From a virus (Duplodnaviria > Caudoviricetes): a DNA stretch of 64,000 nucleotides. The translations under genes were made by a program, and so were the position numbers. A model generated the notes under the pieces. That model was not told the origin of the DNA and did no database searches. It worked only from the letters and a program-made list of their open reading frames with translations. The DNA is taken from positions 146,570 to 210,569 of IMG/VR virus record IMGVR_UViG_3300037067_026010; one strand, 5' to 3'. Below are positions 1-64,000 of this stretch, piece after piece (the first letter of the stretch is position 1; every line of letters begins with the position of its first letter).

Positions 1-89
1 CGTCGGAACGCGCACGGTCCATTCGCACCCGTCCTCTGTGGCCTTTAAGCCCTCCATTTCCATGGAAAGCGGCGCTTGAAACGATATTT

Positions 90-767
90 TCATACGATGT
101 CCTTATTAGGGTAGATACGATCAGCTAGTGCTTGTGGGTCTGGGGGAGGTCCCAACACGGCCTCTGCCTCGCGCACGATGGCTTCATCCGGTTCCCGCAA
201 CGCCACGTGTGGCAGAGTACGCGGTGGATCCACCGCAGGTGCCAGATATACCAGGTTACGATTTGTCGAAACTCCGAAAACTGTAATAGCTAAAATAGGC
301 AGATCCCGTAACATCCGCAATTGCCCTAAGGCAGTCGAATCCACAATGCGTAATTCGTAATGAACGGCCCTCGCATAATGGTAACACTTCGTGTCGTACA
401 TGGCTACAGAGCCAAGATATCGCAGACACTCCGGCCAGCGCTCTCGACAAATGCCGTAAAGGCGGTAGTCCCAACGGATCGTTTCGCCGTCGAATGCTGT
501 TTCGCCAAGACCTGTAAAAAATGGCGCGCCGGAGGAATCCACCGCGAAGGGCGCTGCTTCCGGCACAGATGCTGGAAGCAGCGCGTTAAACTCCCGCATC
601 GGATCCCGGTCCAACCTGCCGTGTGTCACCAACAGCGCCGGCGTGAAAAAGACACACTCCTCCGACATCTCGCCGAGGGTGTGAATTTTTGCCGGTTCCG
701 GAGGCCTATCGTCAGCTTGGGCCAAGGCCGGGGCCACCACGAGCGGTTTGCCTTCGATCGGTTTCAT
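90..767 (-). CDS. hypothetical protein
   Basis: 225-aa ORF, co-directional and tightly packed with the minus-strand gene run. Confidence 0.65.
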   Translation of the reverse strand: MKPIEGKPLVVAPALAQADDRPPEPAKIHTLGEMSEECVFFTPALLVTHGRLDRDPMREFNALLPASVPEAAPFAVDSSGAPFFTGLGETAFDGETIRWDYRLYGICRERWPECLRYLGSVAMYDTKCYHYARAVHYELRIVDSTALGQLRMLRDLPILAITVFGVSTNRNLVYLAPAVDPPRTLPHVALREPDEAIVREAEAVLGPPPDPQALADRIYPNKDIV

Positions 768-774
768 TAGTCAC

Positions 775-1443
775 CTACGCAGTTGCGGTCAGGCCTGCAC
801 GGAAGGCAAGCCCGTACGCAACCGTGGCCTGGCTACGTGCGTTAATTGTCAAATCATTCGGGCAGCTCACGCCCAGGAAATCACATAAACCGTAAATATC
901 GATATCGCGATTACGGCATTCGCTGGGGACAATCAGTTCAAAGGGGTCGCCCCACGGCGCCGGCGCCCATGTAGGATGCCGCCAAAGCCGCAGCCGGTTG
1001 CCCGGTCCAGCAAGTTGCTCGGTGATCTCGGCACGCACAGCATCCAGATGCATGATCTGCATCGTCGTACTGATATCGAGACCGTATAGGCTGATACCGA
1101 AATCATTCGCCGTCATTACCGGCGTCGGCAGTCCTTCGGGAAACACTGTAGCCAGCCAGTTTAATGTTCGCACCGAAACGGCGCCGGGGCTGTCGCCGGC
1201 TATGGCGACTGTCTCGAACGCGGGCTGTCCGGTCCGATCCAAGACACAGACACTGGTCAATGTGCCCGATACCGGGTAATTATGGCACTCCGCTTCCTGC
1301 TTCGCCCGCTTCTCCTGTTCCTCCTTCCTCACCGAGTCCGGCAGCTTGCTGCGCGTCGCTACCGGGAGCATCAGAAACTGCCCCCAATCCGGCCGCCGCT
1401 GCCGTGTCGCCCCCAGGAAGTACTGCGCTCTCTGATTCGTCAT
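775..1443 (-). CDS. hypothetical protein (possibly a degenerate 3'-5' exonuclease-like fold)
   Basis: ORF with GGAGG upstream of ATG 1443 (MTNQRAQ); the C-terminal DPFELI...IDIYGLCDFLGV only weakly recalls PolB-type exonucleases. Confidence 0.6.
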   Translation of the reverse strand: MTNQRAQYFLGATRQRRPDWGQFLMLPVATRSKLPDSVRKEEQEKRAKQEAECHNYPVSGTLTSVCVLDRTGQPAFETVAIAGDSPGAVSVRTLNWLATVFPEGLPTPVMTANDFGISLYGLDISTTMQIMHLDAVRAEITEQLAGPGNRLRLWRHPTWAPAPWGDPFELIVPSECRNRDIDIYGLCDFLGVSCPNDLTINARSQATVAYGLAFRAGLTATA

Positions 1444-1804
1444 CACGCTCCTCCGTTCGATTTGCATCGGTCTGTTGTTTGACTATTGCCAAAACCGGAA
1501 TGACGTGGCTCAACAGAGCCTGCTGCAACTCCTCGATGGCGAACGGCCGCACAGCTTTCTGCTCGGCTGACGCGACGAATGTTCGCGCGACAAGCTGTGG
1601 ATTATCCACCTCCCAGCCGTGCAACAGCTCGTTGTCCAACATCGTCCGATAAACCATGTAAAGCTGCCGTGCGGAAACCATTCCCGCTACGGCCGCTTGT
1701 AAAATTTTGCTCTGCTGCAAAAGCGTACGGGCGTCTTCCGCCGCGTGTTCCAGTTCCTCGCGCGTTGGTCCCGATCTGTTCGGCCCTGGTGCGGGTTTTG
1801 CCAT
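1280..1804 (-). CDS. hypothetical protein
   Basis: AGAAAGGA upstream of ATG 1804 (MAKPAPG); its low-complexity tail overlaps the next gene. Confidence 0.6.
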   Translation of the reverse strand: MAKPAPGPNRSGPTREELEHAAEDARTLLQQSKILQAAVAGMVSARQLYMVYRTMLDNELLHGWEVDNPQLVARTFVASAEQKAVRPFAIEELQQALLSHVIPVLAIVKQQTDANRTEERDDESESAVLPGGDTAAAAGLGAVSDAPGSDAQQAAGLGEEGGTGEAGEAGSGVP

Positions 1805-1820
1805 GGCATCTGTCCTTTCT

Positions 1821-1836
1821 CGGTAATTAAGCACCG
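1821..1836. promoter_or_regulatory. 16-bp dyad motif, copy 1
   Basis: CGGTAATTAAGCACCG abutting the RBS of the 1804 gene. Confidence 0.6.
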
Positions 1837-1875
1837 CCTAATCTAAGCAATTCTGCCACGGCAGACAAGTGTTGT

Positions 1876-2601
1876 CTACGCTGTGGTATTCCCGGGCTGC
1901 GCCACGGCACCCTCCGAGTACAGCGTCACAGCGTAAGCGCAGAGCATCGCGGCATCCGCGATGTTATCCACGCCCGTCTGTTTGTAGGTTGCCGGATCCA
2001 GTTGAAAACCGAATGCAGCATTTGCCGCTGCGATCATGTCTTCTTTGCTGGCATTGCCGCGATGCGTGGCAAAAGACTTCAATTGGCTGCTGCTGATACC
2101 GTGGCACGGCACGCCCTGCTCCTCGCACCAGGTCGACACCGTAGCTTTAAGCGAGCCTAGAAACTCCGCGCCGCTCACCGCGCGCGACAGGATCATCGTC
2201 ATGCTCTGCGTGCCTTTAGTCGGCAGGACGCTGCCGAAACGCGCGTCCTCGAGCATCACGAGATCGGGCTGCAATACCGCTAAGTATTGCCTGAGGCGCA
2301 CGAGCCTTAACGGCCCGGAGTCGTAATCGCCGGAGCAACCGAGGTACCACTGTCCTGATGTAATCGTCGCCGCCGTCACGGGTTGACCCGGCACGATATC
2401 GCAAAAAGCAACGCCCGCGTGCGTCGCCAAATCGAGACCTACGAAGCGCACGTGCGGGCGAATCACCCGCGGCAGCGTAAGCTCGTAAACTCGCGGATCC
2501 TTGGCAAGCGCCACTTTGCCTGTGGCCAGCTGTGTCACAAGCGCCGCCGCCAATTCCTCTATCGTAGCCTTCGGTTTAGCCGATTTTTTATCCGCTGCCA
2601 T
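1876..2601 (-). CDS. RuvC-like Holliday junction resolvase
   Basis: Motifs FVGLDLATHAGVA, VMLEDA, SSQLKSFATHRGNASKEDM and DNIADAA give the RuvC D-E-D-D catalytic pattern. Confidence 0.85.
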   Translation of the reverse strand: MAADKKSAKPKATIEELAAALVTQLATGKVALAKDPRVYELTLPRVIRPHVRFVGLDLATHAGVAFCDIVPGQPVTAATITSGQWYLGCSGDYDSGPLRLVRLRQYLAVLQPDLVMLEDARFGSVLPTKGTQSMTMILSRAVSGAEFLGSLKATVSTWCEEQGVPCHGISSSQLKSFATHRGNASKEDMIAAANAAFGFQLDPATYKQTGVDNIADAAMLCAYAVTLYSEGAVAQPGNTTA

Positions 2602-2623
2602 ACTGCCTTGCACCTTGTCCGAT

Positions 2624-2860
2624 TTAATCCTTGTCGAAATCGACGGCTACTTCCACCTTTACCGGTTCGCCGTTCTGAAATTGCACCAGCTTTGTGCAGA
2701 TTGCCGGCGTGCCGATATCACGGTGCCACAACACCAGTATGTCGTCCGGCGGCTGATCGCCGAGCGTATTTGCAAAATCCAACGCAGCTTGCCGGTCGGC
2801 AAACAATTTGATCGGCAAATCGTCCATGAGGAACGTTTGCACTACTAAATATCCGTCCAT
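2624..2860 (-). CDS. small hypothetical protein
   Basis: GAGGAG upstream of ATG 2860 (MDGYLVV). Confidence 0.6.
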   Translation of the reverse strand: MDGYLVVQTFLMDDLPIKLFADRQAALDFANTLGDQPPDDILVLWHRDIGTPAICTKLVQFQNGEPVKVEVAVDFDKD

Positions 2861-2867
2861 TTTCTCC

Positions 2868-3716
2868 TCAATCCTTTCCTGCGGCAGACAATGCCGAGAT
2901 AAGCTGTCTATAGGTCTCAAGCAAATGCGATGTACACACACAGTCGAACGCGGCCTGATGTGCGTGGGCCATATCCAGATGGTAACGCTCCGCTAAAGCA
3001 TACTTCTGCGTGCAGTGCCGATCAAGTGACCAAGTCACACCGCGTATGCGCTGGGCGTTTATTCTGGCAAACCAGTCGTCCAGCGTTTCCGCCGCATACG
3101 GCGGATAATTCAACCCGGCCGCCTTCTCCATGAGGCCGGTGTCCAGTACGGAGTTCGGACGCCACGGCAAACGGTAGCCGTCCATAAAGCGATCCATGTA
3201 ACCGTTAAGCATCGCACGGTCAAACCTCCAAAGGTTATGGCCGACGATGCACACGCCGTTTTCTATGCAATTAAATAATCGATGCACGAGTTCCCCCAAG
3301 CCCTGCCAGGCCGCTACGCCCTCTTGGCAGAGCATGTCCCACGTAAAGCGATAATCCTTGCCCTGGCTCACCATGCCGTTTCGCGCCTTCTCCAGGCGCC
3401 GGCAGAAATCCTCCTTGCTTACGGGCATAGCCGACCAGTCCAGCAATTGATAACCGGAATCGGTAATCCGGCGCTGCCGTATCTCGGCCCAGCCGATTTC
3501 CACGATATAATCGCTATTCGGGTCGAATCCCGTCGTTTCAAAATCGACGACGAGATAGTCTTCCGGCAGCACCTGACGGCTGGCGAAGCCTCGCAGCATT
3601 TCAGAGGTGCCGCAGAACCACTCCGGCATCGGACGCTCCGCGTCATAACGCTGCCACGCCGATGCCAGGGCGTCGGCTAGGGTCACGGATCCCGATTCAA
3701 CAACCGCTTCCACCAT
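2868..3716 (-). CDS. DEDDh 3'-5' exonuclease (DnaQ/epsilon-like)
   Basis: ExoI YLVVDFETTG, ExoII VGHNLWRFD, ExoIII AHQAAFDC; start placed at ATG 3716 after GGAGG. Confidence 0.9.
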   Translation of the reverse strand: MVEAVVESGSVTLADALASAWQRYDAERPMPEWFCGTSEMLRGFASRQVLPEDYLVVDFETTGFDPNSDYIVEIGWAEIRQRRITDSGYQLLDWSAMPVSKEDFCRRLEKARNGMVSQGKDYRFTWDMLCQEGVAAWQGLGELVHRLFNCIENGVCIVGHNLWRFDRAMLNGYMDRFMDGYRLPWRPNSVLDTGLMEKAAGLNYPPYAAETLDDWFARINAQRIRGVTWSLDRHCTQKYALAERYHLDMAHAHQAAFDCVCTSHLLETYRQLISALSAAGKD

Positions 3717-4387
3717 GGTCGTTTCCTCCACGCGCGTTTGAAGTCTTCCATGGCCGCCTGCTGCCTTGTTATCACAGCGTGTCGAAATTCTACGAATTCC
3801 GCAGACTTTCGTGAGATCGCGTGTTTGCATTGCGCCAGCTCGGCCTTCGTGGTTTCCAGTTCGGCTTTCAGCCCGTCGGCAATCACAGGATCGTCCTCGT
3901 TGCAGCCTTGGCACCACGCTGCCAAAGCCCGGCCGGAGCCAAGCATCTGTGCCAGCTCCACTTCCGGGGGCACGCCCGCAAAGAACGGCGTCACGTCGCG
4001 CAACGCCACGAAAAAGCCGCCCGTCATCGTGGCGCCGATACGGCTATAGATCAGTAATTGCGCCAGCTGCGGCATATCCAAAAATCCGCTGCGCCGTAAA
4101 GCGTCTTCCGGCGAAGAGATTTCGGGATCGTGCACAAAAGACTCGTGCGCGGCTACAAAGCGCTCCACGGCCAAACCGAGCGTTTCGAAGTCCAAACCTT
4201 GCTGCTGCATCAGGTCTTTGGCGTACGGGCCTATATGCTCCGGTTGCAGACCAAAAAACGCCTCGCGAACGGCGGGGGCATAAATATAGGCAAGATCGCG
4301 CTGCGGCGCGTACATCGGCGCGCTCGGATCGCCCTTGGGTCGGAACTGCGCAATATTGCGCTTTGGGGGTTGTATAGATTCCGTCAT
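3683..4387 (-). CDS. hypothetical protein with C-terminal coiled coil
   Basis: 234-aa ORF in the operon; ends in RPWWKRLL. Confidence 0.7.
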   Translation of the reverse strand: MTESIQPPKRNIAQFRPKGDPSAPMYAPQRDLAYIYAPAVREAFFGLQPEHIGPYAKDLMQQQGLDFETLGLAVERFVAAHESFVHDPEISSPEDALRRSGFLDMPQLAQLLIYSRIGATMTGGFFVALRDVTPFFAGVPPEVELAQMLGSGRALAAWCQGCNEDDPVIADGLKAELETTKAELAQCKHAISRKSAEFVEFRHAVITRQQAAMEDFKRAWRKRPWWKRLLNRDP

Positions 4388-4632
4388 GACGTTTCTTCCT
4401 TCCTACCGGTTTCGACGATGCGGAATACCAGTGCTTCCGCCGTCACGGTCAAAACGGCATCATACGGTGCATGCAACGACACGGATACGCCAAAAACTTC
4501 AGCCAGCCGGAGCAGCGAGCGCATCAGCGCCCGCACGTACTCCAGCTTCGCAAGCTGCTCCGACTCCATTTTTCTGCGCCGCTTCTTCGTTGGTTTCGCT
4601 GCCCGTTTGGTCGCTTTGCGTTGTTTGCTCAT
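4384..4632 (-). CDS. small basic hypothetical protein
   Basis: MSKQRKATKR... ORF whose stop overlaps the next start (ATGA). Confidence 0.55.
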   Translation of the reverse strand: MSKQRKATKRAAKPTKKRRRKMESEQLAKLEYVRALMRSLLRLAEVFGVSVSLHAPYDAVLTVTAEALVFRIVETGRKEETS

Positions 4633-5026
4633 GGCCTTCGCACCTTTCCGCCCGCAGTTGGTGATATTCTTGGATCGCCGCATCCCATCCCGCCTGCACC
4701 GGCACAGCATATGCTTGCCGGTTTTCTTCGGTGATGAGCAACCCTGTTTTGCAATACGCATAAACATATTCGGGGCGCATGCCGCTGCGCAACATGGCTT
4801 TCGCCGCCTCGCGGCGTGGGCCAAGTATGTCGTTTGCTACCGGTTGCGGCAGCGCTGCCTCCTGCCGTAAGCGCCGCGGGGCGCCGACTTTGCGCCGGCC
4901 GCGCGCAAGACAGCATGCTTTGAATTTCCGCTTGCTGCCGCAGGGGCAGGGGTCGTTTCTTTTTACGCGCGGCGGCCGACGATACGGTTCCGCGCCTTGG
5001 CGACGTACGCTATTCTGCATGTACAT
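4499..5026 (-). CDS. SEC-C motif (zinc-binding) protein
   Basis: RNDPCPCGSKRKFKACC is a canonical SEC-C motif. Confidence 0.8.
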   Translation of the reverse strand: MYMQNSVRRQGAEPYRRPPRVKRNDPCPCGSKRKFKACCLARGRRKVGAPRRLRQEAALPQPVANDILGPRREAAKAMLRSGMRPEYVYAYCKTGLLITEENRQAYAVPVQAGWDAAIQEYHQLRAERCEGHEQTTQSDQTGSETNEEAAQKNGVGAACEAGVRAGADALAAPAG

Positions 5027-6368
5027 GTTGTCCTCCGGTATCCGAACTTAAAACAATTATGGATTGCTCCCAAAATCTTTGAAGGGCGTACGTAGCACAA
5101 CGGCTCTGAAACTGCGCGCCGGTTTCACCTTCGCCCTGTTGCACCAAACTGTCCCAGTCCTCGGGCCAGTCTTGCACGATGCGCTTGCACAGCTGATAGC
5201 GTCCTGCACTATCCAAACATTCCATTTTTACAATACGGTCGATGCGTCCCGGTCTAGTTGTTGTACCATTATCCGCAATGCTGCCAAGTGCCGAGTCCAA
5301 GGCGTCAGGATTGTTCGTCGTCAGCATGAGCAAAATACCGGCAGTCGCCTCCACACCGTCTATACAATTCAGAAGGCAATCAAACGTCAGATGCCCTCCT
5401 GCGATGTTTTTACGCTGATGGAAAACAGCATCAATATCCTCTATTAACGCCAAACAGGGCGTGTCGTGGCACATAGCCTGCCACTCCCGCTGTAGCTCAC
5501 TATCGTAAAGCGTCGCCAAATGAAACACGTAGACCGGCAAATCCGTATCTTCCGCGATCGCCCGCACCACCGAGGTCTTGCCTGTGCCAGGCGGCCCGTG
5601 CCAGACACAACCGAAGCGCCACGGGATACCCCGTGCCCTATACCACTCCGCATTTTTGACCCAGTGGCGTATCTCATCATTTACGTTTTTCGCTTCTTCT
5701 GATAGGGCCAAATTATTTATGGCACAGCCCTGCGAGACGGGCACACCCAGTTCCGACGGCGACCATGCCAGCACGCGCAACCATTCCCACGGAGACAGGC
5801 CAGCCGATGGCCCCTCCCTATTATACAGCACACTAGGGTTCTGCATTTGGGTCTTGCCGTCGGTGCCGAATATCTGGCGCACTGTAAAGCGGCGACAAGT
5901 CGCCTGCACGGCAAAGCGGCTATTGTACATGCGCACCGCCTCGTTGACAAAACCATCCATAGACCATGTGCCACGTAGAAATCGCACGGTCAGCGCCGAG
6001 TCACTGCTAAATTGCGCAGTTGGTTTTTCGTTAGTATTTCCGCTTTGCAATGTGCCCAGCCATATAGGGCGCCAACCTTTCCAAAATAACTTGCCGCCAC
6101 GTCCAACACCCTCGGACGCGATTAGCTGAACGCGCTCTAATGGCCGCACCCAGACATACCACCCCATATATGACCGTTGACCGAGCGTGGATGCCAGGAG
6201 ATGCCGCCAGCAATAGTGCTGCACGGCGGTACTAACAGCCGGATCCAGCTCAAAAGATACTACCAACACACTGGACACGTATCCCCAGAAACCCCTGAAG
6301 TATCCCCATACGACAGCCAGTCCGCCTGCCAAGGTTGCTACGCCTGCCATAAGCCACGCTGTTCCCAT
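5010..6368 (-). CDS. BCS1-like membrane-anchored AAA+ ATPase
   Basis: N-terminal hydrophobic helix; WYRARGIPWRFG, Walker A GPPGTGKTS, Walker B LIEDID, LLNCIDGV, SRH TTNNPDALDSAL...RPGRID. Confidence 0.85.
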   Translation of the reverse strand: MGTAWLMAGVATLAGGLAVVWGYFRGFWGYVSSVLVVSFELDPAVSTAVQHYCWRHLLASTLGQRSYMGWYVWVRPLERVQLIASEGVGRGGKLFWKGWRPIWLGTLQSGNTNEKPTAQFSSDSALTVRFLRGTWSMDGFVNEAVRMYNSRFAVQATCRRFTVRQIFGTDGKTQMQNPSVLYNREGPSAGLSPWEWLRVLAWSPSELGVPVSQGCAINNLALSEEAKNVNDEIRHWVKNAEWYRARGIPWRFGCVWHGPPGTGKTSVVRAIAEDTDLPVYVFHLATLYDSELQREWQAMCHDTPCLALIEDIDAVFHQRKNIAGGHLTFDCLLNCIDGVEATAGILLMLTTNNPDALDSALGSIADNGTTTRPGRIDRIVKMECLDSAGRYQLCKRIVQDWPEDWDSLVQQGEGETGAQFQSRCATYALQRFWEQSIIVLSSDTGGQHVHAE

Positions 6369-6377
6369 TTCGTACTC

Positions 6378-7241
6378 CTATCCTACCTGCTGCGGCTGCA
6401 GCCGGCAGCGTTCCCTGTTGTCACACTCCACGCAACGCACGGCACGCCGTTCCGGATCGAAATACTGTATCTGACCGCAACCGTCGCACTGCTGCTGTAC
6501 ATACGTGTCCCGGTGGCACCCGGCCGGGCACTCGGCATAGCCTACGGCGCACACATCGCAGCTGTGCGTGAACCCATGCGGGCACTCGGCGCCGGCTCGA
6601 CAACGTAAGCGCAAGACTTGCTCGCGATTCCAGCGCTTCACCGACGCAGGACACTGCACTTGGAAAAAGCGCGGTGTCCGGGTGCTCCGCAATTGCTCTA
6701 TTAAGGCCGTCAGCCGCAAGCCGACTAGCTGCAAACTCCGCCGGTACGGATAACTGCGCCACGGCGCCGAGAACCCTGCATTTCGTGCAATGATACTGGC
6801 AGCGCCTTCGGTCCAAAAAGTCTCCAGGGTCATCGGACAGCACGTGCCCGACAGCGCCCGAAACATGAAATAATGACCGAATTTGCCCCGCATCGTGCGC
6901 CCCGGCAGCGCCCCTACAACTTGAAGCGGGACCCATTCGTCGGCAAGCTGCGCCTGCCAAGGTCGTACCGGCGTATGCGTCTGCAGCAGTCGCACATTGC
7001 CGGCCAGCCGCCACGCCAGCACTAAACAGTCCTCGCCCGTCAATGTGCGTCCGATCAAATGCCGCAGTGACTCGTACAGCGTATCCAACCGCACGCCGGG
7101 CATGCACTGATGCAGCCTACGCAACAGTTGTTCCAGCGCATCCGCACTCAACGGCTGGCCGGCAGCCATATCGAACTGCACGCGCAGGCGATCCCGCATT
7201 TGAAAAATACGTGTAAGCGGAAAAATCGGAGCCTCGTCCAT
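6378..7241 (-). CDS. hypothetical protein with Cys-rich (zinc-binding) C-terminus
   Basis: CPHGFTHSCDVCAVGYAECPAGCH, CDGC, CVEC. Confidence 0.7.
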   Translation of the reverse strand: MDEAPIFPLTRIFQMRDRLRVQFDMAAGQPLSADALEQLLRRLHQCMPGVRLDTLYESLRHLIGRTLTGEDCLVLAWRLAGNVRLLQTHTPVRPWQAQLADEWVPLQVVGALPGRTMRGKFGHYFMFRALSGTCCPMTLETFWTEGAASIIARNAGFSAPWRSYPYRRSLQLVGLRLTALIEQLRSTRTPRFFQVQCPASVKRWNREQVLRLRCRAGAECPHGFTHSCDVCAVGYAECPAGCHRDTYVQQQCDGCGQIQYFDPERRAVRCVECDNRERCRLQPQQVG

Positions 7242-7244
7242 AAA

Positions 7245-7397
7245 TCACCGCCGCTCCAGCCCCTGCGGGCCTCGCGCCACGAGACGGGGGCAACTTCCGC
7301 ACGTTTCAGGGGCCTTTTCCGTTTCCTGTGGCTTTGCCGCTTTGGTTGCCCGCTTCGCTTTCTTCGCTGCGCGTTTTTTCGCTGATTTCTTTGCCAT
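7245..7397 (-). CDS. small Lys/Ala-rich protein
   Basis: MAKKSAKKRAAKKAKRATKAAK; fills the gap in the operon. Confidence 0.5.
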   Translation of the reverse strand: MAKKSAKKRAAKKAKRATKAAKPQETEKAPETCGSCPRLVARGPQGLERR

Positions 7398-7402
7398 GAT
7401 TT

Positions 7403-7807
7403 TCACGGAGTAGTTTCTTGTGCCTGTTCGCCAGTTACGCAACCCCTGGAAGCGGCTCCCGCCCTATCCGCGGCTGCCTGCTGCGCGTCGTTGCAAAGCT
7501 GTACTCCGGCCGATGCAATAGTCTGCAATCGTTCCCATAGCCGGATAATGTGGCCGCCCAAACGGCCGTCCAGTAGATTGCGCACTTCTTCCAGGTACGC
7601 ATCGGGGGTATCGTCCAACGATAGCCGACTCTCCAACGGACCTAGACGAAGCACCAACGCCGCCCGCCCGCCAGGCGGTACCTCTGCTGCTTCCGCAAGC
7701 TGCTCGCGTAATTCGCGAAAAAGCCGCGTGGCGTTCACCAGCTCTACGGCGGTATTACAGGCGTCTTCGCTCGCTCGTTCCAATCGTGTTTTCTCGCAGG
7801 TACTCAT
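7403..7807 (-). CDS. hypothetical protein
   Basis: 134-aa ORF in the operon. Confidence 0.65.
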   Translation of the reverse strand: MSTCEKTRLERASEDACNTAVELVNATRLFRELREQLAEAAEVPPGGRAALVLRLGPLESRLSLDDTPDAYLEEVRNLLDGRLGGHIIRLWERLQTIASAGVQLCNDAQQAAADRAGAASRGCVTGEQAQETTP

Positions 7808-7816
7808 TTTTTTTTC

Positions 7817-8221
7817 TCACTTGAAAAGCAGGCCGACGCCTGCCCAGAATTGCCAATAGGTTTCATCGCCGTCGCACACCTGCTGCACCGGCTGGCCGAT
7901 TGCCAAATGCAAGCGTTGCACCTGTTCCGGTGCTATGGAGAGCCCGCAGCGCAGTCCGAGCTGCAGCATATAACCGAGAGCCGCCTCCGGTACGGCGGCC
8001 AGCCGATATGGAAATAGTGGAATCATGACGTGCGTACCTTGTATGCAGTAACGCCAGTCAATCGGCTTGTCCATGGCTATAGGACTGTACGCACTGTGCC
8101 ATTTTGCCGCTGCATCCTTCGCAAATAGATCCTTCGGCAGCTCCTCGATATACCCCGGCCGAGCTCCGGACAGCGCCTTCGGATATTTCGCCAAATCCAC
8201 AAAATGATACGTCGTCTCCAT
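7817..8221 (-). CDS. hypothetical protein
   Basis: ORF in the operon (METTYHF). Confidence 0.65.
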   Translation of the reverse strand: METTYHFVDLAKYPKALSGARPGYIEELPKDLFAKDAAAKWHSAYSPIAMDKPIDWRYCIQGTHVMIPLFPYRLAAVPEAALGYMLQLGLRCGLSIAPEQVQRLHLAIGQPVQQVCDGDETYWQFWAGVGLLFK

Positions 8222-8232
8222 AGTCGCTCCGA

Positions 8233-8958
8233 TCACGGTTCATAAAAATAACCCAGCGGCTTATTGTTCGGGCCGCGCCGCTGTGCGCTGGATTCTCGCC
8301 CATTCGCGTCGGCGTTGATCGCCAGACCTTCGCGGAATGCTCCGATACGGTAGCCCTGCTGCAAACATAACGCGCCCAGAATAACATCCTCGCCGCAGGT
8401 CCCGTAATTCATATCCAAAAATGGAAAATCGTGCCGCTTCAAAATCTCGGTACGAATGGTCCACCATCCCCCGGTAGGAAAGAATATGAACTGCCTCGGC
8501 TGTACCGGCACGCCTTTGTACCACGGCTGGTCGCGCAGCCACAAGTGCTGGTTTCCCGCCAGCCTACAGCGATACATGGCACCGATCAGGTCTGCAGTGC
8601 GCATGGCATCCAGGACCATGCCCAGCCAGTTTTCGTAGACCCCGATACGATAAGAATCGTCGTCGAACCACATAACGTAGGGCGTCGTCACCGGTGCCGC
8701 GCCATGAAACATCTGCCGCATCATCGGACATTTGTAAATGTTCGTTTCCGACGGGTAAAGCAGCACGGTGCCATTCGCCGCCTGCCAATCCCGGCAGAAA
8801 GCGTCCACGATGTCTCGGGTGGCCGCGCTTACCGCGTTCAGCCCGATACGCAGCTCGCACGGCTCCTTTGGCAAAGACCGCAAGGAATCCAGGCATCTGC
8901 TGGCCAGTTGTGGATAGTCTCCGTAAAGCAACGCACAAATCGTAACATCCTTATTCAT
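8233..8958 (-). CDS. GT-A fold glycosyltransferase (GT2-like)
   Basis: VTICALLY...RCLDSL, DxD motif YVMWFDDDSY, GED acceptor-site motif. Confidence 0.8.
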   Translation of the reverse strand: MNKDVTICALLYGDYPQLASRCLDSLRSLPKEPCELRIGLNAVSAATRDIVDAFCRDWQAANGTVLLYPSETNIYKCPMMRQMFHGAAPVTTPYVMWFDDDSYRIGVYENWLGMVLDAMRTADLIGAMYRCRLAGNQHLWLRDQPWYKGVPVQPRQFIFFPTGGWWTIRTEILKRHDFPFLDMNYGTCGEDVILGALCLQQGYRIGAFREGLAINADANGRESSAQRRGPNNKPLGYFYEP

Positions 8959-9436
8959 GGCATGTATCTCGCAGGGGTGATCGCACCTCCATCAGGCGCA
9001 CTCGCTCTTGCAACCAGTCCTCCAGCGTATCCGGCGGCATGTCGCGCAAAGCCCGCAGGAATTTGTTGCGCCTGGCTTTGTCTTTAAAAACGAGCCTGGC
9101 GCTTGGAAACACTGCTCCGGCATTGTTTCCTTCATTATCCACGTCGACGAGCGTCCAACGCCGATCGTCGCATACGCCGCAATACCTGAGCAGGCCGCTC
9201 TGGTCGTACACCAGCAGCGCTTGGCAATCCTCCAGTTTCGCGGCATCTCCAAAAATATGCGTAAGCCCGCACGGCAATGCCAGCGTTTGCCAGGTTTTCG
9301 CAGACAGCCGCCGGAAACGGCAGTGCTTATATACCCCCGGACGAGCCTCCGCGAATTCGAGCTCGCATTCGAGCACCTGCACCGTCGGATCGATGACCGG
9401 CGGATAATCATAAAAAATGATGTGTGCCAACGTCAT
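8951..9436 (-). CDS. hypothetical protein
   Basis: 161-aa ORF overlapping the glycosyltransferase start. Confidence 0.6.
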   Translation of the reverse strand: MTLAHIIFYDYPPVIDPTVQVLECELEFAEARPGVYKHCRFRRLSAKTWQTLALPCGLTHIFGDAAKLEDCQALLVYDQSGLLRYCGVCDDRRWTLVDVDNEGNNAGAVFPSARLVFKDKARRNKFLRALRDMPPDTLEDWLQERVRLMEVRSPLRDTCHE

Positions 9437-9443
9437 TATCCTT

Positions 9444-10337
9444 TTAAACGGGATCGGCGGAAGGCATGCGAATACTCCGAGTATGCCGGCGTCCCGCGCC
9501 GGTCGCAGCTGCCTCGGCCTCTCGCCGTTGCAGCGTCGCCTCGTAACAGCTCGACGCGTGCGTGATCAGCTCGTCCAGCCGCCGCATATTTTCCGTGGCC
9601 TCATCGCGCATGCCCTCCATAGCAGCCCGCGCCACGCGCAGGTCTTCGATCATTTCCGGCGTCCACGTCTCGGGCGGCGCCGACATAATATCGTGGAACG
9701 CATTGATCTCCGTGCCATTCCAGGCTTGCCGCTGTTTTGCCAGCCACTTTTCGGTGTCGTCCCGAATTTGCCGTATTTTGCTCGGTACGGTGGGTGGTAA
9801 TTTGAATGTGGGGCCATGCGGGGAAGTCACCGCCGGTCCGTAATGTTCCTTGATGCGCCGATGCAGCTCCGGCGGTGCCCATAATCCGCGAACCGCGCGT
9901 TTGGCCCACATACGCCGTTTGTCCGGCGTTTTGAGAATCAGCAGATAAGAGACGTGCCCCCAGTGCAACTGAAAGCCGGTCTTGTCGCAATGCAACTCCA
10001 GGAGTTCTTGCAGGGCTTCTTTCGTGTAGGCCTGCGTAAATGACGCCGCTTTACGCAACTGCCGCGCGTGTATTGCCAAGGCCTGCTCCAACAGCCGCAT
10101 GGCACTTTCGCCGTATTTGTCGGGGTCATCCTGCACTTCCGTGCACAGCTTGCCTAGGTCGTAGTAAAACCGCAGCGTCGTTTGCCGCCCTTCGTCCAAT
10201 TGCCGCTGGATGATGTTGAACTTCTTGCGAAGCTCCTTGTTCATCATCTGCAGCGCCTCCTCGCGGGCTTGCACGATTTGCGCGGCATCCAAGGTGGCGC
10301 GGCGCTGCGCCTGCGCAGCGGGCGATATACGTACCAT
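9444..10337 (-). CDS. hypothetical protein, N-terminal half DUF1016_N/YhcG-like
   Basis: FYYDLGK...LHWGHVSYLL...RRMWAKRAVRGLWAPPELHRRI resembles the DUF1016 N-terminal pattern. Confidence 0.6.
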   Translation of the reverse strand: MVRISPAAQAQRRATLDAAQIVQAREEALQMMNKELRKKFNIIQRQLDEGRQTTLRFYYDLGKLCTEVQDDPDKYGESAMRLLEQALAIHARQLRKAASFTQAYTKEALQELLELHCDKTGFQLHWGHVSYLLILKTPDKRRMWAKRAVRGLWAPPELHRRIKEHYGPAVTSPHGPTFKLPPTVPSKIRQIRDDTEKWLAKQRQAWNGTEINAFHDIMSAPPETWTPEMIEDLRVARAAMEGMRDEATENMRRLDELITHASSCYEATLQRREAEAAATGAGRRHTRSIRMPSADPV

Positions 10338-10349
10338 GATCTTCGTTCC

Positions 10350-11480
10350 TTATGAAAAACGGTCTTGTAATAAAAGTGAAAACGCGGCCTGCTCCGTGTG
10401 AACACGCCGTCTGGGGTCGAGTTTCCTTGCCAAGCGCACAAGGACGGCATACAAATCGAGCTGCGTTCGCATTCCCCAAACGGACTCGGGACGTTGCAAT
10501 CGTTGCTCGGAGGCGTCCGCGCGGCTGCCCAGAAACAGCGTATGCTCCACGGCGTCTCGCGCAATACTCGCCTGCACGCCCAAATGCACCAGCATTCGCA
10601 CCAAGCATGCCATCCTGGCCTTGCGTTCCACATCCCCCAACCCCGCAAAGCCCAATGGCGTCGACGCCAAACGGTCGGCGCCTTGCTGCAATTGCGTCAC
10701 GGTAGGATTTTTACCGAGCATCCTGCTTATCATGCCGCGAAGCCGAGGTCCGAACGAGTTGCCGGTGTGGTTAAGGCGCCATCCGGCGCGTTTATAGCTG
10801 TCCAAGCTCACGCCGTGTCTGCAGTAAAGCGCGGCGGTGCCGTGCACGGCTGTACCGCATGCTTCGCCGTTTCCGAAATAGTAGCCGAGGTAAAATGGCC
10901 AGGCGTCCGCTTGCTGCAACCGGAAACACGGCTCATGGCTACGATACCATACGGCCATACGGCGACCCAGGATGGCCGCAGCGTAGAATTGCATATCCGA
11001 CCTGGTTTCGGCAATAATTTGCTCCAGAATCTCAAAATATGCGCAGTTGTCCAGAAATCGCTGCTGTGCCCCGACGAGCCCTTCAATAAGCTTGTCGTCG
11101 TGGTTCAACAACAGCCGGTACGGCGCCACAAGCGCATAGCGCAGCCGCAATACGTCTTTAAACATCTGCACGGCCGTCGGGCCATCGCAACTGCGTTCCT
11201 GCTCGCGTTGACGTCGGGTGTAGCCGGCAATGTCTGTCAGCGTACGTCCGAGACCATTGCTCAACACGTTCGTCAACTGCAGAAATGCCGTACGCGTGTA
11301 CCGGTAGCCGGCTGCCGTCTCCCCCGAGCTCCTTAACTCCAGCTGGTACGGCGAACTTATGGTCGCAATATCACTAACGCGCACGAGCCGCCGCAGCCGC
11401 TCCAGCAGCAATTCCCGCTGCGTACGGTCAAATACGTAGCTGGAGGGGCGCACGAACAGCGTTGACAGCGCATCAGTCAT
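10350..11480 (-). CDS. DUF932-like phage protein
   Basis: AFLQL, LDN, GYYFGNGEACG...YCRHG and HTG resemble DUF932 motifs. Confidence 0.55.
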   Translation of the reverse strand: MTDALSTLFVRPSSYVFDRTQRELLLERLRRLVRVSDIATISSPYQLELRSSGETAAGYRYTRTAFLQLTNVLSNGLGRTLTDIAGYTRRQREQERSCDGPTAVQMFKDVLRLRYALVAPYRLLLNHDDKLIEGLVGAQQRFLDNCAYFEILEQIIAETRSDMQFYAAAILGRRMAVWYRSHEPCFRLQQADAWPFYLGYYFGNGEACGTAVHGTAALYCRHGVSLDSYKRAGWRLNHTGNSFGPRLRGMISRMLGKNPTVTQLQQGADRLASTPLGFAGLGDVERKARMACLVRMLVHLGVQASIARDAVEHTLFLGSRADASEQRLQRPESVWGMRTQLDLYAVLVRLARKLDPRRRVHTEQAAFSLLLQDRFS

Positions 11481-11493
11481 AAGTGTTCTGCCG

Positions 11494-12063
11494 TTACAAT
11501 TCAGCCCAGTCCGTACCAATGCTAAAAAGGAATTCTTTTAGCGGGTCAATAACGTAAACCACCGGCGGATTGCCGTAAGGTCGAACGATACGCGTGTTGC
11601 GTTCGTACCGTAACGAAGGGTCCGGTACTTCCGCCACCTCGATCGGATAGTTATGCAGCACCATCGTACCCGCCGTGGGGATATGCGGCCATGCGAACAC
11701 CAGGCCGATGCGCTCGTCCGCGTCACTCGCGTCCATGTCCACCTGTAGGTCCACATAGGCCCGCATCATCGGCGTTTTCATAAAGCCTGGGCCGAACAAC
11801 TCGCCCAGCTGCACTTTGTGTATATTCGCCAACTTGCGGGCACCAAGACGCACCGGGAAGCGCGGAAAACGCTGATTGAACCAGGGTAGGGTCAATTTAG
11901 CCCCGCGCTGAACTTCCGACGATTCTTGCCGCAATCGCCCAATCTGCGCGCCCAGGCCGCCGGTACGCAACAGCTGCGCCACCACGGCATCCTCGAAGGT
12001 GTCCTGCCGCTGCGTCTCGCGTTGGCTCCATTGCTCCTGCGTATCACCAAATAAACCGCCCAT
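11494..12063 (-). CDS. hypothetical protein
   Basis: 189-aa ORF in the operon. Confidence 0.65.
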   Translation of the reverse strand: MGGLFGDTQEQWSQRETQRQDTFEDAVVAQLLRTGGLGAQIGRLRQESSEVQRGAKLTLPWFNQRFPRFPVRLGARKLANIHKVQLGELFGPGFMKTPMMRAYVDLQVDMDASDADERIGLVFAWPHIPTAGTMVLHNYPIEVAEVPDPSLRYERNTRIVRPYGNPPVVYVIDPLKEFLFSIGTDWAEL

Positions 12064-12086
12064 GAACTTTTCCGATGTTTAATTGT

Positions 12087-13511
12087 TTATGGCACAACAT
12101 CTTCAGGATCGACGTCCTGCTCCGCCGGTCCTGCTACATCCGGCACTTCGGGAACTTCACATTCGTCGGTGCCGGTCGGTTGCAACTGCGGCATATTTTC
12201 TACACGCTCGTACAGATCAACGCCGGCTGTGCCTTCGGAAACCACCGCCTCGGCCAATAGCCGCCGGAAGTCCATGCCGGGCTGAAACGGAATACGCGGG
12301 GTTATACCGAGCAGCGGGTACATCGCCTGCAACAGGTCGGGCCGCTGCTCCAGTTTGCTGCCCAGCACGCGAAATTCCTGCGGGTCGCTCTCTGGTACCC
12401 CTAGCGCCCGGCTCCAGCCTGTGCGATTACCCTTGTTTGCCACGCGAATATCGCAAACGTCCATCAAGTGATTATAGATCGTTCGCTTACCCTTCATATT
12501 TTCAAATGACAATAGCAGCTCAATCGATGCCGTATCCCAGTCCCAGGCCGTCTGTTGTCTGAAGCCCTGACGACCCTCCGCGTCCTGATACTCCGTTAAC
12601 CACCACAGCAATTCTGCGGTTATGCGCTTCCGCGACGGACCTAAGCTATTCTTGCGCAGGATAATGCTCAAACGCAGGCCGCCATACTCCAACCGATCGA
12701 TGTCACAGCCGGGCGCTTTGTGCATCTCTACCTCGAATACTTCCATGAATTTTACCGATTTCCCGCCACCGATATTGTTTACCGGCCGGCCCATATAATC
12801 GGTAGACGGCTTCAAGTGATTCGTACCGAGCACGGAAAACGGGTAAGTTTTGATGGCATTCGGCATTGTTCTCATATACTGCGATATCAGCAAAGCGGCC
12901 AGCGCGAAGTCCCGCGAAGCATGCCCGGCTTCGAGGATCTTCTCCAACTGTGCCCTGGGCGCCGTACCCATGATCGAATCGATGCCGAAAGCAATAGGAA
13001 TAGTCCGGCCTGGCCCGTCCGGGGAATCCTGATACCGAGCTGCAATCTGCGTAAACGCCGTTAGGGCGTCCATCCAATCCTCCAACGTGTGCGTATAGAC
13101 AACTTCTACACGGTTTAACCAGGACTGGTTCCAGCCCAGAAGGGAGCCGCGCAGCTCGGGGGCATCCTTCCCTTCGTTTTCGACAAATACCGCGCCGCCA
13201 CCGTAGACGAGGTGCCATCGGAAAACTTCATTCATGAAAGCCGTTTTGCAACAGCCCTCCTCCCCAGTGATCTGCGCGATCGTGCCCAGCGGATACATCG
13301 TAGATTGAAATAAATAACGTAATGCCAATGCCGGCAGCGGCAAGCCGACGCGCGGGCCGCTCGCCGAAGCCACGCTTACCGACAAACCCGTAGCGCGTTT
13401 TCCCTCGTCGCTCATGGCGAGAAACATCCCATTAAGCTGTGTCTCGCGGTTTGCACCCTGCCATAATTGCTGGCGCCGCGCCAGTTCCGCCCGTGTTGCT
13501 GCCTTGGCCAT
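12087..13511 (-). CDS. RecA/UvsX-like recombinase
   Basis: GTIAQITGEEGCCKT (Walker A variant), FVENEG, IDSIMG (Walker B), GTNHLK, GGGKSVKF, RKNSLG. Confidence 0.85.
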   Translation of the reverse strand: MAKAATRAELARRQQLWQGANRETQLNGMFLAMSDEGKRATGLSVSVASASGPRVGLPLPALALRYLFQSTMYPLGTIAQITGEEGCCKTAFMNEVFRWHLVYGGGAVFVENEGKDAPELRGSLLGWNQSWLNRVEVVYTHTLEDWMDALTAFTQIAARYQDSPDGPGRTIPIAFGIDSIMGTAPRAQLEKILEAGHASRDFALAALLISQYMRTMPNAIKTYPFSVLGTNHLKPSTDYMGRPVNNIGGGKSVKFMEVFEVEMHKAPGCDIDRLEYGGLRLSIILRKNSLGPSRKRITAELLWWLTEYQDAEGRQGFRQQTAWDWDTASIELLLSFENMKGKRTIYNHLMDVCDIRVANKGNRTGWSRALGVPESDPQEFRVLGSKLEQRPDLLQAMYPLLGITPRIPFQPGMDFRRLLAEAVVSEGTAGVDLYERVENMPQLQPTGTDECEVPEVPDVAGPAEQDVDPEDVVP

Positions 13512-13549
13512 CTGACGTACCTTTCCTTCAAAAATAATTATCCAAAAAC

Positions 13550-13598
13550 ACGGCAGGGCCGGTTCGGTGCTTAACTACCGAACCGGCTACCTGCCGTA
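13550..13598. terminator. long stem-loop (possible terminator) whose apex is the 16-bp dyad motif
   Basis: ACGGCAGG-GCCGGTTCGGT/ACCGAACCGGC-TA-CCTGCCGT, flanked by A-runs, between the SSB and recombinase genes. Confidence 0.6.
13565..13580. promoter_or_regulatory. 16-bp dyad motif, copy 2
   Basis: CGGTGCTTAACTACCG upstream of the recombinase. Confidence 0.6.
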
Positions 13599-13603
13599 AA
13601 AAC

Positions 13604-15426
13604 CTATCGCCCAGCCGCGCGTTGTGCGGCTAACAGAGCCGCTTGCGCTCGCGTAAGCCCGCCGCTCGAAGCCGCCGCAGGCACACCAACCGCTTCCGTG
13701 GGCGGCAAGGCCGCCGCGCCTTGGCTAATGCCGGCAGTAGGCGGTGTTGGCGTCATCGGCATCGCGGGTGAGTTTGGCACCGCTGCTGACGGCACCAACC
13801 CTGCGGGCGCGACTTCTGCTGCCGGTACGTATGGCGCCGTTGCCAAGCCTGCAGTGGGCGCAGCTGGCGGCACGTATGGCACCGTTGCAGGCCCTGTTGT
13901 GGGCGCTATCGGGAAATCCCCGGTCGGCAGGCCAGCTACCACAGCGGGTTGCACGGGCGCTGCAACATCAGCCTGCGGCACGCCCCAGCCCATCGCCTGG
14001 GGAGGTGCAACTGGGGGTGGCGGCATTATCGGAGCAGCTGCTGGTTGCGACTGCTGCACAGGCCAGGACGCCGCCGCGGGTACGGCCGTTTGAGGCTGCT
14101 GTCCCACCGTGCCCGGCACTGGAACTTGACTTGGCACTGGTGCCTGCACAATAGCCGGTGCCGGCATAGGTGCAGCTACTGTCCCTACCGCGGGTTGTTG
14201 CGCCGCACCGGCAATCGGTGCTCCGAACAAACCTGCCGGCGGTGCCACCGCAGCAGGCGCTGCCTCCACGCCCCACCCGGACATCTGCGGCATCGTTGCG
14301 GCATAAGGCGATGCCCCAGGGCCGCCCGACACAGGCGGAACCACCGCGGCAGGGCCGCTTACCGCGCCCACAGCCTGGCGCCGCACGCTGTCGGGAATCC
14401 ACTCAGGATGATCCCGCCAAGCATATGCAATCACGTCCGGCGGAAATTTATCCGCCAAGATTGCAGCCTGCTCCGCGATGCTCGGAAAATGCAAGATATC
14501 GTCCCAAGGACGGACCAAGCGACGGATATTATCGTGCTGCTCTGCAGGAATTATCGCGGGCATATTCAAAAACGTGTCCTCCAAGAAGCAACCGTAACCA
14601 ATCGGTGCTGCTTGGCTCGCTTGCCCCATTGCCATCTGCGACGCGGGTGCCTGCCAACCGCTGCCGGACAACCCCTGGTTGCCAGCACGTTGCGTTCGCG
14701 GATCACCGTCCGCTAAAGCGTAAAAAGTAACGAATTTCCCGATGCTCAAATCGATAGGATCACCCACCTCCATAACCTCGTGCCAATCACCATTTCCGTA
14801 GGGGCAGTTGACGCGGTATCGGTTCAATTCGTTCAGTAACGCCAAGCCAGCAGACGGGCCCAGCATCAAAACGATCGGTCGCGGGTTCGGTGCATCCAGC
14901 GGCTTGGGCGGCATATAGCTCCGCGCCTTGTGGTGCAATACCACCACCTGCATTAAGTACACCTCGCTCGGGTTCGGCAATTGCGCTCGGCGATTCCGTC
15001 CACCGGTCAGCAGAGCCGCCCACCCCGGCGGTCCTGCCCGCGCTCCACTGCGCGGCTTATGCTTTCGCGCAACAGCCACGCCGGCGTAATACGCGGATCC
15101 AGCAACACAGGGTCGGACGGGTCTCCTACGATAAAGGTAGCACCGGGATCACCCATATTACGTACCGCGGGGTAACGCCGAATCCAGTCGCCAAACGCGT
15201 TAGGTTCCGCGCTGAGCCGGTACGTATCCCATTGAGTTGCGTCATCGGGATTCAACTGTGGCAGTATTCGCACGACCGTATATCCGTCGCCATAACACGG
15301 CGACCACAAGTCCGCCATGTTATTGCGAATCAGAAAATTGCCCTGGTTCGTTGCCCGCTCGGGGTTCCCATACTGCTCAAAGGTATAACGGCGCCCGTGC
15401 GCCCGCATCGAAGGATCTCGTGGCAT
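13604..15426 (-). CDS. putative T4 gp32-like ssDNA-binding protein with long Pro/Ala/Gln tail; split by a frameshift near 15025
   Basis: 5' ORF (15007-15426) has GYTVVRILP (cf. gp32 AVIRFLP); the 3' ORF continues in the -1 frame from GWAALL; lies between polymerase and recombinase. Confidence 0.55.
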
Positions 15427-15519
15427 AAAAGGTCTCCAGTGAAATTGAAACGGCATGCAGCCGTTGATTCAAAAACGGTGTTTTTTATTGTACTGCCGAG
15501 CACACGATCCGCTAGCCCG

Positions 15520-18500
15520 CTAGACCAGCGCCGGATCGATTCCGTGCAGCGCGCACTGCTCAGGCGTAATCTTTTCGCCCCAATTGAGGGCAACTTCCAC
15601 ATCAATACCGAAATGGTAGGGCTGCGCCATCTCCATAGGTGTACCATCCGGGTGCCGTGGCCATATCGGCACGCGACTACACATGCATTCCCGCAAAATA
15701 CTGGGTTGCAGTATCGTACCGTCTTCGCTGCGCACATCCTTGGCAAATGCAGCCAATTCGGAAACGGGAACCTCGAACAGCAACGCATCGTGAATCTGCA
15801 ACAGCATGCGGTAATGGCATTCCGGGTGCTCCGCCCGATACTGTCGCAAATTTTGGATGGATATGTTAATCGCGTCAGCTACGCCGCCCTGAATCGTACA
15901 GTTCTGGGCCTGCCTCTGTTGCTCGCCTATGACCTTTTCGTCACGGCTGGCGATAAAACGACGACGACGTCCGCACCAATTCATCAACCACTGGAACGGC
16001 GGCTGCGATCGTATACGGCAGGTTTCCAAAAAGCCTGCCACGTAAGGGTACTGCGCGAAGTATGCGTCAATCAGGCGCTGCGTATCTTCCGACGTCACAT
16101 CTACGCCTTCTTCTTTGCATTGCCGGGCAATTGCTAAAGCCGCGCGACCGTACGGCACCCCGAAATTCACATTTTTTGCCGCAATTCTAAGTGGCGTATA
16201 GCCGCCGCGTTTTAGTGCACTTTTTGTGGGAGTGCAATCAAGGTGAAAAGCCGTCACTGCTTGTCGCGAGTGAATATCGTAATGATCTGGATGACTCTCC
16301 GGCAGCTCATTGCGGCGAACATGGTCGATCATATTGGGGTCACCGGATGCCCAGGCAATCATAGCCAGCTCCGCACCGATGTAGTCCGCCTCCACCAGCA
16401 CATAATCGTCGGTCGCGCAAAAAATCGACCGAATCGGGTGCTCGTAAAGCGGCCTAGGAAAAACGTGCTGGTAATCCCCGCGGTATCGCGTCGCCTCATT
16501 GTCCTCCCACGTTCCCATAATCCGTGCATAGTCGCTTTCGCGCCTTTTGGCTAACGCCTGCAAATTCGGATCCCAACTGGCCGCCCGGCCGGTTTCCTTC
16601 GTCTGCGACAAATGCGTATGCACGCGCCCGTCCGACGAAATGCAGGTGGCCAGCCCTTCGCTGTACTCCTGATGCCCTTCGTCGTCCACGACCAGGCTGC
16701 CATCCTCGTTTTCCTCCGGATCGCGCAATACGCCACTGACAGCCTGTGCGATGAACTTTAAATCGCGCAGCTGCATGGCTAGCCTATGCTGGTGTCCCAA
16801 AATACCCAACACCTCTTTGTCCGTGGATGGCGTATAACTGCTCGTGGATTCGCCGCGTGCAAGGATTTCCGCCCACATCTTGCTGCGCTTACCCGTCGTT
16901 TTGATGGGGGCCAGATCGAGCGTAACGGCACCCTCGGGTACGATGGACACAGGCTGCCCGTCTTTCGACAGTTTAAACCGCCACTCGCTACCGAACAGAA
17001 AAGCCCGGCACTGCGGATGCGATCGCGGATTGAAGGACGGCCAGCGTATAGCGTCGCGGAAGGCTTGTAGAAGGTTCTCGCGCACGAACACGTACAGGTT
17101 CGCGAGTTCATCGAGCCGTTTATGGTCGACCCGGATGCCGTTCATCTCCATTTCCAAGAAGCCCAGACTGGCCCTATGCGCCACCCAGTACGGCTCCCAG
17201 GACGGTTGCTTGAACCAATCGCTGTCCAACAGGCCGCCGGGCTGCATGCAGCGCATGATAATGCGCCTGGTGACATCCGCATCGTAATTGCTGTATGATG
17301 GATTTTCATCCCACGGTTCAGGGTGCATTACCCAGCTCGGGCAGTTGGACACGAAGCCGACTTTTGTTAAAAAGTTTCCAGCATCTGTCGTTAAACAGTA
17401 ACGTACTCCGTTACCTTTATGACTCGGTGGCGGGGGTGCCGCCAGTACCGCGACAACAGGATCGCAAAATAAGCTTGCGGTGTGCTGCACGACGGGTGCA
17501 GCAAATACAGGCAACGGTGTTTTGTACGCCATGCACGGATGCATATACGGGTTTATAATGGTATGCAATTGCCGAAAAGCTACTTTGGAAAATTGTAAAA
17601 AGCCTCCTTTGATTGATCCCTTATAACTAACGCCTGCACCGAGCCACTGTGTGAGCCAATGCACAGCCAGTTGCTGCTCCGCTACATCCACAATAGTGCA
17701 ATAAATGCGCGAATTATAATAATTACATGCTTTCTTGCCACAGCGCACCAGTGTACCGTCATCCTGGTACCACACGGCCAAACCCAACGGGCCTAAATTT
17801 GCCAACAGTTCGTGCGTCAATACCAGCTTTCTTTTACTGTGCTGTTGCGCTGTATGTCGCGGAAAACGCTGTGCAAGCACGCACAACTGACGGCTCGTAG
17901 GCAGCACGTAGCACGCGCAACCCACCATCTGTCGCAGCTTTGGCGCGTATTCTGCAAAAACAGCAGCTTTCCAAACGGCATAAGCCGCATGGGTGGATGT
18001 CTGCCCAAATCCGAAACTCATGCTCTTTCTGCCTTTTGGTATAAAGCCGCCGTCACCCAAGCCACAAGCTAACAAAACGGACAATTGCTCCTTCGAAAAG
18101 GCCGGTTCGTCTGTTATAATGCTATCCTCGCCAGGTATGAGTGCATCCACGCGTACTTTACCGCGCGGTGTCATCACCTGATGGTCTGGCGTAAACCGCG
18201 GTCCATATAAATGACCATGTGCAGCCAACGTCGATTGTGTCTGTACACGCAACCACTCCGATTGCCCGACGTTATTGGCATGCCAGTCTGTTACCCTACT
18301 GGCTACCATGCACCCGTTCACACAGGCACGCACCTGCCCGGTATACCGCTGATGGACCAACTTGGCAATTTTAACCCAAGTGCCGTTAGCTAACTGTACC
18401 TTGCTATCTTGGTGCAAACACATGCCGTAACCATCGAGCTTCTTCTTGGTAATCTTGTTTTCCTTGCAGTACGCGTCTCGCCAATGCATTAGCGGCTCGT

Positions 18501-19884
18501 CGTATCGCGGCGCGTTGGTGAGCCGGATCGTCATATCCGACAAATCGTAAGAGGCGGTCTCGTTCACCGAGTGGTAGGCCAGGCTGGTATCCCAACCGCC
18601 TTTGTCGCGCATGTCACCTATGTTCTCCGGAGGCACGTAGCTGTCGCGCAAGTCAATGCCCTCGTTCAACAGCCACGGCAAGTCGGAGCGGAAGAAGTGC
18701 CCTCCTGGCCGCGGCTGCCAGCCGGCTGCAGCGTCAGGTTGTAGAAGGCAATTCAGGCCTGCCACCGCGTGCGCTATAGAAGGCACGAACGCCGGTTCGC
18801 CGCCTTGGTGCCTAAGCACCACCGTATAGGCCTCGCCCTCCTTGGCACTGAATTGCACCGTGCGCAAATACGACCCTGGCTCGCCAGGTCGGCGTCCGTG
18901 CCATTCCGCATCCACCCCGATGATGTTCCGCAGCGGATCCGAATCTTTCCGGATCTGCTCGACAATCCGCATCAGTTGTCCGTATTTGTATACATTGACG
19001 TGCTTGACGTTCTCGCGCGCGCCGATCTCTACGCCTTCCGTCAGGCGCATAAACAATCCTAGCTGGTCTTTAAAGGCCTCGAACGCCTCCATACGCCGAT
19101 ATACGTAGGCCGGGTGCATGATCGTCATCACCTTGGCCTCGTGATACCGCGGTGCTTCGCCGCGTTCGAAAGTCGGTATACGGTACGGGATCACCCGTCC
19201 CGTCATCACTTCCACGCCGTAGGCCGTACCGAGCAGCCATTTGGAAGCATCGCTGCCCAGACACAGAATATAATCGGGTTGCACTAGGCGCAGCTCCTGG
19301 GCAAGTAGGATGGCACAATCCTGCTTCCAAGCGGTCGGCAAGCCGTCGCCCTGCTTGTCCAGCTGCGGCCACTTCACCAGATTCGTCACATACCATTCCG
19401 CGCGCTGGTCCGGGCTAATCCCCAATTGATCCGCCGCGTCCCACAGACATGCAGAAGTCTCTCCGACAAGGTTTGCCTTCTGCTGTACTTCCTCTCGACC
19501 CGGGAATTTCCCGATGAGCATGATGCGTGCCCGCCGCGGCCCGCCGTTGAAGTCGTCTGCGTTATCGCCGAGCAGATGCCCCGGTACCGTTCGCGCCTGC
19601 ACCATACGACCTTTGACATTGACCGGCAACTCGAATTCGTCGTCGTACAGCGCCCTGCGGTAAAGATACTGCAAGCGCGGTCCTGCGCTGCTGCACCAGC
19701 GGCTGCTTCCGCGGCCTTCGAATATCGGCGGCGGGTCGCCTGCGGCACACGCCGCCGTTATGAAGTCGCTGCCGGGCAGCGGCATACCGGGTGCGTTCAA
19801 CGGGTAAAACGGGAATTGCCGTTCTAGTTCCTCGCTGCGCGTACCGGCCAGTATGTGCTGAAATAACGCTCCAAGTTCTCGCAT
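15520..19884 (-). CDS. polA: family A DNA polymerase with N-terminal uracil-DNA-glycosylase-like domain and one intein
   Basis: UDG-like IMLIGKFPG, YVTNLVK, QPDYILCLG, HPAY; Exo GVDAE, RSDL, YDAD; Pol motifs A EADYIGAELA, B RIAAKNVNFGVPYG, C QIHDALL. Confidence 0.93.
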   Translation of the reverse strand: MRELGALFQHILAGTRSEELERQFPFYPLNAPGMPLPGSDFITAACAAGDPPPIFEGRGSSRWCSSAGPRLQYLYRRALYDDEFELPVNVKGRMVQARTVPGHLLGDNADDFNGGPRRARIMLIGKFPGREEVQQKANLVGETSACLWDAADQLGISPDQRAEWYVTNLVKWPQLDKQGDGLPTAWKQDCAILLAQELRLVQPDYILCLGSDASKWLLGTAYGVEVMTGRVIPYRIPTFERGEAPRYHEAKVMTIMHPAYVYRRMEAFEAFKDQLGLFMRLTEGVEIGARENVKHVNVYKYGQLMRIVEQIRKDSDPLRNIIGVDAEWHGRRPGEPGSYLRTVQFSAKEGEAYTVVLRHQGGEPAFVPSIAHAVAGLNCLLQPDAAAGWQPRPGGHFFRSDLPWLLNEGIDLRDSYVPPENIGDMRDKGGWDTSLAYHSVNETASYDLSDMTIRLTNAPRYDEPLMHWRDAYCKENKITKKKLDGYGMCLHQDSKVQLANGTWVKIAKLVHQRYTGQVRACVNGCMVASRVTDWHANNVGQSEWLRVQTQSTLAAHGHLYGPRFTPDHQVMTPRGKVRVDALIPGEDSIITDEPAFSKEQLSVLLACGLGDGGFIPKGRKSMSFGFGQTSTHAAYAVWKAAVFAEYAPKLRQMVGCACYVLPTSRQLCVLAQRFPRHTAQQHSKRKLVLTHELLANLGPLGLAVWYQDDGTLVRCGKKACNYYNSRIYCTIVDVAEQQLAVHWLTQWLGAGVSYKGSIKGGFLQFSKVAFRQLHTIINPYMHPCMAYKTPLPVFAAPVVQHTASLFCDPVVAVLAAPPPPSHKGNGVRYCLTTDAGNFLTKVGFVSNCPSWVMHPEPWDENPSYSNYDADVTRRIIMRCMQPGGLLDSDWFKQPSWEPYWVAHRASLGFLEMEMNGIRVDHKRLDELANLYVFVRENLLQAFRDAIRWPSFNPRSHPQCRAFLFGSEWRFKLSKDGQPVSIVPEGAVTLDLAPIKTTGKRSKMWAEILARGESTSSYTPSTDKEVLGILGHQHRLAMQLRDLKFIAQAVSGVLRDPEENEDGSLVVDDEGHQEYSEGLATCISSDGRVHTHLSQTKETGRAASWDPNLQALAKRRESDYARIMGTWEDNEATRYRGDYQHVFPRPLYEHPIRSIFCATDDYVLVEADYIGAELAMIAWASGDPNMIDHVRRNELPESHPDHYDIHSRQAVTAFHLDCTPTKSALKRGGYTPLRIAAKNVNFGVPYGRAALAIARQCKEEGVDVTSEDTQRLIDAYFAQYPYVAGFLETCRIRSQPPFQWLMNWCGRRRRFIASRDEKVIGEQQRQAQNCTIQGGVADAINISIQNLRQYRAEHPECHYRMLLQIHDALLFEVPVSELAAFAKDVRSEDGTILQPSILRECMCSRVPIWPRHPDGTPMEMAQPYHFGIDVEVALNWGEKITPEQCALHGIDPALV
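17344..18420 (-). mobile_element. intein (359 aa) with in-frame LAGLIDADG endonuclease in the DNA polymerase
   Basis: GYGM|CLHQDSKVQLANG, block B FTPDHQV, LLACGLGDGG and WYQDDG, end GFVSN|C; visibly more AT-rich than its flanks. Confidence 0.9.
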
Positions 19885-19901
19885 GATTTACCTTCACGCC
19901 G

Positions 19902-29359: not shown

Positions 29360-30246
29360 TCGATATCGCCTCCACGCGCTAAAGTAATACAACGACTCAT
29401 GCGCAAATGCTGCGGCTCCTGGACCATTTCCGTATCACCGCTGTCCACCCATTCTCGGTAGTGCATCCGCAGTGCCCGCATCGGCGGTATTTTAAATTTT
29501 ATAGGGCAACCTTCCCAGAGCACCGGGGGTAGTGGCGCCTCCGTAGGCGTAATCTTGGCATCGGCATATATCGCCTGGCAGCACTGACATCTCCCTTGGC
29601 TGCGACATGTACCTCGGCCAATACCGCCACCGCATACGCTACAATAATGCGCCCACGGCGATGGCGCAAATGTCGTCCCGTACTCGGAAACTGCCACCGG
29701 GTTCCAGGCATAGCCGCTGACGGCATCGTGCAATAACTCCGCCGCTGGAGCACGCTCCGCTGCGCTAATGGTCTTATAGTCAGCCTTCAGCCACGCCGCG
29801 CCAACCGCCACGCGGGCCGCTATCTCGCCCGGCTGCCACAGGCAGAAACCTAGATGATATTTGCCGGTACGTGTACGCAACATTTGCGGCCACTCCTTCT
29901 CTGCGAGCCGCAAGGCCTCGGCACCGTTTCGCCAGAGCCGGACATCGCTGCCGAACCCCTCCTGCGGTGCGGCCGTTTGCACCGCGAAGGCGTAGCTTAG
30001 CTGTACGCCGGACGCCGACGTCCGCAACGAAAAAATATGCAAGCATCCGCGCACATATAGCGGCGGCCCCGCGAAATACAGCACCGTTGCCCCTTTCATG
30101 GCTCGCATGTATCGCAGTGTCCCGCGTATGCTTCCTGAGCCAAAGCCAGGTGCCACAGTTTGAATAACGTCAACCGACGCCGGCAGTGCCCGCTTCTGCA
30201 GTTCGGCTACTGCCTTTGCCGTGCGCGCATGCAGCTCTTTAGTCAT
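29350..30246 (-). CDS. hypothetical protein with CxxC pairs
   Basis: 298-aa ORF between sbcD and sbcC; CSVC...CQCC. Confidence 0.65.
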   Translation of the reverse strand: MTKELHARTAKAVAELQKRALPASVDVIQTVAPGFGSGSIRGTLRYMRAMKGATVLYFAGPPLYVRGCLHIFSLRTSASGVQLSYAFAVQTAAPQEGFGSDVRLWRNGAEALRLAEKEWPQMLRTRTGKYHLGFCLWQPGEIAARVAVGAAWLKADYKTISAAERAPAAELLHDAVSGYAWNPVAVSEYGTTFAPSPWAHYCSVCGGGIGRGTCRSQGRCQCCQAIYADAKITPTEAPLPPVLWEGCPIKFKIPPMRALRMHYREWVDSGDTEMVQEPQHLRMSRCITLARGGDIECS

Positions 30247-31397
30247 GACGTCTCCCTGTGTTCACGGTACAACCGCGCAAGTTCAGCATACTTATCGTCG
30301 GCCTGCAATAAGCGCCGCAAAGCTACACGATCTGCCGCATCGTCCGTAAGGGCATCCAAGCCCGCCAGTAGGTTGGCGAAGCCGTCCCGCACGGTGTCGT
30401 CCGGCGCGGTAAGCGCCGTAATCCCTACATCCTCCGTCCTCGGTTGTGCTTCGAGGAACAGATACCAGCGATCTCCGGCCGACTTTTGCAGTCTGGAGTA
30501 TGCCTCGGGCAAATCGGAGGCGTACCGTACTCGAGCTATCGGCTTCCGTATATGCTCCGCAGTCGCAGCCCATGCCTCAGGCGTACCGTGTGACTCCCAC
30601 AACCCGTCCGGCTGTACAGGATCGCGTGCCAAGTATTCCACGACGGCGTCGAGTGTCCTGCTATCCGATACGTCAAAAGCTAGCTTCGGCCGCGTATAGA
30701 AGCCTCGAGACTCCACGCGCAGTTCACAGCCCGGGCCGTCCAAATGCAGGATATAGAATTCCTTTGTAGCCGATTCGTCTATTGCCCGCAAATTCGTAGA
30801 ACCGGGTGAAATCAGTCGTACTCGCTGCCCGGTCGCACCTTGCCCGTAAATCTGCTCGTGCTTGTGCCAATCTCCGGACAGGATCATAGACACGTGCGGC
30901 ACGGATGCTACCGTCGCATCGGCTGTACCCACAGCTTGCAGCTCGGCCCAAGAACAGTGCGTTGCCAATATGGTGGCCTGCGACGGAATATTATCCAACG
31001 CCGGCAGCATACCGCCCGGTTGGTAATCCAATCCGTAAAGCCGTTGCCCGGGGCATACTTCGATAATGCGGTCGTGCAGATGCTGCGTCGCCGGAGCCGC
31101 TGCCGGCCACGGCGGGTTCCCGGCGACAACGCGGTCGTGATCGCCTTGAACGTAAAATAGCGGCAGCCTTGCTGCCTCCATGCGCTGTGCCCCCTGGTAG
31201 AAAGCACACCACGCCGCGGAGTCCGGCCGTGCCGTGTCGAAAATATCTCCCAGCAGCAGCCCGGGAACTGCATACTTCACGCAGTAATCGATGAACTGCG
31301 CAAAACTATCTTGGGAATCGCCGCAAAGCTCCGGGCGCCTTGCCCAATTGTGGCAATCCAAATGCAGATCGCCGGTTATTGCCAATATTGCTGCCAT
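30243..31397 (-). CDS. sbcD: SbcD/Mre11 (gp47-like) metallophosphoesterase nuclease
   Basis: GDLHL, GDIFD, GDHD, THC, GDWH, PGS motifs; next to sbcC. Confidence 0.9.
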   Translation of the reverse strand: MAAILAITGDLHLDCHNWARRPELCGDSQDSFAQFIDYCVKYAVPGLLLGDIFDTARPDSAAWCAFYQGAQRMEAARLPLFYVQGDHDRVVAGNPPWPAAAPATQHLHDRIIEVCPGQRLYGLDYQPGGMLPALDNIPSQATILATHCSWAELQAVGTADATVASVPHVSMILSGDWHKHEQIYGQGATGQRVRLISPGSTNLRAIDESATKEFYILHLDGPGCELRVESRGFYTRPKLAFDVSDSRTLDAVVEYLARDPVQPDGLWESHGTPEAWAATAEHIRKPIARVRYASDLPEAYSRLQKSAGDRWYLFLEAQPRTEDVGITALTAPDDTVRDGFANLLAGLDALTDDAADRVALRRLLQADDKYAELARLYREHRETS

Positions 31398-31412
31398 GGT
31401 AATTAAGCACCG
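31397..31412. promoter_or_regulatory. 16-bp dyad motif, copy 3
   Basis: TGGTAATTAAGCACCG overlapping the sbcD start. Confidence 0.55.
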
Positions 31413-31768
31413 TCGTTGTCTTGTTGTACCTTGTGCTGCGCCTGCAGCATCTCGCTTAGCTTATGTAACGCCGCCGGCAAGAGACTGCCTACCGGTACGG
31501 CCTCGGGACAATCCGTCTTCCCGCATATCGGGCAAATCTCCTGCAACTGCCGAATGCGCCCGCCCTGCTGCTTCGTCAATTGCACTAACTCTGCGTCCAA
31601 CTCGCTCTGGCACCGGATCATTTGCCGGGCAATTCGGCCCGCCACGTAATAAGGCAAGCGTCCCCCGTCCTCCGTCAATCCGTGATAAAGCCGAGCAGCA
31701 GCGCTCAGCAAAACATGTTCCCGGAATGCCGTCTTGGCATACAGAGCGTTAAAAAAGGTTTTTGTCAT
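31403..31768 (-). CDS. hypothetical protein
   Basis: 121-aa ORF with CPIC motif; GGGAG upstream. Confidence 0.65.
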   Translation of the reverse strand: MTKTFFNALYAKTAFREHVLLSAAARLYHGLTEDGGRLPYYVAGRIARQMIRCQSELDAELVQLTKQQGGRIRQLQEICPICGKTDCPEAVPVGSLLPAALHKLSEMLQAQHKVQQDNDGA

Positions 31769-31892
31769 ATCATCCGCTCCCTAAAAACAGCAACGGCCCA
31801 GTGCGTCAAACACGGGGCCGTTGCGCGGTTCGGAATAGTATCGGCAAGATGCCGAAGGGATAACGCAATGGTACTGGGTGCGCCGTTCGCCG

Positions 31893-33347
31893 TCAATCCC
31901 CCGTATTTGCAATAGCCGTCGTGCTGTAAAACTCTTTGGCATCAACGAATCGAACCTCCCCGCCGTGCTTGGCGACAAAGTCCGCACCCGGCAATTGTCG
32001 CTGCCGCCAGTCCACGCCCTTCACAAGAATATCCGGCCGTATGGTCCGCACAAGTGGTTCAACGTCCCCGTCAAATAAGAAAGCCGCGGTCACCGGCGCA
32101 AATTGCGCGACGTCCTGCAACCGTGTTTGCTCATCCACGACAGGGCGCGTTTCTCCCTTGAGCATGCGTACCGACGCGTCGGTATTCACTGCCACCAGTA
32201 ACATATCGCCGCAAGCCGACGCCTCCTGTAAGAGCCGCAGGTGTCCCTGATGCAGTAAATCAAAACACCCATTCGTAAATACGATGCGCTTCCCTTGTCG
32301 CCTCGCCCTTGCTATCAGGCTCGGCACTGCTTGGAGCATTATACATTTCCCGGCCCATCCCGCCGCAGCCAGGATGGCCTCGTCCCACGCATCGCGCGTG
32401 GGCACATGCACCCCAGTATGCCGGACCGCTAGCTCGGCAGCGATATTTGCCCGTCGGCAGCTGTCCTCTATAGCCGCACTCGGATTCTCGAGAATGTCAG
32501 TAACAAGCGCCGCCATGAACGTATCGCCGGCGCCCGTCGGATCGCCTACCTGGCAAACGTTTGCGGGCACGTGGTCTACCGCTGACGCCGTCGCCGCCGC
32601 ACACCCTTCCGATCCACAAGTTACCACAGCGACGTGCGGCGACAACCGCGCACGAATTTGTAGAGCCGCTGCCAAGCCACGCTCGCGAATGTCCGGATGC
32701 GCCAATGCCGGGTGCACGTCGTCCGCCAAAAACATCATGGCATCCGGTATGTTGCATTTGACGAGAGTGGCCTGCGTGTAGTACTGCAACTGAGATGCGC
32801 AAACGTCGGCAAATAACGGTATATGCGCGGCAGCACACTGCCCTTGGAGCCAGCGCAGCAGATCGGGAGACAGTGCTCCGCGGCCGTAGTCGCCGATGAC
32901 CACTGCCCCGATATTGCTTGGATCGCGCCATATTTCCGCCAACACCTGCAACAGTGCGTCCTCGGACGGACCAATGCCACCCGCACTCATACAAAACAAC
33001 TGCTGACCTTCGCAAACGATCCGAGTTTTCTCGGCCGTCGCGCCGGATACGCGCACCAGTCGCACGACGCAGCCGCGAGCCTGCAACCACGAAATCAGCG
33101 TATTTCCAGAAGCGTCGTCCCCGACAGCCCCGAGCACGAAAACGCGCGGAGCGCATCGACAATGCTCGGGGTCGTACAGGTTACTCAGGTTTGCCGCCAA
33201 ATTTCCGGCTCCGCCGGGATTGCCACCATATCCCGCGATCTGCAACACCGGCACCGGGGCTTCCCGCGAAATTCCGGTAAGACTCCCGAATATCCAGCGG
33301 TCGTAGATCATATCGCCGATGCACAATATAGCCTTACCGTCCACCAT
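31893..33347 (-). CDS. hldE: bifunctional heptose-7-phosphate kinase / heptose-1-phosphate adenylyltransferase
   Basis: PfkB domain IGDMIYD, SREAPVPV, GGAGNLA, DPTGAGDTF; nucleotidyltransferase FTNGCFDLLHQGH, KGETRPV, PDILVKG. Confidence 0.92.
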   Translation of the reverse strand: MVDGKAILCIGDMIYDRWIFGSLTGISREAPVPVLQIAGYGGNPGGAGNLAANLSNLYDPEHCRCAPRVFVLGAVGDDASGNTLISWLQARGCVVRLVRVSGATAEKTRIVCEGQQLFCMSAGGIGPSEDALLQVLAEIWRDPSNIGAVVIGDYGRGALSPDLLRWLQGQCAAAHIPLFADVCASQLQYYTQATLVKCNIPDAMMFLADDVHPALAHPDIRERGLAAALQIRARLSPHVAVVTCGSEGCAAATASAVDHVPANVCQVGDPTGAGDTFMAALVTDILENPSAAIEDSCRRANIAAELAVRHTGVHVPTRDAWDEAILAAAGWAGKCIMLQAVPSLIARARRQGKRIVFTNGCFDLLHQGHLRLLQEASACGDMLLVAVNTDASVRMLKGETRPVVDEQTRLQDVAQFAPVTAAFLFDGDVEPLVRTIRPDILVKGVDWRQRQLPGADFVAKHGGEVRFVDAKEFYSTTAIANTGD

Positions 33348-33352
33348 GGCTT

Positions 33353-34441
33353 TCATTCCCTGCAAGTTACTTCCAATAAATAGGTCTGCCCGTCAACCTG
33401 GAAGATATACTCCCCTGTAATATTCTTACGAGGAGGAACATCCGCCAACACTTCGGTCGTTGCGCCCGCGCTGAGCAGCTGGGCGTCCACGTACGGGCCC
33501 GTTTCGCCATTCACGACGGAGACTGCAGCATATTTACCGTCGGGATAAACGACGGCGAATGGGCGTATCATGCCGCCGATGGGGACATTTCCCATCGCCT
33601 GCGTCAGCGCCAGTGCTTGCTGCACCTGCGCCATGTCCGCTTTGGAAATGCGTAGTAGCGCACGACCGGCTACCGTACGCTCATCCACGGTACGCCGCGG
33701 ATGGTCCGCCTCGCTTACTGCGGTCAGATGGGTACGATTCAAATCTTTCATATCCTCGCCTTCATCCGACCTGAAATCCGCATACAGCTTGCCCTCATAC
33801 TCGGTCAGCCCCGTACAGGTACCTCGGATTTGCCGGCGTTGTGGCGTCGTATAGATACAACGTTGCCCGATCGCCAATATAGGCGCGGCTGGCGTATCCG
33901 CGACGCCGGCGGCCACGGGCACAACGGTCGCACCGGCTACAGGGGCCACAGCGCCGGTACTTGCCGGTGCTGGCACTGGGGCTGCCACAGGCACAACATC
34001 CGCGCCACTAGCCACAGGTGCTGCTGCTTCACCTGCCAATTCCCCAGCCAAGTAGGCCGGGCCGAGCTGCTCCAGAAACTGGTCGCAAGTCAACGGCGGT
34101 TCCAGGCCTTGCGACTCCGCCTCCCTGACCATGTCCACATAGAGTACCAGAAAATCTGAACACTCCTCGGCGGACCACTGCCGCTTCCCCGCCTTCTTTG
34201 CGACGGAACTGCTTCTGGGGCAATGATAATAGAGGGCATCCGCCGGGTGTTTGCGATTCTTCTCGTCGTGATCCGCCAGCGGAGCAAATTTTTCCAGAAA
34301 TCTCTCGAATGTGAGGTCGTCCGATAGTTGCCGTTGCCATAAATACGTCGTCAACAGCGATATTTTGGCGCTGTCTGTCCGGTATTGTTCACAACCCGGT
34401 TGTTTACTGAATTGTTTCAGAGCTTCCGCCACAGTTTGCAT
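33353..34441 (-). CDS. hypothetical two-domain protein with Ala/Pro/Val linker
   Basis: 362-aa ORF, AAAGGA upstream. Confidence 0.75.
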   Translation of the reverse strand: MQTVAEALKQFSKQPGCEQYRTDSAKISLLTTYLWQRQLSDDLTFERFLEKFAPLADHDEKNRKHPADALYYHCPRSSSVAKKAGKRQWSAEECSDFLVLYVDMVREAESQGLEPPLTCDQFLEQLGPAYLAGELAGEAAAPVASGADVVPVAAPVPAPASTGAVAPVAGATVVPVAAGVADTPAAPILAIGQRCIYTTPQRRQIRGTCTGLTEYEGKLYADFRSDEGEDMKDLNRTHLTAVSEADHPRRTVDERTVAGRALLRISKADMAQVQQALALTQAMGNVPIGGMIRPFAVVYPDGKYAAVSVVNGETGPYVDAQLLSAGATTEVLADVPPRKNITGEYIFQVDGQTYLLEVTCRE

Positions 34442-34464
34442 CGTTTTTCCTTTCAGATAGTAAA

Positions 34465-35397
34465 TTAGGACACACGTCGCCTACGGAACCGACCGTAGGT
34501 GGCCAACATCCGTGCACCGCGGAAAAGCTGCCCATCGATTTCCGTCGCAGCCCGTGCGGCAAGCAATTCCGCCGTCATGCGCACATCCCCGCTAAGTAAC
34601 TGCCTCGGATAGCGCAACGTACGAATTACCGCCTGGCATACTACGGAACGACTCGGTCGCACGTGTCGGCGGTATTTACCGCTCTCTAACGTTAATAGGG
34701 CCTTTGCCGGTATCTGGAATAACTGGCGGTGGGTGAAGCGCCAACCACTGTGGCAAGCTTCCACTGTCGTAAAAAACAAAGCGCCGCATACGGTCCCGCT
34801 GCGCACCAGCTTACGCATAACTACTGCACGTTGCTGGCAAACACTGGTCATCAGGTATCGTACCCATGCCGCCTCCGTAGGGTATCGGGAGCGTTCCTCG
34901 GCGTGCGCAGGTAGCCACGGATACACCACCACCCTGCGGCGCTCTACAAGGTGGTATGCAAATTCCGCCGTGTCGCTTAACCGGATTGCACGCATCGGTC
35001 GGCCATATTCGTCGATAGCCTCGGAGCTTCCCGGTTTGGGGAAGGCATGATCCACGCTCTCCCACAATTCCGAGGCTCTGCGAGCATAACAGAAAGGGCA
35101 CAAGTAATCCAGGCGGCAACATCGTGTTAACGGCATGGCAAATGCAAAGGTAGGGCAGCAGTTGCGCAAATACGTATTACACATGCGCGTCCCCGGTGGG
35201 TGCCATCCGCACGACATCAACGCCGACACTCGCGCGCGCCAAATCGTAAGTAAGCGGGTGGTACGGCGGCGGACACCTGCATCGTTTGTTGCAGGCCGGC
35301 CGGTCAACGGATAGAGCACCGCTGCCCGCTGCACCCGTGCTGCATAGGTATGCGGCACCCAGTCCAACTTGAACGCGATATCCGTTTTTCTGGCCAT
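34465..35397 (-). CDS. hypothetical protein resembling a degenerate rolling-circle Rep
   Basis: CCRLDYLCPFCYARR and TVEACHSGWRFTH resemble the Rep_1 zinc motif and an altered HUH region. Confidence 0.55.
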   Translation of the reverse strand: MARKTDIAFKLDWVPHTYAARVQRAAVLYPLTGRPATNDAGVRRRTTRLLTIWRARVSALMSCGWHPPGTRMCNTYLRNCCPTFAFAMPLTRCCRLDYLCPFCYARRASELWESVDHAFPKPGSSEAIDEYGRPMRAIRLSDTAEFAYHLVERRRVVVYPWLPAHAEERSRYPTEAAWVRYLMTSVCQQRAVVMRKLVRSGTVCGALFFTTVEACHSGWRFTHRQLFQIPAKALLTLESGKYRRHVRPSRSVVCQAVIRTLRYPRQLLSGDVRMTAELLAARAATEIDGQLFRGARMLATYGRFRRRRVS

Positions 35398-35419
35398 GAG
35401 AAGTCTCCCGCGTGCCCGC

Positions 35420-35761
35420 CTATTTTGCCACCGACTTGGGCTTCTGTCCAGACTGCGCGCATACGGCCGTCCTGGCGAGCACCATCACCGCCACGTCCGC
35501 AATATCCGTCTGCACGCGAATAATGCGTCGAAGAAGCTCCATGGCCGTCATATCCGGCTCCTCGCAAAGTTCCGCGATCAGGAAGCGAAATAGTCCGTCG
35601 CCCCGCGCGTCCGCTAGGTACTGCAGATACTCGCTGCCGGTCTCGTTTTCTTCGGGTGGCCGCACACCCAACATGTCGCTATCGGGATAGGCCTGCCACA
35701 CATTTAACGGGCTAACAACGCTTTTTTGCTTTTTTGCTTTTTTGTGTTTTCGTTTTGACAT
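35420..35761 (-). CDS. hypothetical protein
   Basis: 113-aa ORF with basic N-terminus. Confidence 0.6.
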   Translation of the reverse strand: MSKRKHKKAKKQKSVVSPLNVWQAYPDSDMLGVRPPEENETGSEYLQYLADARGDGLFRFLIAELCEEPDMTAMELLRRIIRVQTDIADVAVMVLARTAVCAQSGQKPKSVAK

Positions 35762-36641
35762 GGTCCAAAGTGGCGCGATAGCACCGGTTAAGTTTGTCTT
35801 GTGGTAATTGACCAGTACGGTCTACCCATACTTCTTCTGGAAGTGGCCGGGCCCGGGCCTCGGCGGCAAGCCACGTGCAAAATGAGCCCAAACAACTGTA
35901 ACGTTTACAGAGCCACGCGCTGGTCTGCGCTGCCACCGGTCTGTATTCAGCCATGAATTCCTGAAAAGGTCGCAATCTACGATGCGCTTTTTGCCCATAT
36001 AACAGGTTGATCAAGCGAAAATGATCTGCGATATAGCTAATAGCGCCATCGACCGTGCGCGCGCTATATGCGGAACGAAGCTCAGGAAACTCCGAAATAA
36101 TCCAGGCCAGCTGGTAGGCGAGCTGGTGCACGCGATACGCAGAAAGGCGTTGCGCGGACTGCTTGCGCTTACGCCTTTTACAAACCGTAGGATTATACAC
36201 CACCTCGTAGCAGCCACACACGCTCGACCACCTGACGTAGCACCCGTGATCCTGCAGGGACTTTTGATAGGATTTTACCGGGTGCTGCACACGGATATTG
36301 CCGAGCTTCGCGAGGTTTGCCAAAACCGCTATATCGTCGTAACTACGCACCTCTGCCGTGGCCTTGTCGTCTATTTGTATCTGCATGACATGCTCAGGGT
36401 CATACGGCCAGCCCGCGTAGGATAGTCTGTGGTTATGCAATATCGCGTGATCAGTCGGCCACCGCCCTTCTATAGCCCGCACCAGATCTTCGAGGCTTTG
36501 CATATTATCGAAAAAAACCAAATCCTCACTGGGGGTTGCCACAACGACTTCCCGCTTGGTTACTCGCTGCCATGACGTACTTGTCGCGCCTTCATCGCGC
36601 GGCAAGCGCCGAAACACCATTGTTTTATCGAACATGATCAA
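35712..36641 (-). CDS. hypothetical protein
   Basis: 309-aa ORF. Confidence 0.7.
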   Translation of the reverse strand: MIMFDKTMVFRRLPRDEGATSTSWQRVTKREVVVATPSEDLVFFDNMQSLEDLVRAIEGRWPTDHAILHNHRLSYAGWPYDPEHVMQIQIDDKATAEVRSYDDIAVLANLAKLGNIRVQHPVKSYQKSLQDHGCYVRWSSVCGCYEVVYNPTVCKRRKRKQSAQRLSAYRVHQLAYQLAWIISEFPELRSAYSARTVDGAISYIADHFRLINLLYGQKAHRRLRPFQEFMAEYRPVAAQTSAWLCKRYSCLGSFCTWLAAEARARPLPEEVWVDRTGQLPQDKLNRCYRATLDHVKTKTQKSKKAKKRC

Positions 36642-36674
36642 TTTTGCCGCATGCCTTGGAAGAGTGTAAGAAAG

Positions 36675-36706
36675 AAAAAAAGCACTGCCCGTTGAGGGCA
36701 GTGCTT
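36675..36706 (-). terminator. intrinsic terminator
   Basis: AAGCACTGCCC-N5-GGGCAGTGCTT stem followed by a T-run on the minus strand. Confidence 0.8.
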
Positions 36707-36738
36707 CACTTATCCGTTATACGCTATGCACACATAGG

Positions 36739-37479
36739 CTAATTGTGGGGCAATGCCAGCACCGCCTTCGTGAGGTTCGCCGTCAGCCGAGTAAGAATCT
36801 CCTGACCCTCTTTCGACTTGGACAGCCGATGCTTGGCCAAAGTCGCCTGCGCTTGGCGCAACAGCATCGGAATATTGCATAGACGCCGTTTCCATTCGTA
36901 AGCCAATTGCTGCGCCTCGTCCTTGGTCTGCCGCGCCTTTTGTATCTGTCGTTGCAGCCGCCGCATTTCCGCAGTCGTCGGCAGCGTCTTCCGTAGCGTC
37001 ACGCTGCCGCGCCAAATCTCTGCGGGGCCTGAAGCCGTAGGCGACACCTGCAACGTGCACCGCACGACGTATCCCTTGGTAATGGGGCACGCAGACTCGA
37101 CCACTGGAGCCGCAGGTTTTTCCTGCAACTCGCCCGATGCGTCGAATTGTACTTTGGTGTGCTTATTGCAGCTCTCCAAGGCCGTCCGCAACGTTTCCTG
37201 CTCGTGTGCCCACGCATTTTCGCAAAACTGGCGCACGCACGTGTCCAATTGCGCTGCGTGCTGTTTCAGGACTTGTTCCGCACGAGCAACATCCGCCACG
37301 GCCCGTGCGATTTGGCTATTGGCTTCCGCTTCCGCCTGGGACTCCACGACAGCCAAAACGTCGTCCTTATCCACGGTAACGTTCATGGCCAGCAACGCAA
37401 TTTCACCGCCCGTGCTCGCTCCCAAGGGCCGTTCCGGGGGCAACATCTCCACGACCTTGTTTGCTTTCTTCTTACTCAT
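36739..37479 (-). CDS. hypothetical coiled-coil protein
   Basis: 246-aa ORF, AAGGAG upstream. Confidence 0.75.
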   Translation of the reverse strand: MSKKKANKVVEMLPPERPLGASTGGEIALLAMNVTVDKDDVLAVVESQAEAEANSQIARAVADVARAEQVLKQHAAQLDTCVRQFCENAWAHEQETLRTALESCNKHTKVQFDASGELQEKPAAPVVESACPITKGYVVRCTLQVSPTASGPAEIWRGSVTLRKTLPTTAEMRRLQRQIQKARQTKDEAQQLAYEWKRRLCNIPMLLRQAQATLAKHRLSKSKEGQEILTRLTANLTKAVLALPHN

Positions 37480-37536
37480 GTGCGCGTCTCCTTAAAAGGA
37501 TCAAAAAATTGGATTCAAATCTCTTGCACTTCTCGC

Positions 37537-37791
37537 TTAATCGTCGTACGCCGGGTCGTCCGGGGCGTGTTCGTAACGCTGTAACGTTTCCGCCAGCTTT
37601 AGCGTCTGGTCGGCTAAATATGCCATGCGGTTCGGAATAGATTGCAGCACAATTTGTGCTTCTACGCAATCCCCGACCTGCAGCAGCTGTTCTATCTGCG
37701 CCAAATCCTCTGCGGCGCGTCGGCAGTGTAAGCAAAGCAGGTCTCGATGCTGTTGCAAAATGGGTTCTAATTGCTGTTTCGTAACTGCCAT
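37537..37791 (-). CDS. hypothetical protein
   Basis: 84-aa ORF in the run. Confidence 0.6.
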   Translation of the reverse strand: MAVTKQQLEPILQQHRDLLCLHCRRAAEDLAQIEQLLQVGDCVEAQIVLQSIPNRMAYLADQTLKLAETLQRYEHAPDDPAYDD

Positions 37792-37800
37792 AATCTGTCT

Positions 37801-38289
37801 TTACGAGAGGGGGTGCACTTCCCGGACACGCCGGCTTTCGCAGGCATTCTCGAGATCAATGATAGCCGTTGGATCCTCTTGCGTGATATCCGACCACACG
37901 AACAGCTGCAATCGTCCGCTACGCAGATCCAATAAAATAGGTGCGGCATCCTCGCATTTCGCAACGCCGTAGCCTGCCATGGCAATTTCCACATGTGTCT
38001 TGCTCCACGTACAAGTTACCGGTATGCGCTGCTGCTCCATGCGCAAGACCTGGGTTACCGACACCTGCGCCGTACGCCGCAAGGTACGGGCCACATATGC
38101 AGCGCAAGCCGCCATTTGCTCGGCACAACCCGCCAGAAATTCATCTTTCTGTTGACCCTGCCCGTTTGAAGCAACCGTATTCAGGAAGTCTGCGACAGTA
38201 TAATCTTCAGACGATCCTGTCGCAGCCAACCGGATGAACAGCTTTGAGGCTTTGCGCGAAAGCCCGGCGGCTGAATCGATTTTACTCAT
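37801..38289 (-). CDS. hypothetical protein
   Basis: 162-aa ORF in the run. Confidence 0.65.
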   Translation of the reverse strand: MSKIDSAAGLSRKASKLFIRLAATGSSEDYTVADFLNTVASNGQGQQKDEFLAGCAEQMAACAAYVARTLRRTAQVSVTQVLRMEQQRIPVTCTWSKTHVEIAMAGYGVAKCEDAAPILLDLRSGRLQLFVWSDITQEDPTAIIDLENACESRRVREVHPLS

Positions 38290-38292
38290 AAA

Positions 38293-38577
38293 TTATCCTA
38301 AATCCGCTAAGGGCTTTGCCGGAATGCCGTATACGCAGGCAATCAGGAAATCGTTAAGTACCGCACGGCCGCGCTCCGGATCCGTAAGTTCGGAACCGTC
38401 GCACAGCAGCAGTTCGTGGCCTTCGCTGTCCGTCAGTCGTAGATAGTCCCCGGCGATGAGCCCTCTCGGATCGTCCCGATCCTGGTACCCGGAGTAAATC
38501 CGCCGCCCGTTTGCCAGCTCGATGACCAGTTCGTCATTTTCGTCCAACAGGCTTTGCACGATGGTTTCCCGCGTCAT
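38293..38577 (-). CDS. hypothetical protein
   Basis: ORF from MTRETIV, GGAG upstream. Confidence 0.6.
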   Translation of the reverse strand: MTRETIVQSLLDENDELVIELANGRRIYSGYQDRDDPRGLIAGDYLRLTDSEGHELLLCDGSELTDPERGRAVLNDFLIACVYGIPAKPLADLG

Positions 38578-39520
38578 GCGTCGTTTCTCCCATGACAGCA
38601 TTCCAGTTGTCTAATGGTATCCATCCCTTTAAATCGGCTTCCTGCATCGCCAGGTAGAGTGGCTTGGCCGCGATGCCCAATTCTTCCGGCATGCGATGCG
38701 CCACCCAGTAAATCTGCGCCTCCGTAATCGCGTCCGGCGTCGTGCCCACCACGTCGATAAGGTATTGTATCGCGGCCGCCTCCTTCAAGGCCAACGGCGT
38801 AACGCAGGGTTGCTTTGCCCTGCCGAGCACCTCCTCGGGACCGGGGGGCGGCTCGTCTCCAAGCAGCATCCGATTCAGTTTGTTCCCGGCAAGGTCATAC
38901 TGTTCGTATGCCGTTCCGACATACAGGTAGGGACGCACGGCCTCGAAGACCCAGCGCGTCGGATCCGCGATCCGCCCGTCTGCAAGCACGATCCAGCCAT
39001 GGTGCGACGACACTCTCGTTGCGAACATGCTCGTCGGAGCGATCGGCCCATGGTAGTGCCCATAACCTACGTGCGCACCGGGGAACAGGCCGGCTTCCAC
39101 AGCACGGCGTGCTATTTCATAACAGCGCCCCGGCCAGTCCGCGACGGCGACGCCAATAGCTGTGGCAATGTCGCGCAGCTTCGGCATAGGCGCTTGAGGC
39201 GCTTTCGTCTCAGTCGCTGCCCGCTGATAAGCCGCCGTACGCCCGTTTCCACGGCGCAAGAGCTTCTGGGCGCGATAGACCTGCCGCAACACGTGCAGCA
39301 ACGCCATGTGCTGCGCATCGCGTATAACCGCGGCAGACGGCTGCTTGCCCGCGGGCAACGGGGGCCACCGATGCTTTTGATAATAGGAGGCCACGGCCTC
39401 CGCAATGTTGATGCTCGGCGAGAGTTGCTTAAACAAAGTTGCATAATTCACGTAATGATCTGCGGGAACCGCAGCCACCACCTCCCCTTGCGAAATCCAA
39501 TGATGCTTGGATTCGGCCAT
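38534..39520 (-). CDS. hypothetical protein
   Basis: AAGGAG upstream of MAESKHH; GRCY...HHGWIV...IADPT is a Cys-His-Asp, transglutaminase-like triad candidate. Confidence 0.7.
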   Translation of the reverse strand: MAESKHHWISQGEVVAAVPADHYVNYATLFKQLSPSINIAEAVASYYQKHRWPPLPAGKQPSAAVIRDAQHMALLHVLRQVYRAQKLLRRGNGRTAAYQRAATETKAPQAPMPKLRDIATAIGVAVADWPGRCYEIARRAVEAGLFPGAHVGYGHYHGPIAPTSMFATRVSSHHGWIVLADGRIADPTRWVFEAVRPYLYVGTAYEQYDLAGNKLNRMLLGDEPPPGPEEVLGRAKQPCVTPLALKEAAAIQYLIDVVGTTPDAITEAQIYWVAHRMPEELGIAAKPLYLAMQEADLKGWIPLDNWNAVMGETTHDAGNHRAKPVGRK

Positions 39521-39558
39521 AGCCTTGTACTCCTTTAAGGGCAAGTGAACAAACACGC

Positions 39559-40326
39559 TCAAATACGGATAGCCCGCTGCGGCCTACCCCAGCATGCACC
39601 CGTCTCCTCGGCCAGATGCCGCTCGCAGTCTTCTAACGTCGTCTCCGCCCGGCGTAGCTGATCCTCCAGTTCGACCACGGCTTGGGCATTTACGATTGGG
39701 CTGTCCAGAAGCACTCCTGCCTCCACAAGCTCCGTAAGTTTGATATACCAGCTCTGCAAGTCCTTTAGCGCTTCGCGCGCCTTGTCCACGTGATCCACGG
39801 GCGTGTCGATGTTACCCCAGGAGTAGCACCGCTGTGGCCCTGCCAGCTCCCGCACATAGACTTCGGGACGATATTGCTTGTTGCATAACCGCTGAATGGC
39901 GGTAGCCCTGGGCACCCCGCCGTCCGGCAAGGCCATATACGCGGACACCACTGCCTCCCACGGATTGGCGGCGCCTTGCAGGCGCAGTTCCAGCTGCTGC
40001 CCATAATCCGCATCCTCGTCAAAACGAAAAGCAACTGCGTAGCCGTACTGCGGCCAAATGGGGTCGGTCTGCACCTGAATCTCGGATACGCAGCCGCGGT
40101 AAGGGCTGGGCCATTCGATATCGCAGCGGCTGCAATGCAGCCTGACTTGCCCGGCCCGCCACACTGGGGCACCTGCCACACGTGCCGCGCCCGAGATCTG
40201 CGGTTTATCGTCATGCCACACCAGTTCCGAATAAACGTGGCGCAGCTCCAGAATACCGTCCGCCGGATACCCGCAAAATAAGCACCGCGGATAGCCAAAC
40301 CAAGTATCGGTACAGATTTGTTGCAT
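39559..40326 (-). CDS. hypothetical protein with CxxC zinc ribbon
   Basis: CLFC...CSRC; AGGAG upstream. Confidence 0.7.
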   Translation of the reverse strand: MQQICTDTWFGYPRCLFCGYPADGILELRHVYSELVWHDDKPQISGAARVAGAPVWRAGQVRLHCSRCDIEWPSPYRGCVSEIQVQTDPIWPQYGYAVAFRFDEDADYGQQLELRLQGAANPWEAVVSAYMALPDGGVPRATAIQRLCNKQYRPEVYVRELAGPQRCYSWGNIDTPVDHVDKAREALKDLQSWYIKLTELVEAGVLLDSPIVNAQAVVELEDQLRRAETTLEDCERHLAEETGACWGRPQRAIRI

Positions 40327-40334
40327 AGGGTCTC

Positions 40335-40763
40335 CTAGCCAAGAATCCCGGCCTGCAGCCGGGCTTCTGCCGTGCGTATTGGCGGGTCCAGCACCCTGGT
40401 CTCGCCATTTGTCAGTATCGCGATGTTAACGATTTGCAGATGCGCTACGCCATCCACGACCCGCACATGCGGATCACTGAGGGCACGCTTATACGTCTGC
40501 CGCCAAGCACGCGGCAACCGTTCTGGATCGTACGTCAGACTGGCAACCTGCTTGTGGCTTATGCCCTGCTGGAGCAAGTCCACCCACACCTCAAGCGCCG
40601 CGAGGCATTCGAGGGACTGCCTATATTTTGCCTTCAAGGCTTTAACGACCTCGACCGCGCGTTCGTGCGTCGCCATCAACTCTGCACTAGATTCTTGCGG
40701 AGTCTCGGCAACAGGCGGCCCCTCGACAGGGTGTGTATCCGGATTTTCAGTAGTCATCATCAT
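40335..40763 (-). CDS. hypothetical protein
   Basis: 142-aa ORF, AAGGAG upstream. Confidence 0.65.
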   Translation of the reverse strand: MMMTTENPDTHPVEGPPVAETPQESSAELMATHERAVEVVKALKAKYRQSLECLAALEVWVDLLQQGISHKQVASLTYDPERLPRAWRQTYKRALSDPHVRVVDGVAHLQIVNIAILTNGETRVLDPPIRTAEARLQAGILG

Positions 40764-40989
40764 CTCCTTCCGCGTCCTCCTCTGCCCGATGTCGCGCCCT
40801 GGCCTGAAGCTTTAAATGCGTCTGCCAACGCTGGTCCGCCTCCTTGTGGCCGCGCGTTACTGCTTGTTTTAACAATTGCGCCCCCAAGGTGTTCATCGAT
40901 CGCTCCTTCGCATATGCCAACCGTTTAAACTCCTTATAAAGCTCGATCGGCAGGCGCAGCGTGAGCACTGCCTGCTGTTTATCCGCCAT
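40747..40989 (-). CDS. Arc/ribbon-helix-helix DNA-binding protein
   Basis: LTLRLPIELYKEFKRLAYAKERSMNTLGAQLL is an Arc-like signature. Confidence 0.8.
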   Translation of the reverse strand: MADKQQAVLTLRLPIELYKEFKRLAYAKERSMNTLGAQLLKQAVTRGHKEADQRWQTHLKLQARARHRAEEDAEGDDDDY

Positions 40990-41806
40990 CTGTACGCGTT
41001 CCTTTCTGGCTCGATGTCTTCGCTAAGGTGTTCTCTAGGGTAATAGCCCGCGTGCGATCTGCGGCATGTTTCCGCTGATTCCACGCCGCGATAGACGCGG
41101 CACGCCACGCCTCCAGTTCTGCTTTTGCGGACAGTAACCTTTCGCGAGTTATCCCGAACGATGCCATACCTTGGCCGGCAGGCGTCGTAAGCGAGGCTTG
41201 TGCCGAGGCCAAGGCCCGCGCAAGTTTTGCATATTGGGCACTTTGTTGGGCCGGCGTGCCTATCTGGGAAGGTGCAACCGGCACGAGACCGTCGACGCGC
41301 CAGACGCTGATATTTGCCTCGGCTAGGCAGGTTTCCACAGCGGCAAAGGCCGCGGCGTTATCACCGGCGAATGACTGCAGGGCGTGGGTAAGCAGCGCCT
41401 CCAACGGGCTTATTGCCTTTATACGGCGCAAGGGGTCTGCCGTGCCATTGCCCCATATTGCAGAAACCAACCACTCAGTCGGGGAAGGTGCAGCATCCGC
41501 AGTATGAATAGCATAAGCCGGAGTCGCAGAGACAACGGTATCAGCGGGCTCGTCGATATACGTCGTCCCCCACTGCCGATAGCATTGTCCGCACACCAAT
41601 ATGCAGTCATCTTGGTCAATTGGCTCTACCGTTTCTTGCGACTCCCAGAATACTTCCGTTTCCCCGGAGTGTTCGGCATTCATCTCCTCGTCAAAGGTGA
41701 GGCAGGCCATGCCGCATAGTGTCTCCAGCGTACCGCCAGCTGGTGCACCACAGAACGGGCAGTGTGGGTCACGAAATTGCATCAAGTGTCTCCATAAGCT
41801 TGCCAT
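40979..41806 (-). CDS. hypothetical protein with CxxC zinc ribbon
   Basis: CPFCG...CGQC; N-terminus resembles that of 39559-40326. Confidence 0.7.
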   Translation of the reverse strand: MASLWRHLMQFRDPHCPFCGAPAGGTLETLCGMACLTFDEEMNAEHSGETEVFWESQETVEPIDQDDCILVCGQCYRQWGTTYIDEPADTVVSATPAYAIHTADAAPSPTEWLVSAIWGNGTADPLRRIKAISPLEALLTHALQSFAGDNAAAFAAVETCLAEANISVWRVDGLVPVAPSQIGTPAQQSAQYAKLARALASAQASLTTPAGQGMASFGITRERLLSAKAELEAWRAASIAAWNQRKHAADRTRAITLENTLAKTSSQKGTRTDGG

Positions 41807-41839
41807 CGGCCGTCAACGCGTAGACACGCATCGGTATGG

Positions 41840-41855
41840 CGGTAGTTAAGCACCG
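41840..41855. promoter_or_regulatory. 16-bp dyad motif, copy 4
   Basis: CGGTAGTTAAGCACCG at the edge of the non-coding region. Confidence 0.6.
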
Positions 41856-41895
41856 GATGGAAAATACATAGGTTAGGGAATTGGCGTAATCGTTG

Positions 41896-41966
41896 CTGTA
41901 TGACGCTGTGCAGAAGGGGGGTATACGACGCTATCCGATACCCCCCTTCTGCACAGCGTCATACAG
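41896..41966. repeat. perfect 29-bp inverted repeat, 13-nt loop
   Basis: CTGTATGACGCTGTGCAGAAGGGGGGTAT (41896-41924) and its reverse complement (41938-41966). Confidence 0.95.
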
Positions 41967-42009
41967 ACGCAGCTACCCGCAAAAGTCGAAAAATCGAATT
42001 CGTGTTACG

Positions 42010-42035
42010 CTATAGGCTAAATATTTAGCCTATAG
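42010..42035. repeat. perfect 26-bp palindrome
   Basis: CTATAGGCTAAATATTTAGCCTATAG. Confidence 0.95.
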
Positions 42036-42049
42036 TGGCTTTTTTTGCA

Positions 42050-42359
42050 CTTAAACCCTTACCACGTAAGGACTTACGTACGCAGAAAATCGATGTCCAT
42101 GTTAATAAACATACTTAACATTTTTACGTAAGTCCTTACGCAGCAAGGACTTACGAGTGTTACTGCTTCCCCTTCTTCTAAGGGAGCTACCACAGTATGG
42201 CACGACATCGCTAATGCGTGGTAGCAGCGTCGTAACTACCTCGCCAGTAAGGAGTTACGTCAAATATTATCATTAGTGAGTGGCTCGCGTATGTAATGCC
42301 TCGTGTAGGTGGTGTGTAATGTAAATTCGTCGTAAGTCCTTATCGTGTAAGGGTTTAGG
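42050..42359. repeat. four 11-7-11 dyad repeats CGTAAGTCCTT-N7-AAGGACTTACG
   Basis: Copies at 42050-42078, 42127-42155 (perfect), 42231-42259 and 42331-42359. Confidence 0.9.
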
Positions 42360-42528
42360 TACTATTTCAACCTCGTGATAGACATGGCGTATTTAGCCTA
42401 CTTACTACTTCGATATCCTGCTACTGACGTGCAGGGATGAACAGCGATATACTGCTAATGACGCACAGGGCAACATCAGAGTTGTATGATGCCATATAGT
42501 AAAAGACTACTAATTTACTATATAAATG

Positions 42529-42561
42529 AAAAAAGCCATACCACCTACTGGTGGCATGGCT
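42529..42561 (-). terminator. intrinsic terminator
   Basis: AGCCATGCCACC-AGTA-GGTGGTATGGCT-TTTTT on the minus strand. Confidence 0.7.
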
Positions 42562-42663
42562 AATACCTGCAATCATTACGGCTGTAGTCTGGCCTGTTGT
42601 CGGCTACCTATACAATTTCAAACGGTACTTTTACAAAGAACCGAGTAAATCGGGACTTGGGGC

Positions 42664-42912
42664 TTACGACTCGGCCGGTAACTCCCCAAGCTGCATGAGG
42701 CGCTGACACAGCGTATCCGCTGCTGCTTCCGGCGTCGGGCCTGCACATGTCAGACACTCCGCGAAAAGCTTATCCTGCCCGATGTATACCGGCTCCTTAT
42801 AAGGGCGCCAGGCTTGCGCGTAGTAACCGCCATAGTCCTTGTTGTAGCCCACACTGTAAGTCCAACCCTTTGCCTCGAGTTGTTGTAGCCGCGCATCTAA
42901 CGTAGTACCCAT
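42664..42912 (-). CDS. hypothetical protein
   Basis: 82-aa ORF, GGAG upstream. Confidence 0.65.
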   Translation of the reverse strand: MGTTLDARLQQLEAKGWTYSVGYNKDYGGYYAQAWRPYKEPVYIGQDKLFAECLTCAGPTPEAAADTLCQRLMQLGELPAES

Positions 42913-42969
42913 TTTATCACTCCAAATAAAAACCCCGCCGTAGCGGGATGAAGCGCGGGTAATTAGTGG

Positions 42970-43290
42970 TCAGTCGCTGATAAGGTATTTTTTCGCAATT
43001 GGCGGGGTACTTTGCAAGATCAATCCACGCGCATTGACCTTGACGAAGAAACTATCCGTGAGCGTCGCGTCCGGGCACATGCGAAAAATGTTCACCCGGA
43101 AGGAGTACGGCGTAATCGGCGTTGCCCGGGTGCGGCATGCCGAAATCGGAGCCAGGTCCGCCGGCCGTCCCAGCAATTGCAGCACGCTGTTTAGTACGTG
43201 TTGTGGATTTACCGGGCTAATTGCCGCATTTTCTTGTGGTGCCTCCTGTTTATCGCAAGTAGCTGAGGCCGTTTTGGCAGGGCTAGACAT
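42970..43290 (-). CDS. hypothetical protein
   Basis: AAAGGA upstream of MSSPAKT. Confidence 0.6.
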   Translation of the reverse strand: MSSPAKTASATCDKQEAPQENAAISPVNPQHVLNSVLQLLGRPADLAPISACRTRATPITPYSFRVNIFRMCPDATLTDSFFVKVNARGLILQSTPPIAKKYLISD

Positions 43291-43427
43291 CACGCTTCCT
43301 TTCTGTGCCACGCACGCTTTTCCCTTAAAGGACACTGATTTACCTAGGATTCGGGCACCGTTACGCACGATAACCCGGGGTATATCTGCAGCGCGCATCA
43401 TTGTTATTGCCGTGTGCTGCAGTGGTT

Positions 43428-43751
43428 TTACCGCCAGCCTCCAAGGCGTTTCGGAATATGCCAGCGCAAGCCGAAGGTACGATAGGCAAGGTCCTGGCCG
43501 ATGGCGCAGGCGCAACCCAGCGCGGACAGGTGCACGTGCACATAGGCCTGCTCCGAGCCGTATAGGGCTATCGTACCATAATCAAATCTGGTGATTAAGC
43601 ACCGCTCCCTGCCTTCGGCAAAGACGAGTACGGCCCCGGAGCCGGCCTGCGGACCCTCAGTTTTTTGAAGGTCCACCACCCGTATGGTGTCCAATTTGTC
43701 GTGCCAGCTCGGGTCGCGCACGGACCACTGGTTGACGGTACAGGTTCTCAC
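43428..43751 (-). CDS. hypothetical protein
   Basis: 107-aa ORF, GTG start overlapping the upstream stop. Confidence 0.5.
   Translation of the reverse strand: MRTCTVNQWSVRDPSWHDKLDTIRVVDLQKTEGPQAGSGAVLVFAEGRERCLITRFDYGTIALYGSEQAYVHVHLSALGCACAIGQDLAYRTFGLRWHIPKRLGGWR
43589..43604. promoter_or_regulatory. 16-bp dyad motif, copy 5 (degenerate)
   Basis: TGGTGATTAAGCACCG inside a weak ORF. Confidence 0.4.
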
Positions 43752-43945
43752 GATATGGGACCCTTTGCTATTTTGATTGGTACGCCGCCAGGCTGGAAAT
43801 CAGACCGGGCCAGGTAAGCCGTAGGCACGTCGTCGGGTGATATCCGTATTACCTGCACGACTGTTTCATCCGGAGCGTCTTTGTCCGAGTCCGTCTGCGG
43901 GGCAGCGGCACGAGCACCGACGACGCGCACCTGAAAGTTCGCCAT
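43748..43945 (-). CDS. small hypothetical protein
   Basis: MANFQVRVV... directly after the CAP gene stop. Confidence 0.5.
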   Translation of the reverse strand: MANFQVRVVGARAAAPQTDSDKDAPDETVVQVIRISPDDVPTAYLARSDFQPGGVPIKIAKGPIS

Positions 43946-43946
43946 A

Positions 43947-44504
43947 CTATTTTTCGCTTTCCGGTTTTTCCCAGGTTGTCTGGCTGAACTGCTGACACCA
44001 GAACACCTGACCCTGCGCGTTGCGATATCCTGCAATACCGATCGTTCGGTGCCGTGGGTTAAGGATGTTTGCCCGGTGCCCGGAAGAACTAAGCCACGAC
44101 CGCAGCACCTCTTGGGCAGTAGACTGCCCCATAGCGATGTTTTCCGCAAAGGGGCTGTTGGCATGCACCATACCGTTGCCCCGAGCCATCCATGCGCAAT
44201 GTTCGCGGGCACAGAGATGAATTACGCGATCGAGCACCAGCGGCACGAGGCCGTACCGCCGGCGCTCTTGGTTTACCGCGTCCAATAAAGCCTGTTCGCA
44301 CTCGTAGACCGGGGCGGCATCGACCGGGCTGGCCACCACCCGGGCAGGGTCGACGGTATGCGCCGAGGTCCGGCTTACGGTCCGACTTACGGTGCGCGTA
44401 CGCATAAAACGCCTGCCGGCGGCTTGAACGTCCGCGGCATAAAGCAGGCAAGTCAACACGAACACAAACAGGCTGAACATTCTGAATTTCGACATCATCG
44501 TCAC
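43947..44504 (-). CDS. secreted CAP/SCP domain protein
   Basis: Signal peptide; VNQERRRYGLVPL, AREH, ENIAMGQ, WLSSSGHRANIL, IGIA, WCQQF. Confidence 0.9.
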   Translation of the reverse strand: MTMMSKFRMFSLFVFVLTCLLYAADVQAAGRRFMRTRTVSRTVSRTSAHTVDPARVVASPVDAAPVYECEQALLDAVNQERRRYGLVPLVLDRVIHLCAREHCAWMARGNGMVHANSPFAENIAMGQSTAQEVLRSWLSSSGHRANILNPRHRTIGIAGYRNAQGQVFWCQQFSQTTWEKPESEK

Positions 44505-44551
44505 TGGCTCCTTCTAAGTAATGGGACTGGTAAACGCGTAAATAGAATACA

Positions 44552-45010
44552 CTAATCTTTCGGTGGCCACGCCAGCCCGGCCATAACCATTTGCGCCTGG
44601 CTGTTGCTGGCAATCAGAGCACGTAACGTCGCATTGTCCGTGGCATTCGTGCTTGGCGTGCGCGCCATATACGCAAGGAGCTGCTCCTCGCGCACAAGCA
44701 GCGCAGATAGCGTTGCACTGATCGCCGTCGTGGCCTCCATCATGTTTGCCCATTTGGTGGGGCCACCCACGGCAGAAATGCCACGTGCTACCTGGCGCGA
44801 AACGATCGCCTGGTGGCAACTGATCTCGGCCAAGTGCCTGAGCGGGCCGGGTGAGACAGTGCAGCCCACTTCCCGGCTGACAATTGCGCACAGTTCGGGT
44901 ATGGTGTGTTTGCCACCGGCCAATATGTCGACATGGCTGCGACACCAATCCATTACGGCGAGACGTTTGGCGTCATTGAGACGGTTAATTTTGCGCGGTG
45001 CTTCGGACAT
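44552..45010 (-). CDS. hypothetical protein
   Basis: AGGAG upstream of MSEAPRK. Confidence 0.6.
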   Translation of the reverse strand: MSEAPRKINRLNDAKRLAVMDWCRSHVDILAGGKHTIPELCAIVSREVGCTVSPGPLRHLAEISCHQAIVSRQVARGISAVGGPTKWANMMEATTAISATLSALLVREEQLLAYMARTPSTNATDNATLRALIASNSQAQMVMAGLAWPPKD

Positions 45011-45060
45011 CTTTTGCTCCTGTATAATTACCTGGTTGTATACCGTACCATTAAACGTAA

Positions 45061-45252
45061 TTACTGCGGGATGGCAGTAATGGCGACCGTCAGGTCGTCC
45101 TGGTCCTGGCAGACATAGGCCTCTAAACCGGCTTGGGCATTGCGCAGCCAAAACTCGGTGCCGACGCCGGACTCCGGCCCGGAGATAAATTCCCATTGCT
45201 CCATCGGGGTGTTGCTGCGTTCAGCGACCGCAATAAGTACTCGGCTAAACAT
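45061..45252 (-). CDS. small hypothetical protein
   Basis: Short ORF in the run; start uncertain. Confidence 0.45.
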   Translation of the reverse strand: MFSRVLIAVAERSNTPMEQWEFISGPESGVGTEFWLRNAQAGLEAYVCQDQDDLTVAITAIPQ

Positions 45253-45490
45253 GGCCTAACTCCGATATTTGAATTTGCTGCCAACTTTCGGTAATAACCT
45301 TATTGTCGGACGCGGCGAGCTGCGCGAGATACGCAATCAGCGCAATTAAGCGCTGGGCGGATTGTACGCGCGTATGCCGGGTGCGCACCACCATACGCGC
45401 CGCTTGCTCCGGCGACGTGGCAATAACCACGTCCGCGTAGAAGCATCCATCAACATCGACCGAATCCACGATATATTTTTCTTGGGCCAT
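45245..45490 (-). CDS. small hypothetical protein
   Basis: 81-aa ORF, start coupled to the upstream stop. Confidence 0.6.
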   Translation of the reverse strand: MAQEKYIVDSVDVDGCFYADVVIATSPEQAARMVVRTRHTRVQSAQRLIALIAYLAQLAASDNKVITESWQQIQISELGHV

Positions 45491-45714
45491 TAGCCTACCT
45501 TTCTGGCGGTGCTACAGCGGTTTTTAGCGGCGCTTTCTACATCTTCCGGTTGTACGTGAATGCACCCGGACTTGAAAAAGTTGCACCAGTACTCGCTCGT
45601 TCGACGGATAGCCAACAGCACCCCGAGGGCACCTTTTGGAATGCGCGGCCCGCCGGACGGACGCATGTCCAACGCACGGACGCACCGTACGATCTCTCCG
45701 CGCTTTAACGCCAT
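45490..45714 (-). CDS. small SH3-like hypothetical protein
   Basis: LKRGEIVRCVR...IPKGALGVL pattern. Confidence 0.55.
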   Translation of the reverse strand: MALKRGEIVRCVRALDMRPSGGPRIPKGALGVLLAIRRTSEYWCNFFKSGCIHVQPEDVESAAKNRCSTARKVG

Positions 45715-45727
45715 ATGCGGTTCCTAT

Positions 45728-45760
45728 AAAAAAACACGGGGTGTCATAAGACACCCCGTG
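45728..45760 (-). terminator. intrinsic terminator
   Basis: CACGGGGTGTC-N4-GACACCCCGTG stem plus T7 on the minus strand. Confidence 0.85.
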
Positions 45761-45799
45761 TGGAGACTACAGGTTCAAAACACCGTTTGTGCCGGTTTC

Positions 45800-46306
45800 T
45801 TATTTTCGTAGCACGCGCCGCCCCTGCGGTTTACCGCAGGCCGGATCGCAGGCCGCCGGTGTACAAGCTGCGGGCGCGCAAGCGGCCGGCGCACATGCTG
45901 AACGTGCTGCTTTCATACGGTGACCTAATCTGGCCTTAGGAAGCTGTGCTACCGCGCTACAAGCATTTTTAACGCGCGTACCCAAATACTGTCGATTACG
46001 TGTCGTTGTAGTGCTTTCCGTGGCGGCCGGCGCCGCGCAGGCATTCGGGGTAGTACATTGACCCTCCGCGCAACCGTTCTGGTCACAACGCTTACGAATT
46101 GCCGTCAGTATATAGGGGGTATTCTCGTTTTCCGCCGGCAATGCCGCTGGCGCCATGATGTTCGTGGGTGCCTCCGGCTGCGGTAGTTGTAGCACCATGT
46201 CCGGAGTGGCTTCTGCGGTATTCAGCGGCTCGGCGGCAAAGCTTGGTGTCAGCCATAGGCTCAGGCATACGGCTAACCAAATACACAACCAAACAAAAGT
46301 TTTCAT
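45800..46306 (-). CDS. secreted Cys-rich protein
   Basis: Signal peptide MKTFVWLCIWLAVCLSLWLTPSFA; repeats ACAPAACAPAACTPAACDPAC. Confidence 0.7.
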   Translation of the reverse strand: MKTFVWLCIWLAVCLSLWLTPSFAAEPLNTAEATPDMVLQLPQPEAPTNIMAPAALPAENENTPYILTAIRKRCDQNGCAEGQCTTPNACAAPAATESTTTTRNRQYLGTRVKNACSAVAQLPKARLGHRMKAARSACAPAACAPAACTPAACDPACGKPQGRRVLRK

Positions 46307-46411
46307 TTCGAGTTCCTCCATTGTGGGGACTTGCCGATAAGCTTTGGCTTCTCGGCGTAATTAAATCTGCTGCTGTAAGCCCCCTGCTGGGGCATTAAAA
46401 CGTCTAGTATC

Positions 46412-47386
46412 CTACTCAGCCTTAGCCTTGTCAAGGCCATGATAGTAAGTCTTACCCCTCCATAGGGCTACAGACTTTCTTCTAGGGATTTTATAGCGGC
46501 GCTCATAGGCCGATAGTCCGAGATACGGCCAGTCCTGTCCATGCAGGTTCTTCTGCAACCGCTCACGATATTTCTCTTTTGACGTGCAGCCGCCATATCG
46601 GCGTAGGCTAGGGGGTTGGCCCTGCACGATGAAACCGTCAAGCTCCAGTTCGTGAATCACCTGCGGTATAACGTCTTCCAACAGCACTGCTTCAGCGTCG
46701 TCTTCGTTATTAAAACCGCCAAGGCTGTCCTCATAGCACTTGCCGTCGGCGGCTGTCCATTTGGCAACCGCACTATACCAGTGCCAGCCATCTTTACGCC
46801 AATCGCGAAGCTGTGATATGGTCTGCCGTTTATTTACGGCACATAATTCTGCAGCGACCTGCCGCGAAGCACCACGCGCCCTGTAATACTGCAACAGTCC
46901 CCGTTGTGCAGCGTCGTCGAGGACAATGCGGAAGAATTCGCAGGCATTTGTGTCATAATAGGTGGCATTGCTTGCTTTAAAGTGGTCAGTAGCCTGCGCG
47001 GGTATTACGTAGCAGTGACTGGTGTCGTCGAGATGCCGCTGGAAATTTTCGCAGGACTGCAGCGTATGTTCCCAGCCCTCACACTCCTCCCAGGGGGGAG
47101 ATGTATAGTAATCATCTTCCTCGACGTGCCCGCGGGCTGCCAGTGCCGCGTAGGGTACGATGGCGGACATCTCGTAGTATTCCGACGTTTGGCGCGTATG
47201 TTCAAAATAGGCGTCCTGTTCTGACCCGTGCTGCCGTAGCACGGACTGGCATTTGACAAACAGGCGATCCCCGACGCGCCATCGCTGCTCGGCGCAATGC
47301 GGCGTAATATTCTCATAAGACCAATCCCCTTTCGGTGGCGCCAGTTCCTCGGACGGGATGGTTATACTCCTAGGCTGTCTCTGCAT
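46412..47386 (-). CDS. hypothetical protein
   Basis: ~324-aa ORF, GGAG upstream of MQRQPR. Confidence 0.7.
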   Translation of the reverse strand: MQRQPRSITIPSEELAPPKGDWSYENITPHCAEQRWRVGDRLFVKCQSVLRQHGSEQDAYFEHTRQTSEYYEMSAIVPYAALAARGHVEEDDYYTSPPWEECEGWEHTLQSCENFQRHLDDTSHCYVIPAQATDHFKASNATYYDTNACEFFRIVLDDAAQRGLLQYYRARGASRQVAAELCAVNKRQTISQLRDWRKDGWHWYSAVAKWTAADGKCYEDSLGGFNNEDDAEAVLLEDVIPQVIHELELDGFIVQGQPPSLRRYGGCTSKEKYRERLQKNLHGQDWPYLGLSAYERRYKIPRRKSVALWRGKTYYHGLDKAKAE

Positions 47387-47612
47387 TCGTCGGCTCCGCT
47401 TTCCCTGTACAGCTCGCGGGTACATACAGCTTTTCGCCGATGCCGTCCAGAAACTCCACAAACGCCGCGGCTTCGGCACCATGCAGACGCAGGTCGGGCG
47501 CGGGCGCCGTGCATATGACCGTTATGGTATCAGTGCTGTCCGGACCTTGTACCGCCACGATGTTCGACAGATTTATACGTAAACTCTGGTTAATGCGAAG
47601 AAATGCGGCCAT
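47370..47612 (-). CDS. small hypothetical protein
   Basis: MAAFLRINQSLRINLSNIV. Confidence 0.6.
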   Translation of the reverse strand: MAAFLRINQSLRINLSNIVAVQGPDSTDTITVICTAPAPDLRLHGAEAAAFVEFLDGIGEKLYVPASCTGKAEPTNAETA

Positions 47613-48285
47613 GGTCGTTCTCGTCGGGGTTTAAGTCTTGTAACAAAATAGGCTCTCCGGTATTTGGATCGCAGAAGCGTACGCGTTGCATAGCCTGTAT
47701 GACGCGTTCGCGAAGCGCAATCGTCGCGGCGTCGTCGCGAACACAGCGCATCAGCTCGCGGCGACTAAGGGTGGCCACGAGATCCGCGATCTGATTCAAC
47801 TGGCTCGTCGCCCGCGGCAGCCAGTGATAATGCAGTTGGTAGCCCATGCGGGCCAGTTCTCGCAGTCCGGCCAGATACATGATGCCGGTGGACGGCAGCG
47901 GCCTGGACAGATCCGCGGCCTGCGTACCCCAAGTGGCTATCACTTGGCTGTCTGTGATAATATGCGTTTGCAGTAGGGGATACTGCTTGCGGCGGGCTCT
48001 GCCGTAAGTATGTTCAAACCAGCAGATGGCTTGATAGTAGGGCATAAGCTCCGCCATGTTGACGGAAGCGGCATTCATGCCGCCGTAAAAGAGTTTGCGC
48101 CCCCGCGTTAGACCGTCGATGAGCGTGCAGGCCCAGCCGCAGTGGTCACCCCAGCCTGTCCCCGAGCCGTCTCCCGCCAACAAAAGATCGAAGGTATCTA
48201 TCCCGGCGCGGGCGAGCACCGCCTGTAGTACCTCCACATCCGGCAGCCCGCGATCATGGTCCCGCTGTGTTGCCGTCCGGCCCAT
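47590..48285 (-). CDS. RNase HI-like nuclease
   Basis: AGDGSG...GWA, NMAEL, ITDSQ, HWLPR, NQIADLVA match RNase H D-E-D-D. Confidence 0.8.
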   Translation of the reverse strand: MGRTATQRDHDRGLPDVEVLQAVLARAGIDTFDLLLAGDGSGTGWGDHCGWACTLIDGLTRGRKLFYGGMNAASVNMAELMPYYQAICWFEHTYGRARRKQYPLLQTHIITDSQVIATWGTQAADLSRPLPSTGIMYLAGLRELARMGYQLHYHWLPRATSQLNQIADLVATLSRRELMRCVRDDAATIALRERVIQAMQRVRFCDPNTGEPILLQDLNPDENDHGRISSH

Positions 48286-48799
48286 GGTTCTCCTCGTCTG
48301 GTGTATTTTGTGAGGTATTTAATGCCCGCTGCTTCTCGGCAAGTGCCGCAGCTATCTGGCCCATGGCGCCATCCAAGTTTTGAATAAGCCGATAGGCGTT
48401 TTCCAGCTGCAGCCGCAGACAACCGTGCATCTGCACGGCCATGTGCTCGATCTCTTGCGGACTGCGCAGCGGCCCGTCGCGTCCCGCTACTAGGCCCATC
48501 GGCAAATGCGGCTGCGGCACAACCCAGCTGGGGATAATCGCCACACCCTCCATTTCCGGAACGCTGGACAGAATATCCTGCGCAAAGTTTTGGCATAAGC
48601 CTATCGCTTCCTGGTCGAACGGCAGACGTTCAGGTCCGCGTTGATCGGCCATGCGCTGCTTGAAGACGTCCAGATAGGCACGGAGAGCGGCGGCACGCGG
48701 GAAATCAGCGTCGGCTATCGCAAGTTGCAACTGGCGGTCCAACTCTTCGCAATGATCGCGATATAATTTGGTGCTTATGTTTTTTGTTATTTCGTCCAT
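48254..48799 (-). CDS. hypothetical protein
   Basis: 181-aa ORF, GGAAGGA upstream. Confidence 0.7.
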   Translation of the reverse strand: MDEITKNISTKLYRDHCEELDRQLQLAIADADFPRAAALRAYLDVFKQRMADQRGPERLPFDQEAIGLCQNFAQDILSSVPEMEGVAIIPSWVVPQPHLPMGLVAGRDGPLRSPQEIEHMAVQMHGCLRLQLENAYRLIQNLDGAMGQIAAALAEKQRALNTSQNTPDEENHGPDGNTAGP

Positions 48800-48815
48800 G
48801 TGTTCCTTCCTGTCG

Positions 48816-48831
48816 CGGTGCTTAATTACCG
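48816..48831. promoter_or_regulatory. 16-bp dyad motif, copy 6
   Basis: CGGTGCTTAATTACCG just upstream of the RBS of the 48799 gene. Confidence 0.6.
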
Positions 48832-49244
48832 CGGTCGTATTGTGCCGCGGGCGGAGCCCAGGCGTTCAGGATATTTCCAAGGCGCGTAGCCGCTAAGGAG
48901 TACAGCGGCAGTTTACATAGAAAAATCAGCCACGGCGCGTCTAAAAACACCGTGGGAAAATAGCACACCAGCGCGCCTATCCACGGCGCGTGGTGTGAAA
49001 AGCAGAAATTGCAAGATAACAATTCCGTAAGCCACCGCGGCGCGAAACGATCTAGCAGCCGAAACCACCACGGGCTCGGATCAACCGGGAGTAGTTCTGT
49101 GGCGGCGGCGGGGGCATCCGATAGGGCAGGCTGGCTGCGTGCTTCGAAATAAGCCCGAATTTCCGTAAAGATCGAACCATTGCGCCAAACGTCGACGATC
49201 GCGCTGGCGGCAAACGTGAGCACAAGAAAGTCAAGTGTCGTCAT
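48822..49244 (-). CDS. membrane protein (DUF1360-like)
   Basis: Hydrophobic segments with ELLSCNFCFSHH. Confidence 0.6.
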   Translation of the reverse strand: MTTLDFLVLTFAASAIVDVWRNGSIFTEIRAYFEARSQPALSDAPAAATELLPVDPSPWWFRLLDRFAPRWLTELLSCNFCFSHHAPWIGALVCYFPTVFLDAPWLIFLCKLPLYSLAATRLGNILNAWAPPAAQYDRGN

Positions 49245-49533
49245 TTTCCCGATACCGTCCTAGTATTCGAGTTTCCGCATCATCCAGATCGCGTTGCTCG
49301 AGCTGATTGAAGTAGTGCAACAGATAATAAAGCCCGGCGCAGACCGCTACAAGCAAGATCAAGCGGCACGTCCATGAGCCCTGTGCGCCATAGAAGGCAC
49401 AGCCGATCAGCATGCAGCTTGCAAGTCTACCCCAGAGGCTTGCTCCGTCAAACATGGGACTACTCCCAAAAAGTAAGCCGGCAATGCCGGCATATGCAGC
49501 GACGCTTCGTATTTCAAATTTCGAGCGCGCCAC
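49231..49533 (-). CDS. small membrane protein
   Basis: Three hydrophobic segments. Confidence 0.6.
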   Translation of the reverse strand: MARSKFEIRSVAAYAGIAGLLFGSSPMFDGASLWGRLASCMLIGCAFYGAQGSWTCRLILLVAVCAGLYYLLHYFNQLEQRDLDDAETRILGRYRENDDT

Positions 49534-49640
49534 CCGGCCATGCAGAGGTATTCCCTTGATCCGGCGTTTGATTTTCCGTCAAGAGCGCATTGGGCGAAGG
49601 CAGCGGCGGCTGCATCGGCAACTCGTGTACAAGAGCACGG

Positions 49641-49979
49641 TCAGGGCTTAAACGTGGACCCGGGCCCCTCCAGGTGGGCTGATCCTCGGGAATGCGCCGC
49701 TCCTGGTAAAGCCGAGCGGACATGCTGATTGCCGGTGTCGTCATAGGATAACTCCATTGACTTGGGGGGTGTCTGGAGGCCATGATAACGTGTCGGCAAT
49801 GAAAAAACAATCTGATCGGCGGTCTGGGCATCCATGACGACCTCCGGCGGATCTTCCGCAGGGGCAGCCCGGCATTGTCGATACACCCAACGGCACAGGC
49901 TAATGCAATAATCCACCAATTCGCAAAGATACTCCTCCAGCCAACCCAGACCGGGCCGGCGGCGCGACGATAACGACAT
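49641..49979 (-). CDS. hypothetical protein
   Basis: AAGGAGGT upstream of ATG 49979 (MSLSSRRR). Confidence 0.55.
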   Translation of the reverse strand: MSLSSRRRPGLGWLEEYLCELVDYCISLCRWVYRQCRAAPAEDPPEVVMDAQTADQIVFSLPTRYHGLQTPPKSMELSYDDTGNQHVRSALPGAAHSRGSAHLEGPGSTFKP

Positions 49980-52900
49980 GGCGACTACCTCCTTGAAAAG
50001 CCTTGAAAAGCGTACGCGGCGTACCTCTGTGCCGCCTACGGAGCTACAGCAATTATTAACGAAAGTGTGCAGCGGTGCAACCGGCCGCGAGGCACGCAAT
50101 GCCCGTTTTCAGGCTTTGTCCGCGTTAACGGCTGCGGGCGGCATGCGCACCCTCGAGGTACTACTACCACTGGCGCTGTCATTAAACAATAAGCCATACT
50201 CGCTGCAGAACTACTTTCCGTTCAGCCCTATCTTTGACGTGTCGATGCCCCCGAATATACTACTCAAAACCGGGAGGCAGGTGAGCAAATGCCTCCAGCT
50301 GCATGGCACCGCACGAGTACGCTTGGCCAACGGCCGCGAAGTACCTGTTAGTGATTTACACGTTGGCGACGCCGTACTGACGCTTAATTCGGCTTTTCAC
50401 TTCGAGACAGGGCATGTTAAACACATCTTCCACACCGGCCAGCAACCGTTATTCAAGATATGTACCCGCATGGGCGGCGAACTGACCCTAACGGCAAATC
50501 ACCCGTTACGCACACTCTACGGTTATACGCCAGTACGGGAGTTGGTTGTCGGTTCGCGCATCGCTGGCGTACGTCGCGGAGGCAGCTTTGGGAACCTGTG
50601 CATTGCGCGCGAGCGCATTATTCTGACTGCGCTTTTATTAGGGGACGGATCTATTGGCGTCTCCAAAAACTTCAATATTACGGCAGGTAAAACCTGCGTG
50701 CTCGATATAGCCAAACAATGCATTCAACAGTATCAATCAGAGCCGGTGCGGCTTTCAAAGAATACCAAAAAGGCGTTAAGCGCATATATATCTCAGAAGG
50801 GGACAATAGCCGGGTGGATGAAAGAAGACGGTTTGTGGGGCAAACGTGCGTGGGAAAAACATATTCCAGCTTGGGTTTTTGATCTGGCATATGCGGACAC
50901 CTGTTGCTTTCTTGCGCATCTGTGGGCCACGGACGGCATGATTACGCAATCTCGGCAAGGTAACGCGCATATAACGTACACCAGCACATCTCGGGAACTC
51001 GCCCGCGACGTACGCGGGCTCCTAGGTAAACTAGGCATTCCGTCCGCTATCAAAAGCCGGAGTGCCTACTGCAACAACAAACGCTGCCACGATGCCTACA
51101 TCGTCCGAGTCGAGACCAGGGACGGCTGTCAGCGCTTTATGCAACAGCTGGCCGTGCCGGGCAAGCCCGCCATAGCACTTCCTGAGACGAGTGAAAACAA
51201 TAATCGCGACACGATTCCTCTGGAGGTTACAGTAAAATTAAAAGAAGCGGCCGCGGCATTGCACCGAAAAACCGCTGGAGCATTACGCAAGCAGGGCTTG
51301 CGACTTACTCCGAAGTATCCGCTGTCTCAGCGCAAATTTGCGGAATATCTGCAGCATCTGCAGGCACATGCCCCGGGTACCGAGGCCCTGACCTTTTTAG
51401 AAACATTGCAAAATAACGACATAATATGGGACGAAATTCTTTCCATCACGCCGGTACCCGCTGAAGATACCGTTGATATCGAAATTGAAGGAAATCACAA
51501 TTTCGTACTCGACGGCATCGTCAGCCACAATTCCACAACGATCGCAGCACGTGGCATCCTCCTAGCGAACTGTATTTCGGATCTCAAGATACTCTATGTT
51601 ACTCCGTTATATGAACAGGTACGGCGCTTTTCGAACAACTACGTCCGACCGTTCATCGACCGTTCCCCACTCCGAAAATTATGGACAAATACGGATACCG
51701 ACAAGTCGGTGCTGCAGCGGTCGTTTCGTAATTACTCGTCCATGCTGTTCAGCTTCGCACTTCTTGACACCGAGCGTATTCGAGGTATCGCCACAGATTT
51801 GCTATTCGCGGATGAAAGCACACCTTTCTGGTCAACATTAACAACGCCAGCAGGCGCCGTACAAATTTGTGATATCACCCCCGGTACGGCAGTCCAGGGA
51901 TTTAATGATAACGGGGAAGTGGTATGGACCCATGTCCTAAAACAATGGTATGCGGGCCGTAGACGTTGTTATCGGTTACACACAGCAGGAGGTAGACATG
52001 TCGACCTTACCGCCGATTCCTTCGTGGCCACAACTGCCGGATGCTTACGCGTTTCCGCGCTCATCGAAGAAATCGCCCGTTCCCGGATGGACGCCGCCAA
52101 CGAATCTAACACTTGTCCAGGAGCAGATGCTGCATGGCACACTTCTAGGGGATGGCAATCTGGATCGGAGGCGCACCAGCTGCTACACGGCGCACCATTG
52201 CTGGACGCAACGCGAATACCTTTGGCAAAAATACATGATCTTGCGCGACTTCGTACGTGGAGTTCCGTACGAGACCAAGAGCACGCGACGCAAATACAGG
52301 TGCACGGCATTCTTCACTGCTGCAACTCCGGTATTTACCTATTGGCGCGACCGTTGGTATCCGAACGGGACCAAGATAATAACGGCGGAAAACCTTGCAC
52401 GGATCGACGAAATCGGCTTTCTACCGACGGTGGCGTGGTGGTTCGCCGACGACGGGAGCCGCTACGGGCGCTCCGATTCACCGACGATGATTTTTTGTAC
52501 GCACGGGTTCCAGTCCGACGAGGTCGATCTTTTGAGCCATTGGATGACGGATCATGGTTATCCTGCTCATCGTCTGATGTGTATCCGGAAAGGCTATCGG
52601 CCGTATCCGCTGCTCTATGTCAGAGTCAAGGGGGCAGTGCGGCTGATGGAGGCGCTTCTGCCGTATACCCCGCCAACCATGCGCTACAAACTGGCGCTTT
52701 CTGGCAGGAACGATATGGAAACCTGTATGTTTTGCGGGAAGTCGTTCCGGCAACCTGTGCTCCGCCGCCGGCCGAAGTATATGCGCCGAAAAGCCCGGGA
52801 ACGTGCCCGGAAAAAGCGGGAACAAACTCAAGCAACGTTATTGGCGAAGATCAGACACCAATCAAACTTGTTCCCGACGAGTTAATCGCCGTAGAAGATA

Positions 52901-54321
52901 TCGGCCTTGTCGATGTTTACGACGTAGAAACAGCTGGGACACACTCCATTATCTTAGGGGACTTAGCCGCACCGCAGTGCCAGGATCTTGATCCCTCACA
53001 TATTCCGATTATACGAGAGTGCATGTCCGCTTCCGACTGGGGCTTGGCGCAATTTACCGGAACGCCAAAAACACTCGACAATCCTATCGAAGGCATGTGG
53101 AAAACGTCCTCGCAGGCCGAGTGGTTTATACGCTGCAGACACTGTCACGAATGGAATATTCCCTCACTGGAGTACCACATTGACGCCATGATCGGGCCGT
53201 TGCACGATTTCATAGGCCCGCGGTGCCCCGCCATTGTCTGTCACAAATGTCGCAAGCCGCTAAACCCGCGAGCTTACCCCGCCGGCGACGGCAGATGGGT
53301 GCATAGATATCCGGACCGCCGAGACATGTTCGTCGGCTACCACATTCCGCAAGTGATACTGCCGCTGCATTACGAACGCCCGGACAAATGGCGCATCTTG
53401 CACGCCAAGAGCACGGGATGGGGCAATACGTCACGGAATGTTTTTTGCAACGAAGTTCTGGGAGAAAGCGTCGATGTCGGCCAGAAACTGGTTTCCGAAA
53501 CGGAACTGCAGCAGGCGAGCATCCTGGGCTGGGCCAACGACCCGTACAAGCCGCACCCGCGCATTCGAGAATTACTGCCACAATATAATTTCCGCGTTCT
53601 CGGTGTGGATTGGGGAGGAGGCGGCGAAGACGAAGTGAGTTTTACGGCCCTCGCCCTGATGGGCTATCGCCCCGACGGCCACCTCGATGTTTTATGGGGC
53701 AAACGGCTGTTGACACCGAACGACCACATGCGGGAAGCCCTCGAAATACGGCACTGGATGCAGTTGTTCGGCGTGCAACTGCTGGCGCATGATTACACCG
53801 GCGCCGGCATCGTGCGCGAAACGGTCCTGGTGCAAGCCGGCATGGACATAGAACGGATCATGCCGATCCAGTACGTGCGGGCCGCCAGCCGCGGCCTCCT
53901 CCAGTGCGTCCCTCCCACAGAATTGCATCCGCGGCAGCATTATCGGCTGGATAAGACGCGCAGCCTTCTGTATACGTGCCAGGCCATTAAACTGCAATTG
54001 ATGCGTTTCTTCCAATACGACTACCGTTCGGAAGAGGACCGCGGGTTGCTTAACGACTTCTTGGCGCTGGTCGCCGAAAAATCAGAGACGCGTCTGGCCG
54101 GCGATATTTTTACGATTACGAGAAATACGATGCGCACAGACGACTTTGCACATGCCTGTAATTTGGGAGCTGCCGCATTGTGGCACATTCACGGATGGCC
54201 CGACTTTGCGGCAGTCGCGCAGATCGGGCGCGTGACAAGCGAACAAATCGAAGCCGCCGGCAATTATAACTACGGTTGGGAGAACGACCGCCAAATGCAG
54301 CCGTTCTTCGGCCAACCGTAG
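49978..54321 (+). CDS. terminase large subunit (lambda gpA-like) with two inteins; ~646 aa after splicing; true start may be downstream
   Basis: Walker A LKTGRQVSK|STT, Walker B LLFADE|CQD, TGTPKT, CRHC/CHKC zinc region, nuclease LGVDWG, DDFAHA. Confidence 0.9.
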   Translation: MATTSLKSLEKRTRRTSVPPTELQQLLTKVCSGATGREARNARFQALSALTAAGGMRTLEVLLPLALSLNNKPYSLQNYFPFSPIFDVSMPPNILLKTGRQVSKCLQLHGTARVRLANGREVPVSDLHVGDAVLTLNSAFHFETGHVKHIFHTGQQPLFKICTRMGGELTLTANHPLRTLYGYTPVRELVVGSRIAGVRRGGSFGNLCIARERIILTALLLGDGSIGVSKNFNITAGKTCVLDIAKQCIQQYQSEPVRLSKNTKKALSAYISQKGTIAGWMKEDGLWGKRAWEKHIPAWVFDLAYADTCCFLAHLWATDGMITQSRQGNAHITYTSTSRELARDVRGLLGKLGIPSAIKSRSAYCNNKRCHDAYIVRVETRDGCQRFMQQLAVPGKPAIALPETSENNNRDTIPLEVTVKLKEAAAALHRKTAGALRKQGLRLTPKYPLSQRKFAEYLQHLQAHAPGTEALTFLETLQNNDIIWDEILSITPVPAEDTVDIEIEGNHNFVLDGIVSHNSTTIAARGILLANCISDLKILYVTPLYEQVRRFSNNYVRPFIDRSPLRKLWTNTDTDKSVLQRSFRNYSSMLFSFALLDTERIRGIATDLLFADESTPFWSTLTTPAGAVQICDITPGTAVQGFNDNGEVVWTHVLKQWYAGRRRCYRLHTAGGRHVDLTADSFVATTAGCLRVSALIEEIARSRMDAANESNTCPGADAAWHTSRGWQSGSEAHQLLHGAPLLDATRIPLAKIHDLARLRTWSSVRDQEHATQIQVHGILHCCNSGIYLLARPLVSERDQDNNGGKPCTDRRNRLSTDGGVVVRRRREPLRALRFTDDDFLYARVPVRRGRSFEPLDDGSWLSCSSSDVYPERLSAVSAALCQSQGGSAADGGASAVYPANHALQTGAFWQERYGNLYVLREVVPATCAPPPAEVYAPKSPGTCPEKAGTNSSNVIGEDQTPIKLVPDELIAVEDIGLVDVYDVETAGTHSIILGDLAAPQCQDLDPSHIPIIRECMSASDWGLAQFTGTPKTLDNPIEGMWKTSSQAEWFIRCRHCHEWNIPSLEYHIDAMIGPLHDFIGPRCPAIVCHKCRKPLNPRAYPAGDGRWVHRYPDRRDMFVGYHIPQVILPLHYERPDKWRILHAKSTGWGNTSRNVFCNEVLGESVDVGQKLVSETELQQASILGWANDPYKPHPRIRELLPQYNFRVLGVDWGGGGEDEVSFTALALMGYRPDGHLDVLWGKRLLTPNDHMREALEIRHWMQLFGVQLLAHDYTGAGIVRETVLVQAGMDIERIMPIQYVRAASRGLLQCVPPTELHPRQHYRLDKTRSLLYTCQAIKLQLMRFFQYDYRSEEDRGLLNDFLALVAEKSETRLAGDIFTITRNTMRTDDFAHACNLGAAALWHIHGWPDFAAVAQIGRVTSEQIEAAGNYNYGWENDRQMQPFFGQP
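50290..51531 (+). mobile_element. terminase intein 1 (414 aa) with in-frame LAGLIDADG endonuclease, inserted in Walker A
   Basis: K|CLQLHGTARVRLANG, LTANHP, LLLGDGS, LWATDG, VDIEIEGNHNFVLDGIVSHN|S. Confidence 0.95.
51817..52977 (+). mobile_element. terminase intein 2 (387 aa), atypical (Ser1, ends Pro-Gln), inserted in Walker B
   Basis: DE|STPFWSTLTTPAGAVQICDITPG, RLHTAGGRHVDLTADS, VYDVETAGTHSIILGDLAAPQ|CQD; removal restores LLFADECQD. Confidence 0.85.
51998..52885 (+). CDS. LAGLIDADG homing endonuclease encoded in the +1 frame inside terminase intein 2
   Basis: AGGAGGT at 51987-51993 before ATG 51998; LHGTLLGDGNL, QREYLWQKY, WYPNGTK, AWWFADDGS, CTHGF, MRYKL. Confidence 0.88.
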   Translation: MSTLPPIPSWPQLPDAYAFPRSSKKSPVPGWTPPTNLTLVQEQMLHGTLLGDGNLDRRRTSCYTAHHCWTQREYLWQKYMILRDFVRGVPYETKSTRRKYRCTAFFTAATPVFTYWRDRWYPNGTKIITAENLARIDEIGFLPTVAWWFADDGSRYGRSDSPTMIFCTHGFQSDEVDLLSHWMTDHGYPAHRLMCIRKGYRPYPLLYVRVKGAVRLMEALLPYTPPTMRYKLALSGRNDMETCMFCGKSFRQPVLRRRPKYMRRKARERARKKREQTQATLLAKIRHQSNLFPTS

Positions 54322-54325
54322 CTCA

Positions 54326-54562
54326 TCAACAGCCCGGTAATTTATCGGCGACTGTCGCCTCCGGCGAACTGCCGGACTGTTTACGTAAATGTAGCGTATC
54401 TAACAGCTGCTCTATCTGCTGTATGGCGGCTGGCGATAGGCCGAGCTTCGTAAGATCCTCAGTTGCCAGCGTTTCTAGGGTATGTATTCCCGCCTTCCGC
54501 AATCTGGACAAAGCACCAGGCGGCAAAGGCAATGTACCCAGCGGTTGAAATGTATGAACCAT
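54326..54562 (-). CDS. small helix-hairpin-helix protein resembling RNAP alpha C-terminal domain
   Basis: LPLPPGALSRLRKAGIHTLETL...LGLSPAAIQQIEQLL. Confidence 0.55.
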   Translation of the reverse strand: MVHTFQPLGTLPLPPGALSRLRKAGIHTLETLATEDLTKLGLSPAAIQQIEQLLDTLHLRKQSGSSPEATVADKLPGC

Positions 54563-54596
54563 GATGCCACATTAAAAATAAAACGGATCACACGAT

Positions 54597-54881
54597 TTAA
54601 TCGAGATCGTCGTCATCGTCATCGTCGTCGTCCCAATCTTCATCGTCTTCATCATCATCCCAATCGTCATCTTCCTCGTCATCCCAATCGTCGTCATCCT
54701 CGAGGCCATCCCAGTCGTCATCGTCGTCGAGATCCTCGTCGTCGAGATCCTCGTCGTCGAGATCCTCGTCGTCATCAGGCTCCAACGGGTCCTGCTCGGC
54801 AACCGCGGTCATGCCGAAAGCTTCGGGGTGGTCCTTCGGGTCCAGATCATCTTGCATCAACGGGTAATGGCAGTGTTCCAT
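54597..54881 (-). CDS. extremely acidic small protein
   Basis: 94 aa; C-terminal half is almost only D/E with periodic L/W; GGTG upstream of ATG 54881. Confidence 0.6.
   Translation of the reverse strand: MEHCHYPLMQDDLDPKDHPEAFGMTAVAEQDPLEPDDDEDLDDEDLDDEDLDDDDDWDGLEDDDDWDDEEDDDWDDDEDDEDWDDDDDDDDDLD
54721..54773. repeat. 15-bp tandem repeat x3.5 (encodes DEDLD)
   Basis: TCGTCGTCGAGATCC at 54721, 54736 and 54751. Confidence 0.9.
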
Positions 54882-57585
54882 ATTGCACCTGCGGGGGTTG
54901 AGGGGGGACATTAAGTTTACGGAATTGTTCGCTCCACCAGGCTTCGCGGATAACCCAGCCGAATTCCTCGTGGTATTGTTCTTCGCTAAGTAAGACACCT
55001 GCGGCTTTCAGCGAATCGGTAATTAGCGTTAAGTCGGGCGCGAGCCCGGCAAGGCGGAGTGCCCTCGTGCTAAAACGATCTTGCGAAATCCACAGACGCC
55101 CGTCTCCAAACGAGACTAAACCGGCCGGAGCAGATGCTCCGCTGGCACGTACGGGCACGATTAAACCTTCTTCCACCAAGCATCCGACAAGTCGTACAAA
55201 ATGCTGCCAAGCCGGAATGGCCGGAGTTTCCAGATAGTGGCGGGCGCCCAGCACGACTTGTCCGCACCCCGGGGCGCACTGCTCCATCCATTCGGCCAGG
55301 TCCGCCAGTAGATTTTCCGCTGTGGGTAAGCCGTCGTTCGGCAGCCAATGTCGCTGCCGGCAAAAATAACGCAGATATGCCGGCAAGGCCCGGGTAGCGA
55401 TGCCGCACAGCTTCTGTAAGCTGCCGCAAGCGCGCGGGCAACTGACGCCCGTCCAATGCCCGCGTATGCCGAGCAGCCGAGCCAAACTCGGAGTGGGCAT
55501 CAAAATCAGATGCTGCGGACGATGCAGCGTAAACCATTGGCCCAGGACGTCATCGACTTGTTTCGTCCAAAGCACTGGCCACGAATGTGCGCGCAGGGCA
55601 TGTCGCAATTGTCGCGGGTCGGCTGCCGCAAGGCAGCCGCACTGATGCACCACGGCATTGCCGATGATCTGGGCACCGAGCCCGTCCAGGTAGATACTGC
55701 AGGCCGGTTGGCCAAACGCCGGTGCTACAATATTTTGAAATACGCAAGTCAAAGTTGCCCAGAATAGCCTGGTTTCGTCATTTTCCGTGGCTAACGCCCG
55801 CAAATCGTCGGGCGTCAAGGCTTCGACAGGTGCAATGTTCCGGGCAGGCGCGGTTTTCTCGTCGAATAAGCATAATGGCTCTCGGACCACGTCGCCGCCA
55901 CGGTGTACGGCGAATTGCGGCAAGGTGAATGCCCGGAGGTTGCCATCCCAGCCCACACGTTCAGCAGCGGTGGCCACAACCGGTGCATGGAAAGTCATTG
56001 CCAGATTAACGCCGGCTCGGTTCCAGGCATTGGCGTAGACCGGCTGCCGCCGTCCCTGAGAAGCGACGTAATCGCAAGCCCAGCGTAACAGCCCGCGACG
56101 CTCTATGCGCGGCGCCAACTCCGTAAAGGTAAAGGTTTCGCCGCGATAGCGAACACTGCCTTTATAATATTTGCGCCGGTTTGGGGCGACGAGGGTCTGC
56201 TCGATGCGTACGACGCATCCGCAAATAAGCTGATTGTCGGGCAATTTATACCAGGCATCATCGAGCTCGCAAAACGCCTGTCCGCTATATCGCACGCATA
56301 CGCCGTGCCGCGGCGACGTAAGCAATTGTTCAAACCGTTGCCGTAAGGCGTCATCGCTCTCCTGGAGAAAGGTGCGTAGCTCCTGCCCTTGCAGCTCCAA
56401 TTCGGCGAACAATTCTTCGGCGCTTTCACCGGTGGCGTCCGGTAAACATCGGCGTAATGCCTGTTGCCAAGTCGTTGCCTTGGCGATGATGGTTCGCAAC
56501 CAGTCCGTACCGACGCGCTGTTGCAACAGCCGGCTCCGCTCCATTCCGGTTGTAGTATAAGGGGAAAGGCCGGCGCGCGCCTGTCTCGCACAAAGAAATG
56601 CAGCACGCGACCAGCTTGGCGACCACGCAATGAGGTCATCTGTGGCCAGCCAGTCCCACGGCAACTGCGTACGAATTTTCGGATGATAATACGCCCCTAC
56701 CATCGGTAGCGGACGGGTATTTTCGCGTAAATGCCGAAATTGCAACTGTGCGACGATGCACGGATCCGTGCACACGATAAGTGCGTTGCCAAAGAGCGGG
56801 TGAGGTGCCTCTTGCAACGCAGCCGGTAGAAAGGACAGGCCGGCTTCGAAGTATTTCGGAGACGACCCCGCTCTAACGGTAACGGGGTAGTACAGCACTT
56901 CCACCGGATCATTGCCGAGGAACAGGAAGCCGCTAAACCGCCCGGGTAAATCCCAGAACGGCATGACCAGCATTTCTTTCCAACCGCGTCCCGGCAAAAA
57001 GCTTCCAGATCGGGGCTTTGGCGCAGGATAAATGCTTTTGCGCGCCTGCAACCGCCCAGGAGCGAGGTGCTCCATAACCAGTGCCTTGGACGCTGCACCA
57101 AGGTATTGTCCGCCGTGCCGTTGCCAATAGGTCGTATAAATGGACGGCTGCACGTGAAGATATCGGCATAATCTCTGAATCTCGGCGGCACCGCTCTGTA
57201 ACAGGTAGTCCTGCGCCTGCTGCCAGAACCCGGCTACGTTTTTACGGCGGGTTACGTGGTCGCGTAAATAGTCAGCGATACACGCCGGCTCCATCTGTGC
57301 TTCTGCAATAGGCAGTCCGAGGCCGCGCAACTTGTACAATGTCGGGCCTATTTCGAGCTTCCAAAACGCGCTGGAAAGCTCTATCATATCTCCATGGAAG
57401 CCGCAGTGCCGGCATACCGCCCATTCCCCGCCATAGACGGGGTCTGCATAACGGTGCAGGGTATGTTCTCGACACAGAGGGCATGCAGATACCGCTGGTA
57501 AATGCTGTATGTCCGTAGCCACACCTAGTGCGGCCAGAATTTGCGTCCCGGCAAAATATTTATTTAGGGAGGATTCAGTCAACAT
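54847..57585 (-). CDS. large primase-like protein (CHC2-type zinc finger, degenerate DnaG core, DUF927-like region)
   Basis: CPLC...WAVCRHCGFHGDMI; LVMPFWDLPGRFSGF; ERVGWDG; no clear TOPRIM acidic residues. Confidence 0.6.
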   Translation of the reverse strand: MLTESSLNKYFAGTQILAALGVATDIQHLPAVSACPLCREHTLHRYADPVYGGEWAVCRHCGFHGDMIELSSAFWKLEIGPTLYKLRGLGLPIAEAQMEPACIADYLRDHVTRRKNVAGFWQQAQDYLLQSGAAEIQRLCRYLHVQPSIYTTYWQRHGGQYLGAASKALVMEHLAPGRLQARKSIYPAPKPRSGSFLPGRGWKEMLVMPFWDLPGRFSGFLFLGNDPVEVLYYPVTVRAGSSPKYFEAGLSFLPAALQEAPHPLFGNALIVCTDPCIVAQLQFRHLRENTRPLPMVGAYYHPKIRTQLPWDWLATDDLIAWSPSWSRAAFLCARQARAGLSPYTTTGMERSRLLQQRVGTDWLRTIIAKATTWQQALRRCLPDATGESAEELFAELELQGQELRTFLQESDDALRQRFEQLLTSPRHGVCVRYSGQAFCELDDAWYKLPDNQLICGCVVRIEQTLVAPNRRKYYKGSVRYRGETFTFTELAPRIERRGLLRWACDYVASQGRRQPVYANAWNRAGVNLAMTFHAPVVATAAERVGWDGNLRAFTLPQFAVHRGGDVVREPLCLFDEKTAPARNIAPVEALTPDDLRALATENDETRLFWATLTCVFQNIVAPAFGQPACSIYLDGLGAQIIGNAVVHQCGCLAAADPRQLRHALRAHSWPVLWTKQVDDVLGQWFTLHRPQHLILMPTPSLARLLGIRGHWTGVSCPRACGSLQKLCGIATRALPAYLRYFCRQRHWLPNDGLPTAENLLADLAEWMEQCAPGCGQVVLGARHYLETPAIPAWQHFVRLVGCLVEEGLIVPVRASGASAPAGLVSFGDGRLWISQDRFSTRALRLAGLAPDLTLITDSLKAAGVLLSEEQYHEEFGWVIREAWWSEQFRKLNVPPQPPQVQYGTLPLPVDAR

Positions 57586-58765
57586 GTCAATTCTGGACCA
57601 TACGCAGGATCTAGCAGGTACGGAGCTACACCGTCTTACCAATGTGTATCCGCCACCAGCCTTCGTCAAGAGCGCTTCTGCAGAACAATTATATGGCCCG
57701 CAAAACGGGGAACTCCCCAACCATGTTTTTGCCGAGCCGTGCCAACGGAACTACCCGTGCCACTCCAAAGCGGCAACTTGGCTGTCTTGTTTATTTTTTC
57801 TCGATAAACAGGCAAGCTTGTCCGCCGAGCAAGCAGCAACGATTCGCACACGCATCTGGAAACAAGGCGAATTTTTCGGTATTACCGGAGAGCTGGAACA
57901 ACTCCGCCAAAAAATGGCGGCGGACGCCGACAACGACCTCGCGCGGCTTCCGGATGAACAGTTTGCCATGGTTTGGAATTCTGCAACCGGAAAGGAACGG
58001 CACTATCCGTTACGCAATCCGGAAGAAATCAAAATGGCCGCCGACTGGTTTGTCCAGTATCGGCAGCACTTTGCTTTTCCCGATCGCCATGTCATGGCCC
58101 GCAAAATCCTAAATCGCGCCACCGATCTTGCCGTACCCCTCGAGCACGACGAACTGCTACAGAAGACCGCGGGCTACGGTTACTGCGCCGGCAAAACCGC
58201 CGCAGAGCTGCTCGAAAAACGTGCTGGCATGGTAGCCAAATCCGATCCGACTGCGGCCGCCGCCTTGCGCGACGTGGCCAGTGCGGCCCGTACAACCGCC
58301 ATGGGTATGCACGACACGGATTTGCGCATTAAACTGGCGGCGCTGGTCGATCAGTTCGACCGGTGCATGCATCTGGATCGGTTTTACGGCGACGGCGGAC
58401 TGGAGTACCCCGAGGAAGGACTGTTCCAAATTACCGAGAAAGTTGCCAAAGCTTTCCTCGCGCAACACGTGTCGCTTACCGACGGTGCCGTCTACGAAAA
58501 GGAAGCACTGGCCTCGCTGTCCCTGGATCATATCCGGAGCTGGCTTGGCGACGAGTTTGCACAAGCCGTTACCGGTGCCGATATGTTCGTCGACATGGAG
58601 AAGCTTGCGGCTCTGGCCTCCTCGCTGCCCCGTACCGACGCCGTACAGTTCAACCGCATGGCAGACGCGGCAGGTATTACCATTGCCGCCCGAGATAATG
58701 CCCCGAGCGTCAGACTCACTGTTGCGGATCTGACCGAGTTGGCTGCAACCTATCAACCGCAATAG
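57584..58765 (+). CDS. hypothetical protein (possibly virion-associated)
   Basis: AGGGAGG upstream of ATG 57584 (MSILDH); internal repeat LP..vFA...RNYPCH / LP..qFA...RHYPLR. Confidence 0.75.
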   Translation: MSILDHTQDLAGTELHRLTNVYPPPAFVKSASAEQLYGPQNGELPNHVFAEPCQRNYPCHSKAATWLSCLFFLDKQASLSAEQAATIRTRIWKQGEFFGITGELEQLRQKMAADADNDLARLPDEQFAMVWNSATGKERHYPLRNPEEIKMAADWFVQYRQHFAFPDRHVMARKILNRATDLAVPLEHDELLQKTAGYGYCAGKTAAELLEKRAGMVAKSDPTAAAALRDVASAARTTAMGMHDTDLRIKLAALVDQFDRCMHLDRFYGDGGLEYPEEGLFQITEKVAKAFLAQHVSLTDGAVYEKEALASLSLDHIRSWLGDEFAQAVTGADMFVDMEKLAALASSLPRTDAVQFNRMADAAGITIAARDNAPSVRLTVADLTELAATYQPQ

Positions 58766-58943
58766 TTTGCAATTTTTCTTGCGCCGTAGGTAGTTCGTCT
58801 CGGAGCACGCGAACGCATTTAGGGGCATCTATCGCAAGCCTGACGGCTTGCCCGCGTAGTTCGTGTACGCTTATACGAATTACCATGCCTGTTTCATCGT
58901 AAAGAACAAGGCCCTCTTGCACGCGACGGGATAATACTAACAT
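58716..58943 (-). CDS. csrA: carbon storage regulator CsrA-like RNA-binding protein
   Basis: MLVLSRR...IRISV...VRLAIDAPKCVRVLRDEL. Confidence 0.88.
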   Translation of the reverse strand: MLVLSRRVQEGLVLYDETGMVIRISVHELRGQAVRLAIDAPKCVRVLRDELPTAQEKLQTIAVDRLQPTRSDPQQ

Positions 58944-59761
58944 TCTTTGTCTTCCTGGAGGGTTAGATTGATGACGCGTGTTCGCAAGTCCCGCGCGATA
59001 TCGGGCACTGCGTCGGCTGCTGCGTGCGGCGTCCGGATCTCGTAGCGGGCTACGAGCCGTATCAACCACGAAATTATGGTTGTAACTTCTGCGGTAGCGC
59101 ACTGCTCACTTGCAACAACCTGTCCGTCCTGCAGCAGCCGTCCCGTGTAGTACAACGGGCGGTCAGCAGCGGGCCTTACCGACGTAAACATGCTGGTCCT
59201 CGCAATAAGTATGACCACCAGGACACTTTGCGTCAGCTGCAAGTTTAACTGCCTGTCCGTGCAGTCGAGACCGCCTGCTGAAGCATTGCTGGGATGTGGG
59301 TCGGGATCCGGAAAAATACGCGGCACCTCGGTTTCTCCGGCGGCAGGAGGCACCAGTGCTGGCAAGTGTACGCCTGCGTGATGCAAAGCACCCAATGCCA
59401 GTATGATCGGCTGCAGCATGCGAGCGGCCATCTGGGAGAGCCTCGCCTCCTCGTGCTGGTTGATGCCGTCCCGCCGTTGTATAGCACAACGTTCTTGGTC
59501 TAAGTGGGCAAGTACGCCATCTCGTGACCATCTGACTCCTGGCGTTAAATCGTTCCAATCGCAAGTGGGCCTCTCCGTAGATAGAAACCGATCAATTTGA
59601 TGATCCGTATACCCTGCCTGCTCCAGTTGCCACCGGAGGCCCCGCAGTGCCAACACGGAAATACTTTGCGGTTTCGGGATGTCGGCTGGCCATGGCTCGG
59701 CAAGGCATGACTTGAGCCACCGGCGGCGCTCTGCTTCTGCGTGCGATACTCTTTTTGTCAT
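58937..59761 (-). CDS. hypothetical protein
   Basis: 274-aa ORF coupled to its neighbours. Confidence 0.7.
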   Translation of the reverse strand: MTKRVSHAEAERRRWLKSCLAEPWPADIPKPQSISVLALRGLRWQLEQAGYTDHQIDRFLSTERPTCDWNDLTPGVRWSRDGVLAHLDQERCAIQRRDGINQHEEARLSQMAARMLQPIILALGALHHAGVHLPALVPPAAGETEVPRIFPDPDPHPSNASAGGLDCTDRQLNLQLTQSVLVVILIARTSMFTSVRPAADRPLYYTGRLLQDGQVVASEQCATAEVTTIISWLIRLVARYEIRTPHAAADAVPDIARDLRTRVINLTLQEDKEC

Positions 59762-60375
59762 TATTCCGCCTTTCCGATCGAAATAGCCCGTAACTGCTTG
59801 CCGTAATAGGTATCAGGCGGCTCCAGCTGCTCCGCCAAGAACGGCCGAAGTGTCTTCGACTGTTCGGCAGCTGCCGGATCACGCCACGGTGTATAACCAT
59901 CTAAGGTATTGCGCCTGTCCAGTACGTATTGCTGGAGATACTGGAACACGTCGGGCGGAAAAGTAAAACCGCGCCGTATCGCCTCTTGGAGTAAGGCGCG
60001 AAACAACGGTTGATCCCGCAACCATAGGCATCCCGCCAGTGCCGCGCAAAACTCGCTGGCTGCCCCGGAGGCTTCCCACAGCGCCGCGCTATTACGGACT
60101 GCCCAGTTTATTGTTTCCCAAAGCAAGCCGTCTTCGAGCTCGTCGATCGGCCAGGACAGGATATTGCCGTTACGGCCCGGCGTCCTCCAGCATGTTGCAT
60201 CCTGCCATTGTACACGGAACGGGGTTTGCGCTTGCGAGCGTGTCCGGGCCGCCGCCTGTTGCCGCTCCGTTATCAGTCCGCCGTAGGCCGCCCGGCGGCG
60301 TATGAATTCCGCCGTGTGGTTGTCCTGGGTCATCACAGCCCTCCATCCGAATTGCTCTAGGTTGTTTTGCGCCAA
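59761..60375 (-). CDS. hypothetical protein
   Basis: ORF in the run; likely start MTQDN after GGAGG. Confidence 0.7.
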   Translation of the reverse strand: MAQNNLEQFGWRAVMTQDNHTAEFIRRRAAYGGLITERQQAAARTRSQAQTPFRVQWQDATCWRTPGRNGNILSWPIDELEDGLLWETINWAVRNSAALWEASGAASEFCAALAGCLWLRDQPLFRALLQEAIRRGFTFPPDVFQYLQQYVLDRRNTLDGYTPWRDPAAAEQSKTLRPFLAEQLEPPDTYYGKQLRAISIGKAE

Positions 60376-61168
60376 CGCCGTATTTTGTCATATCGTATGT
60401 TATAGCAGATTGTGCAACCAGGTCGGCATGGCGCTGTTGTGCCTCCCGTAGCGCCACGTGCAGCGCTTCCTCGCGTTGCTGAAGGTCGGCATGGCGCTGT
60501 TGTGCCTCCCGTAGCGCCACGTGCAGCGCTTCCTCGCGTTGCTGATTGGCGTTTATAAGTTCCCGCATGCGGACGGTGTAGTCCGCCTGCAGCCTGTTCA
60601 GGCACACCGCCTCTGCCTGTGCTGCTTCGACGTGCAGCTGCGACCGTATGGCGGTAACAAGCGGCTGAATCGCCGAATCCAAAACGCTCCGGTCAGCCAA
60701 GCGGTAGCGGCTTAGTAATTTTAACGCTTTAGCTACAACCTTGCTCGCCTCCTTCCGCTCTTGCTGCTCTTGCAGATAATGCGCTAATGTTTGCAGCCGC
60801 GCACCGTCGGTATCTACCGGAGAACGTCTCCGATTTGCCGGCAACCAACAGTCTCGGAAAATGTAAGATTTGCCTTGCCACGACAGTATCCAGACGCCTC
60901 TGCGCAGACTAATGGACATTCGCGGACCAAATTCCCCCATGCGCCTAAGCGTCGTCTGCGTCTGCCAAGTCCCAGCCTGCAGGCGTACGGCCCCGTTTGG
61001 CGTATAGGTGATGATGTCCGTTGCGTAAAGCCGTACGACAAGTACGGGGACGTTAGGGGCGAGATTCGCCCGCAGCAGTTTAGTATTCGGCGCAAGCCGG
61101 CGGTGGCTTTCAGGATGTCGACCACGTTTTAGCCAGTCCTGTGCCTCTTCGTAACTATGAATTCCCAT
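60170..61168 (-). CDS. hypothetical protein with duplicated coiled-coil segment
   Basis: 332-aa ORF. Confidence 0.7.
   Translation of the reverse strand: MGIHSYEEAQDWLKRGRHPESHRRLAPNTKLLRANLAPNVPVLVVRLYATDIITYTPNGAVRLQAGTWQTQTTLRRMGEFGPRMSISLRRGVWILSWQGKSYIFRDCWLPANRRRSPVDTDGARLQTLAHYLQEQQERKEASKVVAKALKLLSRYRLADRSVLDSAIQPLVTAIRSQLHVEAAQAEAVCLNRLQADYTVRMRELINANQQREEALHVALREAQQRHADLQQREEALHVALREAQQRHADLVAQSAITYDMTKYGVGAKQPRAIRMEGCDDPGQPHGGIHTPPGGLRRTDNGAATGGGPDTLASANPVPCTMAGCNMLEDAGP
60420..60545. repeat. perfect 63-bp tandem duplication (21 aa QQREEALHVALREAQQRHADL)
   Basis: 60420-60482 identical to 60483-60545. Confidence 0.95.
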
Positions 61169-61231
61169 GAGTTTGCTTGGTTGTACACAGCCACCGTCCG
61201 GCAGCGCTGGCCGCCGGACGGCGCGAAGCGG

Positions 61232-62203
61232 TTAAATGTTCAAATAACGCAGTTGCCTGCCGTAACGTTCCACGAACTCTTGTCGCTGTGTTTCATCAGA
61301 GGCTTCGGCAATAACGCTGTCAAGCAAGGCCGTAAAGCCGTTCCTGGCTGCCGTGATACTGTCGAGGTCTTTGGCAACGGTAATATTCATACGCCCCTCC
61401 AGTTCCGTAATGGTCTGCATAAGCGTCTCGTTTGGCACGAGCATGAAATCACGCACTTTCGCCAGCGCCTCACGCACCGGCCCAAAGCTGCGCGTCGTAA
61501 CTCGCCCATCACGGTCGATAAGCTCCCGCAAGCTCGACAGCTTGCCGACAAGCTGGTCCAATGGATCTTCCACTAAGGCGCGTACGGCGTCGCCCACAGC
61601 GCGGGCCACCGAGGTGCGGACAAGCTCCTGGTTGGCCTCGAGATCCTGCAAAGACACAGCGGACGGCTCTCCGGCCGCGTGCGCCAGCTGGATAGGTATG
61701 ACATCCAGATAGAACTTGGCTCGCATTTCGATCTGGTCTTTTGGCACCTTCTTGACGATATGTTTCCAGATGGCAGGGTCGGCGCTTTCGCGGATTTGTC
61801 GGATAACGTCCTCGAAATCGCGTATAAAGGCGGCGACCGTCGCAGTTTGGTCGCGGCGAATGTCGTCAATAGCCGACAGGAAGGCGATGCCTACGCGCTC
61901 CGGCACCAGCCGCACCCCGATAATCGGGAAAGGCACGCTGTACCGATCCAAGACCGCGCTCAGGCGCGACTCCAGCCGATCGAAGCGTTTCTTCCACGCC
62001 GCTCCGGTCCCATCGACCGGGCAGGTATCTGACATGAGCTTCGTACACGGCGTTGTTATTTTTTTAGTATCGACGGTGTTGCCGGCGAGTTCTACCGTAA
62101 CCAGTTCCTTGGGGAGCTGGTAGCGTCCTTTCCAGGAGCCGATCGACGGCGCCATCAGCAGGACTTTATCTGCGACCTGCCGGGTAGCGGGTTCAGTAGC
62201 CAT
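61232..62203 (-). CDS. DUF3150-like protein
   Basis: SIGSWKGR...FDRLESR...YSVPF..GVRLVP pattern; lies in the Ycf46-type cluster. Confidence 0.6.
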   Translation of the reverse strand: MATEPATRQVADKVLLMAPSIGSWKGRYQLPKELVTVELAGNTVDTKKITTPCTKLMSDTCPVDGTGAAWKKRFDRLESRLSAVLDRYSVPFPIIGVRLVPERVGIAFLSAIDDIRRDQTATVAAFIRDFEDVIRQIRESADPAIWKHIVKKVPKDQIEMRAKFYLDVIPIQLAHAAGEPSAVSLQDLEANQELVRTSVARAVGDAVRALVEDPLDQLVGKLSSLRELIDRDGRVTTRSFGPVREALAKVRDFMLVPNETLMQTITELEGRMNITVAKDLDSITAARNGFTALLDSVIAEASDETQRQEFVERYGRQLRYLNI

Positions 62204-62271
62204 TCTTTTTCCTCTAACAAAACGGCCACCGAGCCCGGCCCGGCGGCCTAGGTTGGTGAAAACACAAAAAG

Positions 62272-62287
62272 CGGTAATTAAGCACCG
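62272..62287. promoter_or_regulatory. 16-bp dyad motif, copy 7
   Basis: CGGTAATTAAGCACCG, intergenic, upstream of the DUF3150-like gene. Confidence 0.6.
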
Positions 62288-62290
62288 CGG

Positions 62291-62632
62291 TTACGCAGCC
62301 GGCGTTGGAATATGTCGCTCCAGCAGCCATATTTTCTCGTCTTCCAGCGCCTCCTCCCGATTGGCGTAGGGTCCGAGGACGTCGCCGCCCGACGGTGTCA
62401 TGTCAGCCCACCAGGACATCGGATAATGGCCTCGCAGATCGACCGACGGATCCAGATGTAGCCGCATCCGTATATTTTGCCTGGCGGCGCCGCTTAGCTC
62501 CTCGACGGGTTCCACATGCGAGGCCCTGCGCGTCTCTACTTCGCCCAGGCGCCGTGACAGTTTTGCCGTAAACGGGCTATACATCGCGCGTGCTGCGCCG
62601 CCAGGACTTATAATGACAGTCTCTTTAGACAT
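62291..62632 (-). CDS. hypothetical protein of the Ycf46 cluster
   Basis: IISPGG...RRASHVEP...WWADMTP.GG.VLGPY..REEALEDE. Confidence 0.7.
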   Translation of the reverse strand: MSKETVIISPGGAARAMYSPFTAKLSRRLGEVETRRASHVEPVEELSGAARQNIRMRLHLDPSVDLRGHYPMSWWADMTPSGGDVLGPYANREEALEDEKIWLLERHIPTPAA

Positions 62633-62634
62633 AA

Positions 62635-62850
62635 TTACTCGCCCTCTCGGCGAATGCGTTCGACGCCCTGCTCGACGGCAAACATTTCCTGTGTGGCGTT
62701 ATCCGCCGTGACGCGGCCCATGGCTTCCAGGAATTTTGTAGCGGCCTGGCAAGTTTGGCCCACGAATCCGGCAGTTTCGAAAGACACTTGGCGCGTGCCC
62801 TGCGAAATTCCTATCTTGGGAATGATGGCGGTAATGGTCTTTTTAGCCAA
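62635..62850 (-). CDS. DUF2997-like small protein
   Basis: ETAGFVGQTCQAATKFLEAMG. Confidence 0.7.
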   Translation of the reverse strand: MAKKTITAIIPKIGISQGTRQVSFETAGFVGQTCQAATKFLEAMGRVTADNATQEMFAVEQGVERIRREGE

Positions 62851-62888
62851 CGGTAAACTCCGAAACGCGTTATGGTGATTTTAGGAAT

Positions 62889-62921
62889 AAAAAAAGGCTG
62901 CCCGATGTTGCGGGCAGCCTT
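62889..62921 (-). terminator. intrinsic terminator
   Basis: AAGGCTGCCCG-N6-CGGGCAGCCTT plus T-run on the minus strand. Confidence 0.75.
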
Positions 62922-62932
62922 CGACGCACTAC

Positions 62933-63307
62933 TTAGTAGCTGGCAAAAACCAGTTGGCGATCGCCGTTTTCCAAAGTCTCCTCGGACTCGACGCAGTAGC
63001 CCTGCGCGAGGGCTTGGCGCGTGGTTTCTTCCACGGCGTACTCCTGGACCAGGTCGTCCAGCATTTCCTGCTTTCCCCAACTGCCGCCGTAATTGTCGTA
63101 GGCCGCTTCTCCCGTGGTCGTATTGATGACAACCGGATACTGCCAACCTTGCAGCTTTACGCCGATGCCTTCAGCGGTTTGCCCACCGAACAGCTTATGT
63201 TTTTGCCCTTCGCGTACGCCCACGCGCTCCAAGCCCAGCTTATCGATCGCAGCGTTAAGGGCGTCGATATCGGTCATGCGAATGGAGACCTTAATAATGT
63301 GCGACAA
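62933..63307 (-). CDS. DUF1257/Ycf35-like protein
   Basis: MSHII...DIDALNAAIDKLG, GWQYPVV, YDNYGGSWG, LVQEYA. Confidence 0.75.
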   Translation of the reverse strand: MSHIIKVSIRMTDIDALNAAIDKLGLERVGVREGQKHKLFGGQTAEGIGVKLQGWQYPVVINTTTGEAAYDNYGGSWGKQEMLDDLVQEYAVEETTRQALAQGYCVESEETLENGDRQLVFASY

Positions 63308-63424
63308 AGTTTCTTATCCTTTCGTTTTAAATATTTTATGATCGTTCCTGAAGTACGATGTTTTGGGTTTACGCCCCACCGCAGAGCCCGGTGAGAAACC
63401 GCGTCAGGACACTCGACCCTGAGA

Positions 63425-64000
63425 TCAGTTCAAGGCCGCTTCCTTCTCGCCGCCGTCGGTCTGAATAGCCCGTGTTCGGGTCTTCCTGCTACGCTGCGGA
63501 GGCCGGCTTACCGGACGCGCGCGATTTTCACAGAACTCTCGAATGCTGTCGATACCCTCCTTGTCGATACGGCTGAGCGGCGTAATGGCCCCGGCTGCTG
63601 CGAGCAGTTCGCCGACGGTCGGAATGCCGCTTTGCCTATCCTGGAAAGCCGCATATCGCGCCTCGCGTACGATCTGTTCCAACTCCGCGCCGACATAGTC
63701 CTGCGTCTTCTCGATCAACTGGTCCCAATCGTCTTGCGTCAACGGCAGCCGATCGTCGGATACGCCGCGTTTACGCAGGTGGATTGCCAGGATCTGGCGC
63801 CGTTCCACTTCGTTGGGCAAATCCGTATAGAAGATATCATCGAAACGGCCGGCGCGCAAGAACTCGGGCGGGATACCCTGCGTACGATTCAGCGTCATAA
63901 TGACAAACGTACGATCGTTCTTTTCCGCCAGCCAAGTCAGCAATTGCCCGAAAACCCGGCGGGTGACGCCGGAGTCACCGGTACTGCCTGCGGCGCCGCC
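63425..64000 (-). CDS. Ycf46-like AAA+ ATPase (5'-truncated by the window edge)
   Basis: GDSGVTRRVFGQLLTWLAEK, FVIMTLN, IPPEFLRAGRFDDIFYTDLP, YVGAELEQ. Confidence 0.85.
   Translation of the reverse strand, partial: GGAAGSTGDSGVTRRVFGQLLTWLAEKNDRTFVIMTLNRTQGIPPEFLRAGRFDDIFYTDLPNEVERRQILAIHLRKRGVSDDRLPLTQDDWDQLIEKTQDYVGAELEQIVREARYAAFQDRQSGIPTVGELLAAAGAITPLSRIDKEGIDSIREFCENRARPVSRPPQRSRKTRTRAIQTDGGEKEAALN

Follow-up and report, generated by a model that had tools for sequence, protein, structure and literature searches.

We find that a short linear motif with the core R-x-(I/V)-x-(L/I/M) recurs in 14 copies in the 210-kb genome of a tailed phage, and we consider it probable (roughly 60%) that it acts as a docking peptide of a Ycf46-type gene cassette, bringing its carriers to an AAA+ machine. 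The motif is real: it is enriched at protein ends, conserved in relatives, disordered in structure models and tied to the cassette. By sequence comparison, the Ycf46-like ATPase and its cassette neighbours have it ancestrally as their C-terminal tail. In this phage it has spread further: about ten ORFans carry it, as do the DnaB-like helicase, the DUF1016-like protein and what is probably the portal. Counts refer to the whole genome with our own 299 gene calls; the window denotes the analysed stretch of 64,000 nucleotides (genome positions 146,570 to 210,569).

Motif form, carriers and end enrichment

The motif occurs in an extended form, (F/Y/W)-G-(R/K)-x-x-R-x-(I/V)-x-(L/I/V/M), and in a short form, R-T-R-x-(I/V)-x-L. 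Its invariant positions are a single Arg and two aliphatic residues spaced apart. About 14 of some 300 proteins carry it, all of them encoded between 136 and 210 kb in the non-structural region, such that the "phage-wide addressing code" of the earlier note was an overstatement. The 12 peptides listed there were each found in place, all on the minus strand. Table 1 provides the carriers together with the cassette genes. Copies are often followed by 4-18 further residues before the protein end, and N-terminal or internal placement is seen as well: the g258 copy matches the full extended motif and yet is non-terminal, the g294 reading frame continues beyond the motif, and the g281 copy is N-terminal only if the ATG at 47386 is the start.

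Table 1. Motif copies and cassette genes (window positions unless marked as genome positions; ORF bounds in brackets).
Feature	Position	Strand	Remark
Ycf46-like ATPase gene, C-terminal 191 codons	63425-64000	-	remainder across contig junction, genome 1-1020
Ycf46-like AAA+ ATPase tail SRKTRTRAIQT	63458..63490	-	holds RTRAIQT; same tail in 101/120 relatives
DUF1257 (Ycf35-like) gene	62933..63277	-	no tail; Pfam PF06868, 9.6e-6
DUF2997 gene	62635..62850	-	no tail; Pfam PF11211, 4.6e-6
g296-like protein, 113 aa	62291..62632	-	no tail; conserved adjoining DUF2997 in relatives
g295, DUF3150-like helical protein	61232..62203	-	ends in YGRQLRYLNI (61235-61264)
g294 (60170-61168), YGVGAKQPRAIRM	60344..60382	-	
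190-aa protein (59761-60333), tail YGKQLRAISI, then gkae	59776..59805	-	4 aa before end
g293 (58937-59761), tail RDLRTRVINL	58964..58993	-	syntenic L012 counterpart
g281 (46412-47386), N-terminal MQRQPRSITI	47357..47386	-	L012 orthologue
g269, AADRTRAITL	41036..41065	-	18 aa before C-terminus
g266 (39559-40326), ends in WGRPQRAIRI	39562..39591	-	ORFan, no homologue
g258 (34465-35397), internal YGRPMRAIRL	34978..35007	-	residues 131-140 of 310
g253, HLRMSRCITL	29380..29409	-	9 aa before C-terminus
g246, DnaB-like helicase (21641-23317), AARTRSVAL	21668..21694	-	8 aa before C-terminus
g236, DUF1016_N-like (9444-10337), GRRHTRSIRM	9465..9494	-	6 aa before C-terminus
g215, probable portal, YGRHLRVISL	genome 140475-140504		outside window
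g209, ERTRVIRL			outside window

The carriers are otherwise unrelated, as had been claimed: no pair shows similarity beyond the tail (BLASTP E > 0.1 in all cases), which rules out paralogy. The copies also use different codons and have no common flanking DNA; thus, they are neither a DNA repeat nor a regulatory element. The beta-clamp motif QL[SD]LF is absent from all 14 copies, in agreement with the earlier note. For g266 no homologue was found, i.e., it is an ORFan, and a literature search returned no published description of such a shared tail. In a close relative, a reverse transcriptase bears the tail.

The end enrichment holds against shuffled and reversed controls. The pattern [YW]G.{0,3}[RK]..R.[IL].[LIM] occurs 5 times compared to 0.2 times in shuffles. 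For [RK].{1,2}R.[IV].[LIVM], 12 matches lie in the last 25 residues of a protein versus 27 elsewhere, i.e., the rate there is about 5-fold higher (ratio 4.8, Fisher 5.6e-5), and the same expression has 0 C-terminal matches in reversed sequences. With a looser pattern, the ratio is 2.7 (p 0.0012). This is also reflected in a matrix derived from relatives only, for which 9/17 top matches are located at most 18 aa from the C-terminus (p 4.6e-6). About 2-3 of the C-terminal regular-expression matches are expected by chance, so that carriers without orthologue support (8 in this genome) are individually less certain. One match, in the cold-shock protein g087, was counted as a false positive since it appears to be fold-intrinsic; judging by the known fold of CspA, it seems to correspond to the C-terminal (last) strand of the cold-shock fold. 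In a loose proteome-wide scan of the phages L338C and Corndog, C-terminal enrichment was not significant, and the extra L338C tails (gp004, gp009, gp015, gp016) are therefore leads only.

Conservation and linkage to the AAA+ cassette

The motif is kept in the orthologues of six carrier families, the N-terminal case included. All 8 close orthologues of g295 have it, and it persists down to 31% identity. Within the wider g295 family (289 clusters), most of the 155 representatives show the tail, and its Arg (R319 in g295) forms one of just two invariant columns. Of 120 relatives of the ATPase, 101 keep the tail, with the consensus R-(A/S)-V-D-(L/V). In the L012 orthologue of g294 the motif reads HGKQMRPIRL, and homology stops 3 aa past it. 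The L012 orthologue of the 59761 protein (52% identity) ends in EFGKARRRIQI. At the matching position, L001 encodes a 204-aa protein, a candidate counterpart by position, that ends in EFGRALRAIDLD. The L012 protein syntenic to g293 ends in NTTRTRVIDISQ, and the L012 orthologue of g281 (30% identity) begins with (M/V)APRTRVIQID. Scans of viral_contigs with g295, the g295 alignment and the portal found no relatives.

The ATPase fragment in the window matches PF00004 and PF17862 (lid), and the DUF1257 and DUF2997 genes follow directly downstream. The synteny of the g296-like gene is seen in L001, L012 and L021-L023 as well as in cultured siphophages. For g295 itself, no Pfam match was obtained at E <= 0.01, while its homologue P0005 reaches 27.8 bits against DUF3150 (PF11348; cut-off 24.9) and other relatives have weak or faint precomputed matches. 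Among PDB sequences, the ATPase matches VAT, Cdc48 and p97 at 1e-49 to 1e-43, and its model aligns with them over D1-D2 (TM 0.63-0.68). Since only the D1-D2 tiers are aligned, the model has no separate N domain.

The cassette is present in plasmids as well as in jumbo phages and cultured siphophages, and every lineage examined has the tail at the end of the ATPase and of one or more proteins encoded beside it. The Corndog proteins gp96 and gp95, for instance, are unrelated and align at the tail only. ATPase and unrelated neighbours likewise bear it in Rhizobium phage L338C, Aeromonas HJ05, Rhodobacter RcTiptonus and Agrobacterium JP1, and on a B. thuringiensis plasmid GGRTIDF forms the end of the ATPase and SGRMIDF that of an HhH protein. 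Further relatives show this linkage too. The ATPase/DUF1257/DUF2997 trio was found in L338C and on Bacillus, Geminocystis and Treponema plasmids. In Corndog the tails are kept and neither DUF1257 nor DUF2997 was detectable; thus, a receptor formed by these two proteins would not hold universally. Enterobacterial plasmid AAA genes match in the ATPase core only and were assigned to another family. Candidate tails are also seen in L338C on hypothetical proteins encoded between the terminase and portal genes.

In our literature search, no mechanism was found for Ycf46, Ycf35/DUF1257 or DUF2997. For cyanobacteria, a duf2997-ycf35-fed7 cluster is noted in a review (PMC4284462).

Proposed docking role and competing explanations

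Both modelled tails, i.e., those of g295 and of the ATPase, are disordered in otherwise confident AlphaFold models. For g295 this is the case in a model with pLDDT 90 and despite the invariant Arg; a Foldseek search of the PDB with this model returned nothing significant. Being short, disordered, kept among orthologues and spread over unrelated proteins, the motif has the general properties of a short linear motif. From this we infer that it binds a protein. The earlier note had proposed a docking peptide for a common hub, and conservation, end bias, model disorder and the unrelated carriers speak for that part. Concerning the hub, an AAA+ protein fits best because the motif is the conserved tail of the ATPase and of proteins encoded next to it in distant phages and plasmids; a clamp-like ring and a capsid or compartment import factor, also named there, gained no direct support. 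Given that ATPase and cassette neighbours have this signature tail in common, all its carriers most likely plug into one docking site.

The peptide, located in a disordered stretch at the protein end, would have the general core R-x-(I/V)-x-(L/I/V/F), usually after (F/Y/W)-G-(R/K)-x-x or R-T. It would belong to a mobile cassette of a Cdc48-like two-tier AAA+ ATPase, DUF1257, DUF2997 and, in phages, the g296-like and the DUF3150-like protein, and this lineage would have added the tail to about a dozen more proteins. In extended form, each tail would enter one and the same pocket of a receptor on the AAA+ machine. This pocket may be part of the ATPase ring or of a partner docked through the ATPase's own six tails, and carriers, whether cofactors or clients, would reach the unfoldase in this way. 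That the ATPase bears the tail itself is awkward if it is also the receptor.

Complex predictions of ATPase residues 1-510, DUF1257 and DUF2997 with the tail end of a g295 orthologue, each partner supplied with an alignment, stayed below the mark (ipSAE 0.21, 0.16). Covariation of tail position 4 with ATPase columns (95 sequences) gave nothing above multiple-testing noise. In 13 genomes, the DUF1257 residue before its invariant Gly is K/R where tails are acidic and Q/S/A where they are basic or polar. This lead was dropped, since among 4 further genomes the 2 with polar tails fit and the 2 with acidic tails failed (E, A). With no tail receptor identified by complex prediction, covariation or charge matching, the mechanism is one that we infer.

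A degradation or unfolding tag appears unlikely to us. Here, the Cdc48-like ATPase would thread carriers from the tagged end, with its own tail being an autoinhibitory pseudo-substrate. The nearest solved relatives VAT, Cdc48 and p97 are unfoldases, the tails are terminal and disordered, and there is a precedent in C-terminal basic-hydrophobic tags that act as unfolding tags, e.g., the MuA tail read by ClpX. Against this, the ATPase and its constant partner keep the tail over very long evolutionary distances, which fits stable docking better than turnover; furthermore, the replicative helicase and the portal would be odd substrates, and no peptidase partner was identified.

We regard a receptor outside the cassette as somewhat less likely again. 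Candidates would be a component of the virion or procapsid, in which case the motif would direct the packaging of proteins that are injected along with the DNA, or a universally conserved host hub. The tail of the probable portal g215, the location of the L338C candidate tails and the Corndog tails without detectable DUF1257/DUF2997 would fit, but all carriers of the 210-kb phage lie in its non-structural part, the tail accompanies the ATPase on plasmids too, and the bacterial clamp motif is not matched. Moreover, hosts range from Actinobacteria to Proteobacteria and the tail is kept only where the ATPase is present.

Little speaks for a basic nucleic-acid-binding peptide (AT-hook-like or arginine-rich) in place of protein docking, and we hold it to be very unlikely. 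The motif is Arg-rich, two copies contain G-R-P, and carriers include the helicase, the DUF1016-like protein and the Bacillus-plasmid HhH protein; however, the invariants are one Arg and two spaced aliphatics, most relatives have an uncharacteristic Asp/Glu between the latter, and the Pro is not conserved. Least plausible of all are chance or composition, a common-descent remnant (shared domain) and a gene-end DNA element: Arg and Ala are indeed common at 57% G+C, the g087 match appears fold-intrinsic and some matches are to be expected by chance, but the shuffle, reversed-sequence and position tests, motif retention in orthologues at 30% identity, and the copies' differing codons, separate flanks and lack of similarity beyond the tail oppose them.

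Docking to the AAA+ machine is thus the reading we retain. As a more tentative extension, which we consider possible at best, the tail could be the address label of the Ycf46-type machine, that is, a portable, ubiquitin-free tag that marks phage proteins for remodelling. If so, the tails of a genome would list the clients of the machine (here including portal, replicative helicase and about ten ORFans), a phage Cdc48-like unfoldase would organise or remodel a defined protein set, and new genes could acquire the tag. A portable tail common to the ATPase and its neighbours also opens a direct route to experiments: the receptor could be fished out with a peptide of about 10 residues, and genome-wide tail scans would predict the client set. 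The phage studied here offers ample material, since its roughly 14 carriers span known and unknown functions and C- as well as N-terminal placements. Bench tests of the idea are possible in cultured phages with the cassette (Corndog, L338C, HJ05, RcTiptonus, SM1, JP1).

Comparison with known systems

In the Vps4 MIT-MIM1 system, the ATPase binds a helical client tail, (D/E)xxLxxRLxxL(K/R), through a three-helix MIT domain. This relation was ruled out, as the N-terminal half of the phage ATPase is an alpha/beta D1-like tier, the tails are modelled as coil and MIM1 does not fit.

The sliding-clamp motif QL[SD]LF is a pentapeptide with an initial Gln, Leu as second and fourth residue and an aromatic one at the end, found C-terminally, N-terminally or internally on many unrelated proteins. 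The phage motif resembles it in its varied placement on many unrelated proteins, but has an invariant Arg instead of the Gln and terminal Phe, and its carriers are not a replication/repair set.

HbYX/GQYL C-terminal docking tails are known from proteasomal ATPases and activators, i.e., PAN/Rpt, archaeal Cdc48, Mpa and Bpa; an HbYX protein ends in the three residues hydrophobic-Tyr-X. In common is a short C-terminal tail on an AAA+ unfoldase as well as on unrelated proteins, with HbYX/GQYL tails fitting the pockets of one partner ring. In contrast, no copy in the 210-kb phage has a penultimate Tyr (among the AAA tails listed only P0261, ...VGYG, does), and the phage motif often lies 4-18 residues from the end and can be N-terminal or internal.

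Cofactors of Cdc48/p97 use the SHP box, VIM and Arg-rich VBM on the N domain, and PUB/PUL on the C-terminal tail. There, as proposed for the phage, many unrelated proteins reach one Cdc48-like ATPase through short linear motifs, and the ATPase has a disordered C-terminal tail, which has a docking role in Cdc48/p97. The phage sequence pattern differs, however; its ATPase model has no separate N domain, and the ATPase and the other proteins bear the same motif.

Closest is the cassette of Ycf46-type ATPase, DUF1257 (Ycf35) and DUF2997 itself, which is conserved in cyanobacteria, plastids, plasmids and many phages. The window has the same adjoining set of ATPase (PF00004 and lid), DUF1257 and DUF2997. 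It differs in that the phage version has two extra constant genes (g296-like, DUF3150-like), that R, S, T or N stands in place of the acidic residue at tail position 4, and that the tail has spread to about a dozen other proteins.

Distribution of the terminal peptide

The earlier note had listed twelve related peptides at the ends of unrelated proteins, and 12/12 were found at the genes named. They take the form (F/Y/W)-G-(R/K)-x-x-R-x-(I/V)-x-(L/I/V/M) or R-T-R-x-(I/V)-x-L, referred to as tails below. They are indeed not a DNA repeat, i.e., arginine is encoded by CGG, CGC, CGA, AGG or AGA and isoleucine by ATT, ATC or ATA across copies. As the DNA flanking the copies shares nothing either, the feature resides at the peptide level.

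Gene calling with a codon-usage model yielded 299 genes for the whole genome, almost all on the minus strand. We accept 14 carriers: g209, g215, g236, g246, g253, g258, g266, g269, g281, g293, the 59761 protein, g294, g295 (DUF3150-like) and the Ycf46-like AAA+ ATPase. Two of them lie beyond the window, namely g215 (YGRHLRVISL, 10 residues before the protein end) and g209 (ERTRVIRL, 6 residues before it). In BLASTP of all carrier pairs, none reached an E-value below 0.1, and the tails themselves account for several weak local alignments. One regex match, RGPRAIRV in the cold-shock protein g087, was rejected as spurious, since by analogy with CspA it seems to form the final strand of the cold-shock fold.

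The motif stood up to a shuffled control and its proposed enrichment at protein ends to a reversed one. The pattern [YW]G.{0,3}[RK]..R.[IL].[LIM] was found 5 times vs. 0.2 in residue shuffles. The core pattern occurs 12 times within the last 25 residues vs. 27 times elsewhere (rate ratio 4.8, Fisher 5.6e-5), with 0 C-terminal matches in reversed sequences, while a loose pattern gives a C-terminal ratio of 2.7 (p = 0.0012). To avoid circularity, we also ran a position matrix made from the relatives' tails only on this proteome: 9/17 best matches end at most 18 residues from the C-terminus, where 9% are expected (p = 4.6e-6). About 2-3 C-terminal regex matches are expected by chance, such that carriers without orthologue support are less secure one by one.

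Coordinates of the features discussed (window positions unless stated otherwise; L, DNA of relatives except L020, a stretch of this genome; P, protein relatives)
Feature	Coordinates	Remark
g229, second AAA-family ATPase	5010-6368	PF00004, PHROG 7485 (function unknown); without tail
g266	39559-40326
g269, long form	40979-41806
g290, small protein	54597-54881	counterparts L001:18052-18414, L030:6985-7275
59761 protein	59761-60333	190 aa
g294	60170-60382 (part)	L012 orthologue L012:13337-14395
Ycf46-like ATPase	63425-64000 and genome 1-1020	539 codons when joined
g215, probable portal	genome 140442-142439 (L020:442-2439), minus	665 aa
Intein in ATPase gene of some relatives	L001:6117-8690	also P0180, P0248, P0263, P0270
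CsrA homologue (PF02599) in relatives	L001:13712-13915, L012:15558-15815, L023:11594-11806
Reverse transcriptase (RVT_1) in relatives	L012:11755-12666	also 227-kb contig of P0003
Four hypothetical proteins, Rhizobium phage L338C	L048:3996-12563

g266 and g269 (long form) share a layout, with a zinc-ribbon-like CxxC...CxxC segment at the start and a helical region plus tail at the end, yet BLAST gives no significant similarity between them. In g215, a Gly/Met/Pro-rich low-complexity stretch resembling the Hsp70 C-terminal region precedes the tail.

Conservation in orthologues

The expected conservation was found for g295, whose orthologues, down to 31% identity, finish in (F/Y)G(R/K)xxRx(I/L)x(L/I/V) in 100% of cases. 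A profile search places 289 clusters in this family; the tail is at the very end in most of the 155 representatives read, and just two columns of a 66-sequence alignment are invariant, the tail arginine R319 being one of them. The ATPase tail is present in 101/120 relatives, with consensus R-(A/S)-V-D-(L/V) and another 1-5 residues after it.

Among the relatives with DNA, L012 is the closest (about 60% identity). Here, the orthologue of the 59761 protein ends in EFGKARRRIQI* and the syntenic g293 counterpart in RTRVIDISQ*. The g281 orthologue (30% identity) starts with (M/V)APRTRVIQID, i.e., N-terminal placement is conserved as well. The g294 orthologue carries HGKQMRPIRL, and homology stops three residues beyond it. 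The open reading frame extends 57 codons past the motif in g294, overlapping the next gene in another frame, and 83 codons in L012; at the g294 locus, TGA TGA stands in the -1 frame just past the motif. This arrangement may serve frameshifting or early termination, or be simply a long overlap.

Extra carriers in relatives are families of 137 aa, 174 aa and 151 aa and a reverse transcriptase (AAGRTRRIQLR*). In close relatives, the latter lies downstream of the g295 orthologue, a few genes away, and its tail was read in L012, the only such relative with DNA; no counterpart exists at the matching position in the present genome.

AlphaFold models of g295 (pLDDT 90) and the ATPase (88) both show the tail as low-confidence coil. 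Predicted disorder combined with the highest conservation within the protein is what marks a docking motif for another molecule.

The ATPase and its neighbours

The source record is one 210,569-bp IMG/VR contig (CheckV completeness 100%), and the window covers its final 64 kb. The ATPase gene is split over both contig ends and, once these are joined, forms a single frame; the genome is thus complete and circularly permuted, though recorded as 'linear'. The ATPase is nearest in sequence to VAT/Cdc48/p97, and its full model aligns onto their D1-D2 tiers (TM 0.63-0.68); in the consensus of the family, the first tier lacks Walker A.

All relatives share a constant block of genes for the ATPase, DUF1257, DUF2997, a g296-like and a g295-like protein. 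In some, an intein (Hint and homing-endonuclease domains) interrupts the ATPase gene. Relatives also encode a CsrA homologue downstream of the tail-bearing block, at a distance of a few genes. The small protein g290 has C-terminal Asp/Glu/Trp repeats (DWDDEEDDDW...) and adjoins a primase-like gene, an arrangement kept in relatives.

The ATPase family is also found on plasmids and in cultured phages, where again both the ATPase and a neighbour unrelated to it end in the motif. In Aeromonas HJ05, the two C-termini are RNRRAIRTQG* (ATPase) and GRNRKLKL* (neighbour); a B. thuringiensis plasmid has GGRTIDF* on the ATPase and SGRMIDF* on an HhH protein. Further C-termini are GVRKLEM* (Treponema plasmid ATPase), RRGRKITI* (Rhodobacter RcTiptonus neighbour), RKRRLRLS* (Agrobacterium JP1 neighbour), ARRAVKL* (L338C gp051) and KVRVLDL* (Corndog gp96). 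Corndog gp95 includes EFRPSGRAIDF and aligns to the g295 profile through this stretch only. Hence the tail is a long-standing attribute of the ATPase machine. Peculiar to the present genome are its spread to about 12 further proteins and Arg, Ser, Thr or Asn instead of the usual Asp/Glu at tail position 4.

L338C also has tail-like ends on four proteins between its terminase and portal genes (gp004 RRKINLD*, gp009 RKVSLD*, gp015 GRRLIDLSD*, gp016 TRNVRI*); proteome-wide tail enrichment is not significant there.

Docking or packaging

The tail would be a handle that docks its carriers, which may be cofactors, clients or substrates, at one putative receptor site, on the ATPase or next to it. DUF1257 and DUF2997 were detected in Corndog neither by HMM nor by profile comparison, though the tails are kept, which argues mildly against these two proteins as receptor. 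A packaging signal is a less likely rival reading, suggested by the fact that g215, probably the portal as judged by language-model features alone (score 0.93; a lead only), bears the tail. However, all carriers lie within the non-structural 136-210 kb of the genome, and the tail is present on plasmids too.

Literature searches on DUF3150, DUF1257, DUF2997 and Ycf46 with phage turned up neither the tail nor a mechanism. This motif, the Ycf46-type machine and the tail expansion are undescribed as far as could be found, while short docking motifs that serve an AAA+ hub are known as a kind.
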